From Desulfobacterales bacterium (GTDB lineage: Bacteria > Desulfobacterota > UBA8473): a stretch of 64,000 nt of DNA. A program made the position numbers and the translations under genes. Under the pieces are notes generated by a model. The model saw nothing but the letters and a program-made list of their open reading frames with translations. It searched no databases and was not told where the DNA came from. Where the stretch lies: the NCBI GenBank assembly GCA_016209225.1, contig JACQWO010000092.1, forward strand, positions 24,511 through 88,510, in the 5' to 3' direction. Below are positions 1 to 64,000 of this stretch, piece by piece; positions within the stretch are counted from its first letter, which is position 1, and the number at the start of each line of letters is the position of its first letter.

Positions 1-982
1 CTACAGGACGACCATTAAAGCGGGCAAAACCGGTTATTAAGTTTCTCGCGTGAAGTCCCAGTGTCTCAAAGAAATAACCGTCGTCCACTATCCTTTTGAT
101 AATCTGGAACATATCGAAAGGTTGATATGGCTCTTCGGGCAGTATGTCAAGCAAATCCGGTGATTTTCTTTCGGGATCATCTTTTGTTTCCACACGAGGT
201 GGTTTCTCTTTGTTGTTGGATGGCATAAAAGACAGAAGTTCCTTTGCTTTATCCATGGCGTCTTTGTCGTCCTCTGCTGCTATGTGTGTCTGTCCTGATT
301 TTATGGCGTGGGCTTTGTAACCAGAGAGACTCTCCAGACTGATTTCTTCCCCGGTTTGCGTCTTTACGAAGGCCGGTCCCGCAATACCCATAAACCCGGT
401 GTTTTTTGTTTGGATAAGGAAATCCTGCATTATAGGATGGTATGCCTGTCCGCCCAGACAGGGCCCCATAAGCAGGGCTATCTGAGGGATTATCCCCGAA
501 GCCAGTATTTGAGACCTGAACAGCCAACCATAGCTTTCCAGGGTATCCATCCCCTCCTGAAGACGTGCACCTCCTGAGTCGTTCATACCTATAAACGGCC
601 AGCCATTCTCTTTAGCAAAATCCATAGCACGGGCAAATTTTCTCCCATGATATTCCCCAAAAGTGCCTGCCATAGCTGTATAGTCTTCACTGGCAACAAC
701 GACATGCCTGCCTTTTACCTTACCAAAACCTGTAATAACACCCTCGGCAGGAACTTCCCTTTTATCCATGCCAAAGGCAGTGGTCCTGTGCTTAACGTGC
801 ATTCCTATCTCAGTGAAAGTGCCGGGATCAAAAAAGTATTCTATTCTTTCCCGTGCCGACATCTGTCCCTTTTTATGGCGCTTTTCTATTGCACTGGGGT
901 CTCCCATCTGCAGGATGCGCTCCCGCCTCCTTTTAAGTTCCTCCAAATTTTCCATGTTCTTACTGTGTGTCTTGTTACTCAT
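1..982 (-). CDS. Carboxyltransferase family protein (propionyl-CoA carboxylase beta chain / methylmalonyl-CoA carboxyltransferase-like), N-terminal part; runs off the left edge
   Basis: Read by hand, not in the ORF track because it lacks a stop in the window. Minus-strand ATG at 980-982 preceded by GGAGGA. Translation MSNKTHSKNMENLEELKRRRERILQMGDP...DSGGARLQEG...GPCLGGQAY is typical of the acyl-CoA carboxyltransferase N-domain. Confidence 0.8.
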   Translation of the reverse strand, partial: MSNKTHSKNMENLEELKRRRERILQMGDPSAIEKRHKKGQMSARERIEYFFDPGTFTEIGMHVKHRTTAFGMDKREVPAEGVITGFGKVKGRHVVVASEDYTAMAGTFGEYHGRKFARAMDFAKENGWPFIGMNDSGGARLQEGMDTLESYGWLFRSQILASGIIPQIALLMGPCLGGQAYHPIMQDFLIQTKNTGFMGIAGPAFVKTQTGEEISLESLSGYKAHAIKSGQTHIAAEDDKDAMDKAKELLSFMPSNNKEKPPRVETKDDPERKSPDLLDILPEEPYQPFDMFQIIKRIVDDGYFFETLGLHARNLITGFARFNGRPV

Positions 983-1102
983 AGTTGATCCTCCTTCTGT
1001 CTTTTTCATTCAATAACTCCGCATCTTTTTCCACTGTAATCTCAATTAGAGCTTTCAAATAATAAAATGCGCCTAGCAATTCTGTCTTCTATTTCGCCTC
1101 TT

Positions 1103-1777
1103 TTATTCAAAGCCAGACCAAGTTGTGATGCTCTCTACGGGCTCTCGGGTACTCTCTACCCTGTTCGCGGGAAAATCCCAGTTGGGATAACCAATGGCAA
1201 TGGCAATTATTATCCGTTTGGACTCGGAGATATCGGCAAACTTCCTCACCACATCGGGATACATTACACCCTGGTCCTCAATGCAGGTACCCAGACCATA
1301 ATTCAGTGCTGCAAGGCAGATATTCTGCATCACAGCACCCACATCCATCAGTGGTCCTGCTTCAGATAGAGACCGGTCTGACAAGGCAATGATAGCTGCC
1401 GGTGCATCGAAGTAACGGAACCCTCGCTCCATCCATTCTGCCCTTTTTTTCTTGTCCTCTCTTGATATGTCCATGAGGTGAAAAAGCTGCTTGGCAAGTT
1501 CTACCTGACGCTGTCTGTACACACTGTCAGATGGCCATCCCACAACGGAATGTTCGGGATGAGGCAACGTCCCGGAATTGAGCTTTTCCACATTGCCTCG
1601 TCGGATGTTTTCAAGAACATCTCCTGAAAGCACGATAAACTCCCATGGCTGGGTATTCATTGCTGATGGGGCTCGGCTGGCAATTTCCAAGATTTCTCTG
1701 AGAGTTTCTTTCGGTACGGGATCGGGCTTAAAGTTTCTTATGCTCTTTCGTGTTTTTATGGCTTCTACAATGTCCAT
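1103..1777 (-). CDS. Nitroreductase family protein
   Basis: 224 aa; KSIRNFKPDPVPKETLREILEIASRAPSAMNTQPWEF is typical of the NADH/FMN nitroreductase family. Confidence 0.85.
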   Translation of the reverse strand: MDIVEAIKTRKSIRNFKPDPVPKETLREILEIASRAPSAMNTQPWEFIVLSGDVLENIRRGNVEKLNSGTLPHPEHSVVGWPSDSVYRQRQVELAKQLFHLMDISREDKKKRAEWMERGFRYFDAPAAIIALSDRSLSEAGPLMDVGAVMQNICLAALNYGLGTCIEDQGVMYPDVVRKFADISESKRIIIAIAIGYPNWDFPANRVESTREPVESITTWSGFE

Positions 1778-1958
1778 AAATCTCCTCCTCTTGATGAATT
1801 ACTGGAATTTAAAGAATAGTAACCTGTTAGTGTGAGGGTAGAGTATAATCGAAACATGGCTGTATGTCAATTCACAAAGATGACTCTTATCAGTTGACAT
1901 GCAAATACCTTTTATCCTATACTTTAAGTTTATCTCCCAAAGAGTTGGTCGATGAAAA

Positions 1959-2033
1959 GGGTTCCAGGGGTCAAGGATTCAAGTGGTTAAGTTCCGTTCA
2001 CTTGAACCCCAGTACCCTCGAATCCTTGAATCC
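1959..2033. repeat. Imperfect palindromic REP-like element (GGATTCAAG / CTTGAACCCC units)
   Basis: Intergenic. G-rich left arm and C-rich right arm share units with the element at 8274-8367. Confidence 0.35.
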
Positions 2034-2071
2034 TTTCTTTATTCTTATAAGTTGGTAAAAGAGGAGGGAAC

Positions 2072-2989
2072 ATGTTGCTCGAAGGAAAGAGCGCTATAGT
2101 TACCGGTTCTTCGAAAGGGTTGGGCAGGGCATATGCTATAGCCCTGGCTGGAGCCGGTGCAAAGGTAGTGGTTAACGGAAGAACGGCCGGAGAGGTAGAT
2201 GCGGTAGTTCAGGAGATTAAGAAAAGCGGAGGAGAGGCAGCAGCCTGCGTGGAAAGCGTATCTTCCTGGGAGGGGGCACAGCGCATAATTCAGTGTGCCA
2301 AAGGCAGTTTCGGCTATCTGGACATTCTTGTAAACAACGCTGGGATAACAAGGGACCGTACCCTCTTGAAAATGACAGAAGAGGATTGGGACGAGGTCAT
2401 TGCAATACATATGAAAGGTACCTTTGCATGCGGCAAGTTTGCTGCAATGGAGATGCAAGGACAGGGGAGCGGTCGTATCATCAACGTTACTTCCGGCGCA
2501 GGCCTGATGGGTAATTTCGGCCAGACCAACTATTCTGCTGCTAAGGCAGGGATTGTAGGCATGACCATGACATGGGCCATGGAACTGGCTAAATACGGCA
2601 TAACTGTAAACGCTATCCGCGCCGCTGCCATGACCAGGATGATTCAGCCTCTGGTCGACAGGGCAGTCAAAGAGGCAGAAAAGGCGGGTCTGCCTCAACC
2701 GAAACCAGAAGACCTGGGTATATATCCCCCTGAAGCTGCTGCCCCATTGGTCGTGTTTCTAGCCAGCGATGAGGCAGCATGGATAAACGGACAGGTTATT
2801 GCGATTGATGGACCCAGGCTGGTATTGTGGTCGCACCCCAAACAGGTTCGATCAGCTCATATGTTTCCCCATTGGACTGTGGAAACATTGATGAAGCACT
2901 TCAGGGAGACCGTTGGGACTGAATTGGAAAGATTCGGCACAGATGTCATTTCGTACTTTGATCGTCCAACAGCAGCCAAAAAGGAGTGA
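2072..2989 (+). CDS. SDR family oxidoreductase (short-chain dehydrogenase/reductase)
   Basis: 305 aa; TGSSKGLGRAYA Rossmann motif and NNAGI motif; RBS AGGAGGG upstream. Confidence 0.85.
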   Translation: MLLEGKSAIVTGSSKGLGRAYAIALAGAGAKVVVNGRTAGEVDAVVQEIKKSGGEAAACVESVSSWEGAQRIIQCAKGSFGYLDILVNNAGITRDRTLLKMTEEDWDEVIAIHMKGTFACGKFAAMEMQGQGSGRIINVTSGAGLMGNFGQTNYSAAKAGIVGMTMTWAMELAKYGITVNAIRAAAMTRMIQPLVDRAVKEAEKAGLPQPKPEDLGIYPPEAAAPLVVFLASDEAAWINGQVIAIDGPRLVLWSHPKQVRSAHMFPHWTVETLMKHFRETVGTELERFGTDVISYFDRPTAAKKE

Positions 2990-2999
2990 AACGGAGAGC

Positions 3000-4718
3000 T
3001 TATTTTTTGCGTATCGCCTTCAGAAAAGACTCTACATCGAGGGTATTCAGAACATCCTCCTTTTCAAGCCATCCCCTCCTGGCAACGGCTACTCCAATAT
3101 CCATATAGTCAAACTGATGGAGCACATGGGCATCGGTATTGATAACGACCTTTGCCCCCAGTTCCTTTGCCCGCCTGCATCCAATGTCGTTCAGGTCGAG
3201 TCTCTGGGGATAGGCGTTGATCTCAAGGGTTGTTCCGGTTTCCACGGAAGCCTTAAGTACCTCATCCAGATTAACCTCATATCCCTCACGCTCCCCCAAA
3301 AGCCTTCCTGTTAGATGGCCGATGATGTGCACATGAGGGTTTCTCATGGCCCGAACGATCCTCTCAGTCTGTTCCTCCCTGCTCCTCTTGAATCCGGAAT
3401 GGACAGATGCTATAACCAGATCGAGCCTTGACAGGATATCTTCCGGATAGTCAAGGGTGCCATCGAGACGGATATCCACTTCCGTTCCACAGAGGACCCG
3501 TATCCTCGAAAGTTCACTATTAACCTTTTCAGTCTCTTCTATCTTGGCTATCAGGATATCAATACTGACTCCCCCTGCGATACCTAAGGACTGGGAGTGA
3601 TCGGTGATGGCCACGTACTCGTAGCCCATCTTCATTGCCTTTTCTGCAATCTCTCTGATGGAATGGGCCCCGTCGCTGTAACGGCTGTGGACATGAAGGT
3701 CAGCCTTAATGTCCTTTCTTTGAATAAGGTCTGGAAGAGTCCCCTTAAGGGCAGCTTCGATCTCTCCACGGTCCTCCCGAAGTTCCGGAGGTATGAAAGG
3801 AATGCCCAGGAGTCGGTAAATATCTTCCTCCTTTTCTCCTGCGATCCGGTCGCCGGATTTCTCATCAAATATGCCGTATTCGCTTATCTTGAATCCTTTC
3901 CTGACAGCCATCTCCCTGATTCGGATATTGTGGGCTTTGGAGCCGGTAAAATAGGCTAAAGCCGCGCCGTACTGATCCTGCTTCACCACCCTAATGTCCA
4001 TCTGGTAGCCTTCTTGAGTGAGAACGCTCGACTTAGTCGTCCCCCTTCCCAGCACCTGCCTGACCTCCGGCAGATGGATGAATGTATCCATGACCTTATA
4101 TGGCGAACTTGACGATACCAGGATATCAACATCGCCAATAGTCTCCATTCGGCGTCTCAGGCTTCCGGCAGAATCTATCTGCTCCACACCGGGAATCTCT
4201 CTGAGTTGATCGGTTACCCTTTTCGATATGGCCATAGCATATCCCAGGGTCATCCTTCCAACCCCTTGTTTGTAGAAAGCAATACCCCGCAGGATATTCT
4301 CTTCGGTCTTCTCCTTGATCCCAGGGAGACCCTGGAGTTGGCGAGACTGTGCCATCTCTTGAAGTTCATCAATAGTCGTTATCCCAAGGGCCTCGTGAAA
4401 AAGTTTGGCCTTCTTAGGGCCTAGCCCCTGAATGGCCATAAGGTCAAGGAGATTTTCCGGTATTTCCCTCTTTAGCTCCTCATAATAGCTCATGGAGCCT
4501 ATTCGGAGGTACTCCTCGATCTTTTGGGAAAGGTCTTTCCCAATGCCAGGAATCTCTTTGAGATCTCCTCTGGCGGAGATGGTCGCCAGGTCTTCCGCAA
4601 TGCTCTCCAGATTTAACGCCGCCCTTCTGTATGCCCTTATTTTAAAAGGGTTATCTCCCTTGATCTCCAGGAGATCAGCTATATTGTTGAATATCCTTGC
4701 GATCTCAAGATTTTTCAA
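3000..4718 (-). CDS. polX: DNA polymerase/3'-5' exonuclease PolX (family X polymerase with C-terminal PHP domain)
   Basis: 572 aa; N-terminus MKNLEIARIFNNIADLLEIKGDNPFKIRAYRRAA (Pol beta-like HhH). C-terminal PHP histidine motifs DLHVHSRYSDG...HS. Confidence 0.9.
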   Translation of the reverse strand: MKNLEIARIFNNIADLLEIKGDNPFKIRAYRRAALNLESIAEDLATISARGDLKEIPGIGKDLSQKIEEYLRIGSMSYYEELKREIPENLLDLMAIQGLGPKKAKLFHEALGITTIDELQEMAQSRQLQGLPGIKEKTEENILRGIAFYKQGVGRMTLGYAMAISKRVTDQLREIPGVEQIDSAGSLRRRMETIGDVDILVSSSSPYKVMDTFIHLPEVRQVLGRGTTKSSVLTQEGYQMDIRVVKQDQYGAALAYFTGSKAHNIRIREMAVRKGFKISEYGIFDEKSGDRIAGEKEEDIYRLLGIPFIPPELREDRGEIEAALKGTLPDLIQRKDIKADLHVHSRYSDGAHSIREIAEKAMKMGYEYVAITDHSQSLGIAGGVSIDILIAKIEETEKVNSELSRIRVLCGTEVDIRLDGTLDYPEDILSRLDLVIASVHSGFKRSREEQTERIVRAMRNPHVHIIGHLTGRLLGEREGYEVNLDEVLKASVETGTTLEINAYPQRLDLNDIGCRRAKELGAKVVINTDAHVLHQFDYMDIGVAVARRGWLEKEDVLNTLDVESFLKAIRKK

Positions 4719-4782
4719 GTGTTTTCACCAAAAAATTTATGCTGATGCGAAACGGGGTACTTTTTCAAGGCTCTCTTTATAC

Positions 4783-4918
4783 GTAACTATTCAGGTAGGC
4801 ACAAAGGCACAGAGCACCAAAGGCACAAATTTTTCTAGCCTATTAGCCTATAGGCTACAGGCTATTAGCCTGTTCTTTGTGCCTATGTGCCTTTGCCACT
4901 TTGTGCCTGAGTAGTTAC
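4783..4918. repeat. MITE-like hairpin element with GTAACTAYTCAGG...CCTGAGTAGTTAC terminal inverted repeats (copy 1)
   Basis: Internal arms are built of AGGCACAAA units. A near-identical copy lies at 27773-27895. The same termini recur at 37727-37908 around a different interior. Confidence 0.6.
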
Positions 4919-5025
4919 TTTTATACAAACAAACAGAAATAAAATCAATGCAATTTGCCCAGAATTATCTATAGAGTTTTATAATAGGCTTATCTTCATT
5001 TCAGTGTGCTATATTAACAAGTTAA

Positions 5026-5063
5026 GTGACTAAAGTGAGCTAAAGTTTAAAGTGCCTAAAGTT
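5026..5063. repeat. Short tandem CTAAAGT-unit repeat
   Basis: gtgaCTAAAGTgagCTAAAGTttAAAGTgcCTAAAGTt; the same units form the hairpin at 10413-10455. Confidence 0.4.
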
Positions 5064-5184
5064 ATTTAAAAAGGAAATTCCTATACTATTAAATTAAGGT
5101 GGCTAAGCTAAGGTATCATCGTCAGGGGTGAGGCTGCGGTAGTATGAATAACGGTCGAGGAAGGTCAGATCATAGCCCTTCAGA

Positions 5185-5643
5185 CTATTTTGCCGGCATA
5201 CGCACAGTCAAAACAGGACATGCAGCCCTCCTTACGACCCTCTGTGCCACACTTCCAAAAAGCACACGCCCTAGGCCTGTACGTCCGTGGGTGCCCATAA
5301 TAATAAGATCGATTTCTTTTTCATTAGCTGTTTGTATGATTTCCGAAAACGGTATCCCTTTGGCTATGATAGGGTAGTACTCCTTAAGCATGGCAGCCAT
5401 GGATTTGCATATATCCTCAAGCTGTCCCCTGACCCTTTTTTCTATTTCTTCAAAAATCTTTACCAGAGTTTCGCCGGCCAAAAAGGGTTCTATATATGTC
5501 CAATGCTGGAAACTCTCTTCCACCACATGGATGATATACAACGGGGCCGAAAACTTCTCTGCCATTAATATAGCATAGGGAAAAGCAAAATCGGCAGTCT
5601 CAGAAAAATCGTGGCAAAACAAGATACGCTTTATTTCTACCAT
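5185..5643 (-). CDS. Universal stress protein (UspA family)
   Basis: 152 aa; ILFCHDFSE...LIIMGTHGRTGLGRVLFGSVAQRVVRRAACPVL matches the UspA ATP-binding motif. Confidence 0.85.
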   Translation of the reverse strand: MVEIKRILFCHDFSETADFAFPYAILMAEKFSAPLYIIHVVEESFQHWTYIEPFLAGETLVKIFEEIEKRVRGQLEDICKSMAAMLKEYYPIIAKGIPFSEIIQTANEKEIDLIIMGTHGRTGLGRVLFGSVAQRVVRRAACPVLTVRMPAK

Positions 5644-5735
5644 AGCACCCTCCTTGATTCGGTCAAGGCATTGTCAAAATTTTGGCATCACCTTGATTGA
5701 TAGATTTCAATAGGTTCTCCCCATAACGTGTTCCC

Positions 5736-7028
5736 TTACGTCCAATTAGCCACTCCATGGGGATGAACATAATCAACAACCTTCTGCATCCTGAGGGGCT
5801 TTCTCTTTGGAAACGAGAGTTTCGTACCTCTGGCGATAACTACCACCCCTCCGTCACTCACAAAAAAGCGCTTCCTATCATCTTCCAGGTCATAGCCTAT
5901 TTCTGTCCCCTGAGGCACCTTTACTCCTTTGTCTATGATGGCCCTCCTGATCTTAGAATATCTGCCAACCTCAACACCTTCCATCAGGACGGATTCCCTG
6001 ATATCAGCGTAGCTGTTAACACGAACCAGTGGAGAGAGAACAGAGTTCTGCACCCTTCCACCACTGATTATACACCCCCCCGAAACTATAGAATCCAGGC
6101 AGGCACCCATCCTTCCCCCAGGATACTCCTGGGCAAAGACGGTCTTGGCAGGAGGATACTGGCCCTGATATGTACGTAGGGGCCAGTCAGTGTCATAAAG
6201 ATTGAACTTAGGGTCAGGCGCCACCAGTTCCATATTAGCATCAAAGTAGGCATCAATGGTGCCCACATCCCTCCAGTATTTGGAGTCTTTTTTATTCTCG
6301 TCCCTGAAGTTATAGGCAAAGACCCTGGCCCGGTGGATCATCGCAGGGATGATGTCTTTGCCGAAATCGTGGTGACTCTTCTCACAGGCATCCTCCTCAA
6401 GGGATTCCCTTAAAATATCATTGTTGAATATATACACACCCATATTGGCAAAGAGGGGTTGCTTGCCGTGGAGTGAACCCTCGATTTTGTCGGGCTTCTC
6501 CTCAAAACCGATTACCCTGCCTTCATCATTAACCTTCATGATGCCAAACCGAGAACTCACCTGTTGATCCACCTCTATGGTGGCTACAGTAGCATCAGCA
6601 CCCTTTTCTTTATGAAAGGCAAGCATCCTGGAATAGTCCATCTTATAAATATGGTCAGCAGAGAGGATTAGAAAATATCCGGGGTTTACCGTGTCGGCAA
6701 AGTATAGGTTTTGGTATATGCTATCGGCTGTTCCCTTGTACCAATCTCCGTTAATCCGCATCTGGGGAGGAATTGGGAATATATATTCGTCAAGTTCTGA
6801 ATCGAAGATACTCCAGCCCAACCTGAGATGCTGTTCCAGAGACAATGACTTGTATTGGGTGAGTACCGCAATCTTACGCACACCGGAATTGATGCAGTTG
6901 CTCAAGGTGAAGTCTACCAGGCGATATATGCCTCCAAAGGGCACTGCCGGTTTGGCCCTATCACGCGTTAATGGATAGAGCCGCTCACCCATCCCCCCTG
7001 CCATAATCATGGCCAAAACATCCCTCAT
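5736..7028 (-). CDS. glgC: Glucose-1-phosphate adenylyltransferase
   Basis: 430 aa; AMIMAGGMGERLYPLTRDRAKPAVPFGG N-terminus and left-handed beta-helix C-terminal region. Confidence 0.9.
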   Translation of the reverse strand: MRDVLAMIMAGGMGERLYPLTRDRAKPAVPFGGIYRLVDFTLSNCINSGVRKIAVLTQYKSLSLEQHLRLGWSIFDSELDEYIFPIPPQMRINGDWYKGTADSIYQNLYFADTVNPGYFLILSADHIYKMDYSRMLAFHKEKGADATVATIEVDQQVSSRFGIMKVNDEGRVIGFEEKPDKIEGSLHGKQPLFANMGVYIFNNDILRESLEEDACEKSHHDFGKDIIPAMIHRARVFAYNFRDENKKDSKYWRDVGTIDAYFDANMELVAPDPKFNLYDTDWPLRTYQGQYPPAKTVFAQEYPGGRMGACLDSIVSGGCIISGGRVQNSVLSPLVRVNSYADIRESVLMEGVEVGRYSKIRRAIIDKGVKVPQGTEIGYDLEDDRKRFFVSDGGVVVIARGTKLSFPKRKPLRMQKVVDYVHPHGVANWT

Positions 7029-7078
7029 GGCTAAAACCCCCTCCTTGTATTTCTCCCTTGTGTAAACTTCGTTTTCCT

Positions 7079-7402
7079 TTAAGTCCTTAAATGTTGGACA
7101 TCAGCCTCTATATCGGCTATTAGGTCTAACCCCAACATAGTGGCCAAATCCATGCATTCTTTTCTTAACCCCTTTACTCTTGAGGTAATGCTTTTGGTGA
7201 ACAGGTATCTCATGACAATAACCATCATGGCCATTGCCGGAGTATCCATCGTACCCACCTTTTCGAAGTGAAATTCAGCGATTTTTATCCTGGGGTGAAT
7301 CCCTTCCATGATACTCTCTTTAATAGGGAGGATATTGTTTCGGTTAAGGTCTCCAGATAGGTCTATCTGTGCAACCGTATTGTCTTCGGTTATACGCAGC
7401 AT
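7079..7402 (-). CDS. STAS domain protein (anti-sigma factor antagonist-like)
   Basis: 107 aa; its size and the IDLSGDL...ILPIKE pattern fit SpoIIAA-like STAS proteins. Confidence 0.5.
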   Translation of the reverse strand: MLRITEDNTVAQIDLSGDLNRNNILPIKESIMEGIHPRIKIAEFHFEKVGTMDTPAMAMMVIVMRYLFTKSITSRVKGLRKECMDLATMLGLDLIADIEADVQHLRT

Positions 7403-7426
7403 CTATTCTCCATCCTCGCTAAAAAA

Positions 7427-7639
7427 TCATTTCAGGACAGCTTTTCCATTATTGTTTATGGAAAGACACTCACTTTTCCATAAACACAAGTTCTCATAGC
7501 AGTCGTGCACTCTGCCTGTGGCGTAGCAGTCGATGTTATTTTCTGCTCGTTGAATTGCCCGGATCGTATCTGCCTTTGTCATTCCGGCTGTCTTTACACC
7601 CAGATCCTTAGCCATTCTTCTAACCTCGTTAAAGTTCAT
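7427..7639 (-). CDS. Small hypothetical protein with Rho_N/SAP-like N-terminal helix-hairpin and Cys-rich C-terminus
   Basis: 70 aa; MNFNEVRRMAKDLGVKTAGMTKADTIRAIQ resembles the Rho N-terminal domain; followed by CYATGRVHDCYENLC. Confidence 0.4.
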   Translation of the reverse strand: MNFNEVRRMAKDLGVKTAGMTKADTIRAIQRAENNIDCYATGRVHDCYENLCLWKSECLSINNNGKAVLK

Positions 7640-7686
7640 TTTGTCCCTCCTAAATATGAAATTTTAGACTTGGTTTCATCCTTTCA

Positions 7687-8028
7687 TCAAAAAGGTTGTC
7701 CCTTTAAAACCATATAGGCATATTCAGGCACATTCACCATTCCCAGATTTTTGAAGTTGCCTTCCTGCCCCGATGAAATCCCAAGTATCCTTATTGATTG
7801 AACCGTTTTTTTTAACTCCCGTACAACACTCGAAAGCAAAAAGGTGCCGAAGGTTGTATATTGGTCGATTTCTTTAAGGTCGATGGTCAGATGCTGACAG
7901 TGGGGAGGAAGGGAGTCGTTCAGGAAAGAATAGATATCGTAAACCGTTTTGTGACTGAGCTCTCCCTGAATCTGAATATAAGACTCTTTGCCTGAGTGTT
8001 TGAACAAAAAATTGACAGGGTTGTCCAT
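7687..8028 (-). CDS. STAS domain protein (second paralog)
   Basis: 113 aa; weak STAS-like pattern, adjacent to the other STAS gene. Confidence 0.45.
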   Translation of the reverse strand: MDNPVNFLFKHSGKESYIQIQGELSHKTVYDIYSFLNDSLPPHCQHLTIDLKEIDQYTTFGTFLLSSVVRELKKTVQSIRILGISSGQEGNFKNLGMVNVPEYAYMVLKGQPF

Positions 8029-8047
8029 CAGTTACCCATTTCTCACG

Positions 8048-8100
8048 AGAGCTTTGAAGAAGTCCCCTGAGAGCGAATTCATAAATTTTCAAAGCTCTCA
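8048..8100. repeat. 53-bp miniature deletion derivative of the GAGAGCTTTGAA-TIR MITE
   Basis: gagagctttgaagaagtcccctgagagcgaattcataaattttcaaagctctc is the two ends of the 199-bp element fused. Confidence 0.55.
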
Positions 8101-8145
8101 GGTTAAACAAAACTCCACAGGTAATTAAGAGTATACGCAATTTTC

Positions 8146-8162
8146 ATTCCAACTTTAAAAAG
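8146..8162 (-). promoter_or_regulatory. Candidate sigma-54 promoter (-24 TGG / -12 TTGC) about 120 nt upstream of the STAS gene
   Basis: Minus strand reads tTGGaatgaaaaTTGCg with correct GG-N10-GC spacing. Prediction only. Confidence 0.3.
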
Positions 8163-8273
8163 CCTGGATACGATACCTGAAGAAACCTACAACTAATCTT
8201 ATTGTCTCCTTCGGGGAATGGGAGAAAAACCCTCGCCTTCAGGCGAAGACTTCAGTTCGATCTTTTGCGCCGC

Positions 8274-8380
8274 AAGGGTTCGAGGGTTCGAGGATTCCAG
8301 GATTCAAGAGTGATGAAGAAAAGATTCTCCCTTGACCCCTTGACCCCTTGAACCCTCAAGCTATCGGCTTTAGCCGATAG
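8274..8380. repeat. REP-like imperfect palindrome plus perfect hairpin ctatcggctttagccgatag
   Basis: gggttcgagggttcgaggattccaggattcaag ... cccttgaccccttgaccccttgaaccctcaag. Related to the element at 1959-2033. Confidence 0.4.
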
Positions 8381-8580
8381 GAGTTGACTTCAGATCAGCC
8401 GTTTACTCTTCGATTATGGGGTATTTACCATAATTGCGGTGCGGTGAGTTTGGCTATCTATCCGTAATTTTTGGAGTTTATTGAAAAGAAAGGACTGCCC
8501 CATAAACCAGAAGAGTTATGGGTAAATCCCCATAAATAGATTGGGTAGGGCGGACATTTTTAAAGGTTTAAGGGGGGGAT

Positions 8581-8970
8581 TTAGAGGAATTCTTTCCTGT
8601 CAAGGCCATACTTGGTCAACTTCTCATAAAAGGTCTTATAATTCAATCCTGACTGCCTGGCTGCCTGGGTGATATTCCCCCTGTTTTTGGAGAGCACTGC
8701 CTTCAGGTATGCACTTTCCCATGCATGAATAAGCCCTTCTTTCATTTCTCTGAAGGGCATGCCGGTATCGAGGGGCAAAGGCAGGTTGGTTTGTCTGGAG
8801 AAGGGGCTTGCCTCGGATATGCGCGAAAAATCAAACCTTTGGATTGTCGGCCCCTTTTCTGTCACTACAGATTTTTCTATGACATTTTCCAGTTCCCTTA
8901 TATTTCCTGGCCAGTGGTACTGGAATAGTGAATTTAATGCCTCAGGGGAAAGATTTATTTCAGAATTTTT
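8581..8970 (-). pseudogene. 3' remnant of a sigma-54-dependent transcriptional activator (NtrC family): C-terminal end of the AAA+ domain plus Fis-type HTH only
   Basis: The open frame starts right after the lpdA stop with no start codon: LSPEALNSLFQYHWPGNIRELENVIEKSVV ... GNITQAARQSGLNYKTFYEKLTKYGL. The receiver domain and most of the AAA+ domain are absent. Confidence 0.75.
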
Positions 8971-8991
8971 TCAGAATTCCCCAAAATCATC

Positions 8992-10401
8992 TTAAAATAC
9001 ATGGATCGCCTTTCCATATACACTATGGGCGGCTTCCATCACGCTCTCAAACAGGGTAGGGTGGGCATGGATAGTGGCGCTCAACTCTTTTGCCGTTACA
9101 CCTAATTTAATGGTCAAAGCAATCTCATGGATCAGTTCCGTTGCAAGGGGCCCGATGATCTGACCACCCACAATCTTTTCTGTCCCCTTTTCCACCACCA
9201 ACTGGACTGACCCAACAGCCTGCCCCATGGCCATGGCTTTACCGGATGCCGAAAAGGGAAACCACCCTGTTTTAACCTCTACTCCGGATGCCCGTGCCCC
9301 ATCTGCTGTCAGACCGACACTGGCTATCTCAGGAGAGGTATAAACGCAACTGGGGATAACAGAATAATCAATTTTAGAGTCTATACCCAGGGCATTCTCA
9401 ACCGCTGCAATACCCTCAGCAGATGCCACATGAGCGAGTAGTATACCCCCGGTAACATCCCCAACGGCATAGATACCCTTGATATTTGTCTCCATCCTGT
9501 CATCCACCAATATATTCCCTCTCTCATCTGACTTAACCCCAAGCTGCGCCAACCCAATGCCTTTAGAGCTGGGGGTTCTTCCGATGGCTATAAGGAGTTT
9601 CTCCCCTGCAATCTCATCACCGTTGTCCAAAAGACAGGTAATACCCTCGTCACTGTAAGAGAGCACGTCTCTAACTTTGGTCTTTACAAGGATCTTAATT
9701 CCCCTTTTTCTCAGAATCTGTGTCATCTGCCTCGAAATCCTCTTATCCTCTCTGGGCAGAATCTGATCCATCATCTCAATCAGGGTAACCTTTACACCTA
9801 AGGCATTGAAGAAACAGGCAAATTCCAATCCAATTGCCCCTCCTCCGATAATGAGTACAGTCTCGGGTAATCTGTCCAGTCTGAGTGCCTGTCTACTCGT
9901 TAAAACCGCGGGTTGCTCAGGATTTACAAAGGGCAGAATGAGTGTTTTAGAGCCGGTTGCTATTACTACCTTTGTGGCTTCTATATCTTCAGCCCCGGAG
10001 GGGGATTCCACTCTGATCCTTGTTGGGGAGATTAAGGTTGCAGTACCCTTGATAAACCCAATACCCCTTTTCTTGAATATCCCGTGTATACCATTGCCCA
10101 GACCTTCTACAACCCGACCCTTTCGTTCCATAATCTTTCCGAGATCGGCTCGAACCTCGCCAACATAAATCCCAAAGTCTTCTGCTTCTTTTATAGAGGT
10201 AAAGAGTTCAGCGGATGCGAGAATGGCCTTGGTAGGGATACAGCCATGGTTGAGACAGGTACCTCCGATGGCATCCTTTTCTATAACAGTAACTTCGGCA
10301 CCTAACTGCGAAGCCCTAATGGCTCCTACATAACCACCAGGACCGGAACCGATTATAACGATCTTTTCTTTGCTCAAAAACTCCACCTCCCTCCTATACA
10401 C
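8992..10401 (-). CDS. lpdA: Dihydrolipoyl dehydrogenase
   Basis: 469 aa; GSGPGGYVGAIRASQLG FAD motif, GGTCLNHGCIPTK redox-active disulfide, C-terminal HAHPTLxE dimerisation motif. Confidence 0.9.
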   Translation of the reverse strand: MYRREVEFLSKEKIVIIGSGPGGYVGAIRASQLGAEVTVIEKDAIGGTCLNHGCIPTKAILASAELFTSIKEAEDFGIYVGEVRADLGKIMERKGRVVEGLGNGIHGIFKKRGIGFIKGTATLISPTRIRVESPSGAEDIEATKVVIATGSKTLILPFVNPEQPAVLTSRQALRLDRLPETVLIIGGGAIGLEFACFFNALGVKVTLIEMMDQILPREDKRISRQMTQILRKRGIKILVKTKVRDVLSYSDEGITCLLDNGDEIAGEKLLIAIGRTPSSKGIGLAQLGVKSDERGNILVDDRMETNIKGIYAVGDVTGGILLAHVASAEGIAAVENALGIDSKIDYSVIPSCVYTSPEIASVGLTADGARASGVEVKTGWFPFSASGKAMAMGQAVGSVQLVVEKGTEKIVGGQIIGPLATELIHEIALTIKLGVTAKELSATIHAHPTLFESVMEAAHSVYGKAIHVF

Positions 10402-10412
10402 TTGATTCTTAT

Positions 10413-10455
10413 AAGTGAGCTAAAGTGACTAAAGTTCCATAACTTTAGCTCACTT
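10413..10455. repeat. Perfect 13-14 bp inverted repeat hairpin built from CTAAAGT units in a divergent promoter region
   Basis: aagtgagctaaagt...aactttagctcactt. Confidence 0.45.
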
Positions 10456-10597
10456 CAGGCACTTTTTAATTTCATAACAAATCATATACCTTGTGTCAAG
10501 ATATGGTTTTTCCCTTGACGATTTACTCTGTTAATAGTAGTTTATTCGGAAAGGTGGAATATTGATAGACCGTAAACCCTAAAGACGGACATCTCTT

Positions 10598-11356
10598 ATG
10601 ATTATCGATGCTCATGCCCACATAGGTGGAATGCTCTTGAATGGGAAAGAGAATACGGTCGATGCCCTTATTGCCCACATGGACGAATATGGGATTGACA
10701 AAGCCATTCTCTTTCCTATACTGCCTTTACCTCTTGCCAGGCCTGATGTGCTTGAATTAGCAAGAAACAAGGGTTTCAGAAACGACCTGGTATTTTCTGC
10801 CGTTAAAAAATTCCCTGACAGACTCTTCGGTATATACTGTGTTAACCCCAGGAACCCGGAAGAGGTTTCCTCGATAGATGATAGGATAAGGGACGGCAGT
10901 GTCGTCGCTCTGAAGATACACCCATTCCTTCATGGGTTCAAACCCCAGAGTTCTGTGCCCGAGGTTATTGTAGAAAAATGTATCGAGAATAAGGTGCCCT
11001 TATACCTTCACTCTGGTCCCGGTGCATCACCTTTGGAGATCGGTCAACTTGCTGACAGATACCCGGAGGTTAACTTTATCATAGGACACATGGGGGAGTG
11101 TGTAGAACACGTCTTTGAATGTGTCATGGTCGCTTCTCAATCCAAAAATGTATTCTTTGAAACGTCATGCCTCATACCTGCCTGCATTAAGATAGGTATA
11201 GCGATTATAGGCCCTGAGCGATTTGTATTTGGTTCTGAATGCCCCACAGGAAGCCATTATTCTGTGGAGCTTCCTAAATATGATGTAATAGGTCTTGACA
11301 CGGAAGAAAAAGAGCTTATCTTCCATAAAAATGCTGCTCAATTATTTAACCTCTAA
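10598..11356 (+). CDS. Amidohydrolase family protein (TIM-barrel metal-dependent hydrolase)
   Basis: 252 aa; MIIDAHAHIGG N-terminus and later HxH/D metal ligands typical of amidohydrolase_2. Confidence 0.7.
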   Translation: MIIDAHAHIGGMLLNGKENTVDALIAHMDEYGIDKAILFPILPLPLARPDVLELARNKGFRNDLVFSAVKKFPDRLFGIYCVNPRNPEEVSSIDDRIRDGSVVALKIHPFLHGFKPQSSVPEVIVEKCIENKVPLYLHSGPGASPLEIGQLADRYPEVNFIIGHMGECVEHVFECVMVASQSKNVFFETSCLIPACIKIGIAIIGPERFVFGSECPTGSHYSVELPKYDVIGLDTEEKELIFHKNAAQLFNL

Positions 11357-11374
11357 TTCGAGACCTTTGCATAA

Positions 11375-11573
11375 CCTACCGAGAGCTTTGAAGAAGTATC
11401 CCTGAGAGCGAATTGCATAGATTTTTTGGGAAACCCATCTTAGCAAGCGAAATGTAGAAAATTCACATGTTTGAGCCCGAAGGGTGAGTTTGTGAATTTT
11501 CAATGGAGCGAGCTTAGATGGGTCAAAAAATTCATGCTGAAGCGAAAAGGGGTAATTTTTCAAAGCTCTCAAT
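11375..11573 (-). mobile_element. 199-bp MITE-like element with 12-bp terminal inverted repeats GAGAGCTTTGAA (copy 1, reverse orientation)
   Basis: About 90% identical to copies at 16546-16745 and 31013-31211. The 76-aa track ORF inside it is spurious. Confidence 0.7.
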
Positions 11574-11591
11574 TCAAGGAAGGAGACAAAG

Positions 11592-12389
11592 ATGACAAAC
11601 CATCAAGACGATCTAGCTAAATCAAACAAAAAGTCTGTTATAGCCGTTTCAGGGAAAGGTGGCACAGGAAAGACGGTCATATCCACAATCATCATAAAAC
11701 ACCTCAAGAAGAGGGACATGAAGATTCTGGCCATTGACGCTGATCCGGCAACGAGCCTCCCCCCTGCATTGGGTGTCAGCATTAAAAAGACCATAGGAGA
11801 CATAAGAGAGACACTTGTTAAAGGACCGGGAAGGGCTCCAACCTCCAATCTGCCTGTGGATCTTATGCTTGAATATCAGATACGGGATATCCTGGCGGAG
11901 ATACCAAAAATCTCGATCCTGGCCATTGGTCGCCCAGAGGGGCCTGGGTGTTACTGCCTTGTCAATGACATCCTAAGACATGCCATAGAAAAGTTCTCAG
12001 GCTATTATGATGTTACGATAATCGACTGTGAAGCAGGTCTGGAGCATCTGAGCAGGAGAACAACCAGAAGTGTTGATACCATGATCATAGTGACCGATGC
12101 CACTCAGAGGGGTATCAATACGGCAAGATTGATAAAAGAGCTGGCAGAGAGTCTGGAGATAAACTTCGACAAGATATGCGTTATCCTAAACAGGGCAACG
12201 GAGGAACAGGCAAGGGTATTCAGCGAGAGTGCATCAAAGTATGGAATAGAGCTGGCCGGGATAGTACCCTATGATCAGAATATTACAGAGTACGATCTTG
12301 ACGGGAAGCCGCTGATTGACCTGCCCGATGACTCCCCTGCTGTTATCGCGGTAGGAGAGATACTTCACAAACTAGAAATCCTCGTCTAG
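11592..12389 (+). CDS. cooC: CO dehydrogenase maturation factor CooC (MinD/ParA-family Ni-insertion ATPase)
   Basis: 265 aa; deviant Walker A GKGGTGKT and conserved CxC motif (GPGCYCLVN). Confidence 0.8.
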   Translation: MTNHQDDLAKSNKKSVIAVSGKGGTGKTVISTIIIKHLKKRDMKILAIDADPATSLPPALGVSIKKTIGDIRETLVKGPGRAPTSNLPVDLMLEYQIRDILAEIPKISILAIGRPEGPGCYCLVNDILRHAIEKFSGYYDVTIIDCEAGLEHLSRRTTRSVDTMIIVTDATQRGINTARLIKELAESLEINFDKICVILNRATEEQARVFSESASKYGIELAGIVPYDQNITEYDLDGKPLIDLPDDSPAVIAVGEILHKLEILV

Positions 12390-13196
12390 CACCTTGGATC
12401 TTACTGCCCCTTTTATCCAATTCTGGGATGCCTTGAGGGACCTCTCAGGGTCTTTAAGATTTTTCCATATCTCCTTATCTTTTGGGGTCCCCATAAATGG
12501 GCTCACAGTGCTTTCCAGTGAATTGACTACCCATATCATCATTTTAATATTTTCCTTTACTTTATCCATATTTTCCCTGATGAAGTTTACAAATGGGGCA
12601 GGGCTTTTCTCTGAAGGAACTATCACCACGTGTTCAACAGTTACCACCTTTAATGCCTCCAGAATTTCAGACACAAATACAATAGATGGAAACATAAAGA
12701 GCTGGAGTTCATTGTTGTCTTTAACTGCCCTAATGGTTTTGCTGGCGCCTGGTATTCCTGGCTGAACATCCGATACCTTATATCCAGACCTGTACATCAA
12801 ATCCTTTACTGCATCTTCTGCTATTTGGGAAACCATAGGGAACCGCAAATTGGCCAGACGTTTAAATCCCCTTTCCAGTTCATCGGGCATGTACTTGTGA
12901 GTGGGCGGGGTGTAAAACACCTCTCCCAGATAGTTGAGCTGTACATGCATATCAGGAGAGAAGACAGAGAGGCGAATCTTTCCTGTTATTCCTTCAAAGA
13001 TCATCTGTTTTACGTCACCCTCCAGTAGTTTTTCCAACCCCTTTTTATCATCCTCAGTCAGACTGTCCACTTCCTGATCTATCTTCCACATCAATTCTTC
13101 AGCGGATACTGCCCTGTACTTCATAAGGTAACTCGATATCTTCCCCAAAACCTGTGGTAATAAACTCTCCATTTTAAGAATCCTCCGTTCCTCCAA
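12372..13196 (-). CDS. Hypothetical protein (TTG start); possibly the 3' part of a frameshifted larger gene
   Basis: 274 aa with no recognisable motif. Overlaps the next ORF by 76 nt in another frame. Confidence 0.45.
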   Translation of the reverse strand: MEERRILKMESLLPQVLGKISSYLMKYRAVSAEELMWKIDQEVDSLTEDDKKGLEKLLEGDVKQMIFEGITGKIRLSVFSPDMHVQLNYLGEVFYTPPTHKYMPDELERGFKRLANLRFPMVSQIAEDAVKDLMYRSGYKVSDVQPGIPGASKTIRAVKDNNELQLFMFPSIVFVSEILEALKVVTVEHVVIVPSEKSPAPFVNFIRENMDKVKENIKMMIWVVNSLESTVSPFMGTPKDKEIWKNLKDPERSLKASQNWIKGAVRSKVLDEDF

Positions 13197-13549
13197 ATTT
13201 GTCCTTTACATATTAATAGAATACCTCTGCCAAGCCCCCGTATTAAGACACAAAATCGATGGTAATAACTATCTTTCTCCTTAGAAAGGTCAAATCCTTC
13301 GACTTCTTCCCTTATCATCTTCAAAAGAACATCCCCGAGGGTTGCCTCACTTCTTATCTCAGGGGCCCTTCCCAGAAGAAGCCTAAAACCTTTTACTCCC
13401 TGGATGCTATCCTTTATTAAGGCATATGCCTGGATATTGAAAAAGGCAGTGGCGATGTCGAATTGTGTATTGGGAATCTCCTCAAGGACACTGTTAAGGA
13501 AAGTGGATAGCTTTATGTCGCTATTATCAATGATTTTCTTTGGTATCAT
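13121..13549 (-). CDS. Hypothetical protein. The N-terminal ~95 aa resemble the first strand-helix unit of a PLD-like nuclease; the C-terminal ~45 aa look like out-of-frame read-through
   Basis: QFDIATAFFNIQAYALIKDSIQGVKGFRLLLG fits the PLD-family N-terminal pattern, but no HxK motif follows. Confidence 0.3.
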   Translation of the reverse strand: MIPKKIIDNSDIKLSTFLNSVLEEIPNTQFDIATAFFNIQAYALIKDSIQGVKGFRLLLGRAPEIRSEATLGDVLLKMIREEVEGFDLSKEKDSYYHRFCVLIRGLGRGILLICKGQIWRNGGFLKWRVYYHRFWGRYRVTL

Positions 13550-13971
13550 TTAATTTTCGTAAGAAAATCCTTCGCAGTTGAAACATTTACGATGCTCTTT
13601 ATCTTGTCAGTAAAGAAATGGGAATCACCAGTCAGAAAATAGTCAGGTTTCGCGTAAAGAACAGCGGCAAGGATCGGGATATCCTTCTTATGAGTTATCA
13701 GGGATGAAGCATCTTTCAATTTATGGTTGTACTTTGAGCGCGGGATGATTGAAATATCAGTCAATGCTTTTTCTGTTTCAGCAAGAGCGATTTCAAATGT
13801 CCTTTCTTTCAGATACTTGAGTTTCTTTTTTACTATCCCCCGTAACTCATCAACGACATCCTCACTAGTCACAAGGTCTATCTCGACCAAATCAAGAATC
13901 CTGGCTTCGTTTCCGTCAAAGAATATCCCTGAGAGCAGAATGTTTGTATCTACAAAGACCTTGTACCTCAT
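13546..13971 (-). CDS. PIN-domain toxin (VapC-like) of a type II TA pair
   Basis: 141 aa; MRYKVFVDTNILL with later acidic residues; 4-nt overlap with the upstream antitoxin gene. Confidence 0.8.
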   Translation of the reverse strand: MRYKVFVDTNILLSGIFFDGNEARILDLVEIDLVTSEDVVDELRGIVKKKLKYLKERTFEIALAETEKALTDISIIPRSKYNHKLKDASSLITHKKDIPILAAVLYAKPDYFLTGDSHFFTDKIKSIVNVSTAKDFLTKIK

Positions 13972-14183
13972 TTGCGCATCTTCTCAAGCTCTTTCAGCAT
14001 CTGAGCCTCTGTTATGTCCTCCTTTTTCATCAGCCATTTCAGGAATGACCTGCTCTTCCGGGCATAAGCCTTTTTGAGCGCTGATACGACAGCCTCCGAT
14101 GCGTCAGAGAATACGCCGAGCTTTATCTCCTCGTTAATGTTACGGTAGATGTCATCCGGAATCTGTGCTACGATTTTAGGCAT
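13968..14183 (-). CDS. Antitoxin partner of the PIN toxin (small DNA-binding protein); start at internal Met
   Basis: MPKIVAQIPDDIYRNINEEIKLGVFSDASEAVVSALKKAY...; the track ORF extends to 14243 in the same frame. Confidence 0.55.
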   Translation of the reverse strand: MPKIVAQIPDDIYRNINEEIKLGVFSDASEAVVSALKKAYARKSRSFLKWLMKKEDITEAQMLKELEKMRK

Positions 14184-14427
14184 TTCACACCTCCATGATA
14201 TTTGAATAAACCAATGATAACATAAAGTTTTCTGTTTGCACATCTTAAACTCTTATTGTCTTGTCTGCCTTATGTTTCCGCTTTCATCAAGGTACAGATA
14301 AAGCATTTATCTCCTATGTCTTGCTTGCATGTTTCTCATAAATATCTATCTCTCAACAAGAACACATCGCCTCTTGAATTATAGATATCGCATATTTTGT
14401 TTGCGCTGTCTGTTGCGTAGGCATCAT

Positions 14428-15489
14428 TTAACTCAACACCTTGAAATTCCCCTGTCCCATAGGCGGTCTCATGCAGTAATAAACAACCATGTCAAAACTA
14501 AGAAGTTTTTTTATGTCTTCGAGTAGATGTTTAAAGCTATCGTTCATATATAAAATCATGTGATAGTTGGAAACTGGATGCCATTTCTCTTTTCTTTTAA
14601 TTGCAATAACACCAGCAACCTTCCGGGAAAAATCAGAGTCTCTAAATAATCCATCATTCTCTCTACACCAAAAATCCCTACTTTCAACAACTGATTCATA
14701 CTCTGTTCCGAAAACTGCATCACAGATGTCTATATCTTCTTTGTTATCGGCTTCCATAACTATTAGGTTGATATTTTGACGGTCTACTTCCCATTTAAAC
14801 GCCCCTGCTGCATTAAGTAGGCTTTCTTTTATCTGATCTCTGGCCAATCCAGTTAAGTTTACCATCTCCAAATCACCTGCATAACCAAGAGTCAGTTCAG
14901 ACAATTCTGCATTTACGGCTGACCGCAATCCAATTTTGGCTCTTTGATTGCTCTTACTTGTAAATAAAAAGCTTTTATCATCAATCGCCGACGTTGTTTT
15001 CTTTTTCATGAAGTCTATAAGCTCTGGCAGGCAGTCTTCTTTAAAATCATCGGACAACTTGCAACTGAAAAATTTGCCAACCTTAATTTCCTTCGCTTTC
15101 TCTATAATTTTCTGTATTAACTTGTCTTGCCTGTTCTCTCTTTCCAGCTTTTGCAAGTCTTTTATTTGTATCCAAAAGGTGATGTCGCCTATCTGAACTT
15201 TAAAATCCGGAGGGGACTGTAAGTCATCAGGCTCATAATTTATTGGGATTTGAGCACAGTGATGAGAAATCAACATAACAGCAAAATTATGCTCAGCAAT
15301 CGTTTCAAATATTTTTGTATGCTTACGGGCGTCAACAAGCCTTTTATTAAGTTTGCCCAATCCTCTTTGTTCAAGAAGCGCCATATTTACAGCAAGTTTT
15401 CTCACATCTTCATCTGAAGCTTCATATCTGGTAGCGTTAAATATTCGTCTTGCAATATTTACATAACCTTCCGTATGTTGCACCCTCAC
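14428..15489 (-). CDS. Hypothetical 353-aa protein with a PD-(D/E)xK-like motif; possible orphaned restriction endonuclease
   Basis: GTG start overlaps by GTGA the stop of the methyltransferase 3' remnant upstream. ETIAEHNF...PDFKVQIGDITFWIQIK fits E...PD...(Q)xK. Confidence 0.45.
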   Translation of the reverse strand: MRVQHTEGYVNIARRIFNATRYEASDEDVRKLAVNMALLEQRGLGKLNKRLVDARKHTKIFETIAEHNFAVMLISHHCAQIPINYEPDDLQSPPDFKVQIGDITFWIQIKDLQKLERENRQDKLIQKIIEKAKEIKVGKFFSCKLSDDFKEDCLPELIDFMKKKTTSAIDDKSFLFTSKSNQRAKIGLRSAVNAELSELTLGYAGDLEMVNLTGLARDQIKESLLNAAGAFKWEVDRQNINLIVMEADNKEDIDICDAVFGTEYESVVESRDFWCRENDGLFRDSDFSRKVAGVIAIKRKEKWHPVSNYHMILYMNDSFKHLLEDIKKLLSFDMVVYYCMRPPMGQGNFKVLS

Positions 15490-15650
15490 ACACTCCTTGC
15501 TTTCTCAAGGCGGTTCTTGACGAGTTAGCAGACGGACCAATAGACTTCATTTCTTTCGGCGTCGGTCAAGCCGAGAACGTCAAAGACTATATCATCAAGG
15601 GCCTTGCGGTCAGGAAGGGGATTGGGCGTTTGTTCGAGGATGGGACGGGT
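15490..15650 (-). pseudogene. 3' remnant (about 45 codons) of a DNA methyltransferase gene, copy 1, with an internal TAA
   Basis: Minus-strand translation RPILEQTPNPLPDRKALDDIVFDVLGLTDAERNEVYWSVC*LVKNRLEKARSV. The ...D.IVFD.LGLTxxERxEV tail is typical of N6-adenine DNA MTase C-termini. Confidence 0.5.
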
Positions 15651-15666
15651 AAAGTTGATGCTATGT

Positions 15667-15882
15667 TTATACCAGATCCTTAAGTTCATCAATCGTAATG
15701 CCTGCTTTTTTTATGATATTGTTAAGAGTTCCTTTCTTGATTTCCTTATGAAACGGAACAACTACCGATATGTTTTTCTCAAGATTGTGCATAAAGATAT
15801 GGCTTCCTCGCTGATGGTCAACGACAAAACCCTTCCGTCTCAATGCCTTGACAACATCTTTACCGGAGAATGTTTTACTCAA
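15667..15882 (-). CDS. hicA: HicA toxin (mRNA interferase)
   Basis: 71 aa; [27 protein letters not shown] is the canonical HicA motif. Confidence 0.85.
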
Positions 15883-16094
15883 AGAACCATCTCCACTTCT
15901 TTCAAAATTACATTGGGTCTTGATTTTATCTGATTCAGTTTTTCAAGCCCTTCAAGATAGGCATGTATAGCTTCTTTCGCATTCTCAATTGCTTCCTCTT
16001 CAGTTTCCCCTTGAGTAAAACAGCCATCAAGGGCGGGAACCGTCACATTAAAACCGCCTTCTTCAGCAGGCTCTAATATTATGTTGAATTTCAT
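15879..16094 (-). CDS. hicB: HicB antitoxin (UPF0150 family)
   Basis: 71 aa; [43 protein letters not shown]; 4-nt overlap with hicA. Confidence 0.85.
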
Positions 16095-16191
16095 AAAATA
16101 AACCTCCTTTCTGATTCATTATAACATGCATCTCTAATTACGAATTAAAAATTACAGGATTCCTAATTCGTAATTCCTAATTTTTAATTAA

Positions 16192-16345
16192 ATTGATTTT
16201 GCCTTCTCAAGCCTATTCTTCACCAACTCACAAACGGCCCAGTAGACTTCGTTCCGTTCAGATTCTGTCAAGCCGAGAACGTCAAATACTATATCATCAA
16301 GGGCCTTGCGGTCAGAAAGGGGGTTTGGGCGAATAAACAACAGGG
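16192..16345 (-). pseudogene. 3' remnant of a DNA methyltransferase gene, copy 2 (intact frame: ...RPNPLSDRKALDDIVFDVLGLTESERNEVYWAVCELVKNRLEKAKSI*)
   Basis: About 80% nucleotide identity to the copy at 15490-15650; no gene body upstream. Confidence 0.5.
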
Positions 16346-16545
16346 AATCAACCTATAGACAAACTAACACCTTTCAACCTATCAGTAAAGTATTTTTTAC
16401 TCTGCCCTTTCAGCTATCCAGCCCTTGAATTTTCAGCGGTTACGTCTTATATTAGATATATTATTGATTGCGTACCTAACTTTCAAAAGAGAGAAAATTC
16501 CATAAATGTTATTGACAACATCCTGCTATTTAAATTATCTATATA

Positions 16546-16745
16546 TAGAGAGCTTTGAAAAATTACCCCTTTTCGCTTCAGCATACATTTTTTGACCCAT
16601 CTAAGCTCGCTTCATTGAAAATTCACAAACTCACCCTTCGGGCTCAAGCATGTGAATTTTCTACATTACGCTCGCTAAGTTGGGTTCCCCAAAAAATCTA
16701 TGAATTCGCTCTCAGAGGTACTTCTTCAAAGCTCTCGGTAGGTTA
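16546..16745 (+). mobile_element. 199-bp GAGAGCTTTGAA-TIR MITE-like element, copy 2
   Basis: Lies directly upstream of the polyferredoxin-hdrA operon. The track ORF 16555-16836 is spurious. Confidence 0.7.
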
Positions 16746-16810
16746 TGATAAAGGTCTCAGAGAGTGCTGGTTTTTTCCCTGTTTAATAGAGCATTACTCC
16801 TGGAGATATT

Positions 16811-17656
16811 ATGATTGCTTTGAATACAAAAACTGAAACAGATGAAAAGACAGAGATTAAGCTGAAGCTGTATGTGGATGAGGTCTCCCTGGTTCTGAAT
16901 AAATTGGTTTGTATTAAATGCGATATATGTAAAACGGTTTGTCCCAAGGATGCTATCTCGGTGATACGGGATGAAAAAGAGGTCAGGATTGATATTGATG
17001 AGGGTAAATGTGTTCTGTGCGAGGTCTGCTCTCACTTCTGTCCGGTATCAGCGATTACTTTAACCCACAATAATGTTCCAAAGAGTATTCTTCTGGACAA
17101 CCAGGGGGTACTTTCATTTCCAAAGAGGATAGAGATAGATACCAGCAGATGTCCCAGTCACTGCTCTAAAAACCCTGAGGGAGAACACCGGTGGTGTCGC
17201 AAAAACGATGAAGTAATTGATAATACTTACGAAGACTGTCCCAAGTTCTGTTTTTCATGCGTTGAAAATTGTCCGAGAGACCTGATAGGGGTGGAAGGTG
17301 ATTCGGTAAAGCCCAATGAAGCCAGATGCCTTGGCTGTCCCCATTGCCAGGACAGTTGTGAATATGGTTCAATAAGCTTAACCCCTGTATTTTCTGGAGA
17401 GATAGGCATAGATAGCAAGCTCTGCCCTGAAGAATGTACCAGGTGCATAGACCTATGCCCGACAAAAGCGATTAGCAGAGAGGGGAAAGAAGTTGTTGTC
17501 AATGACAGATATTGCTCATTCTGTGGTGCATGTGTTAATATATGTGATAAAGAGGCAATCGACCTGAAAAGAACAGATGTGAAAGCGGAAGAGGGAGAGT
17601 TTTCGGCTGTCTGGTCAGATGCAGTGGACAAGTTAGTTGCTTCGCAACAAACTTGA
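16811..17656 (+). CDS. Polyferredoxin (multiple 4Fe-4S dicluster domains)
   Basis: 281 aa with about seven CxxCxxCxxxCP motifs. Confidence 0.8.
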   Translation: MIALNTKTETDEKTEIKLKLYVDEVSLVLNKLVCIKCDICKTVCPKDAISVIRDEKEVRIDIDEGKCVLCEVCSHFCPVSAITLTHNNVPKSILLDNQGVLSFPKRIEIDTSRCPSHCSKNPEGEHRWCRKNDEVIDNTYEDCPKFCFSCVENCPRDLIGVEGDSVKPNEARCLGCPHCQDSCEYGSISLTPVFSGEIGIDSKLCPEECTRCIDLCPTKAISREGKEVVVNDRYCSFCGACVNICDKEAIDLKRTDVKAEEGEFSAVWSDAVDKLVASQQT

Positions 17657-17661
17657 GAATT

Positions 17662-17720
17662 CAGTAGTCAGTAGTCAGAATGGAAATAATTTTCTGCTGG
17701 ATTCTGACTCCTGACTACTG
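17662..17720. repeat. 20-bp-stem inverted repeat built of AGTCAGT units between the polyferredoxin and hdrA genes
   Basis: cagtagtcagtagtcagaat...attctgactcctgactactg. Confidence 0.5.
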
Positions 17721-17737
17721 ACTTAATAGGTGATTCT

Positions 17738-20077
17738 ATGAACGAAGAGATACGGATAGGGGTATATGTCTGCCATTGCGGTAAGAACATCGCAGCGGTG
17801 GTAGACACGTCCGCTGTGGCTGATTTTGCATCATCTTTGAATGATGTAGTTGTAGCCAGGGAGAATACCTATTGCTGCGCTGAAACCGGTCAAGCCCAGA
17901 TTAGAGATGACATAAAGGAACACAACCTCAATCGGGTTGTGGTAGCCTCATGTTCTCCTAAACTCCACGAGCCCACCTTCAGAAGAACAGTAACAGAAGC
18001 CGGTCTGAATCCCTATCTAATGGAAATGGTAAATATCAGGGAGCACTGCTCCTGGGTCCATATGCGTGAGCACGATGCAGCGACGAAAAAGGCTATGGAC
18101 CTGGTTAAAATGGGGGTAGCAAAGGCAAGGCTTCTTCAACCATTGAGTGATAGAGAAGTGCCTACCACAAAGAATGCTCTGGTTATCGGTGGCGGTATTG
18201 CAGGGCTTCAGGCAGCCTCTGATATAGCCAATGCAGGTCATCATGTATATCTGGTCGAAAAGTCTCCTACCCTGGGAGGTAAGGTAGCCCAACTGTCGGG
18301 AGTCTCCTCAGGTTACCAATCCCCGGAATGCTTGCTTATTCCCAGGATGACAGAGGCAATGACCCACCCGAATATTGAGGTGTTCACAAACGCTGAGGTA
18401 AAGTCCGTAGATGGATATATAGGCAACTTCAAAGTTAAAATCATAAAACACCCCGGATATGTCAAGGAGAGCTGTATCCTGTGCGGTGAATGCAGCGCTG
18501 TATGCCCGGTAGAGGTGGCAAATGAGTTCAATGCAGGAATGGATTTTAGAAAGGCTGTCTACCTTCCCTTTGATCAGGCTACCCCTTCTACCTATGTGGT
18601 AGATATGGACCATTGTACAAGGTGTGGTCTCTGTGTTGAGAGCTGTCCTGTAGATGCTATAGATTTGGAAGAGGGAGAAGAGGAATTTGAGCTTGAGGTT
18701 GGCAGTATCATAGTGGCAACGGGTTTTGAATCCTTCGATCCCCAGAATAAGCCAAAGTACAGTTACAGTCAATTCAAGAACGTAATAACCTCACTTCAAT
18801 TGGAGAGGATGCTGGATCCTGAAGGGCCAACGGATGGCAAACCCCTAAGGCCTTCTGATGGCAGGAAACCCACAAAAATCGCCTTTATACAATGTGTTGG
18901 CTCCAGGGAGGAAGACGGGAACCAGTACTGTTCAAAAATTTGCTGCATGTCAACGATAAAACAGGCAAAGATACTAAAGTCCCTCTTCCCGGAGGCTGAT
19001 ATAACTGTGTATTATAGGGATATCAGGATTCCCAGGAGAGAGTTTGAGGAGATGTACAGAGAGGTCAGAGAGGCTGGAGTCCTTTTTGTAAGAGGAACAA
19101 TCAAGGATGTGTCGGAAACAGAGGATAATAACCTGCTGATAAGTGTATACAGCGATACTTTAAACGACTTAATCGTTCAAGACGTTGAAATGGTGATACT
19201 GGCTGTGGGGCTTGAGCATTGTAAGGATGGGGATTTGATAAAGGGAATAGTGAAGATTCCCACAAGCCCTGACGGCTTTTTTATGGAGGCCCATCCGAAG
19301 CTTAAGCCCATAGATACCGTTATTGACGGAGTGTATCTGGCTGGCGCCTGTCTGAGTCCTAAAGACATTCCTGAGTCTGTAGCCCAGGCAAGCGGGGCGG
19401 CAGCCAAGGTATGCGGTCTTTTCTCCAAAGACAGATTGAAGCTTGATGGTATAATATCGAAGGTGGATACAGATGTGTGCATTGGATGCGGGATTTGCAT
19501 AAAACAATGTCCCTTTCATGCCATCATGGAAGATGAAATTGAAGGAGAAAAGAAGGCAAGGGTTGTTGAGGCAGCATGTAAGGGGTGCGGTGTGTGTGCA
19601 GGAGCATGCCCGACAGGGGCAATAGAGGCGCTCAGCTTTACAACCGAACAGCTACATGCCCAGATAGATGCAGCACTGGAAGAGAATCCGGGAGAGAAGA
19701 TAATCGCTTTCTGCTGTAATTGGTGTTCCTATGCCGGTGCGGATTTTGCCGGTGTGTCCCGACTGCAGTATCCAACCAATGTGAGGATAATCCGTACCAT
19801 GTGTTCCGGCAGGTTGAGTAAGGACATCATACTCTATGCCTTTGAAAAGGGTGCGGGGATGGTCCTCGTCTCAGGGTGCCATCCACCTGGGGATTGCCAT
19901 TATGTATCCGGCAATTATAGGTGCGAAGAACGGGTGAATTCTTTAATGAAGACCCTGCCTAAGAAGGGTATAGACACTAAAAGGCTCAGGTTGGAATGGA
20001 TATCCGCTGCTGAGGGGGTTGTGTTTCAGAGGGTTACCAAAGAGATGGCAAATCAGTTGAAGGATTTAAAGGGGTAA
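17738..20077 (+). CDS. hdrA: HdrA-like FAD/Fe-S oxidoreductase fused to a C-terminal MvhD domain
   Basis: 779 aa; GGGIAGLQAA FAD motif, internal ferredoxin CxxCxxC motifs. The C-terminus IIAFCCNWCSYAGAD...VSGCHPPGDCHY is MvhD-like. Confidence 0.85.
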   Translation: MNEEIRIGVYVCHCGKNIAAVVDTSAVADFASSLNDVVVARENTYCCAETGQAQIRDDIKEHNLNRVVVASCSPKLHEPTFRRTVTEAGLNPYLMEMVNIREHCSWVHMREHDAATKKAMDLVKMGVAKARLLQPLSDREVPTTKNALVIGGGIAGLQAASDIANAGHHVYLVEKSPTLGGKVAQLSGVSSGYQSPECLLIPRMTEAMTHPNIEVFTNAEVKSVDGYIGNFKVKIIKHPGYVKESCILCGECSAVCPVEVANEFNAGMDFRKAVYLPFDQATPSTYVVDMDHCTRCGLCVESCPVDAIDLEEGEEEFELEVGSIIVATGFESFDPQNKPKYSYSQFKNVITSLQLERMLDPEGPTDGKPLRPSDGRKPTKIAFIQCVGSREEDGNQYCSKICCMSTIKQAKILKSLFPEADITVYYRDIRIPRREFEEMYREVREAGVLFVRGTIKDVSETEDNNLLISVYSDTLNDLIVQDVEMVILAVGLEHCKDGDLIKGIVKIPTSPDGFFMEAHPKLKPIDTVIDGVYLAGACLSPKDIPESVAQASGAAAKVCGLFSKDRLKLDGIISKVDTDVCIGCGICIKQCPFHAIMEDEIEGEKKARVVEAACKGCGVCAGACPTGAIEALSFTTEQLHAQIDAALEENPGEKIIAFCCNWCSYAGADFAGVSRLQYPTNVRIIRTMCSGRLSKDIILYAFEKGAGMVLVSGCHPPGDCHYVSGNYRCEERVNSLMKTLPKKGIDTKRLRLEWISAAEGVVFQRVTKEMANQLKDLKG

Positions 20078-20080
20078 AGG

Positions 20081-21736
20081 ATGAATAAAACCGGCATATT
20101 TCTATGTGTATGTCCGTCTATAATTTCAGCTATTGATATAGAAAAGACTGCAAAAAGTATAGAGCTAGCCAATACAGTTGTGTACTCCCATAGGTATCTC
20201 TGTTCACAAAGGGGATTGAGGTTTTTAGATGATTGTGTCGAGAAGGAAAAACTCGGTCGCATATTCATTGTGGCCTGTTCAGAGGATATTCACCGTCATG
20301 TCTTTGAAGGGGCATCTTCATCGAAAGGATATAGCATAGAATACATTGACATAGGAAAGGTTAAGGATGAAAAGGGTCTCATAGATTTAATAAAAGAAAG
20401 GCTGAAAGAGGACAGAGGGAAAACCATCGAGAAAGAGATAATGACCAGGGATGTCCTTGTAGTGGGTGGGGGTGTAGGTGGGGTTCAGGCTGCCCTGGAT
20501 ATCGCTGAAGAGGGTTACAGGGTTTATGTGGTTGAGAGTTCCCTGTCTGTTGGTGGTGTCATGGCTCAGCTCGACAAGACGTTTCCCACCATGGACTGTT
20601 CTATATGTATCCTTGGGCCAAAGCTCGTGGATGCCGGTAAACACCCCATCATCGAGTTAATAACAAATGCCGACATAAAGAGCATAACAGGCAAGGCAGG
20701 GAATTTCAATGTAGAGGTTGAAATAAAACCAAGGTATGTGGATATGGAGAAGTGCAACGGATGTAGCGCCTGTGTCGAGGTCTGTCCTGTGATATTGCCT
20801 AACGAATGGGACCTGAATTTAAAGTCCAGGAAGTGCATTTATGTGATGTTTGCCCAGTCTGTCCCCTTGAGATATACAATAGACAAAGAAAAGTGTATTG
20901 AGTGCGAACTGTGTAAGAAGGTCTGCAAATTGGATGCTATAAACCTCAACGAAGAACCAAAGAGGCGAACCTTAAACGTGGGGGCCATCGTTCTATCTAC
21001 AGGTACCGAGACATTCGATGCCTCCAGGAAAGAACAGTATGGATATGGCAGGGTGAAGAATGTAGTTACCAATATCGAGTTTGAGCGCATAGTGTGTGCA
21101 TCAGGCCCCACCAGTGGGGAACTCATAAGACCGGATGGTAAGCATATAAAGAAGGTTGCTTTTATTCAATGTGTCGGCTCCAGGGATTCACACTTCCACG
21201 AGTACTGTTCCTCTTACTGCTGTATGGCGAGTATAAAAGAGGGCAGACTGGTTATGGAGCACGAGCAGGATGCAGAGGTGTGGATATTCTATAATGACCT
21301 TCGCGCCTTTGGGAAGGGGTTTGAAGAGCTCTATGTACGGTCGGAAAAAGAAGGGATGAAGTTTGTTAAGGGTCTGCCTGGTGAGATAAGAGAGAATCCT
21401 GTAACTGAAAATCCCATTGTAGTATTTGAAGACCCGAAGGACGGGAAGCATAGTGAGGTTGAGTTTGATATGGTGGTCTTGGCAGTGGCGTTAGAACCTT
21501 CGGAACAAAATGCCCGCCTCGCTGAGATGCTCGATCTGGAGACCGACTCCCACGGTTTTTTCAAAGAGTTGGATTCCACTTCAATGCCTCTGGAGACCTC
21601 CAATAGGGGGGTATTTTTAGCCGGTACCTGCCAGGGGCCTAAGGATATACCGGAGACAGTCGCTCAGGCCAGCGGGGCAGCGGCAAAGGTGTGTGGGCTG
21701 TTTTCAGAGATAAACCAGACAGCAAAGAGGTTGTGA
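20081..21736 (+). CDS. hdrA: HdrA-like FAD/Fe-S oxidoreductase (second paralog, no MvhD domain)
   Basis: 551 aa; VVGGGVGGVQAALD, DCSICILGP, ferredoxin motifs; 3-nt gap after the previous gene. Confidence 0.85.
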   Translation: MNKTGIFLCVCPSIISAIDIEKTAKSIELANTVVYSHRYLCSQRGLRFLDDCVEKEKLGRIFIVACSEDIHRHVFEGASSSKGYSIEYIDIGKVKDEKGLIDLIKERLKEDRGKTIEKEIMTRDVLVVGGGVGGVQAALDIAEEGYRVYVVESSLSVGGVMAQLDKTFPTMDCSICILGPKLVDAGKHPIIELITNADIKSITGKAGNFNVEVEIKPRYVDMEKCNGCSACVEVCPVILPNEWDLNLKSRKCIYVMFAQSVPLRYTIDKEKCIECELCKKVCKLDAINLNEEPKRRTLNVGAIVLSTGTETFDASRKEQYGYGRVKNVVTNIEFERIVCASGPTSGELIRPDGKHIKKVAFIQCVGSRDSHFHEYCSSYCCMASIKEGRLVMEHEQDAEVWIFYNDLRAFGKGFEELYVRSEKEGMKFVKGLPGEIRENPVTENPIVVFEDPKDGKHSEVEFDMVVLAVALEPSEQNARLAEMLDLETDSHGFFKELDSTSMPLETSNRGVFLAGTCQGPKDIPETVAQASGAAAKVCGLFSEINQTAKRL

Positions 21737-21783
21737 GGAGATTATTAATTATTTGTAATGATTTCGGTGATATATGTTATATT

Positions 21784-21813
21784 GGGAATTATAAGCTGAA
21801 TAGACGAAATAAA
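21784..21813. repeat. Direct repeat copy 1 (GGGAATTATAAGCTGAATAGACGAAATAAA; extended match from 21771)
   Basis: Repeated at 22791-22820 with one mismatch. The pair brackets the HEPN/MNT cassette. Confidence 0.5.
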
Positions 21814-21826
21814 CACCAACCTATCG

Positions 21827-22135
21827 ATGGAAAGCACAACAATGAAAACTTTTAATGAAATCAAGAAGAGATTGTCCGAACAAAAACCAATTCTCCTAAA
21901 AAAATATAAAGTTAACCGCTTAGGCGTTTTTGGTTCGTATGTTCGAGGAGATCAACATCAAGGCAGTGATCTTGATGTGTTGATAGATTATGAAGATGCT
22001 CCAAGCCTCATTACTTTGATAGAATTGGAATACTACCTGAGTGAAATCGTTGGGGTAAAAGTGGACTTGGTAACTAATAAAGGTATAAAACCTCAACTCA
22101 AGGACTCTATTATCAAAGAGGTGGTTTACGTATGA
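21827..22135 (+). CDS. Nucleotidyltransferase (MNT) antitoxin of a HEPN/MNT pair
   Basis: 102 aa; LGVFGSYVRGDQHQGSDLDVLID is the minimal nucleotidyltransferase GS...DxD motif. Confidence 0.85.
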   Translation: MESTTMKTFNEIKKRLSEQKPILLKKYKVNRLGVFGSYVRGDQHQGSDLDVLIDYEDAPSLITLIELEYYLSEIVGVKVDLVTNKGIKPQLKDSIIKEVVYV

Positions 22136-22494
22136 CTCAGAGGACTGTTTTACATTTTCTTGAAGATATCTTGAAGGCAACCGATGCTATTTACGAGTTT
22201 GTGCTCGATATGAATTATGAGGCTTTCGCAAACGATGAGAAAACAATCCGTGCCGTAGAGAGAGAATTTGAGATTATTGGAGAAGCTGTTAAAAAAATTC
22301 CTGACTCGTTTACTAAAAAATATCCTGATATACCTTGGCGATCGGTTGCAGGGATGAAAGATCGTTTAACTCATCACTACTGGGAAACAGAAGCCGACAT
22401 TCTATGGAAAACGATTAAAGAATCTGTGCCACAATTAAAAGCGATCATCAAAAAAATGATCGAGAATGAGAGCATGGAAAAAAGATCCATGTAA
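22132..22494 (+). CDS. HEPN-domain toxin (HepT/DUF86)
   Basis: 120 aa; RLTHHYW fits the Rx4-6H HEPN motif; 4-nt overlap with the MNT gene. Confidence 0.85.
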   Translation: MTQRTVLHFLEDILKATDAIYEFVLDMNYEAFANDEKTIRAVEREFEIIGEAVKKIPDSFTKKYPDIPWRSVAGMKDRLTHHYWETEADILWKTIKESVPQLKAIIKKMIENESMEKRSM

Positions 22495-22527
22495 CGGGGC
22501 ATGTAACGGGCATGGCCATGTAACGGG
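22488..22527. repeat. Three tandem copies of CATGTAACGGGG starting at the HEPN stop codon
   Basis: catgtaacgggg catgtaacggg catggc catgtaacgggg. Confidence 0.5.
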
Positions 22528-22696
22528 GTCGGGCCACAGCAAGTATCGGATATTGGAACGAATAATTCAGAACTGTCCCCCTGAAATGGGCATATAATGT
22601 TCTTTTCGGGGCTGAAAAAGAGGATATAGTCTCCGAAAACACATATTCCTGGAACTGTAAACCATAAGAATCAACTACATACCTTGGCCCGACCCC
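22525..22696 (+). ncRNA. Candidate structured RNA bounded by a perfect 12-nt inverted repeat (GGGGTCGGGCCA ... TGGCCCGACCCC); possible retron msr/msd (a2/a1-like)
   Basis: The 12-nt inverted repeat flanks about 150 nt, the geometry of the Ec86 a1/a2 pair. It lies upstream of the PRTase gene. Confidence 0.25.
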
Positions 22697-22790
22697 AGGA
22701 ACCACCTTGCAATAAATGTCACAACAGGGATTACTAACAAGGGTTATTCAAGCACTTGAAGAAAACAGAATCCAATATATGATAACAGGT

Positions 22791-22820
22791 GGGAATTATA
22801 AGCTGAATAGACAAAATAAA
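22791..22820. repeat. Direct repeat copy 2 (GGGAATTATAAGCTGAATAGACAAAATAAA)
   Basis: See 21784-21813. Confidence 0.5.
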
Positions 22821-22916
22821 TTGTTATGGCATAGAGATCTAAATTAACCCTTCGGGTTGTGGTGTTATATAGAAACTTTAGAATAACTTGTTAGGGTAAA
22901 AATATAAGGAGGGATC

Positions 22917-24671
22917 ATGGCAAGTACGGTCGAAAAACTTCTTAGAGATAATGGATACTATTTATCTGACGGTCACTATAAGCTAGTTAGTGGGCGACAT
23001 TCGAATGCATATGTTCAGGCAAGAATATCTCTTATGGATCCAAAAATAAATAGTGAATTTCGCACTATATCTACAGAGTTAATTCGTGACCAGAATGTCT
23101 CTGCAGTAGCAGGATTTACAGTAGGAGGCCTACTACTCGCTGATGAAATCGCAAAATATACAAAACTTCCATTGGTAGTCGGGTATAAACCAATGAACGA
23201 TGTAGAATGGCTTGGTGCAGAAAACATTCGAGTTAATTCCAAAGTTCTTTTAGTTGATGATGTTTTAACAACGGCTTCACAGATAAGAACTGCTATACGT
23301 AGTCTTGAAGATATTAGTAATATCAGTGAACTCTTAATATTAGTCGCCGTTGACCGAAGCAATGGAGACTTGAAGATTAAATTTAGGGATGATGAAGTTA
23401 GGATATTGGACTGTATCAAAATTCCTTTATCATCATTTAATCCGAGTGAATGTCCTTCATGCTTTGCTGGGATACCTACAACTGACTTATCTAATCCTGA
23501 AAAAGACGTTGTATCTGTCGTTCTCACGCAACCTCGAGACAAATCTGACTTTATTTTAAAAGGTTATGAAAAAGTATATAAAATGCAACGAGACCAAAAG
23601 TCATTAGATGAAATGAAGGCGTGGAAATTATGGATGCCTGTACTTTTAGCAGGATTACCTATGGCAAGAGCAAAAGAAGATAGTAGTTTGATAAAGTTTG
23701 TAAGCTATTTAACGACTATAGCAGGAGAGCATAATATCAAACCGAGAGTACTCAGTGAGATAATAGGTCAGCTAATAAGGTTATCGTCAATACGAGTTGA
23801 ATCTAGGGCCATTGGCTGTTCTATGATTGTTGGCAATATAGATGAAATCGGTAATATCCTTGAATCAAGGGCGAGAGTTAGAATGCCAATAAATATAAAC
23901 CATGAAAAGCTAACAGAGCTTGTACCACACTTCGATGCACTGTTAGAAACAAATTATGCTATCGTGTTAAGCAATGATGGAAAAGCAATAGACTTCCGAA
24001 GACTCAATTTTAGTAGATCAAGACGCTATATAGAAGGCATAGAGTTAGTACGTTTTGTTACTGCAAATTCTCGGTCCATCGGTTTTGTTCTCAGGCGAGG
24101 AAGGAGTGCTATTGCTGTATATAATAATGGACGACTTGAGGCTATTGGTGAATTATCTGAAAGAAGTGGGCTTTGGGAATTTTCTAGGCCAATGGATAGG
24201 ATAGAAGAAATTCAATCAATATTAAAAAGAAATGTTCAAGAGTTACTTTTAACTTTGGTAGAAGCGTCAAGAGAACTAGTTGCTAGAGGGCATGGTGCAC
24301 TATTTGTGGTTGGTAACGTAGACTCTTTAAACCATACAGTGCCCAAAATTGAAATTGAACCTCAGAATATTAAAGACATGACAATAGAAGATTTAGTTGA
24401 ATTAGCAAAACTTGACGGTGCAGTATTGATAACTGAAGACGGCAGATTACTTCAAGCCACTGTCATATTGAAGAATCGAGATGAAGGGACCTTTGCAGGT
24501 CAACAAGCTGGTACTACGCATGGTGGCAGTCGGAAAGAAACGGCAATAAGAACAAGCATAGAATGCCCAAATTGCGCGGTGATTAATATTTCTCAAAATG
24601 GTGCTATTGAAATATATGTTCACGGAGAGTCATGGCCAATTTCTGAATCATTTTCAGGATTGTCACGATGA
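22917..24671 (+). CDS. Phosphoribosyltransferase-domain protein fused to two degenerate diadenylate-cyclase (DAC/DisA_N)-like domains; putative retron/defence effector
   Basis: 584 aa; PRTase PRPP loop NSKVLLVDDVLTTASQI. The C-terminus ELVARGHGALFVVGN...LDGAVLITEDGRLLQATVIL...GTTHGGSRKETAIRTSIECPNCAVINISQNGAIEIYVHGE aligns with CdaA but lacks RHR. An earlier degenerate copy is present. Candidate -35/-10 at 22857-22884 and a strong RBS. Confidence 0.7.
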   Translation: MASTVEKLLRDNGYYLSDGHYKLVSGRHSNAYVQARISLMDPKINSEFRTISTELIRDQNVSAVAGFTVGGLLLADEIAKYTKLPLVVGYKPMNDVEWLGAENIRVNSKVLLVDDVLTTASQIRTAIRSLEDISNISELLILVAVDRSNGDLKIKFRDDEVRILDCIKIPLSSFNPSECPSCFAGIPTTDLSNPEKDVVSVVLTQPRDKSDFILKGYEKVYKMQRDQKSLDEMKAWKLWMPVLLAGLPMARAKEDSSLIKFVSYLTTIAGEHNIKPRVLSEIIGQLIRLSSIRVESRAIGCSMIVGNIDEIGNILESRARVRMPININHEKLTELVPHFDALLETNYAIVLSNDGKAIDFRRLNFSRSRRYIEGIELVRFVTANSRSIGFVLRRGRSAIAVYNNGRLEAIGELSERSGLWEFSRPMDRIEEIQSILKRNVQELLLTLVEASRELVARGHGALFVVGNVDSLNHTVPKIEIEPQNIKDMTIEDLVELAKLDGAVLITEDGRLLQATVILKNRDEGTFAGQQAGTTHGGSRKETAIRTSIECPNCAVINISQNGAIEIYVHGESWPISESFSGLSR

Positions 24672-24691
24672 TAAAAACCCTAACCCATAAG

Positions 24692-24762
24692 GTTTGATCT
24701 GACCGGGCGACGTGAATAGAGTATAAAAAGCTGAGCTTTCGCTCCCGGTCAGAATCAAACCA
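24692..24762 (+). ncRNA. Long hairpin (17-bp stem GGTTTGATCTGACCGGG / CCCGGTCAGAATCAAACC, 36-nt loop) in the 269-bp gap upstream of the NDT-like and RT genes; second msd-like candidate
   Basis: Imperfect only by one bulged A. It is followed by a 10-bp inverted repeat ATGCGTAACC / GGTTACGCAT at 24789-24798 / 24868-24877, and has no T-run after it. Confidence 0.3.
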
Positions 24763-24940
24763 TTGTTCAACAACAGCATGCACATGAATGCGTAACCGCA
24801 AGGTGCTTTTTGGCTTTTGATTATTTTACTTTTGCAAAGCATCTTTGAGCATGTTTACAAGATACAGGTTACGCATCAGTGATGCTCGCGTTAGACATAT
24901 AAATAATTAAAGATCATGGCTGGTGTAACATCAAGAAATT

Positions 24941-25507
24941 ATGAGTGATATCAAAGAATCAATAACAAGATTTGGCAATGATTTAGAGGATATTTTCTCA
25001 GAACGTAGAGCTGTTGTTTTTCTCTGCGGCCCGTCTTCCAAAGACCTAGATCATCCTGGTGCACAATTACGCGTCGACCTTGAGGAAGCATTAAAGCAAG
25101 AAGGCTTCGAGGTGATTCTAGGAGAGGATGATGGGCTTGAAAGCCTCAGGCATAAATATAGTAACTATGCACATGAAAATGAATTGATGTTTATTCAAAA
25201 ACACTGCAATGCAGTGATCCTTATCGCTTCTAGTGTTGGTGCCTACTGTGAATTGGGTTTATTTTCTTACAAAAAAGTTCATGACTTAGAAAGCATGACG
25301 GATTTTATTTTAATAATTAGCAATGAATATGAAAATGTACAATCTTTTTTAATCGAGGGACCAGCTGCTGCTATCGATGATTTTGGGAAAGTTTTTTACG
25401 GAGACTTATCTAATTTTGATTATAGCAATATTATTAAAAGGTTGAGGCGGAGGCGCTCTGTTTATTTTACAAGTCACAAAGGTCGTCCACCTTCATTTAA
25501 TGAATAA
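24941..25507 (+). CDS. Nucleoside 2-deoxyribosyltransferase-like (NDT-like) protein, the effector class of type II retrons
   Basis: 188 aa; AVVFLCGP (compare IYLAGP) and AVILIASSVGAYCELGLF (compare DSGTAFELGYA); 2-nt gap to the RT gene. Confidence 0.65.
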   Translation: MSDIKESITRFGNDLEDIFSERRAVVFLCGPSSKDLDHPGAQLRVDLEEALKQEGFEVILGEDDGLESLRHKYSNYAHENELMFIQKHCNAVILIASSVGAYCELGLFSYKKVHDLESMTDFILIISNEYENVQSFLIEGPAAAIDDFGKVFYGDLSNFDYSNIIKRLRRRRSVYFTSHKGRPPSFNE

Positions 25508-25509
25508 CG

Positions 25510-26991
25510 ATGCGAGTAACATTAAACGAAAATATACTACTCTGGGCGGCAGCAGTTTTACAACCAGCTTCTGCGGCTGATGTTAGAAGTTTTATTGCAT
25601 CAATTTATCCAGAAATTTCACTACTCCCCAATATTGGAGAAATCGAAAATATTTTTTCAACTTGGCGAGAAGAAGGGTATTTACAGAGAGTTCATGGTAA
25701 ATCAAGATTGTATTCAGCAACTTACAAAACAAATTTAAAGCTATCAGTAAAGCTAAGACGAAGCAGGGACAAGTCCCGTCTTTTCTTGCTTAAATCTACA
25801 AGAGCTGCTAATGTGAATGTATCGGGGGTACGAGAACAGGATTCGGTTGGCGATTCGCCATCCACGGAAGGTAGCATAATTTTACAAGAGGGTGCGTGGC
25901 CAATAAAACCGGCCGCTGCTCCTCGGGTTCCTCGGACCACCGGCCGATTTTATTGGCCACGGATCTCAAAGCAACTAAGTATTGAAGTTGGCCCTAGTTT
26001 TTCGTCCCCCGATACATTTTTTAACTATTATTCATTCCCTTCTATCAAAACCATTCATGAGGCTAGTCATAAGCCTGCTTCAGAAAAAGATCTAAGTATA
26101 ACAGATATCTCTTTAGCCATTGGAATAAGTCCGCGGCTCATTACATCCTTTATTCATGCCCCTGAAAACCATTATAGGCAATTTAAAATTGGTAAACGAG
26201 GTGGTGGAGAGCGTGTTATAAATTCGCCTAGAACATTTTTAAAGGTGGTTCAATACTGGATATTAGATTATCTGCTTCATTCTTTGCCTTGTCATCCGAA
26301 CTGTCATTCCTACCAAAAAGGAAAGTCTATTTTGTCTAATTCTCTTCCTCATGTTGGGCAAAAATATTTAGCAAACATTGATATTTCTAATTATTTCCCA
26401 TCAATTAATGAAAAAATGGTTTTCTCTCTTTTAAGAGACAATAATTTTGGAGAACAGTTATCAAAAGCCGTCGCCCGTATTGTCACACTTGAGAATGGTT
26501 TGCCCCAGGGCGCACCAACTAGCCCAATTATTTCCAATGCGTTTCTATGTAATTTTGATGAAATTATGACTCAGCGAGCTTTGTCTTTTAATCTTGTATA
26601 TACAAGATATGCAGATGACATGACTATAAGCGGGGAAAATAAAGAGAATATAATTAGTTTGATAAAAAATTTGTCTGCTAATCTCAAGGATATGGGCCTC
26701 TCCATTAATGAGAAAAAAACAAGGATCGCGAGTCAAGGAGGACAGCAAAAAGTGACAGGCATAGTTGTAAACGAAGTTTCGCAACCACCTCGTACTTATA
26801 GAAGGAACATTAGATCAATGTTTCACCATGCAGAGAGAAACCCAGAATTATTTGCAGACAATATTAAAGTTCTGAAAGGATATATAAGTTATTTGCAAAG
26901 TTTTCCGAATATGCAAGGGAAAAAAGAAATATTCAGATATAAAAATGTTTGTAAAACAATTGAAAAGAATTTTGTCCAACAATCGCATTAG
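25510..26991 (+). CDS. Retron-type reverse transcriptase with an N-terminal extension of about 190 aa
   Basis: 493 aa; FKIGKRGGGERVINSP, LPQGAPTSP, YTRYADDMTISG (YADD), and the retron-specific QKVTGIVVN (VTG). Confidence 0.85.
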   Translation: MRVTLNENILLWAAAVLQPASAADVRSFIASIYPEISLLPNIGEIENIFSTWREEGYLQRVHGKSRLYSATYKTNLKLSVKLRRSRDKSRLFLLKSTRAANVNVSGVREQDSVGDSPSTEGSIILQEGAWPIKPAAAPRVPRTTGRFYWPRISKQLSIEVGPSFSSPDTFFNYYSFPSIKTIHEASHKPASEKDLSITDISLAIGISPRLITSFIHAPENHYRQFKIGKRGGGERVINSPRTFLKVVQYWILDYLLHSLPCHPNCHSYQKGKSILSNSLPHVGQKYLANIDISNYFPSINEKMVFSLLRDNNFGEQLSKAVARIVTLENGLPQGAPTSPIISNAFLCNFDEIMTQRALSFNLVYTRYADDMTISGENKENIISLIKNLSANLKDMGLSINEKKTRIASQGGQQKVTGIVVNEVSQPPRTYRRNIRSMFHHAERNPELFADNIKVLKGYISYLQSFPNMQGKKEIFRYKNVCKTIEKNFVQQSH

Positions 26992-27036
26992 CTCATATAA
27001 ATAAGCATAAGCAATTATTGAAAGGAGGAATATATT

Positions 27037-27240
27037 ATGGATAAGGCTCTTTTAGAAAAAGCATTAGAAATGTCACCGAATGAAAGGGTAGTACTTGCTG
27101 AGTTAATCCTAGCTAGCATCGATCATGAAGAAGATGAAATTCGCGAATTATGGCTTTCTGAAATAAAAGACCGTATAAAAGCAGTCAATGAAGGTAAAGC
27201 AAAATTATTAGATTTTGAAAGGCTATACAATGAAAGTTAG
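27037..27240 (+). CDS. Putative addiction-module antitoxin component (orphan, no toxin gene adjacent)
   Basis: 67 aa; MSPNERVVLAELILASID...LSEIKDRI fits the small alpha-helical antitoxin family usually paired with RelE/ParE-like toxins. Confidence 0.55.
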   Translation: MDKALLEKALEMSPNERVVLAELILASIDHEEDEIRELWLSEIKDRIKAVNEGKAKLLDFERLYNES

Positions 27241-27308
27241 TATTGGATAGTGTTTAAATACTCGGTTCACATTTATGTTTTTTGGACATCCTCAAATAAG
27301 GTAATTCT

Positions 27309-27770
27309 ATGGCAAAGCTATCCATGTACCAACTGTACCATTATCTCCCGAAAACCGATTGTGAGAAGTGCGGCTTTTCATGTATGGGATTCGCTAATCG
27401 CCTTATTTCCAGAGATGTTAGACCGGAGGATTGCCCTTTTCTATTGGAACCGGAGTACTCAGAGTCCCTGACTGAACTGAACAGGCTTCTGGGCCCTGAG
27501 GTTGAGAAAGAGATCACAGGGCTTATAATAGACCAGGAAAAGTGCAATGGATGCGGTATATGTGTTACTGTATGTGAGGTAAATATGGAAAAGAGTCAAG
27601 AGGTAGGAGCGGGGAGAGGTCCTGGCTTTTCAGATGAGGTTGTGTTACGAATAGATAATGGGAAGATTAAGCTGGTTGACCCCCAATCTTGCAGACGGGC
27701 AAACCCCTCTTCCCATATCTGCAGGGCATGTGCGGAACTATGCCCCACAAAAGCTATTAGCCTTGTGTGA
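27309..27770 (+). CDS. Small Fe-S protein: N-terminal CFeSP/CdhE-like 4Fe-4S motif plus ferredoxin-like cluster motifs
   Basis: 153 aa; LPKTDCEKCGFSCMGFANRL...CPF resembles the corrinoid Fe-S protein large-subunit N-terminus; then CNGCGICVTVC and CRACAELCP. Confidence 0.6.
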   Translation: MAKLSMYQLYHYLPKTDCEKCGFSCMGFANRLISRDVRPEDCPFLLEPEYSESLTELNRLLGPEVEKEITGLIIDQEKCNGCGICVTVCEVNMEKSQEVGAGRGPGFSDEVVLRIDNGKIKLVDPQSCRRANPSSHICRACAELCPTKAISLV

Positions 27771-27772
27771 TT

Positions 27773-27895
27773 GTAACTATTCAGGTAGGCACAAAGGCAC
27801 AGAGCACCAAAGGCACAAAGTTAAGAAAAAACAACGAAACGACCCTGCTCTGCTTTGTGCCTATGTGCCTTTGCCACTTTGTGCCTGAGTAGTAC
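27773..27895. repeat. GTAACTAYTCAGG-TIR MITE-like hairpin element, copy 2, inserted between the Fe-S gene stop and fwdB
   Basis: Near-identical arms to 4783-4918; right end cctgagtag-tac has a 1-nt deletion. Confidence 0.6.
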
Positions 27896-27915
27896 TAAAT
27901 AGACGGAGGTAAAAT

Positions 27916-29202
27916 TTGTCGGAAATACTGTATGAATCTGTAGTATGCCCCTCCTGTGGCTGTCTGTGTGATGACATAGATGTAGTCGTTGAGGAGAATC
28001 GGGTAAAGAGCATAAGAAATGTATGCGAATGGGGCATAAGCAAGTTTCTTTTTACCAAGAAGTTCACTCCAAATGTAAAAAGGGGACGGGTAGAAAAGCC
28101 GATGATAAGGGAAAAAACTCTGGTAGAGACCGACTATGAGGCAGCTATCTCCAGGGCAGTGGATATCTTAAAGGGTTCAAAAAAACCCTTGATTTATGGA
28201 CTGACAAACTCAGGGTATAACGCCCAAAAAATCGCACTAAGTATTGCAAGAAGGTTAAAGGGATTGTTTGAACCAAGGGGGGCAGCCCTCTTGAGCTCAT
28301 ATTATGCCGCAATGGGTGATTCAAATTTCTACGTAGCACCTCTGGAGGAGATAAGGAACAATGCCGACCTTATAATATATTGGGGATGCAACCCTATACA
28401 TTCTACCCCAAGACACCTGGCCCGATATTCTGTATATCCAAGGGGGAGATGCAAGGAGAGGGGAAGCCAGGACAGGGTGGTTTTTACTGTGGATGTTGCC
28501 GAAAATGAGATGGGAAAGCTGTCCCGCCGGTTTCTTCAAGTGGAACGGGGCACTGATTTTCTGGTAATGGAAACTATGATGAAATTGCTGAGGGAGGAAA
28601 ACGCTGAAGACTATAAAGGGGATATCGCTACTATAGAAAATATGGTCAGGCAGATGACAAAGGTGTCCTATGGTGCGATATTCTTCGGCATGGGATTGTC
28701 AGCTAAGGATAATGCTGCGAAAAACATTGAGAATCTGATGGCGCTGGTTAAGGAGTTAAACAGGAAAACCAGGTTTGTGATTCTTCCTCTTTATGATGAT
28801 TTCAATACAAGCGGGGTGATACAGCTTCTTATCAGGGAGTTGAAAAGCCCAATGCCGGCGGATTTTTCCGGTGATCACGTCGCCAAAAACAGTAAATACT
28901 CCTTGTTGGAAAACCTCCATGAGATAGACGCTGCATTAGTCGTTGGAGATGACCCATTTTGGTCTCTTCCCTCTGAAAAGTCCGATTTGTTGAAAAAAAT
29001 ACCTATGGTTCTCATCGATCCTTACTGGACAAGGACAACCAACAAGGCCCAGGTGGTTTTCCCAACAGCCGTTACGGGTATAGAAGCAGAGGGGATTGCT
29101 TACAGGATGGATGGTCTGCCCCTCAAATTGAAAAAGGTCCTGGAGAGCGAATACCCATCGGACGAGAGTATATTGGGAGACATATATCAGCGTTTGCAAT
29201 AA
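27916..29202 (+). CDS. fwdB: Formylmethanofuran dehydrogenase subunit B-like (FwdB/FmdB family)
   Basis: 428 aa; N-terminal VVCPSCGCLCDDIDVVVEENRV...CEWGISKF matches the FwdB Fe-S motif; length fits. Confidence 0.75.
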   Translation: MSEILYESVVCPSCGCLCDDIDVVVEENRVKSIRNVCEWGISKFLFTKKFTPNVKRGRVEKPMIREKTLVETDYEAAISRAVDILKGSKKPLIYGLTNSGYNAQKIALSIARRLKGLFEPRGAALLSSYYAAMGDSNFYVAPLEEIRNNADLIIYWGCNPIHSTPRHLARYSVYPRGRCKERGSQDRVVFTVDVAENEMGKLSRRFLQVERGTDFLVMETMMKLLREENAEDYKGDIATIENMVRQMTKVSYGAIFFGMGLSAKDNAAKNIENLMALVKELNRKTRFVILPLYDDFNTSGVIQLLIRELKSPMPADFSGDHVAKNSKYSLLENLHEIDAALVVGDDPFWSLPSEKSDLLKKIPMVLIDPYWTRTTNKAQVVFPTAVTGIEAEGIAYRMDGLPLKLKKVLESEYPSDESILGDIYQRLQ

Positions 29203-29212
29203 AGGAATTCCC

Positions 29213-30613
29213 ATGAAGATAAAGATAGAAGGCGGAAGGCTATACGATCTCAGGAACAACCTGGATGGAGAAGAGAGGGACATCTTCATAGAGGACGGCA
29301 TAATAGTAGAAGGGTTCTCCAGTGCCGACAGGACTATTGATGCCTCTGGAAAAGCCATTATGGCAGGAGGCATAGATGTACACAGTCATATAGCTACCTA
29401 TGGTTTAAACCTGATAAGAGGGACGAACCGCTTTTATTCCCCCAGCGAGATTGGTCATATATACGCTAAAATGGGCTACACCCACGTAAACGAACCCTTC
29501 ATGACCCAGGTCACAGCCAACTACGTTCATCATGAACTGTCCTCAATACCTATATTGGACACCTCCGCCTTTTTGGTGCTGAACCTCAGGGATGTTGAGG
29601 GCAAGATCAAGTCTGCTAAGCATCTTGAAGAGGTTGAGAAGATTATACCCATCATTATTGCCGGCACCAAGGCTATCGGGTTAAAGATATATGAACCCTT
29701 TGTGAAATATGCTGAGAGAAAGTATATTCTGAGAAATGTAACTGCGAAGAAGGTCCTGAGTTTCTTTTCAGGAATGAGCAGGGAAAGTATCCCAAGGATA
29801 ATCATGCATACTTCCCCTGAACTCTTTGGTGAAGAGATTGAAAATCCCGGAGGCTTCCACTTCTCCCATGTTGGGTCAGCCATAGGCAATGAAGAAGCCT
29901 ACCAGAAGGTCTTGAGCTACCTTAACGCAGGGGCAACTATAGATTTAGGGCTATTCGATCTTGAGCAAAACTTAAGGATATCAAATCCTAAACAGACCGT
30001 TGGCGAGGTTTTCGGGAGGGTAGATATGGGGCTTTCAGAGGATATTGTGTTCTCGAAAGGAAAAGTCTCTGGGAGTGAAGCCCCATTTTTTGCCTTTAAA
30101 CTTGCCCTTAGCCAGCCCTCTAATCATATATCTTTTTCCACGGACAGCCCTGCCAATGCCTCATTTGAGGCGTACCCCAAGATATTTTCATGGTTGATGA
30201 AGGCAGAGAATAGGGCTAACCTGTTCGATAAAGAGCTTCCGGAGTTTGAGTACTCCCTCCTGGATATTGCAAGGATTACCAGGCATAATCCTGCATATAT
30301 CCTTGGTTTAAAAAATAAAGGGCATTTAGGGGCAGGGGCAGAAGCAGATATAGCCATCTATGATATTAACGAAGAGACAAAACCGTCTGAACTGGAGGCT
30401 CGCTTTAAAGACTGCGCCTATCTGATAAAGAGTGGCAGTATTGTTGTGGAGGATCATCAGATGGTAAATGACCAGGTAGAAAAGAAGACCTATTACAGAG
30501 GCGTGGAGCCCCTTGATTATGAACCTGCAAAGATTATGACAAGCTACAGCACCTTCCGATTCGAGAACTTTATAGTAGACGAGGTGTTTACCGCTGAAGA
30601 GGTTAAGATTTAA
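29213..30613 (+). CDS. fwdA: Formylmethanofuran dehydrogenase subunit A-like amidohydrolase (FwdA/FhcA family)
   Basis: 466 aa; GGRLYDLRNNLDGEERDIFIEDGIIVE...IDASGKAIMAGGIDVHSHI. Confidence 0.75.
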   Translation: MKIKIEGGRLYDLRNNLDGEERDIFIEDGIIVEGFSSADRTIDASGKAIMAGGIDVHSHIATYGLNLIRGTNRFYSPSEIGHIYAKMGYTHVNEPFMTQVTANYVHHELSSIPILDTSAFLVLNLRDVEGKIKSAKHLEEVEKIIPIIIAGTKAIGLKIYEPFVKYAERKYILRNVTAKKVLSFFSGMSRESIPRIIMHTSPELFGEEIENPGGFHFSHVGSAIGNEEAYQKVLSYLNAGATIDLGLFDLEQNLRISNPKQTVGEVFGRVDMGLSEDIVFSKGKVSGSEAPFFAFKLALSQPSNHISFSTDSPANASFEAYPKIFSWLMKAENRANLFDKELPEFEYSLLDIARITRHNPAYILGLKNKGHLGAGAEADIAIYDINEETKPSELEARFKDCAYLIKSGSIVVEDHQMVNDQVEKKTYYRGVEPLDYEPAKIMTSYSTFRFENFIVDEVFTAEEVKI

Positions 30614-31012
30614 GCATTCAAATTCAAAGTCTTTTTCCAAACCCTGTCAACTGGATTCTATGAACTGTTACGATTTTTCTTGAAATTTATTTGTATATAG
30701 AGTAAAAGTATACAATAGTGTGCTCATCCTCATACTCTAATTGAACCCGAGATTACCTATACTGTACCCAATATCTATAATCTTGCCATGAGAGTGACCT
30801 AGTAATAGTTTTAGGTTCAGATTCACTATTGTATCCCAATTAGGATGCCGAAGATTCCAGATACCTTCCGCAATTTCTATTCTTACATGAGCACGGCAAG
30901 AGAGTAGAACGATCAAAACCACTTTATAACTTCAATAAAGTAGAATTCCCGAGATATTTTTAATTATTCGACGCTTGAGACTAAAGTTTGTCTACTTTAC
31001 TTCTTAACAAAA

Positions 31013-31211
31013 TTGAGAGCTTTGAAAAAGTACCCCTTTTCGCTTCAGCATACATTTTTTGACCCATCTAAGCTCGCTTCATTGAAAATTCACAAACTCA
31101 CCCTTCGGGCTCAAATATGTGAATTTTCTACATTCCGCTCTCTAAGAAGGGTTCCCCAAAAAATCTATACAATTCGCTCTCAGGGAGCTTCTTCAAAGCT
31201 CTCGGTAGGTT
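31013..31211 (+). mobile_element. 199-bp GAGAGCTTTGAA-TIR MITE-like element, copy 3, about 130 bp upstream of cdhA
   Basis: The track ORF 31013-31276 is spurious. Confidence 0.7.
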
Positions 31212-31339
31212 GTGCAAATATCTCAAAAGGGGGTGAATGGAACCGGGAAACTCACAATTTAGTACAGGGTGGATAAAGATTGGCGCTTAGATTTAATATT
31301 TTTATGTTGGCAAATATTTTTAAATAGGAGGGAGAAGAT

Positions 31340-33847
31340 ATGGGAGACGGTTCAGACAAAATGACTGTAACAGTGGGACAGACCAAGATTGATATTGCCA
31401 AAACCGTAAGGGATATTAGAGGAAGGGAGGATCTGGTAAAAGACGCTATTGAGACCACCTGGAATGAAAATCTTGTAAATCAGATGAAGGTATGGCTACA
31501 ACCCTATCCCCATGCTAACGATATGGCAGACTGGGACAGGGTGCTTTTGGAGAGATATGCCCCCCTTTATACTAACGTACAAACAAAGTGTGGTGACTGC
31601 TATCAAGGTCCTTGTGACCTTAGTAAGGGTAGGCGGGGGGCCTGCGGCATAGACTGTGATACATACCAGGCGAAACTCTCTTTACTGACTGCCGGTAAGG
31701 GTCTGGCTTCCTTTGTATCTGATACCCGGGACCTTTTAGACTACTGTGTTAAAAAAAATGGAATAGATGCAGAGGTAAAATGGGGAAAGGCTATGACCTA
31801 CGGTTACATGAATGTCCATGCATTTACAGGAGAGAATATGCATAGCCTGGCAGATGCCAATAAGATTCTCAGTTATGTTGAAGGTCAACTGACAGAGCTA
31901 ATAACCTCGGCCAGCCACGGACATGACTGTGATGTCCTCGATCTGGAAAGCAAGGTACTTCATTCAGGTTCTATGCTGTTAGTTGCCATGGATATTGCAG
32001 AGGCATTAAAGTGGACATTTTTTGGGTTTCTCTGGTCAGGGGATCAAGAGTTGCTGGATGTTAAGGACTATCCTAAGCCTTATACTCAAGTAGGACTGGG
32101 TTCCGTTGATACAACCAAACCGGTTGTTGTATTTGTAGGGAATGATTTTATCCCAGCCTATGAGGCAGTGCAGTTTATAAAAGAAAATAAATTGGAAGAT
32201 AAAATCGAAGTTGGAGGTGTGGGCTCAGCCGGTCACGATATGATTCGTTTCTACGAACCAGCAAAGGTACTGGTAACACCGGTAAAACTGACCAAACTCC
32301 TGCGACTGGGTATTGTTGATGTGCTGGTTGTGAGCGATAGCTGCTGCAAAGTTAACATATTGGAGGAGGCGGCTAAGACGGACACCAGGGTAATCGTAAC
32401 CAGTTTTAAACAGAGTTTTGGCCTCAAGGAGCGGAGTTTTGATTCTGTAGATGACCTGGTTAAGGATCTAACAGAAGCCCCAACAGCGGTTTTGGTCTTC
32501 GATAAGGAGAAGGCAGGGGAGCTAGCCGTTAAAGCAGCGCAGAAGGTAAAGGGAAAAAGAAAAGAAAGCTACCTTCTTTCCGCGGATCAGGTGAAGAAGC
32601 ACGCCTCAAGGTGTGATGGCTGTGATGCCTGCTTCAGGGCCTGTCCCAATAGGATCATCAGCAGTAAGGTGATATTGCCGGCAAAAGACGGTGATTTTTC
32701 CAGGTTAGCGGATCTATGTGATAGCAGCCTCTTCTGCGGAAAATGTGAAGCTGCATGCCCGCAAAACATACCTGTTATGGATATGATCCTGGCATCGAGT
32801 TCGGAAAAGATCAAGGAAGATAACGTCCGCATGCGCGCAGGGAGAGGTTTTATAAGCCAGTTAGAAGTAAGGGATATAGCCATTACAGGGTTTAACCTGC
32901 CGGGTGTTGTAAATATAACCGGGTGTGGCAACTATGCGGGGAGCGATAAGGATGTTGCCTGGCTGACCAATGAATTTGTGAATTCCAATTATGCTGTCAC
33001 CGTTACCGGTTGCGCTGCGCAAGATGCCGCCCGATACTTTAACGAAAAGACCAAGAAGTTTCTCTTTGAGCAATTTCCATCCCTTTACAATCCCAGGTGT
33101 TTAGCCAATATTGGAGGATGCTCTTCCCATGGATTAGCAATGACAACACCCACGTATAAGCTCGGTTATCTCGGTTATAGGTGCCCGTACAGGGCTACCT
33201 TTGAGATGCTGGCCGATTTTATGATCAAGTGGCCTGCTGTTTTGATACTGTGGGGACCTGCCACCGATCTCATGTATACCCTGGCGGCTGCTCATGTTAG
33301 ATCATCTCTTAAGGTGATAGTCGGTCCCAATGGCTCGAATTTCAAGAGATTTTTAATGGGTAATAAATATGATCGAAGCAAATGGTGGTCTTTGCATGGA
33401 CTTAAAAACTATAAGAAGGAGATAGAACCCCTTCCGGAACACCTCATTTACCCGGTAGAAACGAAAGAAGAGGCCGTCACTCAGGCATATAAACTGTGTT
33501 TGACCTTCCAGGAATTTGAAACCACCCGGATGACCAAGTTCGACCTTTGGTTGAGTGCCTACAAGAAGTGGTTTGGCAACACACTGCCTGATGACTGGCA
33601 CCTGTTTGTGAAAAGGGATGTGGAATTGCCGATAACGAAAAAGGCGAAGCTGCTGAGGTTACTGGAAGAGGAACATGGGTTTGAGATAGATAAAAAACGA
33701 GGTCGGATCACCAAGTTCAAACACAGGGACGGCAGGATGCTAGATCCTGGTGAAATGGTTGAGGAATATGGAATGAGAGTAGGCTTGTATACTACCTTTT
33801 TGCCCAGATTGGTTTACAAGATAAGGGCGGATAGGGTAGAGGAATAA
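31340..33847 (+). CDS. cdhA: Archaeal-type Ni-CO dehydrogenase catalytic subunit (acetyl-CoA decarbonylase/synthase alpha, CdhA)
   Basis: 835 aa; CGDCYQGPCDL and CGIDCD cluster motifs, plus two inserted ferredoxin motifs CDGCDACFRACP / CGKCEAACP typical of CdhA rather than CooS. Confidence 0.9.
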   Translation: MGDGSDKMTVTVGQTKIDIAKTVRDIRGREDLVKDAIETTWNENLVNQMKVWLQPYPHANDMADWDRVLLERYAPLYTNVQTKCGDCYQGPCDLSKGRRGACGIDCDTYQAKLSLLTAGKGLASFVSDTRDLLDYCVKKNGIDAEVKWGKAMTYGYMNVHAFTGENMHSLADANKILSYVEGQLTELITSASHGHDCDVLDLESKVLHSGSMLLVAMDIAEALKWTFFGFLWSGDQELLDVKDYPKPYTQVGLGSVDTTKPVVVFVGNDFIPAYEAVQFIKENKLEDKIEVGGVGSAGHDMIRFYEPAKVLVTPVKLTKLLRLGIVDVLVVSDSCCKVNILEEAAKTDTRVIVTSFKQSFGLKERSFDSVDDLVKDLTEAPTAVLVFDKEKAGELAVKAAQKVKGKRKESYLLSADQVKKHASRCDGCDACFRACPNRIISSKVILPAKDGDFSRLADLCDSSLFCGKCEAACPQNIPVMDMILASSSEKIKEDNVRMRAGRGFISQLEVRDIAITGFNLPGVVNITGCGNYAGSDKDVAWLTNEFVNSNYAVTVTGCAAQDAARYFNEKTKKFLFEQFPSLYNPRCLANIGGCSSHGLAMTTPTYKLGYLGYRCPYRATFEMLADFMIKWPAVLILWGPATDLMYTLAAAHVRSSLKVIVGPNGSNFKRFLMGNKYDRSKWWSLHGLKNYKKEIEPLPEHLIYPVETKEEAVTQAYKLCLTFQEFETTRMTKFDLWLSAYKKWFGNTLPDDWHLFVKRDVELPITKKAKLLRLLEEEHGFEIDKKRGRITKFKHRDGRMLDPGEMVEEYGMRVGLYTTFLPRLVYKIRADRVEE

Positions 33848-33873
33848 ACCTTGATGGAAGAAAGGAGACAGAT

Positions 33874-34341
33874 ATGACTGCAACGCCAGTTGATATAGCA
33901 AAGTGCTTAAAGGAAGACAAGAATATACTGTTATTAACGGGGGCACTGTGTGATACCCTTGAGATCGGAGGGAAAAGGCTTGTAGAGTATGCAGGGGAGA
34001 TAGCAGAGTTGGCTGGCATTCCTGTAGCTGCCACCGGCAATACTATTGCCAGCCTGGTAAAAAGGAATATCAAAACCAAGAAGATGTTTGCAGGTGACGT
34101 GATTAACTACATGCGTGTTGAGAAGTGGGAGGATCCTATAGCCCCGGAGAGGCCAGAAACACTGGTATTCATCGGCTACTATCCCCAGTTCTTGAACATG
34201 ATGCTTACCAGCTTAGGAGATAATAAAACGGTGAGTCTGGATAACGTGGCCATTGGGGAGGCGACCATTTCTCTTCCAGACCTGAACCTGGATGACTGGG
34301 CTAAGTTTCTGGATAACGTAATAGGTGAATTGAAGAAATAG
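33874..34341 (+). CDS. cdhB: CODH/ACDS epsilon subunit (CdhB)
   Basis: 155 aa, immediately downstream of cdhA; its size and position fit CdhB. Confidence 0.7.
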   Translation: MTATPVDIAKCLKEDKNILLLTGALCDTLEIGGKRLVEYAGEIAELAGIPVAATGNTIASLVKRNIKTKKMFAGDVINYMRVEKWEDPIAPERPETLVFIGYYPQFLNMMLTSLGDNKTVSLDNVAIGEATISLPDLNLDDWAKFLDNVIGELKK

Positions 34342-34381
34342 CAGATTGCTTTTTCTGTTCGGAATTTCAAACCACTAACTA

Positions 34382-34436
34382 AATAGGGGCAGAAGAGTGG
34401 GGATATATTCCCCCTTTCTGCCCCTATTGTTTTTCA
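34382..34436. terminator. Bidirectional Rho-independent terminator between the convergent cdhB and cusA genes
   Basis: 13-bp stem aataggggcagaa/ttctgcccctatt followed by GTTTTTC. Confidence 0.5.
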
Positions 34437-34534
34437 TTATACCAAAGGAGTTACTTAATTGCCGAGCATGTACAATGGTTCTTAGGATTATAGCGGATTA
34501 TAGGGACCGGATTATTGAGCTAGTACAGCAGCCC

Positions 34535-37500
34535 TCATTCTTTTTTGAGCTCTCTCCCTTTCCATAGCATATAAATGGCCGGATATATCGCCAGTTCAAG
34601 AATAGTGGATGTAATTACCCCGCCTACCATGGGAGCGGCGATCCGTTTCATTACATCCGCTCCTGTGCCGTGGCTGAACATGATGGGAATAAGACCTGCT
34701 AAGATAACGCTTACGGTCATAATCTTAGGACGTATCCTCTTGACTGCGCCGTACATTACAGATTCCCTGAGATCAGCCTGACTTCGCAACCTGCCTTCCT
34801 GACGCCATTTCTCATGGGCGATGTCAAGATAGAGGAGCATTACGACCCCGGTTTCCGCGTCTAAACCCGCCAGGGCGATGATCCCCACCCATACGGCAAT
34901 GCTCATATTATAATTGAGGAGATATAGCAGCCAGAATGAGCCGACAAGCGAAAAGGGCACGGCTAAAAGAACGATCACTGTTTTAGTTATGCTCTTTGTG
35001 TTGAAAAAGATAAGCACAAAGATAATGAGCGCGGTAAGCGGGACAACCATCTTTAATCTGTCATGCGTTTTTACCAGATACTCGTACTCCCCGCTCCATT
35101 CCAGACGGTATCCTGAAGGTATATTTACGGAGGCGACCCGTTTCTTCGCGTCATCCACGTAACCGCCCACATCCCTGCCGGAAAAATCCAGATAGACGTA
35201 TAACGACAGCAGCCCGGCTTCACTCTTTATACCCGTTGGCCCTTTAATGATCCTGATATCTGCTAACTGTCCAATCGGAACCTGAACAAGGGAAGGGGAG
35301 CCGGCAGAAGTGTCCCCCATGCCGCCACCGGCGGATTGTCCACCCATCCTCACAGGCACCAGTACCCGCTTCAGTTTCTCCACATCATTCCGCAATTCCC
35401 GCGCATACCTCACATTGACTGGATAACGCTCTCGTCCCTCAACGGTGATAGTCAGGTTCATCCCTCCCACCGCCGCCTGAATAACTTCCTGAACGTCATC
35501 GACGCTCAATCCGTAGCGGGCGATTTCTTCACGTTTGATATTGAAATCCATGAAGTATCCCGTAGTCAGCCGTTCCGCATAGGCGCTTCTGGTGCCGGGG
35601 ACATCCTTCACCACATTTTCTATCTCCTTGCCTATTCTCTCCAATTCATCAATGCGGGGGCCCAGGACCTTGATACCCACAGGCGTCCTGATGCCCGTAG
35701 AGAGCATGTCGGTCCGCGCCTTGATAGGCATGGTAAAGGAATTGGCCACCCCCGGTATGGTCAGGACGTCATTCATCTCGCTTTTCAGGGCTTCTACGGT
35801 CATGCCCTTGCGCCACTCGGATTCCGGTTTCAGATTGATGACCGTCTCAAACATCTCCAGCGGCGCCGGATCGGTGGCCGTCTCTGCCCGGCCGCTCTTG
35901 CCGAATACCTGAGCCACTTCAGGGATCTTCATTAATATCCTGTCCATCATCTTGAGCAGACGGGAAACCTCGGTGATGGAAGCGGCGGGTACGGTAACGG
36001 GCATATAAAAGAGCGTGCCTTCATAGAGGGGCGGCATGAATTCCGACCCTAACTTCATAAAGGGATAGGCCGTCAGTGCCATGACGATCACGGCAAGAAA
36101 AATTACGGTTTTACGGAAGCGCAGGGAAAAATGAGCCACGGGTTCGTAAAGCTTGCGGAGTATGATGCTGATGGGGTTTTTATCCTCATGCTTGATATTG
36201 CCTTTGATAAAGATTGTCATCAGCACCGGGGTCAATGTAACGGCGAGAAAGGAGGAAAATAGCATAGCAAAGGTTTTTGTATAGGCAAGGGGTTTGAAAA
36301 GCCTTCCGGCCTGGGCCTGGAGGGTGAAAACGGGCAGGAAACCCACACTGATAACGAGAAGAGCAAAGAAAAGCGACGGCCCCACCTCCTTGGCGGCCTC
36401 GATGATAACATCTGTGCGGTTTCCTGGTCGGCCCTTTTCTTCCCACTCCTCAAGCTTTTTGTGGGCGTTTTCCACCATGATGATTGAGGCGTCCACCATG
36501 GCGCCGATAGCGATGGCAATCCCGCTCAGACTGATGATATTTGACGTGACACCTAAATAATACATGCATATAAAGGAAATGATAATGGCAATGGGCAGCG
36601 TGAGAATGACCACTAAAGCGCTGGGCAGATGAAACAAAAATACGATGCAGACGACGCTTACGGCAATCGCCAGCTTGATGATCTCTTCCTTGAGGGTATC
36701 AATGGAACGCCGAATCAGGTCGGAGCGGTCATAGGTGGTGACGATCTCCACGCCCTTAGGGAGACTGGGCGCGATATTTGTTTTTATCTTTTCTTTGACC
36801 CTGTCGATCACGTCGAGGACGTTTTCTCCAAATCTGACAACGACAATCCCTGCCGCCACTTCACCTTTGCCGTCTAAATCCGCCAATCCCCTTCGTATCT
36901 CCGGGCCAATCCTCACGGTGGCTACATCTTTCAACAGGACGGGTGTGCCAAGTCCGTTGCCGCCCACGGAAATATTTTCCAAATCTTTCAAACCTTTTAT
37001 ATAGCCGCGCCCTCGTATCATGTATTCAATGCCGGAAAACTCCAGCACCCGTCCTTCCACGTCGCGGTTACTCTTCCTTACCGCCTCCATCACGGACATG
37101 AGAGGTATATTGAAGGCTAAAAGCCTGTTGGGATCGATAGTTATCTGATATTGCTTGACAAATCCCCCCAGGCTGGCCACCTGGGAAACGCCCGGCACGC
37201 TTTCGAGAGCCAGCTTAATGTTGTAGTCCTGGAGGCTGCGGAGCTCTGCCAGATTGTGCTTGCCCGTCTTGTCTACAACGGCATAGGAAAAGCCCCAACC
37301 GACGCTCGTAGCATCCGGGCCGAGTACGGGATTGACATCCGAGGGAATTTTGGACTTCACGGCCTGAAGATATTCCAGCACCCGGCTTCTCGCCCAATAG
37401 ATATCCGTGCCTTCATCGAAAATCACATAGATAAAGGAACTTCCCAAGAAAGAAAATCCCCGGACAAACTGAACCTTCGGCGCCGCAAGCAATGTGGACG

Positions 37501-37708
37501 ATATGGGATAGGTTATCTGGTCTTCCACCAAATCGGGGCTTCTGCCCGCCCATTCCGTATAGATGATTACCTGAGTATCGCTTAGATCGGGAATTGCATC
37601 AAGGGGGGTTTTCTTCAATGCCCAGTATCCCCAGATGGCAAGGAAGGCAACTAAGAGAAAGATGATGAATTTATTGCGTGCACTGTAATCAATGATTTTA
37701 GCGATCAT
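34535..37708 (-). CDS. cusA: CusA/CzcA-family heavy-metal efflux RND permease
   Basis: Start set at Met46 (MIAKIIDYSARNKF) of the 1102-aa track ORF, because the upstream extension reads through a MITE-like element. Transmembrane and periplasmic-domain architecture fits. Confidence 0.9.
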   Translation of the reverse strand: MIAKIIDYSARNKFIIFLLVAFLAIWGYWALKKTPLDAIPDLSDTQVIIYTEWAGRSPDLVEDQITYPISSTLLAAPKVQFVRGFSFLGSSFIYVIFDEGTDIYWARSRVLEYLQAVKSKIPSDVNPVLGPDATSVGWGFSYAVVDKTGKHNLAELRSLQDYNIKLALESVPGVSQVASLGGFVKQYQITIDPNRLLAFNIPLMSVMEAVRKSNRDVEGRVLEFSGIEYMIRGRGYIKGLKDLENISVGGNGLGTPVLLKDVATVRIGPEIRRGLADLDGKGEVAAGIVVVRFGENVLDVIDRVKEKIKTNIAPSLPKGVEIVTTYDRSDLIRRSIDTLKEEIIKLAIAVSVVCIVFLFHLPSALVVILTLPIAIIISFICMYYLGVTSNIISLSGIAIAIGAMVDASIIMVENAHKKLEEWEEKGRPGNRTDVIIEAAKEVGPSLFFALLVISVGFLPVFTLQAQAGRLFKPLAYTKTFAMLFSSFLAVTLTPVLMTIFIKGNIKHEDKNPISIILRKLYEPVAHFSLRFRKTVIFLAVIVMALTAYPFMKLGSEFMPPLYEGTLFYMPVTVPAASITEVSRLLKMMDRILMKIPEVAQVFGKSGRAETATDPAPLEMFETVINLKPESEWRKGMTVEALKSEMNDVLTIPGVANSFTMPIKARTDMLSTGIRTPVGIKVLGPRIDELERIGKEIENVVKDVPGTRSAYAERLTTGYFMDFNIKREEIARYGLSVDDVQEVIQAAVGGMNLTITVEGRERYPVNVRYARELRNDVEKLKRVLVPVRMGGQSAGGGMGDTSAGSPSLVQVPIGQLADIRIIKGPTGIKSEAGLLSLYVYLDFSGRDVGGYVDDAKKRVASVNIPSGYRLEWSGEYEYLVKTHDRLKMVVPLTALIIFVLIFFNTKSITKTVIVLLAVPFSLVGSFWLLYLLNYNMSIAVWVGIIALAGLDAETGVVMLLYLDIAHEKWRQEGRLRSQADLRESVMYGAVKRIRPKIMTVSVILAGLIPIMFSHGTGADVMKRIAAPMVGGVITSTILELAIYPAIYMLWKGRELKKE

Positions 37709-37726
37709 TATTATCCTTATGCAGTT

Positions 37727-37908
37727 GTGACTACTCACGTAGTCAGGCTGAAGCTGTTTAGACTGAAGGCTGAAGGAATCCGAAAAGCACGATTGAAGCG
37801 CTTTGGTGGAGAGAGAGGATTCACACACCAAACACGACTTCAAAATGAGCCGTATTCCCGTTTCGACTAACAGCCTTCAGCCTACAGCCTAAACACCTGA
37901 GTAGTTAC
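37727..37908. repeat. MITE-like hairpin element with GTGACTACTCACG...CCTGAGTAGTTAC termini and a GGCTGAAG-unit interior (variant of the 4783/27773 family)
   Basis: It shares the 13-nt termini but has a different interior. It lies in the cusA leader. Confidence 0.5.
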
Positions 37909-37928
37909 ATTAACTCATAACTCATAAC

Positions 37929-39182
37929 CTACGGTTTGCGCCTCATGGGCAAGGGTGCAACGCCCTTCAACTGCGCTTCCGAATCAATGAGGAAATTGGC
38001 CGAGACGGCAACCTTTTCCCCCGTTTTGATGCCTCTGATAATTTCCACCGCATCTTCCGTCCGCAACCCCAGCATTACCTCCCGCGGTTCAAAGTTACCC
38101 TCGCCCTTATCCACGTAAACAATCTGTCTCACCCCTGTATCAATAACCGCCTCAGCAGGTATAGTAAGCCTATTTCCCAGGTTAATCCTGATTTCCACGT
38201 TGGTAAACATCTGGGGCTTAAGAACACCTTCGGGATTGGGAATCGTAAACCTCACCTTAGCGGTTCTGGTCTCACCGGCTAAGGCGGGATAGACATAATC
38301 TATCCGTGAAGAGAATTCCCTCCCGGGAAAATAGCTGAGACCAATCCTGGCGGTTTGCCCAACCTTGATGAAAGGCAATTCATATTCGTAGATATCGGCC
38401 ATGACCCAAAGGGTGGACAGATCGGCCACATCGAAGAGTTTTTCCCCTGGCATAACACGCATTCCCTGGAGTGCCATCTTCTGGACAACAAAACCGCTGA
38501 CCGGGCTGTAGACGGTAAGAGTCCTTAGCGGCTTGCCCGATCTTTCGATCATTGCTATCTGCTCATCGCTGATATCCCAAAGCCGCAACCTTGCTTTGGA
38601 CGCCTCAAGAATCGCCTGTGAGTCTTTGGTCAGCAGCATGGCGGTACGCTCGTCTTTCACCTCTTTACTTTGATTTGCCCACCGCAGGGTATTGATAAAC
38701 TCCTGCTGAGTCGCTACCAGCTCCGGGCTGTAAATCTCGGCTAAGGGTTCTCCTTTTTTCACGTAGCGTCCTGTGTAATCCACATAGAGCTTTTCAATCC
38801 ATCCCTCGACCTTGGTATTGACCGTGGCCAGTTTTCTCTCATCGTACTCGATGCGTCCCACCGTGCGAATCAACCTGTTCATGGCTTTTACCGAGGCTTT
38901 AACAGTTTTGACACCGATCAACTGCTGCTTGTCCTCCGGTATCTCCACGGTCGGTGCCTCTCTCTCGGTTTTTCCGGCGCTTTCCATATCCGCTTCAGTC
39001 TCCGTAACGGCAACGCTTCCTCCGTGCTGATGCGCCTTATCCACCGGCGCAACTTTGGCTGTCTTGACAATCCCTACCTTTTCTGCAATTTTTTTCCATG
39101 TCCCGGCAGGAACGAAATAATAAGAGAGGACAACGCCCGCAATAAGCAGGCAAATGACAATAATTATTATTTTTCTTCTCAT
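37929..39182 (-). CDS. cusB: Efflux RND periplasmic adaptor subunit (CusB-like)
   Basis: 417 aa; N-terminal TM helix and HlyD-family lipoyl/beta-barrel segments. Confidence 0.85.
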   Translation of the reverse strand: MRRKIIIIVICLLIAGVVLSYYFVPAGTWKKIAEKVGIVKTAKVAPVDKAHQHGGSVAVTETEADMESAGKTEREAPTVEIPEDKQQLIGVKTVKASVKAMNRLIRTVGRIEYDERKLATVNTKVEGWIEKLYVDYTGRYVKKGEPLAEIYSPELVATQQEFINTLRWANQSKEVKDERTAMLLTKDSQAILEASKARLRLWDISDEQIAMIERSGKPLRTLTVYSPVSGFVVQKMALQGMRVMPGEKLFDVADLSTLWVMADIYEYELPFIKVGQTARIGLSYFPGREFSSRIDYVYPALAGETRTAKVRFTIPNPEGVLKPQMFTNVEIRINLGNRLTIPAEAVIDTGVRQIVYVDKGEGNFEPREVMLGLRTEDAVEIIRGIKTGEKVAVSANFLIDSEAQLKGVAPLPMRRKP

Positions 39183-40486
39183 TTTGTGACTCCCTCATCC
39201 ATAATTCCTGCTATCCCTTCCATCCTGGCTATAGCCTTAGCCCTTTCCACAAACTGTCCCCAGTATAGCATCTCGTTGTCAATCAGTGGTTTCAGCCTGG
39301 TGACGACGGTTATCGCCTCAACTTTACCGGTGACATAACCGGCCAGGGCCAATTCAAAATCCTGATAGGCCTTGGGAATCAAGCCGTCTTTATACAATGC
39401 CATCAATGAATCAGTGGCTTTCAGCATGGCGTAGTTATCCCGCAGGGCAGACGCTGCCATCAGCTTTGACGCTTCAACTTCCTTCCTTGCTTCCAGGAGG
39501 GAAGCCTCGGCCTCCAAAACAGCCTGTTCCTGTTTTTTCTTGTAATAAAGGGGCACATTAACCGTTGCTGTCAGACTCCACATGTCCGGGAATTGGGAAC
39601 TTCTGGCAAAATAATTGGCACCTAAAGTAACATCGGGATAATATTCCCTTTTCGCCATCGCCACCTTGGCCTGGGCTGCACCGATCATCTTTTCCCGTGA
39701 TTTTATGAGTGGAGATTTTTCATAGGACATCTTGATCAGTTCATCCAGCCCTTGCCTGTAAGGGAAATAGGTGAGCTTTTCCGGTCTGCCGTCGAGCGGC
39801 GCGCTTGTCTCCCTGCCCAGAGCGTTGCCCAGCATGGCTTTAAGGGATTGGATCTTCTGTTTGTACATTTCTTCCCTTTCCAGAAGCATGTATTTCTCCG
39901 TCTGTGCCATCAACACCTCCTGTTGCTGCGCCATGCCGGAGGCGTAACGGGCAAACGCCGCATCCTCGGTCCGGGAAAAAAGGGCTGCCTTATCCCTCAG
40001 CAGATCAATATTGGTATAGGCTAATAAGAGGTCATAGTACAGTTCCTTAACCCGAACAATTGTATTCAAGCGGGCGGCATCAACCAGGTCTTTCAGACTT
40101 GCCGCATCCCGAGAGGCCATCTCTCCCTTTAAGGCAAGTTTCCCAGGATAGGGAAGCATCTGAGAAAAAGAGAACATCCAGCGGGAGTCGGCAGGCATAC
40201 CCTTGGTTTCCCCGCCGAAGGTATACAGGCTGTCGGTGCCTTCATTCTCATACCCCATCATAACCATGGGATCGGCAAGACTCGTGGCCTGAGGTATCCT
40301 GTGCTCTGAGGCCCTGGTCCTGGCCGCTGAGAGATGGATCTCCGGATTGTTTTTGATCGCTTCCTGAATCAGGTCCTGGAGTTTCAACGTCTCCTCCGCG
40401 GCTAAGACCTTTGCACCTGTCAGGAGGAGGACAGAGAAGATGAAGAAAAAAACACGTGAACACGCGCCGCTCTGCTTGATAGCCAT
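39179..40486 (-). CDS. cusC: TolC-family outer-membrane efflux protein (CusC/CzcC-like)
   Basis: 435 aa; signal peptide and duplicated OEP repeats; 4-nt overlap with cusB. Confidence 0.85.
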   Translation of the reverse strand: MAIKQSGACSRVFFFIFSVLLLTGAKVLAAEETLKLQDLIQEAIKNNPEIHLSAARTRASEHRIPQATSLADPMVMMGYENEGTDSLYTFGGETKGMPADSRWMFSFSQMLPYPGKLALKGEMASRDAASLKDLVDAARLNTIVRVKELYYDLLLAYTNIDLLRDKAALFSRTEDAAFARYASGMAQQQEVLMAQTEKYMLLEREEMYKQKIQSLKAMLGNALGRETSAPLDGRPEKLTYFPYRQGLDELIKMSYEKSPLIKSREKMIGAAQAKVAMAKREYYPDVTLGANYFARSSQFPDMWSLTATVNVPLYYKKKQEQAVLEAEASLLEARKEVEASKLMAASALRDNYAMLKATDSLMALYKDGLIPKAYQDFELALAGYVTGKVEAITVVTRLKPLIDNEMLYWGQFVERAKAIARMEGIAGIMDEGVTK

Positions 40487-40490
40487 CTTC

Positions 40491-40880
40491 CTACCTCACA
40501 TCAATATTGAACTTAGCCTGGGTTTTTTTGTTGCCACGGCTTATTTTAACAATCGTATCCCATGCCCCGGACATGGAATAGTTCAGTTTTGCCTGATATT
40601 TACTACCCTTTAACTTTGCATCAGCCTTGTATCGCATGGCCGGCATACCGGGCATGGCCGGCATGGAATACTCTACGGAAACCTTGGCATCCGTGACATC
40701 GGAGCCGCCCTTATCCTTAATAGCAACCGAAAGTTTATTATCGCCGGTAACGGGGGGATTCCTGTCAATTTTTATTGTAACGGTGTAATCACCAGCCTTC
40801 TTTGTCACCTCAAAGTCCTTGGCCATAGCCAATCCTGTCATCATAAAAACCACTAACACCGCTAAAACTAATTTTTTCAT
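40491..40880 (-). CDS. Met-rich periplasmic protein; putative copper chaperone of CusF-like function
   Basis: 129 aa; signal peptide plus MPAMPGMPAM; first gene of the cus operon. Confidence 0.5.
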   Translation of the reverse strand: MKKLVLAVLVVFMMTGLAMAKDFEVTKKAGDYTVTIKIDRNPPVTGDNKLSVAIKDKGGSDVTDAKVSVEYSMPAMPGMPAMRYKADAKLKGSKYQAKLNYSMSGAWDTIVKISRGNKKTQAKFNIDVR

Positions 40881-40926
40881 TGTATAGTCTCCTTTCCATT
40901 ATATAATTATAAATTATCAACGGTTA

Positions 40927-40954
40927 ATTATACAACCCTTCGCTTATCTGTCAA
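40927..40954 (-). promoter_or_regulatory. Predicted sigma-70 promoter for the cus operon (TTGACA-16-TATAAT on the minus strand)
   Basis: Perfect hexamers, preceded by a short hairpin plus T-run after the ygiQ stop. Confidence 0.45.
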
Positions 40955-40981
40955 TTAAAAAGGCCCCACAGTGCTGTGTCA

Positions 40982-42619
40982 TCAAAATTCAAAGCTTACC
41001 ATATCTTTACGGCAACACAGTTCTTTTATCTTTTTCTCCGTTTCAATGGGTCTCATGGAAGAGTTAATGCCAGTATAATACATGGCTGTAGAAAGTGTTC
41101 CAGGACTTGGGGTAAAGATCTGCACATCAGTATGTCTTAGGCCCAGTGCCCTCAATTTTTTTTTCATTTCCAGGACATCACGGATACTTTCTCCAGGATG
41201 TCCAACAATAATATAGGATGCCAGTTCGATCCTGCGTTTTAGTCTTTTATTGATTGAGCGAAACAGATTCACAAACTCTTCAAGGATAGTAAAAGGGGGT
41301 TTCCTCATCAGTTGCAAGACCGCATCTTCAGTGTGTTCCGGAGCGATACGCAGGGATTTACCGGCATGATGGAGCATAATTTCCTCCAGCACCTCGGGAT
41401 ATCTCACCAGGACATCATGGCGAAGGCCAGAACCCAGAAATATTTTCTTGACCCCATCTACTCTTCTGCATATCCTTAATAGTTCTATGTATGACTTCAC
41501 CGGAGAAAAGAATTTACAAGGTACGGGATAGAGGCATGACGGCTTCTTGCATGAATGTCTTTTGCAGGTGACTTCGTACATTTCAGCAGATGCGCCACCG
41601 ATATCTGAAATGTATCCCTGCCACAGGGGATGACTTGTAAGCTCGACTACCTCGTTTACAATCGATTCCCTGGATCGTGAAACAATCTTTCTTCCCTGGT
41701 GAGGAGCTATAGAGCAGAAGGAACAACCACCGCAGCAGCCTCGATGTGAGGTTACAGAAAAGAGATTCATTTGAAGGGCAGGCGAAAGGCTGGAGTGTCT
41801 CAGGTGTTTGCGGGAGTAAACTTGTCCGTATATCCGGTCAATATCCGAGGGGTGATACTCCTCAGGTCTGTGTGCCACAACATAACGGTCTCCGTGTTTC
41901 TGAGCCACCCCATTTCCTGCGGATATAGCCCTTTCCAGTGTGATCTGCATTTCTATCAATGCAAACCTGTCAGATTGTACTGATTCAAAGGAGGGCAATT
42001 CTACAAAACCCTTCTCTGCGGGGAATTGACTGTACATCCTGGCGATTCCAGGGATAGTGAGCTTTTGCACAGGGTTGCCTTTTTTAAGGAAGTGGGCGAT
42101 TGAAACGAGCTGCTTCTCGCCCATGCCGATGACTGCTATATCAGCTTTTGAATCGGCCAGAATAGAACGCCTGATCTTGTCTTGCTGAAAATCGTAATGG
42201 GAGAAAAGGCGAAGTGAGGCTTCAAGACCTCCAATTATAATGGGAACATCTTTGAATACCTCTCTGATACGGTTGGCAAAGACCACAGCGGTACGATCCG
42301 GTCTGATCTTGTGGCTGATGGAAGGCGGTGTCCCCTCAAAATATGCCTGCCCACTGACCTGATAGAGGTCATCTTTTCGCCTCTTTCGAGACGAGGTATA
42401 GTTTAATACTATGGAGTCAACAGGGCCCGAAATGATGCCGAAAAAGAGACGGGGTCTGCCAAGTATAGTAAAGGATTCGCTTTTCTGCCAAAATGGGGTT
42501 TCAATACTCCCTACTCGAAAGCCTTCAATCTCCAGTGCCTTTTTTAGAATCCCTTCAGGAAAAGAGGGATGATCGGAAAATGGATAAGGAAGTACAAGGA
42601 TAACATCATATGAAGACAT
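40982..42619 (-). CDS. ygiQ: YgiQ-family radical SAM protein (UPF0313)
   Basis: 545 aa; radical SAM CCGGCSFC (Cx3Cx2C) plus the N-terminal YgiQ-type domain. Confidence 0.8.
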   Translation of the reverse strand: MSSYDVILVLPYPFSDHPSFPEGILKKALEIEGFRVGSIETPFWQKSESFTILGRPRLFFGIISGPVDSIVLNYTSSRKRRKDDLYQVSGQAYFEGTPPSISHKIRPDRTAVVFANRIREVFKDVPIIIGGLEASLRLFSHYDFQQDKIRRSILADSKADIAVIGMGEKQLVSIAHFLKKGNPVQKLTIPGIARMYSQFPAEKGFVELPSFESVQSDRFALIEMQITLERAISAGNGVAQKHGDRYVVAHRPEEYHPSDIDRIYGQVYSRKHLRHSSLSPALQMNLFSVTSHRGCCGGCSFCSIAPHQGRKIVSRSRESIVNEVVELTSHPLWQGYISDIGGASAEMYEVTCKRHSCKKPSCLYPVPCKFFSPVKSYIELLRICRRVDGVKKIFLGSGLRHDVLVRYPEVLEEIMLHHAGKSLRIAPEHTEDAVLQLMRKPPFTILEEFVNLFRSINKRLKRRIELASYIIVGHPGESIRDVLEMKKKLRALGLRHTDVQIFTPSPGTLSTAMYYTGINSSMRPIETEKKIKELCCRKDMVSFEF

Positions 42620-42686
42620 GTGTATATTTTATAGCAATCAACATGCAAAGGGAAGGGTAAACTATTCGACTCTGATCAAAACCCAG

Positions 42687-42809
42687 TTATGAGAGCTTTG
42701 CAAAAGCCCCCCTTTCCGCTTCTTTGAATCTTCTATAAGCAGCCTTAGTTTGTTGCTCGTCATCCTTCACAAGGAATCGAACCAATACATTAGTGTCCAA
42801 TGCCTTCAT
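42687..42809 (-). pseudogene. Truncated vapC (PIN toxin) with only the first 40 codons left, ending inside a partial GAGAGCTTTGAA MITE copy
   Basis: MKALDTNVLVRFLVKDDEQQTKAAYRRFKEAE then RGAFAKLS* encoded by MITE-end sequence. Confidence 0.55.
42691..42730. repeat. Partial (left-end) copy of the GAGAGCTTTGAA-TIR MITE
   Basis: gagagctttgcaaaagcccccctttccgcttc versus the consensus gagagctttgaaaaattacccctttt cgcttc. Confidence 0.45.
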
Positions 42810-42853
42810 TTGAAACTCTCTTGCATTTTCTGTCTTATAACGGAATCCACTTC

Positions 42854-43054
42854 CTAAATGGAAACGGGCTTCCTTCCATGCTTGTATAACCTTCCAAAGA
42901 CATCATCGACCTTCTTGGTAACAGGCTTAAAAAGAGCTTCTCCGTTTTCATTGATGACGAATTCAAGCTTATTTCCTGGGTGTAATCCCATGGAGTCCCT
43001 AACTTCTTTCAGAATTGTTGCCTGCCCCTTGTTTGTCAGAGTAGCCAATGCCAT
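42854..43054 (-). CDS. vapB: AbrB/MazE-family antitoxin (VapB-like)
   Basis: 66 aa; KGQATILKEVRDSMGLHPGNKLEFVINENGEALFKP is a SpoVT/AbrB swapped-hairpin motif. Confidence 0.7.
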   Translation of the reverse strand: MALATLTNKGQATILKEVRDSMGLHPGNKLEFVINENGEALFKPVTKKVDDVFGRLYKHGRKPVSI

Positions 43055-43249
43055 AAGAAACAGTCAATCCATTTTTTGCATAACGACCCTATAGAAAAAT
43101 CGACTGCCTGCCAAATAATTTATTAATTAGAAACAATGTCCCCAAGTCCACGCAGGGCGGGACACACTTCCGGTAAAAGCCACGCTATTATACGTATTAT
43201 GTATTTTATGATAATAAGCATATTATCAGGATATTTTCAAGAATAACCT

Positions 43250-43278
43250 TTGACTTTGGTCATCAATAACTATAAAAT
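43250..43278 (+). promoter_or_regulatory. Predicted sigma-70 promoter (TTGACT-17-TAAAAT) upstream of the HicB-like gene
   Basis: Hexamers and spacing as seen in the sequence. Confidence 0.4.
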
Positions 43279-43393
43279 TACACATATCTTTTCAATAGTG
43301 GTGTTTGTCAGCAGGGTAATTAAGTATTACGTGAAGCTGTAAAATAATTCCATTTTTAAGAAGATTTTTTTAGGTAGATTGTGACTTTAAAAA

Positions 43394-43711
43394 ATGATCG
43401 GAATACCTACAGGGCAACCTGGTCAGAAGACGATAATGAGTTATGTAGGCTTATGTGCCGAATTTCCCAGCCTAAGTTGGCTGGCTAAGAACCCAGAGGC
43501 AGCTCTAAAAGGAATCCGTAAATTGGTTGAAGAAGTCATAAAGGATATGAATAACGAAGGTGAAGTTGCCCCCGAACCAATCGCTTGCAGGCATTATAGT
43601 GGCAAATTCATGGTGCGGGTTCCTCCCCAGGTTCATCAAAAACTTGCAATCCAGGCAGCCGAGTCTGGAGTCAGTCTGAACCGTCTTGCCAGTTCAAAGT
43701 TAAGTCAATAA
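43394..43711 (+). CDS. HicB-family antitoxin-like protein (orphan)
   Basis: 105 aa; UPF0150-like N-terminal half and a C-terminal RHH-like FMVRVPPQVHQKLAIQAAESGVSLNRL. Confidence 0.55.
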   Translation: MIGIPTGQPGQKTIMSYVGLCAEFPSLSWLAKNPEAALKGIRKLVEEVIKDMNNEGEVAPEPIACRHYSGKFMVRVPPQVHQKLAIQAAESGVSLNRLASSKLSQ

Positions 43712-43774
43712 AATCTATGGACAGAGTGAAGACGAGATAAGGATTGTGGAAGGTAGGATAAAGGAGTACCTCTT

Positions 43775-44149
43775 ATGAAGTACTGTCCTAATTGTGGTTC
43801 GGAGTATTTAGATGAGACCGATATATGCAGCGACTGTAATATTAGGCTCACAGGTGAGAATGAGTACCTTAAGAGGAAAGATGCTGAAGATGCTGAATTG
43901 AAGGAATTAGACAGACTTTCCAGGGTGTGCGTATTAGAGAACAGATTTGAGGGAGATGTTATAAGGGATGCACTCGAAAAAGAGGGCATTACCTTTATTA
44001 TCAGGGAGTTTAGGGACACTGCATACGATGGTCTCTTTATAACACAGTTGGGTTGGGGAGAGGTTATGGTTTCCGATGAAGAAGTAAAGAGGGCGGAAGA
44101 AACGATAGATAATATCAGGAAAGATATTGCAAAGGAAAATAAATATTAA
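43775..44149 (+). CDS. Zinc-ribbon plus DUF2007-like protein
   Basis: 124 aa; CPNCGSEY...CSDC zinc ribbon; otherwise uncharacterised. Confidence 0.4.
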   Translation: MKYCPNCGSEYLDETDICSDCNIRLTGENEYLKRKDAEDAELKELDRLSRVCVLENRFEGDVIRDALEKEGITFIIREFRDTAYDGLFITQLGWGEVMVSDEEVKRAEETIDNIRKDIAKENKY

Positions 44150-44178
44150 GTGGATGACGGCGTCTTTACCCTTGCCTC

Positions 44179-45867
44179 CTATAACCTTCCTGAACGAAGA
44201 ATATTAATAGCCAGCCATAAACCCAGAATCCCGGCGATTGAGTAGCCAAAGAAACCAAATACAGGAAAACCCAAGAAAAGTGGGCCCTTGTCGAGTTGCA
44301 TGATTAAAGAAGAACCTACGATCAGAGCTACTATAATCAGGCTGAAGGACAATCTATTGGTAGACTTATCCAACGTCGATATAAATTTCTCCATACCCTT
44401 ATGTTGAAACCCTATAGTTAATTGATCCTTTTTCATCTTCCCCAATAACTCTATAGTATCTTTAGGTAAGGTTACAAATAGTTCCTCATATTCATTCAAG
44501 GTCTTTGATAGACTTTTTATTAAATACTTGGGCGCCATTCTTTGCCTTATCATTTTCTTGATAAATGGCCTGGTATGCTCAATCATATCAAAATCTGGAT
44601 CCAATTCCCTCCCCACTCCTTCCATGAGCACCAAAGCCTTGGCCAATAGTGTTAAATTAGGAGGAATTCTTATCCGGTGCCGGTGAATAATCTCAAAGAG
44701 ATCATTGACGATTATACCGATATCCAATCGTTTAAGGGGGATTCGATAATACCTCTCTGTAAACTCCAGAAGGTCTGTTCGCAACTCTCTCAGGTCTATT
44801 TTTACATCTATTACGCCGACCTTTATAAAAACCTTAACTATACCTTCAATGTCTTTCCTTATGATGGAAATTATTAATCGGGTCATCTGATCTCTGGTTT
44901 GGTCATCAACCCGCCCGACTATCCCGTAATCCAAAAGACAAATTGTATTATCCTTTAAAACAAATATATTGCCCGGATGTGGGTCTCCATGAAATAATCC
45001 GTGTATTAAGACCTGTTTTAAAAAGATATCAGCCCCTCGCTTGGCAATGATTTTTCTGGCCAGTCCTGCTTCTTCCAGCCTTCCGAGTTCTGATACCTTT
45101 ATCCCATCAATGTATTCCATGGTCAAAACTTTCTTGCGGGTCAAATCCCAGTATACCTTCGGAACATAGAAGACCTCGTCATCCGGAAAATTTATAGCAA
45201 ACCTTTCCATATTGTGGCCTTCTCTGGTAAAATCCATCTCTTTGTATAGCGTTCCGGCAAATTCTTTTACCACTCCTACTGGATCATAGAGCTCGGCTTC
45301 AGCGATATGTTTTTCTGCGAGAGTGGCCAGTCCAATCAATATATCGATATCTGCGTTAACAATTTTCTCCAATCCCGGGCGTTGGATTTTAACTACCACC
45401 TTGTCACCGTTTTTCAGCCTGGCGGTGTGTGCCTGACCTATGGAAGCTGCGGCAATGGGTTTTTCGTCGAACTCAAGAAATATATCCTCCATTGGAGAAT
45501 TCAGTTCAGATTCTATTTGTGCCTTAACCTCATCAAATCCGAAAGAGGGCACCTCGTCCTGGAGTTTTTTCAGTTCTTTAACATATTCCGGGGGTATTAG
45601 ATCCGGTCTGGTGCTTAAGAATTGTCCTACCTTGATGAAGGTAGGACCTAATTCTTCTAATAGCAGGACTAATCTTTTTGCCCTGGTCAGTTTTACTATT
45701 TCATGCTTTCTCCGTTTAAAGGTAATTATCCTCCTGCCTGCTTCAACATAAGTACCCAAATTCAGTTGTTCTACAACATCACCAAGACCGTATTTAATCA
45801 ATACGCTTATAATCTGTCGGTATCTCTTTATGTTGCGATAGGTTTGAGGCACCCTCCTCATTCGCAT
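44179..45867 (-). CDS. ubiB: UbiB/ABC1-family atypical kinase
   Basis: 562 aa; FDEKPIAAASIGQAHTARL, HGDPHPGN, C-terminal TM helices. Confidence 0.85.
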   Translation of the reverse strand: MRMRRVPQTYRNIKRYRQIISVLIKYGLGDVVEQLNLGTYVEAGRRIITFKRRKHEIVKLTRAKRLVLLLEELGPTFIKVGQFLSTRPDLIPPEYVKELKKLQDEVPSFGFDEVKAQIESELNSPMEDIFLEFDEKPIAAASIGQAHTARLKNGDKVVVKIQRPGLEKIVNADIDILIGLATLAEKHIAEAELYDPVGVVKEFAGTLYKEMDFTREGHNMERFAINFPDDEVFYVPKVYWDLTRKKVLTMEYIDGIKVSELGRLEEAGLARKIIAKRGADIFLKQVLIHGLFHGDPHPGNIFVLKDNTICLLDYGIVGRVDDQTRDQMTRLIISIIRKDIEGIVKVFIKVGVIDVKIDLRELRTDLLEFTERYYRIPLKRLDIGIIVNDLFEIIHRHRIRIPPNLTLLAKALVLMEGVGRELDPDFDMIEHTRPFIKKMIRQRMAPKYLIKSLSKTLNEYEELFVTLPKDTIELLGKMKKDQLTIGFQHKGMEKFISTLDKSTNRLSFSLIIVALIVGSSLIMQLDKGPLFLGFPVFGFFGYSIAGILGLWLAINILRSGRL

Positions 45868-45875
45868 AACGACCC

Positions 45876-46181
45876 TTACTCTTTTATCTTTTCACTCAGT
45901 TTGTCAACCTTTTCACTCAGTTTATCAATCTCCTCCCTGGTAGCTAAGTTCGCCTTCTTCAACAACTTTGACACTTCTTTCGCGATCTTTTCTTCCAGCT
46001 CTTCTATATTCTTCTTTCCTTTGTCCACTATCTCCCTGAATAATTTTTTCCCTTCCTCTTCTGTCAACTCCCCTTTTTCTATCCATGTATCTACAACCTT
46101 CCTGACCTTTTCTTCAGCAAGGGAAGTAAAACCTATACCGGCAAGCAATGATTTCTTAATAAAATCTAACATTGTATTCAC
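45876..46181 (-). CDS. Phasin-family protein (PHA granule-associated-like coiled-coil protein)
   Basis: 101 aa; Lys/Glu-rich coiled coil next to ubiB. Confidence 0.4.
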   Translation of the reverse strand: MNTMLDFIKKSLLAGIGFTSLAEEKVRKVVDTWIEKGELTEEEGKKLFREIVDKGKKNIEELEEKIAKEVSKLLKKANLATREEIDKLSEKVDKLSEKIKE

Positions 46182-46342
46182 CCCCTTTCATTTAAATTGA
46201 TAAGAACTCTATTTCGAGTACCAAGAGTATGACCAAAATGACCTTATGTGTCAATTGAAAAAGCTTGACAAAGTTGGTGGATGAATCTGATCCTTTTACT
46301 TGAAAAATTACGGAAGATATTGATAGATAAGGGCTGAGAAAT

Positions 46343-46633
46343 CTAAATCACCCTCAGCACCGGCAATTCAAATACCTTGAATCCCGTACCGCCCGGTTTT
46401 TTCGATAATTTTTCCATTTCATTAAAGAGTTCATCTTCTACCTCATCTTCGACCACCACAGCGATAGCACGGTTAAAACCCGGCCAGACGGCATCATCAA
46501 GCTTTGGATCGGACTTTTTACCTCTGCCCAGCACACGATCCCATTTGGTGTATCCGGTTACACGGCAGGCTTTCAGGGTCGCAATTACATCTTCATCGAA
46601 GTCTGTATCGTATACCATAAGAAACATTTTCAT
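46343..46633 (-). CDS. PII-like small protein (DUF3240-like) at the end of the RND efflux operon
   Basis: 96 aa; beta-alpha-beta pattern with RVTGYT...GRGKK; 4-nt overlap with the RND permease gene. Confidence 0.4.
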   Translation of the reverse strand: MKMFLMVYDTDFDEDVIATLKACRVTGYTKWDRVLGRGKKSDPKLDDAVWPGFNRAIAVVVEDEVEDELFNEMEKLSKKPGGTGFKVFELPVLRVI

Positions 46634-49600
46634 GGTTTGCCTCCATATCCTTCCTTTCTCCTCTCAAACATATAATAAATAGTGGGAACAAGAATAAGGG
46701 TAACCAGAGCAGACACAGAAAGCCCACCAAGCATGGTTATCCCCAGGGGGTTCCATACCTCTGCACCCATACCGGTAGAGATCGCCATAGGAAACAATCC
46801 AAAAAAGATGGCCAGGGTAGTCATAAGGATGGGCCTCAGTCGATTCTTGCCGGCATGGGTAATCGCCTCAAACAGAGGTTCTCCCCTCTTCTGGAGGAGG
46901 TGGGTATAGTCCAGGAGGATGATGGCATTCTTTACCACAATCCCCATCAACATGACCAACCCCATAAACGATATGATCCCAAGGGTGGTATCAGTCAGGT
47001 AAAAGGCATAGAATACGCCGCTAAAAGCAAAAGGGACGGAGAACATGATGATAAAGGGATCCCTCAGGTTCCCATAAAGGGCAGCCATAACCATATAGAC
47101 CACGATAATCCCCAGGATAAGGAACATGGTGAGGTCGTGGAATGCCTTTCTCTGTTCTTCTATCTCCCCCCCTAAACTCACAGTAATACCCTTGGGTATT
47201 CCCATCTTTTTTAAGACTGACCTGATCTCTCCTGTCACCTCACCGAGGGATCGCTTATAGGTATCCGCTTCAACCTTGGTTATCCTCTGCCTGTTCTTCC
47301 TCTCGATCTCTATGGGACCTTCCCCCTCGATGATCCTTGCTATATTCTTTAGTTTTATCATCCTCCCGTCCGAGGTAAAGATGGGGACATCGGGAAGTGT
47401 CTTCAGCCTGTCTTTATCTTCCTTGCGAAGACGGGTAAAGACATCGTAACTATCCCCAGTGTCCCGAAACTGGGTTGCCTCTATGCCATAGAGGTAGTTT
47501 CGGAGCGTCCCGGCTATCATGGCAATATTCAGGCCCAGGGAAGATGCCTTTCTCCTGTCCACCTCCACCCACAGCTCAGGTCTGGGGTCTTTCTGACTGA
47601 TGGACAGATCTACCAGGCCCGGGATCCTTTTCATGGTCGCCTCAAGTCTTCTGGCAAATGCAAGACAGGAATTGATATCTGCCCCCTGAATCTCCACACT
47701 TACCGGTTTGCTGCCGCCCATCAGCATGGAAGCCGTAGGGTCTTCCGCTATAACCTTGAGCCTGGTTATCCCTGGTATCCTTTCTATCCTCTCCCTTAAA
47801 AGGTTGGCTATCTCCATGGCACTCCGCTCCCTCTTGTCAGTGTCCACCAGCTTAAACCCTATCTCCCCTACATTCGGCCCCTCATCGAAACCGAGGGCTA
47901 CACCAAACCCCTCTTCGCTCTGGCCGTTAAAGGCATAGGAGTGCTTGAACTCCTCAGGCCTCACAACCTCATTCATAACCTTCAATATCCTTTCAACAAC
48001 CCGGTTTGTCTCCTCTATCCGCGTTCCTTCCGAAAGTCGAAAACTGACATTTACAACACCAACGTCCACCCTGGGCATAAATGATGTGGAAAGAAAGGGG
48101 ATGAGGGAGATGCTGCTTAAAAATATGGCAATGGCGAGAATAATAACGGTCTTTCTATGTTCAAGCGACCATTCAAGAAGGCGGCTGTATCCATCTTCCA
48201 CTACCTCAAACCACCTCTCTGAGACCCTGAATAATCTATCAGCAAGACCCCTCGCCTCTCCATCTCTGTCTCTCTCAGGAGGAGTAACCCACCTGGAGGC
48301 CAGCATCGGGGTCATGGAGAGGGCAGTAAAGAGAGATGCCAGAATCGTTACCACGATAACAAATGCGAGCTGTTTGAAAATAACGCCGGTAAGTCCGGCA
48401 ACAAACATCAGGGGCAGGAAGACCACCACAATGGTCAGAGTAGAGGCAGTAACCGCCATTCCTATCTCGCTGGTACCAGAGATGGCGCTGGTCTTTGGCC
48501 TCCCTCCTCGTTCAATATGCCGGACGATATTATCCAGCACCACAATACCATCATCTACTACCATCCCCACGGCAATGGTTAAGGACATCAGAGAGACGAG
48601 GTTAATGGTGTATCCGAAAAGGTAAAGAAGGACAAATGAGGCAATAAGGGAAAAGGGGATGGTAAGGGATATAATAGCTGCTGTTCGAAATCTCCTCAGG
48701 AATACCAGCGTAACCAGTATTACAAAGAAGATCGCCTCGAATAACGTATCTCGAAGGTTTTTTATGGAGATGCGGATATTTTCTGAGTTGTCCATTACGA
48801 TATTTATCCTGACATCGGATGGAAGGGTCTTTCTGATATCCTCCAATCTCTTATTTACGCTGTTGATCACGGCGACTGTATTCTTACCTGTCTGCTTCTG
48901 TAAGATAAGCACCATGGCCTTCTTCCCGTCTCCCCAGCCGTTTATGTCCTCAGGTTTATAGGCATCCGATACCTTGGCCACATCACGAAGGTAAACAGGG
49001 CGGTTTTGATAATACCCTATGACGGTATCCCTGATTTCCTCTACTGTTTTGTACCGAGCAGGGAGACGGACGAAATACTCCCTTACCCCTTCCTTGATAC
49101 TACCTGCGGGGATATTGAGGTTCTCCGCTGCAAGTGCCTGATTGATCTGCCCCAACGGGATATGAAACCCCTCTACTTCCTTCAAGTCGAAGTAGACGTT
49201 GATACGTCGTCTCAACCCACCGTAGATTACGACCGCCCCCACCCCGGGAACCCTCTTCAATTCGTCGGATATCTGCTTGTCCGCCAGATGATACAGCCTG
49301 GGCCAGCTCTTCTCCCCGCTAATGGTCATAACCATGATGGGGGCGGTAGCGCTGCTGAACTTGAAAAGCATGGACGGCTCTATATCCTTCGGCAGCTCTC
49401 TTTTTGCCAGTTCAAGCCTGTCCTTTATGTCATTGGTTGCCGCATCCAGGTTGGTACCCCAGTCAAATTTACACACGACTATAGAGAGGTTATCCATTGA
49501 CTTTGAGGTAAGGGTATCCAGGTTGTTTACCCCATTTACCTGATTCTCGATGTCCTGTGTTACTTCTGTCTCAACGTCTGAGGCGGAAGCCCCTGGCCAG

Positions 49601-49749
49601 GCAGTGAGGATAGAGACCACAGGGGGCTCTATATCCGGAAACATATCGATATTCAGTTTTGTAAGAGACACCATCCCTATGAGGATGATCGCAAAGAAGA
49701 GCATCAGGGTGGCTACAGGTTGTTTTACGGAAAACTCTGGAAGCCTCAT
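46630..49749 (-). CDS. Efflux RND permease, HAE1/AcrB family
   Basis: 1039 aa; 12-TM plus two large periplasmic loops; ATGA overlap with the adaptor gene. Confidence 0.9.
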   Translation of the reverse strand: MRLPEFSVKQPVATLMLFFAIILIGMVSLTKLNIDMFPDIEPPVVSILTAWPGASASDVETEVTQDIENQVNGVNNLDTLTSKSMDNLSIVVCKFDWGTNLDAATNDIKDRLELAKRELPKDIEPSMLFKFSSATAPIMVMTISGEKSWPRLYHLADKQISDELKRVPGVGAVVIYGGLRRRINVYFDLKEVEGFHIPLGQINQALAAENLNIPAGSIKEGVREYFVRLPARYKTVEEIRDTVIGYYQNRPVYLRDVAKVSDAYKPEDINGWGDGKKAMVLILQKQTGKNTVAVINSVNKRLEDIRKTLPSDVRINIVMDNSENIRISIKNLRDTLFEAIFFVILVTLVFLRRFRTAAIISLTIPFSLIASFVLLYLFGYTINLVSLMSLTIAVGMVVDDGIVVLDNIVRHIERGGRPKTSAISGTSEIGMAVTASTLTIVVVFLPLMFVAGLTGVIFKQLAFVIVVTILASLFTALSMTPMLASRWVTPPERDRDGEARGLADRLFRVSERWFEVVEDGYSRLLEWSLEHRKTVIILAIAIFLSSISLIPFLSTSFMPRVDVGVVNVSFRLSEGTRIEETNRVVERILKVMNEVVRPEEFKHSYAFNGQSEEGFGVALGFDEGPNVGEIGFKLVDTDKRERSAMEIANLLRERIERIPGITRLKVIAEDPTASMLMGGSKPVSVEIQGADINSCLAFARRLEATMKRIPGLVDLSISQKDPRPELWVEVDRRKASSLGLNIAMIAGTLRNYLYGIEATQFRDTGDSYDVFTRLRKEDKDRLKTLPDVPIFTSDGRMIKLKNIARIIEGEGPIEIERKNRQRITKVEADTYKRSLGEVTGEIRSVLKKMGIPKGITVSLGGEIEEQRKAFHDLTMFLILGIIVVYMVMAALYGNLRDPFIIMFSVPFAFSGVFYAFYLTDTTLGIISFMGLVMLMGIVVKNAIILLDYTHLLQKRGEPLFEAITHAGKNRLRPILMTTLAIFFGLFPMAISTGMGAEVWNPLGITMLGGLSVSALVTLILVPTIYYMFERRKEGYGGKP

Positions 49750-50945
49750 CTTTCCACCCCCTGATCCCTGATCCCTGATCCCTGATCTTCGATGATGACA
49801 GGACTACCGTCCTTTAGTCTTTCCTGACCCTTTACTACCAGCTTTTCACCTGCCTTCAATCCATCGGTTATTTCAATGTCATTCCCCTGGTCAAGGCCGG
49901 TCTTAACATTCTTTAAGACTGCCCTGCCATCCTCCACTACATAGACATAGTAACTCCCTGTTCCCGGAAGCTTATTCAGGGCATCCCTGGCAACTACCAG
50001 GGCGCTCTTTTGTCCTAGATAAAGCCTGACATGGGCAAACATCCCGGATATGAGACTCAGGTTCTTATTTGAGATGTGGATCTCTATCTCTCCGGTTCGG
50101 GTAGCAGGATCAATAGTCGGGTTTATTACTGATACCGTCCCTGTAAAGACCCTGTCCGGAAAGGCATCGACCTCGATCTCAACCTTCATCCCCTTCTTGA
50201 TAGCAGAAAAATCCTTCTCAGTGACCGTGGTTACAATCTTTAACTCCTCGTCATTTGAAATACGAACAATGGGTTGCTGCATACCCGACATGGCTCCTCT
50301 GTCTACATACCGGGCAGAGACATAACCGCTGACGGGGGCATAGATACTGTGATCATTATAGAGGATTTCAAGCTGTTTTAGGGAAGCCCTGGCTCTCTTT
50401 ATCTGGGCTCCAGCAAGGTCTTTTGCCTCTGCTGTAGCCTTGTACTCAGCCTGTATATGGTCAAGTCTCTGTTTTGCCACGGCCTTTTCTTTATAAAGGC
50501 TTTCCAGACGCAGGCGGTCTTTTTCTATTACCTCCAGATTTGCCTCGACCTGTTTCAGGTTAGCCCCTGCTGACTCAAGGACAGCCTTCGCCTCTTCTAT
50601 CTGTGCCCTTATAGTATCGTCTTCCAGGGTAGCGATAAGTCCCCCCTTTCTTATATAATCCCCTCTTTCGACCAAAAGCCTCTCAATAATCTTGCCAGGC
50701 ACCTTGGGATAAACAGCAACCTCAACCTTTGGTCTGATATCGCCTGTCTGTTCCAATATCCACTTGAGGTCCGCAAACCTCGATTCCATAACCTGCACTG
50801 GTACCCTTTCCTCTTTTCTTACCTCTATCTCTTTCTGAACCCTGAATTTGAGATAGTTAAAGACTGTAATCCCCCCGAGAATCAGGATGACTATAGTAGC
50901 AATAACAACCCCTTTTTTCCCCTTTTTAACCGTTTTCTCCTCCAT
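49746..50945 (-). CDS. Efflux RND periplasmic adaptor subunit (HlyD/AcrA family)
   Basis: 399 aa; N-terminal TM anchor, coiled-coil hairpin, beta-barrel. Confidence 0.85.
   Translation of the reverse strand: MEEKTVKKGKKGVVIATIVILILGGITVFNYLKFRVQKEIEVRKEERVPVQVMESRFADLKWILEQTGDIRPKVEVAVYPKVPGKIIERLLVERGDYIRKGGLIATLEDDTIRAQIEEAKAVLESAGANLKQVEANLEVIEKDRLRLESLYKEKAVAKQRLDHIQAEYKATAEAKDLAGAQIKRARASLKQLEILYNDHSIYAPVSGYVSARYVDRGAMSGMQQPIVRISNDEELKIVTTVTEKDFSAIKKGMKVEIEVDAFPDRVFTGTVSVINPTIDPATRTGEIEIHISNKNLSLISGMFAHVRLYLGQKSALVVARDALNKLPGTGSYYVYVVEDGRAVLKNVKTGLDQGNDIEITDGLKAGEKLVVKGQERLKDGSPVIIEDQGSGIRDQGVER
49761..49787. repeat. Tandem heptamer (CCCTGAT)x4 inside the 3' end of the adaptor gene, encoding DQGSGIRDQG
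   Basis: ctgatccctgatccctgatccctgatc; shares the GGGATCAG core with the 26-nt repeat. Confidence 0.6.
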
Positions 50946-51025
50946 AGTTCATATCCTCTCCTTTTGAGTCCATTTGTTTTATCTCTTGTTATTATCTTGT
51001 AACAGGTGTCAGGGTTAAGGAAAAA

Positions 51026-51051
51026 CTGATCCCTGACCTCTGTGAGCTGTT
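51026..51051. repeat. 26-nt repeat CTGATCCCTGACCTCTGTGAGCTGTT (copy 1) forming a nested hairpin immediately 3' of the tolC stop codon
   Basis: As mRNA: UAA-UGUAACAG...GUCAGGG-(16 nt)-CCCUGAC..CUGUUACA. Confidence 0.55.
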
Positions 51052-51054
51052 ACA

Positions 51055-52374
51055 TTATCTTCTTCCTATTGCTCTCTCCAGTTCGGCCATGGACATCATG
51101 TAACCATAAAGGGCGCTATAGTAGTTTGTCTCCGCCTGTGTAAGGAACGTCCTGGCATCCAGCACCTCAGTTGAGGTTGTTATCTGCTGCTGGTATTGGA
51201 GGTTCGTAATCCTTAAGTTCTCCTTAGCGTGGGTAAGGGATTCTTTCGCAGTTTGAATATTCTTCCTGGCCACCTCGAGATTTACAAAGGCGCTCTTCAC
51301 CTCAAGCCTTATGCTATCCTCAATACCTTCAACCTTTTCCTTAAGGGATAATTTATTATGGTAGAACCTTTGAATATCTACCCTATTCTTACCCCACTCA
51401 AAGAATGTCCATTTTCCCTGGAGGGTGATATATGCATTGTGGTCATTTCCGTAATCGTTATTGGTAGCGCCCGGATTGTCTCCATTCTGTTCGTAGCCTG
51501 CAACCAGAGCCACCTGGGGATAATATGAGCTTCTGGCAAGCTGGATAGCATAATCTGAATTTTTCAATGCGAGGCGTAACATCCTCAATTCGGGTCTGTT
51601 CTCTATTGCCTCTTCAATGAGGGAATTGAATTCAAAGGAATGTGGTTTTGCCTCAGGCACATCCTCAACATCTGTTTTTCTGTTCATATCCATCCTTAGG
51701 AGCGTATTGAAGGAAGATATAGCCATATCTACATTGCTTTCAGCCTTTACCCTGTTCTGTACGGCATCGGCCAGGGCAACCTTTGACTTCAACAGGTCAT
51801 TGTAAGGTATCATGCCATGGTCATAGAATTTCTCTGCATCCTTTACATGGGACCCAAGCTGATTAACAGCCTCATCGGCCACCATAAGGAATTTCTTTGC
51901 TAAGAGTATATTAAAGTAAGCAACCTTGACCTGTTTGCTCACATCCAAAATGGCCTGCTCTTTCTCCACACCCTTTATCTCTATTCCAAGCCTGGCCATC
52001 CTGTGTTTGGTTGACAGGGCAAAACCGGTAAAGACAGGCTGACTCAAAGTCAGGTCCCAGTGGTAGTTGTCCTCTGGTCCCATATTGATCTTTGCAGCAC
52101 CCAGTATGGCATAGGGGTTATCCTTTAACCTGGAGTAGGAATATGATGCAGATGCCTTCGGCAGGAATTCCTTTTTCACTGATTTTTCTTCTTCTATAGC
52201 AGCTTTTTGATTCTCTATTGCCTCCTTTATAAGGGTGTTGCTGGCTGTGGCCATCTGAACGGCTTCCTTCAAAGAAAAAGTCTTGTCATTCCCATCACCA
52301 GCAAAGGCAATGCCTGGTTGGAAGAACTGGACTGTCAAGACCATTATCATCATCGCTGTAAATGAGCTATGCAT
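51055..52374 (-). CDS. TolC-family outer-membrane efflux protein
   Basis: 439 aa; signal peptide and duplicated OEP repeats. Confidence 0.85.
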   Translation of the reverse strand: MHSSFTAMMIMVLTVQFFQPGIAFAGDGNDKTFSLKEAVQMATASNTLIKEAIENQKAAIEEEKSVKKEFLPKASASYSYSRLKDNPYAILGAAKINMGPEDNYHWDLTLSQPVFTGFALSTKHRMARLGIEIKGVEKEQAILDVSKQVKVAYFNILLAKKFLMVADEAVNQLGSHVKDAEKFYDHGMIPYNDLLKSKVALADAVQNRVKAESNVDMAISSFNTLLRMDMNRKTDVEDVPEAKPHSFEFNSLIEEAIENRPELRMLRLALKNSDYAIQLARSSYYPQVALVAGYEQNGDNPGATNNDYGNDHNAYITLQGKWTFFEWGKNRVDIQRFYHNKLSLKEKVEGIEDSIRLEVKSAFVNLEVARKNIQTAKESLTHAKENLRITNLQYQQQITTSTEVLDARTFLTQAETNYYSALYGYMMSMAELERAIGRR

Positions 52375-52542
52375 CCCTCTTTCTCCTTTTTTATAGTAGC
52401 GGTTATCGACAGGCTGTTTGAAAAACTTACCCTTTCAAGATTCCGTAAAAACCGTCGTTTTACCAAATCGCCGTTCAGTCACACTGGCTGTAACAGTTTA
52501 AGGGGTTCGGTTGACAGGGTTCAGAAAAATAACACCTAACTG

Positions 52543-52568
52543 CTGATCCCTGACCTCTGTGAACTGTT
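52543..52568. repeat. 26-nt repeat copy 2 (CTGATCCCTGACCTCTGTGAACTGTT) immediately 3' of the fabF stop codon
   Basis: 25/26 identical to the 51026 copy; flanked by a longer AACAGTT/AACTGTT inverted repeat. Confidence 0.55.
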
Positions 52569-52572
52569 GCGT

Positions 52573-53814
52573 TCACTCCTTAAAGACTTTAAAAACCAGA
52601 CATCCGTTTACCCCTCCAAAACCGAAGGAATTGGAAAGGGCATGGTTAATCTTCTTATTCCGTGCCTTATTGGGAACATAGTCCAAGTCACATTCCGGAT
52701 CTGGATTTTCATAATTTATGGTGGGAGGAATCACACCATGATAAATAGACAGAACTGTAAAAAGTGCCTCTATTCCGCCACTTGCGCCCATCAGGTGACC
52801 TATCATAGATTTGTTGGAACTGATGGCCAGATTATAGGCATGTTCTTTAAATAGCGCCTTGATAGCCATAGTTTCAATCCGATCATTTGCCCTGGTAGAG
52901 GTGCCATGGGCATTTATATAGTCCACGTCAGACGGGATGATACCTGCATCTTCAAGGGCATTCTTCATACACCAAACCGCACCTTCAGCGTCAGGAGACG
53001 GGGCCAGGATATGGAAAGCATCCATAGAACGACCATACCCTATTATTTCCGCATAGATACGAGCGTTTCTATTTATGGCACGGCTCAATTCTTCTAGTAC
53101 AAGGATTGCAGCTCCTTCACTCATTACAAATCCATCTCTGTCGAGGTCAAAAGGTCTACTTGCCATAGAAGGTTCACCGTTTCTCCTCGAAAGGATATTT
53201 GCTTTGCACAATCCCCCCAACATCACTGGGGTTGTTAAACACTCTGTCCCACCGGCAAACACTAAATCTGCCCCACCCTCTTGTATTACCCGGAAGGCAT
53301 CTCCAATTGAAACCGTAGATGCAGCACAGCCATCTGATGAAGAGGAAAAAGGACCTTTAGCCTGCAAATAGATGGATACCTGAGCCGAAGCCATGCCCGG
53401 CAAACCTGAAGGAATAAATACCGGGGATATCCTCCCATAACCATTGTTCCTCAAGATATCGATATTCTTTTCCAACACGGACAATCCACCCCATACAGTG
53501 CCAATGTACACCCCTACACGGTGGGGATTGAGTTCGCTCAAGGTAAGTTGGGCATCTTGGAGAGCCATCAGGCTCGCTGCAACGGCATATTGAATAAAGA
53601 CATCCATCCGTTTTATCGTTTTCCCATCCATATAGTCAAAGGGGTCAAAATCATCTACTTCTCCCGCAATCTGGGCAGGAAAGGGAGACGGATCAAAATG
53701 GGTAATCCTGGAAATACCCGATTCTCCTCTAATTAAACGCTCCCAGTTCTTTTGGAGCCCAATGCCCAGGGGGCTGATGACTCCCAAACCGGTAACCACA
53801 ACTCTACGTTTCAC
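52573..53814 (-). CDS. fabF: Beta-ketoacyl-ACP synthase II
   Basis: 413 aa; KRRVVVTGLGVISPLG, active-site Cys in SSSDGCAAS, and His/His catalytic region. Confidence 0.9.
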   Translation of the reverse strand: MKRRVVVTGLGVISPLGIGLQKNWERLIRGESGISRITHFDPSPFPAQIAGEVDDFDPFDYMDGKTIKRMDVFIQYAVAASLMALQDAQLTLSELNPHRVGVYIGTVWGGLSVLEKNIDILRNNGYGRISPVFIPSGLPGMASAQVSIYLQAKGPFSSSSDGCAASTVSIGDAFRVIQEGGADLVFAGGTECLTTPVMLGGLCKANILSRRNGEPSMASRPFDLDRDGFVMSEGAAILVLEELSRAINRNARIYAEIIGYGRSMDAFHILAPSPDAEGAVWCMKNALEDAGIIPSDVDYINAHGTSTRANDRIETMAIKALFKEHAYNLAISSNKSMIGHLMGASGGIEALFTVLSIYHGVIPPTINYENPDPECDLDYVPNKARNKKINHALSNSFGFGGVNGCLVFKVFKE

Positions 53815-53838
53815 TCCAATCTACCTCCTCAATAGAAC

Positions 53839-54426
53839 TTAACCCTCTACTTTCTCAACGAGTATCCCGTTAAAAAGGACAGCTATCAGCTTATCAAGAT
53901 AGTGCTCGATTCGTTCGCTACTCTCTTCCACCAGCCAGGTGAGTTCAAACCCCCTGAGGGCATAGGCAATTGCCCTGGCCGTGAGCAGAATATCGGTAGT
54001 TCGAAAAATCCCTTCTTTTACACCCAGTTCAAAGATGGAAGAGATAATGCCTACCTCTCTTTCAAACAGGTCGTTGCGAATCCTATCGGTCTTTGGCGGC
54101 ACGCTGTCAGTGCGTTCCCGGCCAAGGTTAATAATATTAACGGCTTCCTTCATACAGCGAAATTTCGTAGATACAAAAGTTCTGAGTTTTTCGATGGGGG
54201 ATCTCACCCTTTCAATAGCGGCTTCTATCTTTTTAAGAATATCATCGGCTTCGCGTTGAAGTACCTCCAGATAGACCTGATCTTTACTTCCGAAATAATT
54301 GTATATGGTTGCCTTGGCAACCCTGGCCAGGCTGGCGATTTCACCCAGGTTTGTCTTCTGGATACCGTACCGTCCAAACATCTTCCTGGCCGTGTCCAAT
54401 ATAGATTCCAGCTTTTCTTGCTTCAT
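53839..54426 (-). CDS. TetR/AcrR-family transcriptional regulator
   Basis: 195 aa; N-terminal HTH TNLGEIASLARVAKATIYNYFGSK. Confidence 0.85.
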   Translation of the reverse strand: MKQEKLESILDTARKMFGRYGIQKTNLGEIASLARVAKATIYNYFGSKDQVYLEVLQREADDILKKIEAAIERVRSPIEKLRTFVSTKFRCMKEAVNIINLGRERTDSVPPKTDRIRNDLFEREVGIISSIFELGVKEGIFRTTDILLTARAIAYALRGFELTWLVEESSERIEHYLDKLIAVLFNGILVEKVEG

Positions 54427-54452
54427 CTCTAGCCTCCTATCCCTATTAGTAC

Positions 54453-54483
54453 TTTTAGACTCAAATGGTTTTTAAGTCTAAAA
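54453..54483. promoter_or_regulatory. Candidate TetR operator: perfect 9-bp inverted repeat TTTTAGACT-N13-AGTCTAAAA between the predicted -10 and the tetR start
   Basis: Adjacent predicted promoter TTGACA-17-TATATT on the minus strand at 54484-54512. Confidence 0.45.
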
Positions 54484-54715
54484 AATATAAAAGAGAATAC
54501 AATGGATGTCAAGGAAAAAATCACTTGAAGGCTATGTTCTCCTTTTTCTTTTCTGTGTACATTCAGATAGAGAACATCCGGCCGATCCAGGAGGGGTCTG
54601 GGACATAAGCGCTAACTTAAGCGAAAAGAGGCGAGAAACACAATATCGGAGGTGGAGGGATGAGTTCACGTTTATTTTAAGAGATACGGGAAAGAAGGGG
54701 AGGGGATTGGACTTT

Positions 54716-55285
54716 TTACTGTGCTGTCTGAATTAAATGTTCTAGAAGTATTTTTATCCCAATACCAATCAAGGTTATACCTCCTATAATTTCAATTTTA
54801 TTCTCAAAAAGATGTCCATATTTATCCCCAACAAAAACACCGATGAATGACAGCAGGAATGTTACAATCCCGATTACTATTATTGGGGTTACAATGAAAA
54901 TTTTTAAAAATGCAAAGCTTACCCCAACAGCCAGGGCATCGATACTGGTAGCAACGGATAACATCAACAGAACAGAAGTATTCAGCGGGTTGGTCTTCCT
55001 TTCCGTTAGTTCTATCTTCCTCGATTCATAAATCATTTTACAACCAATGAAACTAAGAATCGCAAAGGCTATCCAGTGGTCAACACCTGAAATAAGATTT
55101 ATTAGGCCAAGCCCTGCTGACCACCCGATTAACGGCATGATCGCCTGAAATGATCCAAAAAATACAGCAATCTTTAAGGCGCCATTGGCTGTCAGATGTC
55201 TTATTGCTGCCCCACTTGCGATGGATACAGCAAGAGCGTCCATTGCCAATCCAAGCGCTATGAATATAATTGTAATCATGTGCAT
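54716..55285 (-). CDS. mntP: Manganese efflux pump MntP
   Basis: 189 aa; duplicated AMDALAVSIA / SIDALAVGVS motifs and six TM helices. Confidence 0.85.
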   Translation of the reverse strand: MHMITIIFIALGLAMDALAVSIASGAAIRHLTANGALKIAVFFGSFQAIMPLIGWSAGLGLINLISGVDHWIAFAILSFIGCKMIYESRKIELTERKTNPLNTSVLLMLSVATSIDALAVGVSFAFLKIFIVTPIIVIGIVTFLLSFIGVFVGDKYGHLFENKIEIIGGITLIGIGIKILLEHLIQTAQ

Positions 55286-55336
55286 ATCGGGTTACTTCCT
55301 TACAGCAAACAACAAGAAACCCCCTCCAGGATGCAT

Positions 55337-55801
55337 CTATGTTGTAAAGGCAAGGAGTTGGAAATAATCCTGCAAAATCTGAGCATGATCAAATGCCAAA
55401 TCCTCCGGCAATGTTTCTTTGGTGAATACACCAACCTCTTTTGCGTCATCATCAGCCTTTGGTTTTCCTTCAGCCGTGGCGATATAGACAGTTGTTACAT
55501 TATGACTTCTCAGGTCTCTTCCGGGGTCCGAATAGGTATGTAACTGCCTCTTTAACACAACATCGAGGGATGTCTCTTCTTTTGCCTCCCTTATAGCTGC
55601 GTCCTCTAATGACTCCCCGTAGTCAACATAGCCCCCGGGTAATGCCCATGCAATTGGCGGATACTTCCTCTTGATCAAGACAATCCCCTTCTCCAGTTCT
55701 ATAATAATATCCACCGTCAGAAAGGGGGGCTTTGGAACTTCAATATCTTTCTTGCAGTGAGGGCACTTTATGGCTGTCTTTTTCATAGAGGTCCTTTCCA
55801 T
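55337..55801 (-). CDS. NUDIX hydrolase with N-terminal zinc ribbon
   Basis: 154 aa; CPHCKKD and Nudix box [24 protein letters not shown]. Confidence 0.8.
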
Positions 55802-56102
55802 TTACTAATTACCATGCTTTTCTCTGGACAGTCAACTCAAATCCTACCAGCCTCTGTGATTCAGACATTAGACCATAGATTTCAGACATTAGACCAGGGG
55901 GAAGAAAATGGCCAGAGATTATACAAAGATAAAAAGAAGGTTTGAGAACACGGGAAAGGTTAATTTCCTATGTAGAAAAGTCTTAGGTCTAAAGTCCAGT
56001 GTCTAAATTGCAGTGAGGAATTGTTTTTCTTGTTTTTCTTTGACAAGCCAACAAATACATGCTACTTTAGGATAAAAAGCTATGTTAAAAGAGGAGGATA
56101 AT

Positions 56103-56621
56103 ATGGATAAAAAAGGAATCAATTTTTTAAATGTTTCAAATGATTTAAGAAGAGATAACTTATACCTTCTTATATCAGCAATTATAATGATTATCAGCCT
56201 GACTCTGCTCCCAGGTTGCGGCACTATACTTAAAGATGTAAGTTCGAAAGAAGATGCTACCGATGTAAAGCTTTTAAAGCCCCAGTCTCTCCCTGTATAT
56301 TATGACTTTGAGGATATATCTATTCCCCCGGAGCTTACGCTGGATAAAGAGAGGTCTTTTATTTATGAAGCATCCACATTCAAAACCGGGATCCTTGTAT
56401 TCAAGGGGCGTATCGACGCTTCTTCCCTGGCAACCTTCTTCCAGGAGAATATGAAGAAAAGCAACTGGGTTTTTATAAATAGCTTCAAGTATAAAGGCTA
56501 TATCCTGAACTTTCAAAAAGAAGACAAGAGCTGTTTAATCACTTTATACGACAATGTATTTAATACGATAGTTGAAGTTAGAGTCGGCCCTCTACATGGA
56601 AAAGTTGAAACGCCCAAATAG
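56103..56621 (+). CDS. Hypothetical lipoprotein
   Basis: Start moved to ATG 56103 behind RBS GAGGAGGA; lipobox LLPGCG. Predicted promoter TTGACA-17-TACTTT at 56040-56068. Confidence 0.4.
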   Translation: MDKKGINFLNVSNDLRRDNLYLLISAIIMIISLTLLPGCGTILKDVSSKEDATDVKLLKPQSLPVYYDFEDISIPPELTLDKERSFIYEASTFKTGILVFKGRIDASSLATFFQENMKKSNWVFINSFKYKGYILNFQKEDKSCLITLYDNVFNTIVEVRVGPLHGKVETPK

Positions 56622-56652
56622 TAAGCATTCCGGGGGCTCGGAGGAGAACTTC

Positions 56653-57864
56653 ATGCTAAAAGCCAGAAAGATTGTCCTGGGTGTTACTGGTGGAATAGCG
56701 GCATATAAGGCGGTTGAGCTGGTAAGAAGGCTTGTCAATCTTAATGCCGAGATCAATGTGATAATGACTAAAAACTCCCAGGAGTTCGTTACCCCTTTAA
56801 CTTTTCAGACCCTCTCCGGCAATAGAGTAATCACAGGATTATTTGACCTTCTCGAAGAATCTAAAATTGGACACATAGCTATAGCGCAATGGGCGGATAT
56901 CTTTGTAATTGCACCGGCAACTGCTAATATTATTGGAAATATCTCAAATGGTATAGCAGATGACTTTCTCTCAACAACTGTAATGGCAACCAAGGCCCCT
57001 GTGTTAATCGCTCCTGCAATGAATACCAATATGTATGAAAATCATATAGTTCAACGTAACATCAATGCTCTGAAGTCTCTTGGTTACCACTTTGTTGAAC
57101 CTGCTTCCGGGGGGCTTGCTTGTGGGACAGAGGGTCTGGGTAAGTTAGCCGAGATTGATGACATTATTGAAGAGATGGAATCCGTCCTATCTAAAAAGGA
57201 TCTTTTAGGAGAAAGGGTCATGGTCACTGCAGGTCCAACCACAGAGTTTATTGACCCCATAAGGTTCATTACTAACCGATCTACAGGAAAGATGGGATAT
57301 GCTGTAGCCAGGGTTGCCAGGAGAAGAGGCGCCGAGGTTACTTTAATAAGCGGCCCCTCTATGTTGTCTGTTCCTCAAAATATAAAATTCTTTTCAGTTA
57401 AGACGGCTTTAGAGATGAGAGCCGCTGTCCTTGACAGTTTGGAGGGTTCCACTGTCGTGATTAAGACGGCTGCGGTAGGTGACTATAAGGCTAAGGATGT
57501 CTGTTCAGAAAAGATAAAACGGGAAAGGGCAAATCTCATTTTGGAATTGGAAGAGACTCCTGACATACTATCAGAGATCGGCAACAAAAAGGGGGATAGA
57601 ATCCATGTGGGGTTTGCTGCCGAAACAGAAGACTTAATAAATAATGCAAGAAGTAAACTAAAAAACAAAAACCTGGACTTGATTGTAGCCAATGATGTAT
57701 GTATGGAAGGAGCAGGTTTTGAGTCCGATACCAATATAGTTAAGATACTGGATAGAGATGGTAGTATAGAGGAACTGCCCTTGATGAGTAAAGAAGAGGT
57801 GGCAGAAAAGATACTTGACAGGGTTGTGAAGATTAAGACTAAAAAATCAAAAACCCTGGGATAA
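56653..57864 (+). CDS. coaBC: Bifunctional phosphopantothenoylcysteine decarboxylase / phosphopantothenate-cysteine ligase
   Basis: Start at internal Met (MLKARKIVLGVTGGIAAYKA); flavoprotein N-domain plus CoaB C-domain. Confidence 0.9.
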   Translation: MLKARKIVLGVTGGIAAYKAVELVRRLVNLNAEINVIMTKNSQEFVTPLTFQTLSGNRVITGLFDLLEESKIGHIAIAQWADIFVIAPATANIIGNISNGIADDFLSTTVMATKAPVLIAPAMNTNMYENHIVQRNINALKSLGYHFVEPASGGLACGTEGLGKLAEIDDIIEEMESVLSKKDLLGERVMVTAGPTTEFIDPIRFITNRSTGKMGYAVARVARRRGAEVTLISGPSMLSVPQNIKFFSVKTALEMRAAVLDSLEGSTVVIKTAAVGDYKAKDVCSEKIKRERANLILELEETPDILSEIGNKKGDRIHVGFAAETEDLINNARSKLKNKNLDLIVANDVCMEGAGFESDTNIVKILDRDGSIEELPLMSKEEVAEKILDRVVKIKTKKSKTLG

Positions 57865-57875
57865 AGTAGTTAGGT

Positions 57876-58652
57876 ATGATTAGTCAAAAAAGCCTACTTC
57901 AAGATTTTAGGGAAATAGTACTGGATATTAGAGAATATCTGAGTTACCAAAAGGATATAGGTATAGAAGGTTTTCCAACCAATACTGAAAAGAGAGACAG
58001 CGCGGGTAAGCATAGTATATTAAGTATTGACAACTCAGGTGTTGGAGTTTATGAAGACCTGTCCGGATACGGAGAGGCAAAGGCAGGCAGCCTGATAACA
58101 TTGGAAGCCATTAGAAAAGAACTGGGAGATTGTAAGCGTTGCAAACTCCATTCAGGGAGAGGAAATATAGTCTTCGGGACAGGCAATAAAAATGCCAGAT
58201 TGCTCTTTGTGGGAGAAGGGCCAGGCAGAGATGAAGATATAAAAGGAGAACCCTTTGTGGGTAAGGCCGGTCAGTTACTTACAAGGATTATAAATGCAAT
58301 AAATTTGAACCGAGAAGAGGTTTATATAGCCAATATAATTAAGTGCCGTCCGCCTGGGAATCGAAACCCTGAACCGGATGAAATAAAGGCATGCGAGCCA
58401 TTCTTAACCAAACAGATCCAGGCAATAAAGCCTGAGATTATATGTGCCCTGGGTGCATTTGCTGCTCAAACCCTGCTTAAAACAGACGAAAAAATCTCTA
58501 AACTAAGGGGGAGATTCCATAGTTATCACGGGATTAAACTCATTCCCACCTATCACCCTGCTTTCTTACTCCGAAACCCCTATTTCAAGCGGTTTGTCTG
58601 GGAAGATATGCAGATGATCCAGAAAGAGTATTCATCATTAACCTCTAATTAA
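57876..58652 (+). CDS. Uracil-DNA glycosylase, family 4
   Basis: 258 aa; CKRCKLHSGRGNIVFGTGN...LLFVGEGPG and HPAFLLRNP motifs. Confidence 0.85.
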   Translation: MISQKSLLQDFREIVLDIREYLSYQKDIGIEGFPTNTEKRDSAGKHSILSIDNSGVGVYEDLSGYGEAKAGSLITLEAIRKELGDCKRCKLHSGRGNIVFGTGNKNARLLFVGEGPGRDEDIKGEPFVGKAGQLLTRIINAINLNREEVYIANIIKCRPPGNRNPEPDEIKACEPFLTKQIQAIKPEIICALGAFAAQTLLKTDEKISKLRGRFHSYHGIKLIPTYHPAFLLRNPYFKRFVWEDMQMIQKEYSSLTSN

Positions 58653-58671
58653 TCAGAGACATACAAATACC

Positions 58672-59976
58672 ATGTTCAATAGAAAATTTTGCTATACTGT
58701 ATTATTAATATTCTCCCCTCTTGTCTTTTTACTATCCTTAATCCCTTCTACTTCAGCTAAAAACCCTCATGTGAATGTTGCCAAAATAGATAGTATAATA
58801 AATCCAGTAGTTGTAGAGTTCATCGCAGAAAGTATAGAAAGGTCATCAAAGGACGGGGCAGAATGTTTAATCATCCAGCTTGATACCCCGGGTGGTCTTG
58901 ACCTATCAATGCGTAAAATAGTAAAGGATATGTTGAATGCTGACATTCCCATTATTGTATATGTTTCTCCAGGTGGTGCAAGGGCAGCATCAGCAGGGGT
59001 AATGATAACAATGGCGAGCAATATAGCCGCTATGTCTCCAGGAACAAACATTGGAGCAGCTCACCCTGTCACTATGGGTGGCCAAAAGATAGATACGGAA
59101 ATGGAAAAAAAGGTGGTAAATGATGCTGTGGCATATATCAAAAGCATTGCAGAAGAAAGGGGTAGAAATGCCAAATGGGCAGAAGATGCAGTTAGGAAAA
59201 GTGTATCTGTTACTGAAAAGGAGGCATTAAACCTAAAAGTAATTGACCTGATAGCTCCGGATATTAAAACCCTTCTTTTGGAGATTAATGGGAGGCAGGT
59301 TAAGACTGCAAAGGGGACTTTCACGTTGAATACAAAAGACGCAGAGCCTGTCTTCATCAACATGGGTATCCGTCACAATATACTTAATGTGCTGAGTAAT
59401 CCTAACATTGCCTATGTCTTGATGATGATAGGGTTTCTCGGATTGTATTTTGAGCTGGCCCATCCCGGCGTTATCTTTCCTGGGGTAATTGGGGCTATTA
59501 GTTTAATTCTGGCCTTCTTTGCCTTTCAGACCCTGCCTATAAACTATGCTGGAATTCTTTTAATAGTCCTGGCCATAATACTTTTTATTGTTGAAGTTAA
59601 GGTAACGAGTTTTGGGCTCTTAACCATCGGGGGTATAGTCTCCATGCTTTTAGGCTCTCTAATGTTGTTTGAATCCCCTGTGCCGTATTTACGGGTGTCA
59701 TGGGCTGTGCTCATTCCTGTAGTTCTGGGCACCTCAGCCCTGTTTATCCTCTCTGCAACCCTGGCATTCAGGGCTTATCTCTCCAAGCCCACAACCGGAA
59801 TGGAAGGGTTAGTAGGAGAGATTGGGACTGCAAAAACAGAGATATTACAGGAAGGTAAGGTTTTTATACATGGAGAGTATTGGAATGCCTATAGCGATGA
59901 AGTTATTCCAGAGGGAGAAAAGGTTAGAGTTTTAAAGATGGACAATCTTCGGCTGAAGGTGGAAAGATTAACTTAG
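58672..59976 (+). CDS. NfeD-family membrane-bound serine protease
   Basis: 434 aa; ClpP-like N-domain (IQLDTPGG...SAG), TM segment, C-terminal OB domain. Confidence 0.8.
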   Translation: MFNRKFCYTVLLIFSPLVFLLSLIPSTSAKNPHVNVAKIDSIINPVVVEFIAESIERSSKDGAECLIIQLDTPGGLDLSMRKIVKDMLNADIPIIVYVSPGGARAASAGVMITMASNIAAMSPGTNIGAAHPVTMGGQKIDTEMEKKVVNDAVAYIKSIAEERGRNAKWAEDAVRKSVSVTEKEALNLKVIDLIAPDIKTLLLEINGRQVKTAKGTFTLNTKDAEPVFINMGIRHNILNVLSNPNIAYVLMMIGFLGLYFELAHPGVIFPGVIGAISLILAFFAFQTLPINYAGILLIVLAIILFIVEVKVTSFGLLTIGGIVSMLLGSLMLFESPVPYLRVSWAVLIPVVLGTSALFILSATLAFRAYLSKPTTGMEGLVGEIGTAKTEILQEGKVFIHGEYWNAYSDEVIPEGEKVRVLKMDNLRLKVERLT

Positions 59977-60006
59977 TTTTTCAACACTTTAAAAAGGGGG
60001 TTTTAT

Positions 60007-60759
60007 ATGATTGGATGGGTTGTATTAGTTATGTTTCTGGTGATTATCCTGAGTAGTGCTATCAGGATACTAAACGAGTATGAACGAGGTGTTATCTTCC
60101 GCCTGGGCAGAATAATTGCCACAAAAGGCCCTGGCCTGATTTTCTTGATCCCAGTTGTTGATAAGATGCAGAAAGTCAGTCTAAGGCTGGTTACCATGGA
60201 TGTCCCTACCCAGGATGTAATTACCAAAGATAACGTGTCGGTGAAGGTAAATGCTGTTGTCTATTTTCGGGTCATGGACTCCAATAAGGCTATCGTCGAG
60301 GTAGAGAACTTCCTCTATGCGACCTCTCAGCTTGCCCAGACGACCCTGAGGAGTGTCTGCGGGGAGGTGGAACTGGATGAAATTCTATCAGAACGAGAAA
60401 AGATCAATCTGCGCCTGCAGGAAATCCTGGACCGGAGTACCGATCCCTGGGGGATTAAGGTCATGCTGGTTGAAATCAAGCATATTGACCTGCCTGAGGA
60501 GATGAAACGTGCCATAGCCAAACAGGCGGAAGCGGAGAGGGAACGGCGGGCAAAGATCATTAATGCCGAGGGTGAGTACCAGGCCGCTCAGAAACTGATC
60601 GAGGCGGCAGCCCTTATGGAAACACAACCCATGTCCCTGCAGCTTAGATACCTTCAGACCCTGAACCAGATTGCCGCAGAGAATAATTCAACAACCATTT
60701 TCCCTATCCCCATCGACCTGTTCAGGCCGTTTCTGAAGCTGATAGATAAGGAGAAGTAG
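60007..60759 (+). CDS. SPFH/band-7 (stomatin-like) protein paired with NfeD
   Basis: 250 aa; [11 protein letters not shown]...[25 protein letters not shown]. Confidence 0.85.
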
Positions 60760-60865
60760 ACATTTGTTTCTTGGGAGCTGCTGGGGACACAGTATTAACT
60801 ATCACCAGACAGGAGTCTGGTGTTTTGACGGCTTGATAAATAATTAAGTTGGCGGGGGAGAAAAT

Positions 60866-61420
60866 ATGAACAGAAACTTAATCCTCATTGCCATCACAGT
60901 GGTCGTTTTTAGTGCCTATTTTTTTGGGTTAGCTTGTCGTAGCCTGTATGCGGCGGACAATATCCAAACCGCAGGCGATGTACTTATGTTCGTTTTACCA
61001 GCTACCGCTGCGGGTCTAACTTTTGGGCACTGCGATTCCACGGGTGCCCTGCAATTGGGCGAGTCGCTTGGAGTGACTTTGGGTGCGACCTACGCACTCA
61101 AATACGGCATAAATGAAACCCGGCCGAATGAGAGGGATAACCATGCCTTCCCGTCCGCCCACACTTCCGTTTCCTTTTCCTCCGCCGAATTTATCCGTAA
61201 GCGCTACGGGTTGATTTATGGAGGGCCGTCGTATGCCCTCGCAACCTTTGTGGCCTATAGCCGGGTTGAATCCAGGGAACATTACATTCATGATGTGGCG
61301 GCAGGGGCAGCCATCGGCATTCTTAGCAGCTACTTATTTACCAAGCCTTACAAAGGTGTTGATGTCAGATTAGAAACCGACGGTAAATACTACAGCCTCA
61401 ACTTCAATCTCAAATGGTAA
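60866..61420 (+). CDS. PAP2-family phosphatase
   Basis: 184 aa; FPSAHTS and SRVESREHYIHDV motifs. Confidence 0.8.
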   Translation: MNRNLILIAITVVVFSAYFFGLACRSLYAADNIQTAGDVLMFVLPATAAGLTFGHCDSTGALQLGESLGVTLGATYALKYGINETRPNERDNHAFPSAHTSVSFSSAEFIRKRYGLIYGGPSYALATFVAYSRVESREHYIHDVAAGAAIGILSSYLFTKPYKGVDVRLETDGKYYSLNFNLKW

Positions 61421-61656
61421 TGAAAAATCGATCTAACCCAGGCTGCCGGATTCGATTTATATTTACAATGTGCCCTAAGAAGGGGAATGGCAAAGAGCAG
61501 TCACCATACTGAAATAGAATCATTCAATGGAACAATGCCACGTGATTGATTCCCAATAGCTACCGGATAGCGGCTTAGTTTAACCCGGTTGTATCTGGAA
61601 TCCCGTTTAACTTCACTCCGGATCCAATCTTTATTGTTGCACAGAGATGAAATGAG

Positions 61657-62409
61657 ATGGACTGGTTTCTGGATAGAGCAATCGGCTTTTTCGTCGACAA
61701 CTTCCCATCATGGCAGGTTATCTCTATTGGTGCCCCAGTCGGTCTTGCCTGGTCGTTTGCTTGTCTTTGGTTTGCTGGACGCCTGAAACAGAACGGAACC
61801 AAAACCGGATACACGCGGAAGGTATTCCACTTTCTCATCTTCAGTACGGTGGCGGTCATTCAGTGGCGCTTCGACACCCCTGCTGTTTGCGTTTTCGGCG
61901 TAATGTGTACGCTCGTTGTCTTGTTCGCTGTGTGGCGTGGTGATGGGAACATGCTGTACGAGGCCATGGCCAGAGAGAAGGACGCTCCCCATCGGAGTTT
62001 CTTTATCCTGGTTGCGTACCTCACCACACTGGTTGGTGGCTTGCTCAGCAATATGCTTTTCGGTCCCCTTTCTGTTGCAGGCTACCTTGTGACTGGATTG
62101 GGGGATGCAATCGGCGAGCCGGTTGGAACAATGATCGGAAAACATCCCTACCGGGTGTTTTCCTTGTCATCTGTGCCTGCAACGAGAACCTTGGAAGGAT
62201 CAACGGCGGTGTTCATCATGTCTGCCTGCGCACTTTTGTCGGCGGCCGTCATCTCCCCGCACATCACTCTCTCCTCTCGTGGAATTCCGCAGGTTGTTGT
62301 CATCGCAGCGGCTTGTGCTGCTGCGGAAGCCTTATCTCCGCACGGGTGGGACAACGCCATCATGCAAATTGTCCCAACCGCGATGGTGTGGGCATGGATG
62401 ACCCCATAG
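61657..62409 (+). CDS. Integral membrane protein, possibly of the CTP-dependent dolichol/phytol kinase-CdsA superfamily
   Basis: 250 aa, polytopic; GDAIGEPVGTMIGKH resembles the CTP_transf_1 motif. It lies in a visibly GC-rich stretch. Confidence 0.35.
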   Translation: MDWFLDRAIGFFVDNFPSWQVISIGAPVGLAWSFACLWFAGRLKQNGTKTGYTRKVFHFLIFSTVAVIQWRFDTPAVCVFGVMCTLVVLFAVWRGDGNMLYEAMAREKDAPHRSFFILVAYLTTLVGGLLSNMLFGPLSVAGYLVTGLGDAIGEPVGTMIGKHPYRVFSLSSVPATRTLEGSTAVFIMSACALLSAAVISPHITLSSRGIPQVVVIAAACAAAEALSPHGWDNAIMQIVPTAMVWAWMTP

Positions 62410-62873
62410 AGGCTGCATAACCAACACATCGAACAGCTACGATGCGTTCCGTGCCGAGATTCAGGCGGGAGGGTCAAGGGGCTGCTTATTTCTTCTTCTC
62501 GTTGAACAGCCTGCGCTCAACTAGAGACCACCAATCATGACAGCCATTTCCCTCCGCTTCGTAGCAGCAAGCAATTCTGTCGTCTACTCACATTCAACCA
62601 GTAATCTTTGACCATCAAAGCTATGTTTGGGTAAAGAGTTGAAGGTGCAGTCGCTAGATTTGGGGGGATTTTTATTTTTTAACGAAAAAAAGGGGGGTAC
62701 GTCTAGGGGGCAGGTCTTGAAAAGTAAGTTTTTGGCAGCAAAAGAAGGTGTACTTGGGGACATCCCCAAAGGTCCCCCATCTAAAAGATCGCCCTCCCTG
62801 GATATTCCTTCTCCATATATTATGTCAAATTTAATCTCTTTAAAAGGCGGAGACACCTTATTCTTTACAACAC

Positions 62874-63117
62874 TTACCTTGGTTCTGGTTCTGCGTGTAA
62901 TTTCAAGCCGAGTGCGCCTATCACTTTAAGAATTGTATCGAATCCTGGGCTTCTTTCTCCAGAGAGTGCTTTGTAAAGACTTTCGCGAGACAAGCCGGGG
63001 CAGCCCGCGTCCCTTGAGACATGCCTTGGCCTGGGCAATATCGTCTGGAGCTTTAGCAATTAAAGCAACATCATCATTTGCCTCCTCAATGCAAGCTCCA
63101 AGAAACAACGCCCCCAA
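62874..63117 (-). pseudogene. Frameshifted and N-terminally truncated HigA-like addiction-module antidote gene
   Basis: Frame A: LGACIEEANDDVALIAKAPDDIAQAKA. Frame B: [46 protein letters not shown]. These are the two halves of one antidote family joined by a 1-nt shift near GGCATG. No toxin gene is adjacent. Confidence 0.5.
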
Positions 63118-63177
63118 GTTTCCCTACCTTCCATCATCACCGATACTGCACCCTATATTTATGTGGTAAAAATCCTC

Positions 63178-63206
63178 TTGACACACAAAATCCTTTTCCA
63201 TATACT
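63178..63206 (+). promoter_or_regulatory. Predicted sigma-70 promoter TTGACA-17-TATACT upstream of the J-domain gene
   Basis: Consensus hexamers with 17-nt spacer. Confidence 0.4.
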
Positions 63207-63330
63207 CTCCGTGAAAAAGAAAAGCAATGCCCTATCAAACAAAAAATCAAATCCAACAAACAAATCAGCTTTAAAGTAATGAAACTCTAAATTTTAGAGA
63301 ACCGATCAAGAGATTTATCGAGGACGCATA

Positions 63331-64000
63331 TTGAACGCCTACCATTATTCAGAACTCATAGGAGCCTGTCGTGAGCTGTTCGGTCCCGATATTGATCCTT
63401 CTGTGCTTTTTTTAAATTGTCTGAGGCATGAAGGGTTAAAGGCGGCTTATCGCCGTAGGGCAAAGGAAACTCACCCGGATCTCATCTCAGGGAGCGACTG
63501 CCTGCACGAAGCACGGCCCGTTGAGCGATTCATCAAGGTAAACCATGCTTACAACATATTGAATGACTATATCAGCATCCGGGCGAAAAAAGGCCCGACG
63601 TCTGACGTCTTCAAGGGTACTACCTCCGATTCTCCCTGCAAACCGGTCCGGAGAGAAAAGACCCCCGATTTTCAGGAACATTATTACCGGGGGAATCTTC
63701 CTCACAGCCAACTTCTCTTTGGCCGGTACCTATATTACCGGGGGATCATCTCCTATCAAACTCTTCTGGTCGCCCTTGTCTGGCAACGTAAAACCAACCG
63801 TCCCATCGGAATAATTGCCCGCGAATGGAAGTGGCTCTCCTATCATGACATTGTCGAGATACTCTCCTTGAATTTTGGCGGCAGGTTTGGCGAAAAAGCC
63901 ATCCGGCTTGACCTTCTGAAACCCCTGCAGGTCAACACACTCTTACTGCATCAGCTTTCATCTTACCGCAAAATCGGTCAGTATTTCACCCACCACAACC
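63331..64000 (+). CDS. J-domain (DnaJ-like) protein, partial, runs off the right edge; TTG start assumed
   Basis: Read by hand, with no stop in the window: LKAAYRRRAKETHPD contains the HPD tripeptide. Confidence 0.55.
   Translation, partial: MNAYHYSELIGACRELFGPDIDPSVLFLNCLRHEGLKAAYRRRAKETHPDLISGSDCLHEARPVERFIKVNHAYNILNDYISIRAKKGPTSDVFKGTTSDSPCKPVRREKTPDFQEHYYRGNLPHSQLLFGRYLYYRGIISYQTLLVALVWQRKTNRPIGIIAREWKWLSYHDIVEILSLNFGGRFGEKAIRLDLLKPLQVNTLLLHQLSSYRKIGQYFTHHN

Follow-up and report, generated by a model that had tools for sequence, protein, structure and literature searches.

Three short sequences with the same inverted ends recur in a 64,000-nucleotide stretch of a Desulfobacterales contig (the whole stretch analysed, hereafter the window), and two of them lie inside operons. 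They raise the question of whether such sequences are mobile elements, moved by a transposase that recognises their ends, or REP/BIME-like structures that act as RNA; a first-pass annotation had left both readings standing. Our results make it very probable that all three copies, W1 to W3, are non-autonomous MITEs bounded by ISBst12-group (IS66) recognition ends of about 13 nt (5'-GTAACTAYTCAGG) and presumably mobilised in trans. As a class, such MITEs are nothing out of the ordinary, although their relatives span many phyla and one archaeon.

Copies in the window

The three copies and the features of W1 are located as follows.

4783..4918, no strand assigned: MITE copy W1, 136 nt, 'GGCACAAA-unit' subfamily
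4783-4795: left end of W1, GTAACTATTCAGG
4906-4918: right end of W1, CCTGAGTAGTTAC
4775..4782, no strand assigned: left copy of the W1 target-site duplication, CTTTATAC
4919..4926, no strand assigned: right copy of the W1 target-site duplication, TTTTATAC
27773..27895, no strand assigned: MITE copy W2, 123 nt, also 'GGCACAAA-unit' subfamily
37727..37908, no strand assigned: MITE copy W3, 182 nt, 'GCTGAAG/GCTGTAG-unit' subfamily

The 13-nt ends stand in inverted orientation on all three copies. With up to two mismatches allowed, the 13-mer occurs five times against 1.17 expected, a count reached in none of 100 shuffles, and the chance expectation for the paired-end pattern is 0.00. W1 and W2 agree at 47 of 48 positions in the left arm and 46 of 50 in the right, and their centres differ; the arms of W3 are built of GCTGAAG/GCTGTAG units and cluster with a different subfamily. 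The first-pass annotation had described three copies with the same 13-nt ends, near-identical arms in two of them and a different interior in the third, and comparison of the three loci, all of them found where it had placed them, bore this out. Profile searches (nhmmer) with both subfamilies found no additional copies within the 64-kb window. There are three copies in 64 kb. All are shorter than the approximately 600-bp limit for MITEs and lack coding capacity, the ORFs that overlap them being only spurious read-through. One such ORF, of 140 amino acids, was called across W1.

The flanks of W1 match at 7 of 8 positions and both of its ends are intact, suggesting that it is the youngest copy. 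W2 has the left end GTAACTATTCAGG and a right end, CCTGAGTAGTAC, from which one T has been lost by a 1-nt deletion, and it is a deletion derivative of a form of about 180 nt present in two other loci (L032 and L097). The left end of W3, GTGACTACTCACG, is degenerate, with two mismatches, and its right end, CCTGAGTAGTTAC, is perfect. No target duplication is recognisable in the flanks of either W2 or W3; these two copies, with their damaged ends and missing duplications, therefore look older, or may have been rearranged. Independent short-read assemblies of the same population (L001, L201 and L202) are broken within the arms of W2, as expected of a multi-copy repeat.

All three copies form long hairpins, with fold z-scores of −5.2 to −7.9 as DNA and −6.3 to −7.0 as RNA; the RNA folds of W2 and W3 have energies of −49 and −78 kcal/mol (z of about −6.3 and −7.0). 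Across the whole window, Rfam covariance models gave no matches at the gathering score, and neither tRNA nor tmRNA was found.

Ends common to full-length ISBst12-group elements

The window ends fit those of complete insertion sequences. A 1,635-bp element on pHTA426, annotated by NCBI as 'IS66-like ISGka4 family', has ends GTATCTATTCAGC / GTAACTATTCAGC (of the GTAWCTATTCAGC type), an 8-bp duplication GACGAGTT, and one 485-aa ORF matching DDE_Tnp_IS66, zf-IS66 and DUF6444. ISDge4, a member of the ISBst12 group, is reported to have ends GTGACTACTCAGCA / GTAACTGCTCAGCA, an 8-bp direct repeat and transposition that was observed (PMC12898284). Among 80 metagenomic loci encoding relatives of the pHTA426 transposase, 60 carried GTAACT[AG]CTCAG[GC] end pairs, spaced 1.4–2.0 kb apart (median 1,568 bp). 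Exact GTAACTACTCAGG ends were present in L125, L127, L128 and L180, and GTAACTATTCAGG ends in L196. The consensus of 120 such IS ends, G T A A C T [A/G] C T C A G [G/C], accommodates the window ends. Perfect 8-bp duplications flanked 9 of the 53 full-length elements for which both flanks were available; the others lie mostly on IS-length contigs, where flanks have probably been collapsed or are chimeric.

The ISBst12 group (ISBst12, ISDge4 and the pHTA426 element) and the window copies thus have in common the terminal inverted repeat 5'-GTAACT[AG][CT]TCAG[GC], and an 8-bp target-site duplication occurs both in that group and in the family to which W1–W3 belong. The insertion sequences, however, are approximately 1.5–2.0 kb long and encode a single DDE_Tnp_IS66 transposase of about 450–500 aa, whereas the window elements are 123–182 nt long and ORF-free; similarity ends beyond the outer 13–18 nt or so, and the insertion sequences have no unit-repeat arms. 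A Pfam scan of 40 window ORFs recovered no transposase domain, Y1-type (RAYT) included. Because W1–W3 have no internal ORF and the window has no transposase, they are not members of the insertion sequence group, only end-sharing derivatives of it.

Mobilisation of the window elements would be in trans. A full-length ISBst12-type element elsewhere, perhaps in the same genome now or perhaps only in the past, would supply the transposase; this enzyme would bind both ends of the MITE, and insertion through staggered cuts 8 bp apart would leave the 8-bp target-site duplication.

Relatives in other genomes

When one genome per species was scanned for the paired-end pattern, which itself imposed exact ends, at least 118 loci were returned, spread over 16 or more phyla; the enrichment of the ends outside the window is thus massive. 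The matches listed include a genuine ANME-1 archaeal contig and cyanobacterial (Chamaesiphon) and Polaromonas genomes; several genomes are multi-copy, individual MAGs among these matches having as many as five or six loci. A perfect 8-bp target duplication flanks 58 of the 116 listed elements with usable flanks, and a further 19 match at 7 of 8 positions, compared with about 0.6 in each class when flank pairings were shuffled. Immediately beyond the pattern, the left-hand base is G in 112 and the right-hand base is C in 113 of these 116, indicating that the ends are GTAAC...GTTAC. Only the protein-anchored loci, at which ends were sought with up to three mismatches, provide independent evidence that the ends are conserved. 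The sequences flanking the 118 listed loci yielded no transposase domain. Duplications far above chance, together with ends equal to those of ISBst12-group insertion sequences that carry a single DDE transposase, support the earlier suggestion of non-autonomous elements served by a shared end-recognising transposase.

Arms, subfamilies and unit-repeat hairpins

The interiors of the MITEs are hairpin arms of 7–8-nt units that define subfamilies, and the ends alone are common to all subfamilies. In 238 arms from 119 retrieved elements, the motifs are oriented and phased to the terminus, with AGG outnumbering CCT by 281 to 117 and G peaking at positions 20, 27–28 and 34–35; the interiors are not insertion-sequence remnants. 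Arms of the W1 type share 84–96% identity between genomes classified as Desulfobacterota, Nitrospinota and Nitrospirota, with greater divergence in a genome from Bacillota. One arm subfamily appears to be common to ANME-1 archaea and Desulfobacterales, and arm subfamilies with intact ends and perfect duplications occur in distant phyla. It is conceivable, and we offer this tentatively, that W1–W3 are members of a pan-prokaryotic and largely undescribed superfamily of MITEs with ISBst12 ends, whose terminus-phased arms are functional and whose subfamilies, common to distant phyla, reflect frequent movement between phyla and between domains.

The window also contains four hairpins without GTAAC ends (1958-2035, 8276-8362, 10414-10468 and 17657-17727), and their arms, likewise of 7–8-nt units, resemble the MITE interiors of other phyla.

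Gene context and possible host functions

W2 begins 2 nt past the stop codon of a gene for an Fe-S protein (27309-27770; PF04060 and Fer4) and stops 20 nt short of the TTG start codon of fwdB (TIGR03129, 372 bits; cutoff 328), so that it occupies the space between that stop and the fwdB ribosome-binding site, just as the first-pass annotation had placed it. W3 lies between the stop of a cusB-like gene (37929) and the true ATG of cusA (37708). W2 and W3 are thus inside the Fe-S/fwdB and cusB/cusA operons, respectively. The mechanically called cusA ORF (34535-37843) reaches a TTG at 37843 inside W3. Translation of cusA truly begins at the ATG at 37708, which AAGGA precedes; the protein read from this position aligns with TIGR00914 (CusA/CzcA) from residue 1 onward and with ACR_tran from residue 6 onward. 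The 45-codon lengthening of cusA that had been ascribed to this element is therefore confirmed as artefactual.

37709..37843, minus strand: spurious N-terminal extension of cusA, 45 codons, whose open frame enters W3

In a relative (L206, 92% amino-acid identity), the orthologous usp-polX spacer has no element, and its divergence is too great for an exact empty site to be recognised there.

If W2 and W3 are transcribed within the fwd and cus operons, they would form very stable RNA hairpins that could affect mRNA processing or stability. An extension of the MITE reading holds that these two copies, although born as transposons, are now kept for a host role, their hairpins setting differential mRNA stability or processing in Fe-S/fwdB and cusB/cusA. 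Their precise fit between one gene's stop codon and the ribosome-binding site of the gene that follows, both undamaged, agrees with this, as do the stability of the folds and the decayed ends and absent duplications, which indicate that these copies are immobile; effects on mRNA have also been documented for such MITEs as ERIC and BIME (reviewed in PMC3049150). However, neither promoter- nor terminator-like consensus sequences were found in or beside W2 and W3, and purifying selection against insertions within genes would equally predict survival between genes. We regard such a role as unlikely.

Still less probable, in our judgement, is that this genome's primary, self-standing class of repeat is the unit-repeat hairpin and that the GTAAC ends are secondary, ISBst12-type ends having come to flank hairpins that already existed. 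Full-length ISBst12 elements without such arms, and the four end-less window hairpins with their resemblance to interiors in other phyla, could be read in this way, but the recurrence of the same subfamilies, ends intact and duplications perfect, in distant phyla, and the orientation and phasing of the arm motifs to the terminus, argue against it. It is simpler to suppose that arms travel with ends, and that end-less hairpins are end-deleted remnants.

REP sequences are lineage-specific. That W1–W3 are REP/BIME- or REPIN-like palindromes spread by a RAYT (Y1 HUH), with a mainly structural role as RNA or DNA, the other reading raised by the first-pass annotation, has next to no chance of being correct: like REPs they are extragenic, hairpin-forming and partly operon-located, and a GTAG tetranucleotide occurs in the right end, but REPs are 20–40 nt long, RAYT-linked and make no target duplication, whereas these elements and their relatives are bounded by DDE-type IS66/ISBst12 ends, often carry 8-bp duplications and have identical ends in at least 16 phyla. 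Membership of REP/BIME/REPIN was accordingly rejected on the length of the elements (123–182 nt), the 8-bp duplications and the lack of a RAYT among the 40 window ORFs scanned.

Comparison with known MITEs

As non-autonomous MITEs with ISBst12-type ends, the window elements resemble the classical bacterial MITEs with which we compared them (Correia/NEMIS, RUP, ERIC, MITEPsy1, MITEAba12 and Chunjie), which are likewise small, non-coding and intergenic, with inverted repeats matching an insertion sequence, target duplications, stable hairpins and frequent co-transcription with neighbouring genes (PMC3184786, PMC3189936, PMC3049150). They differ from these in the parent IS family, in an unusually wide spread (at least 16 phyla and an ANME-1 archaeon), and in their modular construction of constant ends, subfamily-specific unit-repeat arms and variable centres. 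In the open-access papers searched, we found no MITE linked to IS66/ISBst12. The Nezha MITE of Anabaena/Nostoc, whose partner is ISNpu3-like, is similar in its length of approximately 130–170 bp, its IS-shared terminal repeats, its direct repeats, its very stable fold and its inferred transfer between species (PMC3184786). One published Nezha copy has a 10-bp direct repeat, CATTATCTAC (PMC6042816); set against the 8 bp found here, and on a comparison by description only, this argues against identity.

Implications

Such MITEs inflate ORF calls, as seen in the spurious cusA codons and the ORF over W1, fragment short-read assemblies and mark the sites of past rearrangements, so that their recognition should improve the annotation of Desulfobacterales and of many other MAGs. 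For the poorly understood transposition of ISBst12/IS66, they provide a natural minimal substrate, in which ends of about 13 nt suffice to define the family. In an ANME-1 archaeon as well as in 16 or more phyla, non-autonomous elements would appear to have been seeded by one IS group. If the pan-prokaryotic superfamily proves real, non-autonomous DNA would often move between phyla and domains, and the arms would be functional, for example as accessory transposase-binding arrays or as selected RNA hairpins. Should the sharing of arms across phyla and domains hold, these elements could serve as tracers of DNA exchange in the consortia of anoxic sediment and groundwater, including exchange between ANME archaea and their sulfate-reducing partners.

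Inverted ends, hairpins and transposition footprints

The first-pass annotation had described three hairpin elements in the window, and each was recovered at its position, with the inverted end pair GTAACTAYTCAGG and arms containing units such as GGCACAAA and GCTGAAG.

Hairpin elements with common 13-nt inverted ends in the window
W1, 4783-4918, 136 nt; ends GTAACTATTCAGG ... CCTGAGTAGTTAC
W2, 27773-27895, 123 nt; left end GTAACTATTCAGG, right end lacking one T, CCTGAGTAGTAC
W3, 37727-37908, 182 nt; left end GTGACTACTCACG, right end perfect

The ends are enriched both within the window, where the 13-mer occurs 5 times at up to two mismatches against 1.17 expected (a number reached in 0 of 100 shuffles, with a chance expectation of 0.00 for the paired-end pattern), and elsewhere. 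A scan of one genome per prokaryotic species with the pattern TAACTAYTCAGG-N(97-157)-CCTGARTAGTTA returned at least 118 matching loci. The reported near-identity of W1 and W2 is true of their arms (47/48 left-arm and 46/50 right-arm positions identical), while their centres are unrelated; because the W2 centre matches longer forms of about 180 nt from other genomes, W2 is a deletion derivative. W3, described as having a different interior, does cluster in another subfamily. Profile searches revealed no additional copies in the window. All three elements form long hairpins in DNA and RNA folding, far beyond shuffled controls, and the window gave no Rfam match at gathering thresholds and no match in a tRNA/tmRNA scan.

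Two readings had been put forward for such structures: non-autonomous elements mobilised by a shared transposase, or REP/BIME-like RNA structures. The flanks decide between them. Among the listed elements with usable flanks, an 8-bp direct repeat was perfect in 58 of 116 and matched at 7/8 positions in another 19, compared with about 0.6 in each class after random re-pairing of flanks. W1 itself lies between CTTTATAC and TTTTATAC, a 7/8 duplication. These repeats are transposition footprints, and the elements are therefore mobile DNA; identity as REP-type palindromes was rejected on this ground. The base just beyond the scan pattern was G on the left in 112 of the 116 listed elements and C on the right in 113, so that the ends are fixed as GTAAC...GTTAC.

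Full-length elements of the ISBst12 group

The mobilised-element reading is further supported by the ends of transposase-bearing elements. ISDge4 of Deinococcus geothermalis, a member of the ISBst12 group of the IS66 family, is reported to have the ends GTGACTACTCAGCA / GTAACTGCTCAGCA, a direct repeat of 8 bp and one transposase, of 449 aa; its transposition has been observed (PMC12898284). An annotated IS66-like element on the Geobacillus plasmid pHTA426 is 1,635 bp long, with ends GTATCTATTCAGC / GTAACTATTCAGC, duplication GACGAGTT and one 485-aa ORF carrying the domains DDE_Tnp_IS66, zf-IS66 and DUF6444. From an alignment of the environmental relatives of this transposase we retrieved 80 metagenomic loci, 60 of which contained the inverted end pair at a spacing of 1.4-2.0 kb (median 1,568 bp), with the consensus G-T-A-A-C-T-[A/G]-C-T-C-A-G-[G/C]. 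Both ends were exactly GTAACTACTCAGG in L125, L127, L128 and L180, and exactly GTAACTATTCAGG in L196; perfect 8-bp duplications were present in 9 of the metagenomic IS loci. At two loci (L175:2147-4047 and L177:821-2721), the inverted repeats of ISBst12-type elements of about 1.9 kb extend to about 45 nt (GTAACTGCTCAGGAGGCATCCTGAAGCAGGAAGCCCCCTGAGAGA) in place of 13 nt or so. The transposase is widespread: tblastn against plasmids found the type in Bacillus, Deinococcus, Geobacillus, cyanobacteria, Streptomyces and others, with some 8,000 or more environmental proteins matching it at E<=1e-60. Since the same ends occur on transposase-bearing elements, the cross-phylum conservation of the 13 nt is a feature of the ISBst12 group.

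The elements are thus MITEs, a known kind, attached to a known IS group. No MITE was linked to IS66/ISBst12 in the open-access literature searched, and a literature search for exact 12-mers returned unrelated primer sequences only. A relation to Nezha, an Anabaena/Nostoc MITE, could exist, although one published Nezha copy has a 10-bp direct repeat (PMC6042816), as against 8 bp in the ISBst12-end MITEs.

The full-length elements are compact and all free of unit-repeat arms, and their ORF nearly reaches the ends. Similarity between MITE and IS stops after about 13-18 nt, as in GTAACTATTCAGGTAGGC, common to the L196 right end and the W1 left end, so the MITEs are not simple internal-deletion derivatives and have only the recognition ends in common with the IS.

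Status and gene context in the source genome

Pfam scanning of 40 ORFs in the window found no transposase domain. With intact ends and a 7/8 duplication, W1 looks like the youngest copy; W2 and W3 have damaged ends and lack a duplication, which makes them look like old or recombined copies that are probably immobile. Assemblies of short reads from the same population terminate within the arms of W2, which fits a high copy number. In a relative with 92% amino-acid identity, the glgC-usp-polX synteny is retained with a 213-nt spacer devoid of such ends; the spacer in the window is 466 nt including W1, and is too diverged from the relative's for an exact empty site. Exact-protein look-ups of the genes flanking the copies found only same-population contigs ending in repeats, and no empty site.

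W2 does lie between the stop of a gene for an Fe-S protein and fwdB, whose score exceeds the TIGR03129 cutoff, and W3 between genes for a CusB-like adaptor and the CusA/CzcA pump. The apparent lengthening of cusA by W3 was also borne out: the true start is the ATG at 37708, and the open frame extends 45 codons into the element. A 140-aa mechanical ORF crossing W1 (4492-4914, + strand) is almost certainly spurious in the same way. Both W2 and W3 are inside operons, with undamaged stop codons and ribosome-binding sites around them and spacers that, minus the elements, measure about 22 and 38 nt, respectively. Scanning this pair of elements and their surroundings for promoter and terminator consensus sequences revealed none inside either. 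If co-transcribed, the elements are predicted to form RNA hairpins of -49 (W2) and -78 kcal/mol (W3), and by analogy with ERIC, BIME and RUP we infer that they might influence mRNA fate.

Other repeats and a defence locus are present in the window. Hairpins that lack GTAAC ends (1958-2035, 8276-8362, 10414-10468, 5024-5047 and 17657-17727) have arms of tandem 7-8-nt units, e.g. GGTTCGAG, CAGTAGT and AAGTGAGCT, similar to what is seen inside ISBst12-end MITE subfamilies from other phyla. They are multi-copy, because short-read contigs L203-L205 end just before the 5024 hairpin, and may be either MITE remnants that have lost their ends or a separate class of repeat. Another repeat family of about 190 nt (11370-11574, 16545-16747 and 31011-31227; 94-95% mutual identity), with inverted GAGAGCTTTGAAGAAG-type ends, has short forms at 8046-8099 and 42690-42722 and a 47-nt solo end at 4729-4775; as this solo end abuts the W1 target duplication, the usp-polX spacer is a repeat pile-up. 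A 39-nt direct repeat (51026-51064 and 52543-52581, 85% identical) adjoins genes for outer-membrane efflux (51055-52374) and a ketoacyl synthase (52573-53814). The Fe-S gene and W2 are directly preceded by a retron-like defence locus (22917-27240). Its reverse transcriptase (25510-26991) reaches 255 bits against the retron St85-family model, which has a cutoff of 235, and an inverted repeat lies within the RT gene at 25895-25961. On the 5' side of this gene are one for a putative effector of 188 aa, STM3845-like at 46 bits (below cutoff), and an ORF of 584 aa that combines PRTase and DAC domains; on its 3' side is a gene for a 67-aa Unstab_antitox protein.

Distribution and arm subfamilies

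Hosts of the listed matches represent at least 16 phyla (among them Pseudomonadota, Desulfobacterota, Chloroflexota, Nitrospirota, Nitrospinota, Methylomirabilota, Bacteroidota, Ignavibacteriota, Calditrichota, Bacillota, Verrucomicrobiota, Elusimicrobiota, Deferribacterota, Deinococcota, Actinomycetota and Cyanobacteriota) plus one ANME-1 archaeon. This breadth is not a binning artefact, because L019, L034, L072, L080 and L093 lie on contigs of megabase size or, in part, on a complete chromosome, and L109 is in an isolate genome. Phages are no obvious vector, given only 2 matches in 2.9 million viral contigs, and the Polaromonas and Chamaesiphon copies had no BLASTN match on plasmids. The genes next to solo ends in the fetched loci were housekeeping genes only, with no transposase among them. 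When 921 ORFs of the 118 listed loci were compared with one another by all-against-all BLASTP, no recurrent neighbour emerged beyond generic families (sigma-54 activators, PAS proteins, ABC ATPases and UDP-glucose dehydrogenases).

Interior clustering divided the listed elements into many subfamilies and 34 singletons. Members of the W1/W2 subfamily were further found in genomes classified as Desulfobacteria, Desulfonema, an unclassified deltaproteobacterium, Nitrospinae, Nitrospirae and Peptococcaceae; arm identity to W1 is 84-96% in most of these, on short contigs where binning error is possible, and falls below this in the copy from Peptococcaceae and, for one of the two arms, in a Desulfobacteria copy. 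The W3 subfamily was found in Nitrospirae, Desulfobulbia and Methylomirabilis, and a 'GGTTCACG' subfamily is common to Desulfobacterales, Thermodesulfovibrionales, Dehalococcoidia and the ANME-1 contig. The latter, from a Methanophagales MAG, carries its MITE at L061:7352-7515 with a perfect duplication, CTATATAA, together with genes for archaeal Kae1, Spt5, FtsZ and a geranylgeranyl-reductase-family protein, of a kind that saturates archaeal lipids, so the contig is truly archaeal.

Read inward, the arms of 119 listed elements contain AGG 281 times versus 117 for CCT, and TCAGG 40 times versus 5 for CCTGA, counts that are inflated by subfamily over-representation. Peaks of G at positions 20, 27-28 and 34-35 define a 7-8-nt phase that extends the ...TCAGG of the end. 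This pattern may reflect slippage-driven growth of the hairpin arms, or additional putative transposase-binding sites. Ungapped scores for arm complementarity and periodicity, a crude measure, were weak (median 0.475, few arms >=0.6), so a whole-length hairpin with unit repeats describes some subfamilies and not the whole superfamily. That these elements form a MITE superfamily spanning the prokaryotes, with arms that are functional and shared horizontally, is a tentative proposal that we consider rather unlikely. Desulfobacterales is the order of typical ANME partner bacteria, and the placing of the ANME-1 arms in one subfamily with those of Desulfobacterales MAG copies hints at transfer between domains.

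Follow-up and report, generated by a model that had tools for sequence, protein, structure and literature searches.

A very probable non-autonomous DNA transposon, present in many copies, lies beside redox and C1-type genes of a Desulfobacteria-type bacterium

A repeat of about 200 bp occurs close to the start of a cooC-like gene, a polyferredoxin–hdrA operon, and a cdhA-like gene within a 64-kb stretch of bacterial DNA (the whole stretch analysed, hereafter the window), and raises the question whether it is a mobile element that has settled among these genes or, as proposed in the earlier note, provides functionally related operons with a common promoter or a binding site for a regulator. The window contains three full copies and three fragments of the repeat, for which we use the term MITE (non-autonomous DNA transposon) throughout:

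11360–11570, minus strand: copy 1, 211 bp, long form, inverted
16548–16758, plus strand: copy 2, 211 bp, with the inner right end at 16736
31015–31224, plus strand: copy 3, 210 bp, with the inner right end at 31203
8047–8099, minus strand: 53-bp internal-deletion derivative, retaining both termini of the 189-bp form, with the interior gone
42690/42691–42722, plus strand: left-end fragment of ~32–33 bp (GAGAGCTTTGCAAAAGCCCCCCTTTCCGCTTC), abutting a vapC (PIN) gene
4729–4776, minus strand: 48-bp left-end fragment, 90% identical to positions 2–49 of the MITE

The pairwise identity of the three full copies is 92–94%, in agreement with the earlier estimate of about 90%, and the first copy is indeed inverted relative to the other two. 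Contrary to the description of all three as lying directly upstream of operons, copy 1 is located between the stop codon (11354–11356) of an amidohydrolase gene (10598–11356) and the RBS and ATG (11592) of the cooC-like gene; since only 19 nt separated these two genes prior to the insertion, copy 1 resides inside an operon. Copy 2 starts 7–8 nt after a promoter-like block (TTGACA...TATCTA) and is 52 nt before the ATG of the polyferredoxin gene (16811), and copy 3 precedes the cdhA-like ATG (31340) by 115 nt. The gene labels cooC and cdhA hold only at the family level: the former protein matches only general CbiA/ParA-type ATPase models, and the latter scores 538 bits against a curated cut-off of 781. 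Regarding the fragments, the previously noticed 53-bp mini derivative was found again as an internal-deletion derivative, with no recognisable target duplication at 8047–8099, and a partial copy thought to extend from 42691 to 42730 is present but ends at 42722. The vapC gene next to the latter is cut off after ~30 codons. The fragment at 4729–4776, absent from the earlier list, adjoins a copy of a second repeat family. The labels cdhA, hdrA, and cooC would point to an archaeal, Methanosarcinales-type host, but this was rejected, as the relatives are Deltaproteobacteria, Desulfobacteria, or Thermodesulfobacteriota MAGs and the window encodes RND efflux systems with outer-membrane factors.

The left end of the MITE is GAGAGCTTTGAA, whereas the right end is either an inner repeat, TTCAAAGCTCTC, or an outer repeat, CAAAGGTCTC, which is situated 21–22 bp beyond the inner right end and is reached via GGTAGGTTRTG. 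The left and inner right repeats agree at 12/12 positions, as expected from the perfect 12-bp terminal inverted repeats described before, and the outer repeat (GAGACCTTTG) is imperfect, agreeing with the terminal repeat at 9/10 positions. Similarity between the two arms reaches ~23 nt and then continues less perfectly over the whole MITE. The unit length, first given as 199 bp, is corrected to two forms, one of 189–190 bp (inner-to-inner) and the other of 209–211 bp (outer end), the latter being the form of all three window copies; the mini derivatives are 53–85 bp long.

Target-site duplications of 5 bp were identified on both the 189-bp and the 209–211-bp forms. In a first set of 51 copies, the flanks matched at 5/5 positions in 13 and at 4/5 in 11 (chance, 0.1% and 3%, respectively), and in a pooled set, deduplicated by site, a match at 4/5 or more positions was seen for 22 of the 56 distinct sites (12 perfect and 10 at 4/5), compared with a maximum of 7 in the control of 2000 shuffles. 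The perfect duplications are A/T-leaning, include GAATT, AATAT, AAATG, AAACT, AGTAA, and TAAAT, and are found at the inner end (loci L037, L090, and L024) as well as at the outer end (window copy 1, L072, L081, L097, and others); copy 1 is flanked by a perfect AATTC at 11355–11359 and 11571–11575. About half of the copies have no clean duplication, including window copies 2 and 3 at their canonical ends (3/5 positions each; ATATA/AGAGA at copy 2). For copy 3, a near-identical contig (L103) provides a clean empty site, differing by an indel of exactly 216 nt with one CAAAA kept; these 216 nt consist of 211 nt (31013–31223) and the duplicated CAAAA (31008–31012 and 31224–31228), and relative to the canonical ends this puts the junction 2 nt to the left and 1 nt short. 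The CdhA-like protein of this contig is 95% identical, and the intergenic region around the site is otherwise conserved. Several insertions are common to closely related MAGs, and the transposition activity may therefore be old.

The repeat is far above chance, and the same MITE was found ~100 times in loci from related genomes. A genome scan returned 88 stretches, with at least 20 loci in each of two MAGs and more in at least three further MAGs, and a metagenome scan returned 68 loci, with groundwater metagenomes among the carriers. The carriers are related MAGs assigned to Deltaproteobacteria, Desulfobacteria, or Thermodesulfobacteriota, of the uncultivated sulfate-reducer type. Both orientations are present, and 64 of 67 copies are outside long ORFs.

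The same termini also bound other elements with different interiors, namely those at L035:3132–3252 (duplication, TAAAT) and L084:3896–4027 (TTTTT), and a mini-element in L034 (TGGAA). At orthologous sites with 94–98% identical flanks, the interiors show swapped modules and nested inserts. The interior changes faster than its flanks, and no selection was seen on it.

The absence of a transposase gene from the window was confirmed among the 30 window ORFs scanned, and searches of the window, of ~1.2 Mb of related loci, and of plasmid, phage, and viral collections turned up no transposase or autonomous element with these termini; in the plasmid, phage, and viral collections, the MITE sequence itself gave no match either. 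Candidates for an autonomous partner were rejected one after another: solo terminal repeats from all loci either belonged to other short MITE families or matched by chance, and the matches restricted to the left end were all mosaic or mini MITEs. In three metagenome contigs, terminal repeats recur 1353 nt apart; this arrangement comprises a 37-nt MITE remnant upstream of a 430-aa ORF, followed by a full MITE, with no transposase, and the ORF reads like a membrane protein. The multi-copy ORFs among the loci are orthologues, the sole candidate checked being an M48 peptidase. No insertion-sequence family matching the combination of GAGA(G/C)CTTTGAA termini, 5-bp duplications, and nested double right ends was identified, and a full-text literature search with the terminal and core strings yielded only irrelevant matches.

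Altogether, it is very likely that the window repeat is a MITE of a Thermodesulfobacteriota/Desulfobacteria-type bacterium, an assignment already made in the earlier note and now strengthened by the 5-bp duplications, the empty site for copy 3, and the multi-copy, intergenic, and non-coding nature of the repeat. The family is real but ordinary; it joins a known class, while the sequence family itself is apparently undescribed. In the mechanism we propose, a transposase encoded elsewhere would bind the terminal repeats GAGA(G/C)CTTTGAA; the element is inserted via a 5-bp staggered cut, giving rise to the observed 5-bp A/T-leaning duplications. The right end is made of two nested copies of the terminal repeat, either of which is usable as an end, as the positions of the duplications show, and this accounts for the occurrence of the 189-bp and 209–211-bp forms. 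Because the same termini bound other small elements with unrelated interiors, the termini are the functional part and the interior the cargo. Intergenic copies presumably survive because selection removes insertions into genes, and the position of the window copies beside redox and C1-type genes simply reflects the abundance of such genes in this stretch.

When transcribed, the MITE is predicted to fold into a hairpin of ~190 nt, which would be intercistronic in the case of copy 1 and probably part of the 5' leader in the case of copies 2 and 3. The copies may thus also act as RNA hairpins in operon transcripts, modulating mRNA cleavage or stability, an additional role that we regard as unlikely. 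The calculated whole-length hairpin is very stable on both strands, with an MFE of −64.7 kcal/mol (plus strand) and −84.2 kcal/mol (minus strand) and z-scores of −4.8 and −7.5, respectively, but such a hairpin follows automatically from long inverted repeats. Six compensatory double substitutions at paired positions, as against four non-compensatory ones, are suggestive only, being also expected for hairpin-forming transposons, and constitute a weak functional test because the copies are too similar (90% or more). The location of copy 1 inside an operon, the start of copy 2 immediately after a conserved promoter-like block, and the many copies elsewhere that fill short gaps between co-directional genes would suit this role, for which there are precedents: Correia elements are co-transcribed, with the hairpin cut by RNase III, and ERIC elements are cut by RNase E (PMC10969869). 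On the other hand, orthologous sites carry swapped or interrupted interiors, both orientations occur, and no Rfam family matched at gathering thresholds over the whole window; a permissive Rfam scan of copy 2 detected only a miRNA-precursor hairpin model (19.6 bits versus a threshold of 94). Effects of the hairpin on mRNA processing or stability may arise incidentally, and nothing indicates a selected regulatory role. More speculative, and in our estimate improbable, is a two-part proposal in which the transposase mobilising the family would be undescribed or atypical, because the termini, duplications, and double ends match no identified insertion-sequence family and the termini bound unrelated interiors, and in which, separately, some copies in operon leaders would now serve redox-enzyme operons as co-opted RNA-processing hairpins.

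The idea that the cooC-like, polyferredoxin–hdrA, and cdhA-like operons are co-regulated through the MITE, recruited as their common promoter or regulator-binding module, was not borne out and is highly improbable. It draws on the distances of the three copies from the start codons of redox and C1-type genes (22–115 nt), on the promoters carried by some subtypes of MITEs such as Correia (PMC10969869), and on the orientation of the whole family, in which the right end faces gene starts in 33 cases versus gene ends in 15, and the left end in 20 versus 29. This orientation bias is weak, however, and the count in gaps between co-directional genes (17 versus 9 copies) is not convincing as an orientation bias. 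Moreover, copy 1 is intercistronic and oriented opposite to the others, and copy 3 is absent from the near-identical strain, in which the leader is otherwise conserved. The TTGACA-containing block upstream of copy 2 is conserved in two relatives without this MITE, one more distant and the other the closest (L041; 93% and 91% amino-acid identity in PolyFd and HdrA, respectively), which has a different repeat of ~125 bp at the site of copy 2. A scan for −35/−10 consensus sequences, limited to the sigma-70 type, found no site common to the three copies, with totals not exceeding the shuffle expectation, and no terminator-like consensus is shared. Other copies in relatives flank unrelated housekeeping genes (neighbours include glmU/glmS, DUF2065/queA, the M48 peptidase gene, and others), and orthologous sites do not preserve the interior.

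Still less probable is a REP/REPIN-type palindrome spread by a RAYT (IS200/IS605-like) transposase instead of a classical MITE. The palindromic, intergenic, and multi-copy character of the repeat and the failure to find a DDE transposase partner would fit such an element, but 5-bp duplications, which are not expected for REP/REPIN elements, flank the copies, the unit is 190–211 bp with defined terminal repeats and not a GC-rich stem-loop of 20–40 nt, and no RAYT-like gene was present among the ORFs scanned. We give practically no credence to the ~75-aa ORF in each copy being a genuine small protein gene: although the frame is open in many copies and annotated by gene callers, substitutions by codon position (79/46/53) show no third-position excess, no Pfam domain was matched, the peptide matches only ORFs called in other MITE copies, with varying starts, ends, and fusions, and the ORF crosses the terminal repeats and the target duplication, all in keeping with its original dismissal as an artefact of the repeat.

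The MITE family shares with described prokaryotic MITEs its small size, terminal inverted repeats, short duplications, and lack of an encoded transposase, together with many dispersed and mostly intergenic copies, deletion derivatives, nested insertions, and a long hairpin (PMC10969869, PMC3184786, PMC11602168). Prokaryotic MITEs are 50–800 bp long and ~90% intergenic, with terminal inverted repeats of at least 10–15 bp and duplications of 2–10 bp (PMC11602168). TIMEs (Tn3-derived MITEs), whose defining 38-bp inverted repeats are homologous to the ends of Tn3-family transposons and whose duplications are of 5 or 6 bp, resemble it in being non-autonomous, ~200–260 bp long, and flanked by 5-bp A/T-rich duplications (AAATT and AATAT for TIMEs; GAATT, AATAT, TAAAT, and AAATG for the present MITE) (PMC4133298). 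Mosaic derivatives sharing only the ends occur in both. However, the present ends (GAGAGCTTTGAAAAAGTACCCC...) gave no match to plasmid-borne transposons in a blastn comparison that is too insensitive for a 38-bp repeat. They begin with GAGAGC, whereas Tn3-family ends typically start with GGGG, and no Tn3-type transposase turned up in their vicinity. Correia elements, which are not known outside Neisseria, are 100–155 bp long and duplicate TA; they are likewise hairpin-forming and often located just upstream of or between genes, but the present MITE differs in its 5-bp duplication, has no promoter consensus, and has no sequence relationship to them. ERIC/IRU elements of enterobacteria are similar: they, too, are imperfect palindromes within intergenic regions that are transcribed, and their size varies through internal insertions at fixed positions. 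ERIC is a different sequence family from a different phylum, and ERIC elements are not known to have clear target duplications or demonstrated mobility.

The value of the finding is mostly practical. The family breaks short-read assemblies, as seen in Logan contigs that end inside MITE copies, seeds spurious calls of 75–150-aa 'hypothetical proteins' in public databases, and yields chimeric gene models such as a DUF2065 fusion; with the true ends and the 5-bp duplication known, annotators can mask it. Insertion polymorphisms such as that of copy 3 are usable as strain markers in these groundwater lineages. For the biology of the carriers, no new regulatory system is revealed; rather, energy-metabolism operons are seen to tolerate hairpins of ~200 nt inserted into their leaders and intercistronic gaps.

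The three stretches that the earlier note had read as copies of one sequence align as such, with pairwise identities of 92-94% over ~211 nt; copy 1 lies in the orientation opposite to copies 2 and 3, and perfect 12-bp inverted termini, GAGAGCTTTGAA and TTCAAAGCTCTC, are present in 3/3 copies. The extent of 199 bp proposed with them was slightly off, in that similarity on the right side runs 21-22 bp beyond TTCAAAGCTCTC, through GGTAGGTTRTG and into an imperfect second terminal repeat, CAAAGGTCTC. In an alignment of ~60 full-length copies with their flanks, the left end is GAGAGC and the right ends are of two nested kinds, inner (TTCAAAGCTCTC) and outer (CAAAGGTCTC), separated by a spacer of which a second variant, TCAAAACAWAAATAGTTTTK, also exists. 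The mini derivative and the partial copy noticed previously were both found again, the latter as a left-end fragment, together with a further left-end fragment absent from that list.

MITE copies and derivatives in the window (full copies corrected by alignment with flanks)
4729-4776: left-end fragment, 48 bp
8047-8099: internal-deletion derivative, 53 bp, both termini kept and interior gone
11360-11570, minus strand: copy 1, at the cooC-like gene
16548-16758, plus strand: copy 2, at the polyferredoxin-hdrA genes
31015-31224, plus strand: copy 3, at the cdhA-like gene
42690/42691-42722: left-end fragment

The 5-nt flank of the left end was compared with the 5-nt flank of either right end. Among a first set of 51 copies, the flanks matched at 5/5 positions in 13 and at 4/5 in 11, against 0.1% and 3%, respectively, by chance; after genome and metagenome loci were pooled and duplicate sites removed, at least 4/5 positions matched at 22 of 56 sites, against a maximum of 7 in 2000 shuffles. 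Perfect duplications occur at the inner end, both in the 189-bp form (AGAAG in L090 and GCATC in L024, L-numbered loci being from related genomes or metagenomes) and in a 215-bp copy (AAACT in L037), and at the outer end of the 209-211-bp form (GAATT, in element orientation, for window copy 1; also L072, L081, L097, and others), and thus both right ends are used. Copies 2 and 3 show a flank match of only 3/5 at the canonical ends. For copy 3, an empty site was identified in L103 (SRR6051700-type), a locus with a CdhA-like protein 95% identical to that of the window and an upstream region of ~91% nucleotide identity. This locus is without exactly 216 nt, corresponding to the 211-nt element and one CAAAA. 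By this comparison the junction deviates slightly from the canonical ends, lying 2 nt to the left and 1 nt short.

A scan with an 18-nt core string over one genome per species, a collection from which the window's exact genome is absent, gave 88 stretches, ~75 of them within a handful of related MAGs (MAGs with MITE loci: CG_4_8_14_3_um_filter_43_13, SO_2017_SWC_16, SURF_34, X2_MetaBAT.32, and MEGAHIT-group-1.416). Unrelated taxa contributed a few hits, none with a blastn match to the MITE, and these probably matched the string by chance. BLASTN against the loci of this genome scan yielded ~100 copies or fragments, of which many are interrupted by a contig end. A further 68 loci came from metagenomes scanned with the terminal 22-mer, and Rfam has no family for the MITE. 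Two Logan contigs, L001 (SRR12113406) and L002 (SRR12113404), carry an identical cooC-like gene and stop within the MITE after 28-29 nt, so that short-read assemblies of the source organism break at the repeat. Judged by the closest relatives of the window's CdhA-like protein (95-78% identity, in Thermodesulfobacteriota MAGs) and by the RND efflux pumps with outer-membrane factors encoded in the window, the host is a Gram-negative bacterium of the Desulfobacteria/Thermodesulfobacteriota type. A methanogen host was rejected on the same pumps and on the nearest named archaeal CdhA-like homologues, from Methanophagales-type archaea, being only ~41% identical.

The functional part of the MITE is its termini. 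The same termini enclose unrelated interiors in L035 (3132-3252, 121 bp, perfect duplication TAAAT), L084 (3896-4027, 132 bp, TTTTT), and a mini-element of ~85 bp in L034 (TGGAA), and other copies have had interior modules exchanged or contain small nested inserts, as with the 22-nt hairpin in L059, L067, and L098. At orthologous sites where the MAG flanks are 94-98% identical, the interiors diverge more (e.g., 70-80% identity through module swaps and insertions), which speaks against the interior being under purifying selection. The ~75-aa internal frame is open in many copies, yet the earlier reading of these ORFs as artefacts is borne out: substitutions over codon positions 1/2/3 are 79/46/53, no Pfam domain was found, and a peptide search returned only ten similar "proteins", all of them ORFs called inside other MITE copies (several from Deltaproteobacteria MAGs) and varying in starts, stops, and fusions. 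The whole MITE is predicted to fold into an imperfect hairpin, with minimum free energies of -64.7 and -84.2 kcal/mol on the two strands (z-scores, -4.8 and -7.5). At paired positions in 30 distinct copies, which are very alike and were sampled with a bias from the search string, six compensatory double changes against four non-compensatory ones amount to a weak covariation signal. RNase action has been shown on Correia and ERIC elements (PMC10969869), and by analogy a ~190-nt hairpin in transcripts of the three operons could be an RNase substrate; such an additional RNA-hairpin effect, compatible with ordinary mobility, is in our estimation improbable.

Other repeats and inserted blocks were observed in the window. 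A second MITE-like family has ~47-nt near-identical inverted arms (ACTATTCAGGTAGGCACAAAGGCACAGAGCACCAAAGGCACAAA ... CTTTGTGCCTATGTGCCTTTGCCACTTTGTGCCTGAGTAGT) around a variable 35-45-nt centre; its copy at 4783-4915 is directly adjacent to the truncated MITE fragment (4729-4776), and that at 27773-27893 lies between the FeS-protein gene and a molybdopterin-oxidoreductase gene. A ~5.5-kb block (21827-26991), in which four genes are annotated and a fifth is of unknown function, separates the 551-aa gene after hdrA from the FeS-protein gene, these two being adjacent in the syntenic locus L104, and resembles a defence island that has entered the gene cluster; its toxin-antitoxin pair is flanked by a direct repeat of 31 nt (21783-21813 and 22790-22820). 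In a vapBC-type pair (42687-43054), the state of the toxin ORF suggests MITE insertion followed by deletion.

Genes of the ~5.5-kb block and of the vapBC-type pair
21827-22494: MNT/HepT toxin-antitoxin pair
22917-24671: protein with PRTase and DisA-type cyclase (DAC) domains
24941-25507: 188-aa unknown protein
25510-26991: reverse transcriptase
42687-42809, minus strand: PIN toxin ORF, with ~30 native codons up to the start of the 33-bp MITE fragment
42854-43054, minus strand: AbrB-like antitoxin ORF, intact

The gene called cdhA (31340-33847) encodes a divergent member of the CdhA/Prismane family, with a score of 538 bits where the curated cut-off is 781. Close homologues in Thermodesulfobacteriota MAGs (L101 and L104) occur as tandem paralogues beside radical-SAM and HGD-D (2-hydroxyacyl-CoA dehydratase-like) genes, and in L101 also beside acyl-CoA dehydrogenase genes; the protein may have a role other than that of a classical acetyl-CoA decarbonylase/synthase.

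The earlier note had further suggested that the MITE may supply a shared promoter or regulator-binding site to the three C1/energy operons. The duplication of copy 1, AATTC (11355-11359 and 11571-11575), overlaps the TAA stop codon of an amidohydrolase gene, and removal of the copy leaves 19 nt before the cooC-like ATG, including the ribosome-binding site AAGGAAGGAG, so that copy 1 is within an operon. At copy 2, the window and L041 (polyferredoxin 93% and HdrA 91% identical) have in common an upstream block, ...ttattgacaa...ctatttaa(a)ttatctatat, after which L041 has a different repeat of ~125 bp (tgtaaccgttcacgg...ccgtaaactgtgaacgg) before the window sequence resumes at cctggagatattATG; this leader is thus an insertion hotspot. 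With a similar TTGACA-containing block, tattgacaatcagtcctatttaattatttaa, present also in the more distant syntenic relative L104, the likely promoter predates the insertion and is independent of the MITE. Copy 2 begins 7-8 nt past the block and would thus make up the transcript's 5' end. Farther upstream, a 130-nt direct repeat (82% identity; 15497-15626 and 16199-16328, 702 nt apart) appears to overlap two small minus-strand ORFs in part, the region having no family assignments. In L041, the closest relative, the stretches 1-1330 and 1450-1590 show an ORF, presumably of an IS3-type transposase, interrupted twice by small repeats; the family of one of these has the core TTTTTGACCCATCTAAGCTC in common with the MITE and different termini (AGTTCATCCTGAAAAATTYCC...).

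Consensus scans found no sigma-70-like or intrinsic-terminator-like site common to the copies, with counts not above shuffled expectation except for four unshared sites around copy 2. Across genomes, 64 of 67 copies lie outside long ORFs. The contexts include the glmU-glmS intergenic region, a position ahead of a DUF2065 gene and queA, another close to an M48 peptidase gene, and many more. The two orientations number 17 and 9 in gaps between co-directional genes, and the right end faces a gene start in 33 cases against 15, a bias that is weak at most. Upstream ORFs often end in or at the left terminal repeat (TGA at repeat positions 9-11), and insertions directly after stop codons are therefore tolerated. 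With copy 1 intra-operonic and inverted, copy 3 missing in L103 although the remainder of its 500-nt upstream region is conserved, an older likely promoter at copy 2, and such varied contexts elsewhere, a shared promoter or regulon is most improbable.

In agreement with the earlier note, no transposase was found among the window ORFs scanned. Multi-copy ORFs among the loci, considered as candidates, are orthologues; a recurrent 1353-nt spacing of terminal repeats reflects a MITE remnant beside a 430-aa ORF resembling a membrane protein, not a transposase; and the solo terminal repeats in the fetched loci belong to other MITEs or match by chance. Tn3-family ends typically start with GGGG, unlike those of the MITE. 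The 5-bp A/T-leaning duplications are similar to those of Tn3-family transposons and TIMEs (Tn3-derived MITEs; PMC4133298), but the MITE is not filed there. Compared with definitions of prokaryotic MITEs (PMC11602168, PMC10969869), the element has the size, inverted ends, target duplications, many intergenic copies, and precise empty site, and lacks coding capacity; the sole defining feature missing is a cognate autonomous element, none being found in the window, the related loci, or plasmid, phage, and viral collections, which gave no match to the MITE. We thus regard it as very probably an ordinary MITE mobilised in trans. A literature text search with its sequence strings found no description, and because over half of prokaryotic genomes contain MITEs (PMC11602168), it is a new family within a very familiar class of element. 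Its copies likely have only an incidental biological effect.

Follow-up and report, generated by a model that had tools for sequence, protein, structure and literature searches.

Probable remains of a methylase/helicase-nuclease defence operon in a Desulfobacterales genome, with its toxin-antitoxin and nuclease-like cargo left behind

Two short repeats that encode nothing but the end of a DNA methyltransferase (MTase) lie on either side of a hicBA toxin-antitoxin module in a 64-kb stretch of Desulfobacterales DNA (the window), next to a gene for a 353-aa protein with a nuclease-like motif. To what did these pieces once belong, and is the 353-aa protein the orphaned endonuclease of the missing methyltransferase? 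A first-pass annotation, made from the sequence alone, took the locus for a restriction-modification system into which hicBA had been inserted and from which the methyltransferase was then deleted, leaving behind a possibly inactive cognate endonuclease. Comparison with relatives indicates that region 13243-16544, in which every gene is on the minus strand, is the wreck of a restriction-modification-like defence operon of two genes, later gutted by deletions, with its cargo left in place, a reading to which we give a probability of about 0.78. The locus is an ordinary kind of object, a decayed defence system, with one undescribed detail. Between the surviving small genes there are still residual copies of the last ~50 codons of the methylase.

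The intact system and its remains in the window

The conserved end of the methyltransferase, here called the tail, was followed through a sample of 80 GTDB loci carrying tail-family systems. In about 40 of these 80 loci the tail is the end of ORFs of 1067-1293 aa, and among the best 150 of ~1100 HMMER matches it lies at the extreme C-terminus of 22 full-length proteins (1026-1300 aa). The full-length methylase of the locus that serves as our reference, L045, matches the Eco57I model (2.5e-34) together with MmeI_Mtase, N6_Mtase and M_Eco57I_C, as well as the PADLOC type IIG and DrmMI models, and has no solved-structure relatives at sequence level. By these matches, the remnants in the window are genuine C-termini of an Eco57I-family (gamma-class) N6-adenine DNA methyltransferase, in agreement with the earlier proposal that the two segments encode only the 3' end of such a gene. 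Methylases of this family consist of a hypervariable target-recognition part followed by a highly conserved C-terminal tail of ~64 residues; these last 64 residues are conserved at about 80-90%, versus about 45% for the catalytic domain. In L055, the target-recognition part is swapped and the tail is kept, with identities of 84% in the N-terminal, 80% in the middle and 38% in the C-terminal part, and of >80% in the tail.

A word-indexed protein search returned only proteins of 43-101 aa, which suggested that the tail is a small independent gene or micro-protein. This was ruled out, as the same sequence ends methylases of ~1200 aa (both by HMMER and in genome loci), and as the short ORFs begin at varying points and carry stops or frameshifts (copy 1 of the window, L144 and L143). 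The all-short match list is a property of the word-indexed search and not of biology. Many metagenome bins contain short "hypothetical" ORFs that match the methylase tail; these are probably remnants of this kind, a point of use in annotation.

The typical system is a pair consisting of the ~1200-aa Eco57I-family methyltransferase and a ~1050-aa fusion of an HKD (phospholipase-D-type) nuclease with an SNF2 ATPase. The helicase matches PLDc_2, SNF2-rel_dom and Helicase_C, and the PADLOC "HKD+Snf2" model at 8e-58. The pairing is near-universal among the loci, in either gene order and with a gap between the genes of about 10 nt to 4.7 kb, and the pair ranges from Aquificota and Thermotogota to DPANN archaea. 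The window retains the first 93 codons of the helicase (13549-13270), a piece that had gone unnoticed in the first-pass annotation. In 25 or more loci, a helicase encoded downstream of the tail shares 55-86% identity with this N-terminus. The HKD(PLD)-SNF2 helicase is the true and constant partner of the methyltransferase. Judging from domain content and by analogy with ATP-dependent restriction systems, the methylase would presumably mark self DNA, with the helicase-nuclease attacking DNA that is unmarked.

What happened in the window can be read from L045 (QZJR01000036.1), an intact orthologous locus whose flanks are 90-93% identical to those of the window. L045 encodes an intact Eco57I-family N6-methyltransferase (6246-9944, 1232 aa) and an intact HKD(PLD)-SNF2 helicase-nuclease (12314-15457, 1047 aa), and at each of these places the window has a stub (Table 1). 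The orthologue comparison shows a methylase loss of ~3.6 kb that includes the start, in L045 terms beginning 55 nt before the ATG and running to about codon 1186, and a helicase loss of ~2.8 kb with a frameshift. Both large genes are gone, and the survivors are two toxin-antitoxin pairs and the 353-aa nuclease-like gene. The suspected decay of a restriction-modification-like locus is thereby confirmed by direct comparison. The intact pair that was to be sought in relatives was found in part: the methyltransferase is intact in L045, but its partner is the helicase-nuclease and not a 353-aa endonuclease. As first noted, no methyltransferase body is left: tblastn searches of the whole 64-kb window with three pieces of the intact orthologue (N-terminal, middle and C-terminal) gave zero matches. 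Together with the mapped junction, this places the SAM-binding/catalytic (NPPY-type) domain among the lost parts; the remnants are gene fragments and not a methyltransferase. Since both deletion junctions are readable against a near-identical intact relative, the window provides a clean example of decay. The DUF6834_C gene downstream shares 86% amino-acid identity with L045 15526-16326, is present in L144 as well, and probably has its true start at 13172. A scan of 13000-16900 for promoters and terminators yielded a site count not above that of shuffles.

Table 1. Features of the decayed operon and its neighbour, in window positions and listed in the direction of transcription
Feature	Position	Strand	Evidence or remark
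Upstream (promoter/leader) region of lost MTase gene	16350..16544	-	84% identical to L045 5972-6167, just upstream of L045 MTase start 6246
Deletion junction 1	16329..16349	-	~3.6 kb of MTase missing, equal to L045 ~6191-9802; alignment against L045
Tail copy 2	16188..16334	-	Last ~47 codons and stop of Eco57I-family N6-adenine MTase
AT-rich spacer, ~61 nt	16127..16187	.	17-nt inverted repeat 16136-16152 / 16159-16175
hicBA toxin-antitoxin module, ~460 bp	15667..16126	-	Pfam; borders kept in other loci
Tail copy 1	15486..15677	-	Last 63 codons of same-family MTase, with in-frame TAA
353-aa gene, embedded cargo, open and conserved	14428..15489	-	
Conserved non-coding 3' flank accompanying the 353-aa gene	14244..14427	-	Alignments to L091, L098, L101, L113, L078
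Second toxin-antitoxin module (antitoxin and PIN toxin)	13546..14243	-	PIN_2 5e-10; 78% identical to L094, L095
Helicase stub, first 93 codons of HKD(PLD)-SNF2 helicase-nuclease	13270..13549	-	87% identical to L045 12314-12593
Deletion junction 2 and last ~26 nt of helicase gene	13243..13269	-	~2.8 kb missing, equal to L045 ~12594-15430; out of frame
DUF6834_C-domain gene, intact downstream neighbour of the system	12372..13172	-	Pfam 2.8e-12

The methylase tails and the modules between them

The two tails of the window form a direct repeat (15497-15626 / 16199-16328) of 130 nt that is 82% identical, far beyond chance for a 3-kb region. This matches the duplicated segments of ~130-150 bp and about 80% identity that were originally reported, and Pfam and the coordinates likewise place hicBA exactly between them. 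Read in the coding sense, on the minus strand, both copies give ...PNPL(P/S)DRKALDDIVFDVLGLT(DA/ES)ERNEVYW(S/A)VC(stop/E)LVKNRLEKA(R/K)S(V/I). As protein, copy 1 (15677-15489) covers residues 2-64 of the 64-residue tail consensus, and copy 2 (16331-16191), which is shorter upstream, residues 18-64. Missed in the first reading, a TAA interrupts the frame of copy 1 at 15527-15525, at a position that encodes Glu in copy 2 and in all relatives. The 50-aa TTG ORF called in copy 2 is fortuitous, because the start codon and the promoter-proximal part of the gene are deleted.

Are these copies the two parts of a single gene split by hicBA, as was proposed? The insertion of hicBA as a module and the loss of the restriction-modification system both stand, but the idea of a single split gene fails. 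The copies share 47 codons, differ at 24% of the bases, and each has a nearer relative in another genome. Of the 34 changes between them, 21 are at third positions, the ratio of third to second positions is 21:3, and pN/pS is 0.20. Because the differences are mostly synonymous, the copies must have diverged within working genes, that is, as coding sequence. This codon pattern likewise led us to reject a simple in-place duplication for the window. According to that explanation, the tail was doubled locally at the insertion of hicBA, as a long target duplication, and then drifted as a pseudogene. The copies are indeed direct repeats immediately flanking the insert, and in L143 the tail copies around hicBA are 94-100% identical to each other, which looks like a recent local duplication there. 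In the window, however, the 24% divergence of the copies exceeds the about 8-10% by which the flanks differ from the orthologue, neutral drift would not yield such an excess of third-position changes or such a low pN/pS, and many genomes show copy 1 and the 353-aa gene as a colinear unit. We consider local duplication followed by drift to be most improbable here.

Over 130 nt, copy 2 matches the L045 tail at 85% identity; its final 4 codons have been altered. It is probably the end of the resident methyltransferase gene itself; this is given as probable only, because the flanks reach about 90%. Copy 1 would have come in with the 353-aa gene, which in many genomes has the tail as its 5' flank. 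The two form a single colinear block in L057, L085, L086, L095, L099 and others, and the junction of the tail end with the 353-aa gene is kept in at least 14 loci.

Within the module between the tails, hicB (16094-15879) and hicA (15882-15667) are co-oriented and overlap by 4 nt. The 71-aa HicA matches HicA_toxin (1.4e-20) over model positions 1-58 of 58, and its HicB-like partner, also of 71 aa, matches HicB_lk_antitox (3.7e-13) over positions 1-61 of 123 only. A HicA domain with an adjacent, co-oriented HicB-like gene identifies the pair as a HicAB type II toxin-antitoxin module, of which there are >750 close homologues. Compared with HicAB modules, that of the window is antitoxin-first (hicB, then hicA) and has a short HicB lacking a recognisable DNA-binding extension. 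The hicBA unit recurs with identical borders in L144 (90.7%), L147 (84.7%) and L143 (76%), in L147 with a tail on neither side, consistent with an inserted, discrete module with sharp borders that is known from three other contexts. In L144 and L143, the stop codon of the tail directly abuts TATAATGAAT...AGGAGG-ATG(hicB), and the ~61-nt spacer of the window is missing. The PIN-domain toxin of the second pair (13971-13546, 141 aa) ends in a stop codon that overlaps the ATG of the helicase, and its small antitoxin has a probable start near 14180. In L094 (1784-2486) and L095 (3562-4264), a module 78% identical to this one is likewise bounded by tail fragments.

Cargo and additional tails are found elsewhere. 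In other loci, the gap holds HigB with HTH-M78, UPF0175 with PIN, DUF4258 with DUF2283, BrnT, DUF559 or PemK, and in the intact examples L045, L057 and L138 the cargo is on the strand of the system. Extra downstream tail copies, which separate embedded gene modules, are present in 9 of the 80 GTDB loci (about 10%) and in several loci fetched for other reasons; L071 has four tail copies, and L138, L139 and L023 have three each. All extra copies share one orientation and nearly all reach the 3' end of the gene, with varying starts. "Ghost" loci (L089, L139/L140 and L144-146) hold cargo and tail fragments and have neither methyltransferase nor helicase. Among these, L144-L146 share the helicase deletion junction of the window in one continuous alignment of 1250 nt at 90%, which points to a shared history at the helicase deletion. 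In L144, the arrangement is tail-hicBA-helicase stub, and the block of copy 1, the 353-aa gene and the PIN pair is missing; it may have been gained in the lineage of the window or lost in L144. Cargo has outlived its host system in at least four lineages, as would be expected if addiction modules resist deletion.

The 353-aa protein

The motif E66...P94-D95...Q108-x-K110, recognised in the first-pass annotation, is present in the 353-aa protein and invariant or nearly so in 37 family members, with E66, D95 and Q108 invariant and K110 at least 90% conserved. E66 is on helix 60-76, D95 is beside strand 96-100 and Q108-x-K110 is on strand 103-111, with Gln and not an acid at the third position. 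The protein has a PD-(D/E)xK-like alpha-beta-beta-beta-alpha-beta core and is a putative nuclease. QxK-type variants, with Gln in place of the acid, exist in the PD-(D/E)xK superfamily. Set beside PD-(D/E)xK nucleases (the CdiA-CT toxin of Burkholderia pseudomallei (4g6v), BsmI, NucC, SfsA and HamA), the protein has Gln in place of the second acid (QxK) and carries extra N-terminal helical and C-terminal alpha/beta domains. Sequence-level relatives were absent from PDB, Pfam, NCBIfam, PADLOC and PHROGs. An origin of the gene from a phage or plasmid was considered and set aside, as a plasmid match was absent and the PHROG match was sub-threshold.

Is this protein the cognate endonuclease of the lost methylase? 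The proposal would make the locus a classical type II restriction-modification pair in decay, with the 353-aa protein as its orphan endonuclease, inactive or silenced. It derives from the position of the gene: the stop codon of copy 1 (TGA, 15488-15486) does overlap the GTG (15489-15487) of the 353-aa ORF, as GTGA, and the PD-(D/E)xK-like core fits such a role. In intact systems, a homologue directly follows a large methyltransferase of two different families (L057; L003 and L106), and because of this position a functional tie of the gene to methylases is still conceivable. The endonuclease of a type II pair should co-occur with its methyltransferase, however, and the 353-aa gene is found in only 2 of the 80 tail-family systems, one of them a remnant, which makes it optional cargo; the near-universal partner is the HKD(PLD)-SNF2 helicase. 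Homologues without any methylase within 8 kb are found in L089, L134, L135 and L137, in the last three of which they are alone amid housekeeping genes, and homologues in methylase-free loci (L089, L085) are under purifying selection. Moreover, an unregulated cognate endonuclease should not outlast its methylase. A decaying type II pair is therefore very unlikely.

The notion of a possibly inactive nuclease finds little support. The ORF is open, all family-invariant residues are kept, and the pN/pS of the gene against its relatives, 0.30-0.38, is within the family range of 0.26-0.44. The one blemish, which would fit silencing of a type II endonuclease, is that the usual ATG of the family is ACG in the window, so that translation must begin at the upstream in-frame GTG. 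The gene also travels with a 3' flank: window positions 14567-14274 align past the stop codon in L091, L098, L101 and L113, and 14425-14277 are 82% identical to L078. On this analysis, the 353-aa gene is most likely self-sufficient, with a nuclease-type role in defence or addiction, and does not encode the cognate endonuclease of the methylase. Its family, which has >230 members and no family assignment, makes a reasonable candidate for nuclease-type defence by a gene that stands alone.

Proposed movement of the modules and comparison with known systems

How could such modules come to be parted by methylase tails? The short gap between methyltransferase and helicase serves as a landing pad, in which small modules embed in the orientation of the operon; these are mostly toxin-antitoxin pairs and sometimes the 353-aa PD-(D/E)xK-like gene. 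In this genome, the gap holds hicBA, the 353-aa gene and the PIN toxin-antitoxin pair, and two large deletions, probably later, took both big genes. Modules would move between related systems by homologous recombination, anchored in two conserved sequences, the tail and the helicase 5' end, and every acquisition could leave one more tail copy. Judging from the end products, the tail was probably duplicated via recombination at the conserved tail itself; similar patterns could arise by illegitimate recombination, by tandem duplication with gene conversion, or by a site-specific process that has gone unrecognised.

That the tail is the site of an integron-like cassette system, in which a dedicated recombinase acts on a core within the ~130-190-nt tail, cassettes such as hicBA, the 353-aa gene and PIN pairs come and go at that core, and the coding look is secondary, has some appeal. 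Same-orientation arrays of modules are split by one repeat (L071, L138, L139, L023 and the window), and the borders of hicBA are sharp and reproducible in four contexts. Toxin-antitoxin cargo, too, is typical of chromosomal integrons. Nevertheless, the repeat has a fixed 3' end and 5' ends scattered from residue 1 to 50, with no single crossover point, and its substitutions follow codons, as the pN/pS of 0.20 indicates. A structured RNA/DNA or attC-like element was rejected: no Rfam family matches the tail, and copies 1 and 2 fold differently, with stabilities no better than those of shuffled sequences (z = +0.28 and -1.70). The Pfam annotations of neighbours in L138, L139, L143 and L144 include no integrase or IntI-type recombinase, and hicBA in L147 has no tail on either side. 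We consider a dedicated site-specific system to be hardly credible.

A recombinase-free variant is less remote, though we doubt it. The ~190-nt hyper-conserved 3' end of the methyltransferase gene might be a portable homology "handle", making the gap an integron-like cassette platform. A module between two tails would loop out as a circle that retains one of them, and a single crossover would then bring it into any related methylase gene; alternatively, entry could occur by a double crossover within the tail. If true, toxin-antitoxin pairs and the 353-aa gene would be spread in this way over very distant bacteria and archaea, and addictive cargo outliving its host would produce the "ghost" loci.

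Among known systems, Rhs/CDI polymorphic toxin loci contain displaced 3' fragments of a large gene, each with a conserved piece and its own small gene or genes. Such orphan C-terminal cassettes are explained by recombination in the conserved part. The present loci are alike in having displaced 3' fragments downstream of a large gene, with small genes after each. They differ in that the large gene encodes a methyltransferase, that what is conserved is its extreme 3' end, and that the variable cargo is made up of independent genes instead of alternative C-terminal domains of one large protein.

Class 1 DISARM (DrmD SNF2 helicase, DrmMI adenine methylase, DrmA, DrmB and DrmC-PLD) is a second point of comparison. 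The methylase matches PADLOC DrmMI at 3.3e-22 and the helicase matches DrmD at 7.8e-49, and the PLD nuclease chemistry is present. Here, however, the PLD domain is part of the SNF2 helicase protein, where DISARM has a distinct DrmC, and no DrmA or DrmB genes were seen in the loci inspected.

A third point of comparison is provided by the type-2 "BREX-related" (BR) systems, which combine a DUF499 ATPase, an N6-methyltransferase, an HKD-Swi2/Snf2 helicase and DUF3780, and whose pair is proposed to be restriction-modification-like with the HKD protein as the primary effector (NAR 2026, PMC12839542). The intact relatives share with these an N6-adenine methyltransferase and a helicase with an N-terminal HKD endonuclease, of which the window has stubs only. 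Unlike in BR systems, the two genes abut in complete genomes (L016, L048 and L024), leaving no room for a third. A tblastn search with a single DUF499 fragment from L143, which as one query is a weak test for this third core gene, gave no match in loci L001-L137.

The cargo itself can be compared with the embedded genes of multi-gene defence systems. In the fifth results section and the discussion of Payne et al. 2024 (10.1101/2024.01.29.577857), the systems surveyed are Hma, BREX, DISARM and type I R-M, embedded genes are in the same orientation in 96.7%, and cargo modules parted by methylase-tail repeats do not feature. As described in these sections, extra same-orientation genes are found between methylase/helicase core genes, much of this cargo is of defence or toxin type, and it occurs outside the host system as well. 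This is what is seen here, where hicBA and the 353-aa gene are between core genes, in the same orientation, and also found outside the system. In contrast to those four systems, the host is an Eco57I-type methylase with an HKD-SNF2 partner, the cargo is mostly toxin-antitoxin pairs parted by repeats of the methylase 3' end, and in the window the host system has been deleted. Cargo separated by tails hints at the mechanics of gene embedding.

The intact pair and its deletions

The object is a defence system with embedded cargo, here in a decayed state. A repeat search over 14000-17000 found one long direct repeat, 130 nt at 82% identity, in a locus whose relevant genes are all on the minus strand (Table). 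The translation common to both copies is ...PNPL(P/S)DRKALDDIVFDVLGLTxxERNEVYWxVC(E)LVKNRLEKAxSx-stop. Copy 1 extends further upstream than copy 2 and carries an in-frame TAA at a position that is Glu in copy 2 and in every relative. As the first-pass annotation had described, and as the repeat search, Pfam and the ORF coordinates bear out, hicBA lies between the copies and the stop of copy 1 overlaps the start of a 353-codon ORF.

Features of the locus (window coordinates)
Feature	Coordinates	Strand	Remark
Hdr/ferredoxin flank	21748-16794		92-93% match to L045
Methylase leader	16544-16350	-	84% identical to L045
Tail copy 2	16331-16191	-	last four codons changed: KSI-stop vs RSV-stop in relatives
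Direct repeat	15497-15626, 16199-16328		
Promoter-like match	15586-15613, 16288-16315	-	CTGACC, 16 nt, TATAGT, upstream TG; same in both copies
AT-rich spacer, ~61 nt	16127-16187		17-nt inverted repeat, 16136-16152/16159-16175
hicBA unit, ~460 bp	16126-15667	-	
hicB	16094-15879	-	Pfam HicB_lk_antitox, 3.7e-13
hicA	15882-15667	-	Pfam HicA_toxin, 1.4e-20
Tail copy 1	15677-15489	-	
In-frame TAA	15527-15525	-	copy 1
GTG start/TGA stop overlap	15489-15487/15488-15486	-	353-codon ORF/copy 1
Usual family start	15474-15489	-	ACG-GAA-GGT-TAT for ATG-GAA-GAT-TAT
353-aa gene	14428-15489	-	
Helicase stub	13549-13270	-	first 93 codons; 87% identical to L045
DUF6834_C/CooC-like flank	13268-8964		90-91% match to L045
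DUF6834_C and CooC/ParA-like genes	11592-13196		L045 15526-17112; L144 6606-8186

The first, word-indexed protein search with the 58-aa tail gave 125 matches, every one short (43-101 aa, many phyla, 70-88% identity), and the reading of the tail as a micro-protein or DNA element that this list invites was ruled out by a genome scan, with the alignment of the short matches as query, and by a full HMMER search. The tail is the extreme C-terminus of a 1067-1293-aa ORF in about 40 of the 80 GTDB loci with the tail family, and, of the best 150 HMMER matches, 22 are proteins of 1026-1300 aa that end in it. The example in L045 (6246-9944, 1232 aa) matches Eco57I (2.5e-34), MmeI_Mtase, N6_Mtase and M_Eco57I_C in Pfam and the type IIG and DrmMI models of PADLOC; the remnants are thus 3' ends of a methyltransferase gene. 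Proteins of ~1200 aa with an equally similar tail exist in quantity, yet the word-indexed search returned nothing above 101 aa, and its all-short list is due to the method and to the abundance of tail fragments.

L045 (Deltaproteobacteria bacterium SURF_34) is a relative with the same chromosomal site. Between the shared flanks it holds, in this order, the methylase of 1232 aa, a group of four small genes (HigB-like, HTH-peptidase M78, UPF0175 and PIN-like), a protein of 1047 aa in which PLDc_2, SNF2 and Helicase_C are recognised (PADLOC 'HKD+Snf2', 8e-58) and the DUF6834_C gene. Of the methylase, the window keeps the leader and then the last ~47 codons, a deletion of ~3.6 kb relative to L045 that starts 55 nt upstream of the ATG; of the helicase, it keeps the 5' stub and then the last 26 nt, out of frame, a deletion of ~2.8 kb. 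With no methylase body anywhere in the 64-kb window, this comparison directly shows a decayed restriction-modification-like locus. The first-pass annotation was therefore right about the methyltransferase ends and the decay, and an intact orthologous methylase does exist in a relative, its partner being the HKD-SNF2 helicase; the helicase stub was absent from that annotation.

In three related genomes the system is directly followed by a conserved pair of genes, DUF6834_C and a convergent CooC/ParA-like ATPase, and the DUF6834_C gene was found in just one of the 80 loci. The left flank of L144, a further relative, differs and holds Feo genes. The Hdr-like and ferredoxin genes adjoining the locus are the Desulfobacterales bacterium's own, and the database proteins HY739_15165 and HY739_15170 are 100% identical to window proteins. 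Rfam gave no family at threshold anywhere in the 64 kb.

Cargo, ghost loci and the origin of the tail copies

Across the 80 loci the methylase nearly always adjoins the helicase, which either abuts it on the upstream side or follows it after a gap of ~10 nt to 4.7 kb. Such gaps contain toxin-antitoxin pairs (HigB, PIN, DUF4258/DUF2283, BrnT, PemK, HicAB), a DUF559 endonuclease and, in some loci, the 353-aa gene, in all cases in the orientation of the operon. Among the methylases compared (L045, L055, L057, L065, L069, L071, L078), close relatives are 75-85% identical in the N-terminal and catalytic parts, about 30-45% (67% in L069) in the ~350 residues of the target-recognition part before the tail, and again above 80% in the tail. 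The target-recognition region is, on these alignments, a replaced segment between conserved flanks. Between distant phyla, the tail stands at ~80-90% vs ~45% for the catalytic part. The pair would constitute an ATP-dependent restriction-modification-like system, with the methylase marking self DNA and the HKD nuclease, carried by an SNF2 motor, attacking DNA that lacks the mark.

The hicBA unit recurs in three other settings: between tail and helicase start in L144-146 (90.7% identical to the window), between two tail copies in L143 (76%, with the hicA-stop/tail junction of the window) and, in L147/148, without any tail (84.7%). It is thus a discrete unit, consistent with the toxin-antitoxin insertion proposed from the sequence. 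In L144 and L143 the tail stop directly abuts the hicB leader; the spacer present there in the window looks like a tiny insertion. L144-146 share the exact helicase deletion of the window (a continuous 1250-nt alignment over the junction, 90%), indicating that the helicase was already dead in the common ancestor. They have no copy 1, 353-aa gene or PIN pair, a block that the window lineage acquired afterwards or, alternatively, that L144 lost.

Other ghost loci have likewise lost both large genes and retain just the addictive cargo and tail fragments. In L089 a tail, the 353-aa gene, a second tail and DUF4258/DUF2283 follow one another, flanked by housekeeping genes; in L139/L140, an arrangement seen in at least 24 contigs, tails and PemK pairs are enclosed by genes for an ABC transporter and for cytochrome oxidase; L144-146 and, probably, L085 are further cases. 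Many tail-like 'hypothetical proteins' in metagenome bins are probably such remnants.

Additional tail copies stand downstream of the gene in 9 of the 80 loci, and in several loci fetched for other reasons, where they separate cargo modules; L071 has four copies, and L138, L139 and L023 have three each. All share one orientation and nearly all reach the 3' end of the gene, with variable start points. An integron-like site-specific process could make tail-separated arrays, but the 5' ends are scattered, the substitutions are of codon type and the copies have no stable fold in common, all of which speaks against it. Of 141 aligned bases, 24% differ between the window copies, with 21 of the 34 differences at third codon positions and a pN/pS of 0.20, and each copy has a closer relative in another genome, indicating that they diverged within working genes and were later brought together. 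This divergence pattern disfavours a plain local duplication in the window, and it does not bear out the first-pass view of one gene split by the insertion. Copy 2, 85% identical to the L045 tail, is probably the end of the resident gene; copy 1 and the 353-aa gene are colinear, as a single block, in L057, L085, L086, L095, L099 and others.

Well-conserved DNA around the hypervariable recognition domain and the variable cargo is limited to the tail (~190 nt) and the 5' end of the helicase gene (~280 nt, with 77-90% identity between genomes). We infer that these two serve as anchors for homologous recombination with incoming DNA of related systems. Cargo would be replaced through one crossover in the tail and a second in the helicase start; a module that two tails already flank could enter through crossovers inside the tails or, alternatively, could loop out and re-enter through a single crossover, an extra tail being left either way. 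The promoter-like match in both copies, if real, would account for cargo retaining a tail fragment upstream, and is perhaps meaningless, as such sites were no more numerous in the promoter scan overall than in shuffled sequence.

The 353-aa protein

The 353-aa protein has 232 database relatives (345-431 aa; 48-72% identical among those aligned) and no match in Pfam, NCBIfam, PADLOC or PDB sequences. Its AlphaFold model (pLDDT 85.5, pTM 0.74) has three parts, among them an N-terminal helical bundle and a predicted alpha-beta-beta-beta-alpha-beta core, in keeping with the nuclease-like fold first suggested. Its proposed role as cognate endonuclease does not hold: the gene is in 2 of the 80 systems, one of them a remnant, and in L134 and L137 homologues stand by themselves with housekeeping genes on both sides, while the one in L135 adjoins an AbiE pair. 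The pN/pS of the family (0.26-0.44; window copy 0.30-0.38) indicates that purifying selection acts also where the methylase has been lost. Taken together, these observations show that it is not the regular nuclease of the system, and, as a best guess, it would be a nuclease-type gene of defence or addiction that works on its own. The first interpretation thus stands for the remnants, the insertion, the decay and the fold, and falls for the role of this protein and the origin of the two remnants.

Since the ATG of most homologues is ACG in the window, translation must start at one of the two in-frame GTGs 9 and 15 nt upstream, the sole possible starts; GTG 15483, 9 nt after AAGGAG, seems more plausible than GTG 15489. 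NCBI annotates a 351-aa version. ACG likewise stands in place of the usual ATG in the remnant of this family in L138.

In ~17 loci, including L003 and L106, where the adjoining methylase belongs to another family, the sequence upstream of the gene shows the junction 'tail end, ~12 nt, ATG' in recognisable form. In the distantly related arrangement of L003 (6559-17655) and L106, a PglX-like methylase of 1120 aa, which ends in a different tail (...YELYGLTKEEIAIVEG), is followed by the 353-aa homologue, three genes (one SPL/DUF1848-like, one DUF3800) and a PLD-SNF2 helicase 31% identical to that of L045. Degenerate remains of the family-1 tail end, still visible immediately before the 353-aa gene, suggest that this gene was imported from a tail-family system.

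Relation to described systems

The closest described systems to the methylase/helicase pair are 'Type-2 BR' (PMC12839542) and DISARM class 1. Type-2 BR systems add a DUF499 ATPase and DUF3780 (PMC12839542), and the pair is not assigned to them because a single DUF499 query found none in the loci searched. The sole locus seen with a DUF499 gene is L143 (MTOU01000044.1, 1359-9104), a further system in decay, where a truncated copy is fused next to a methylase starting at ~residue 645; the methylase tail is frameshifted, the tail copies flanking hicBA are near-identical (94-100%) and the helicase is in two pieces, an N-terminal ORF of 68 aa and a remainder of 658 aa.

Extra tail copies are not mentioned in the sections consulted of the account of embedding by Payne et al. 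(10.1101/2024.01.29.577857), and tail repeats separating modules are apparently the single undescribed feature here. Replacement of the target-recognition part resembles specificity-subunit swapping in type I systems, and the gap cargo is the same phenomenon as the 'embedding' of genes that Payne et al. describe in Hma, BREX, DISARM and type I systems.
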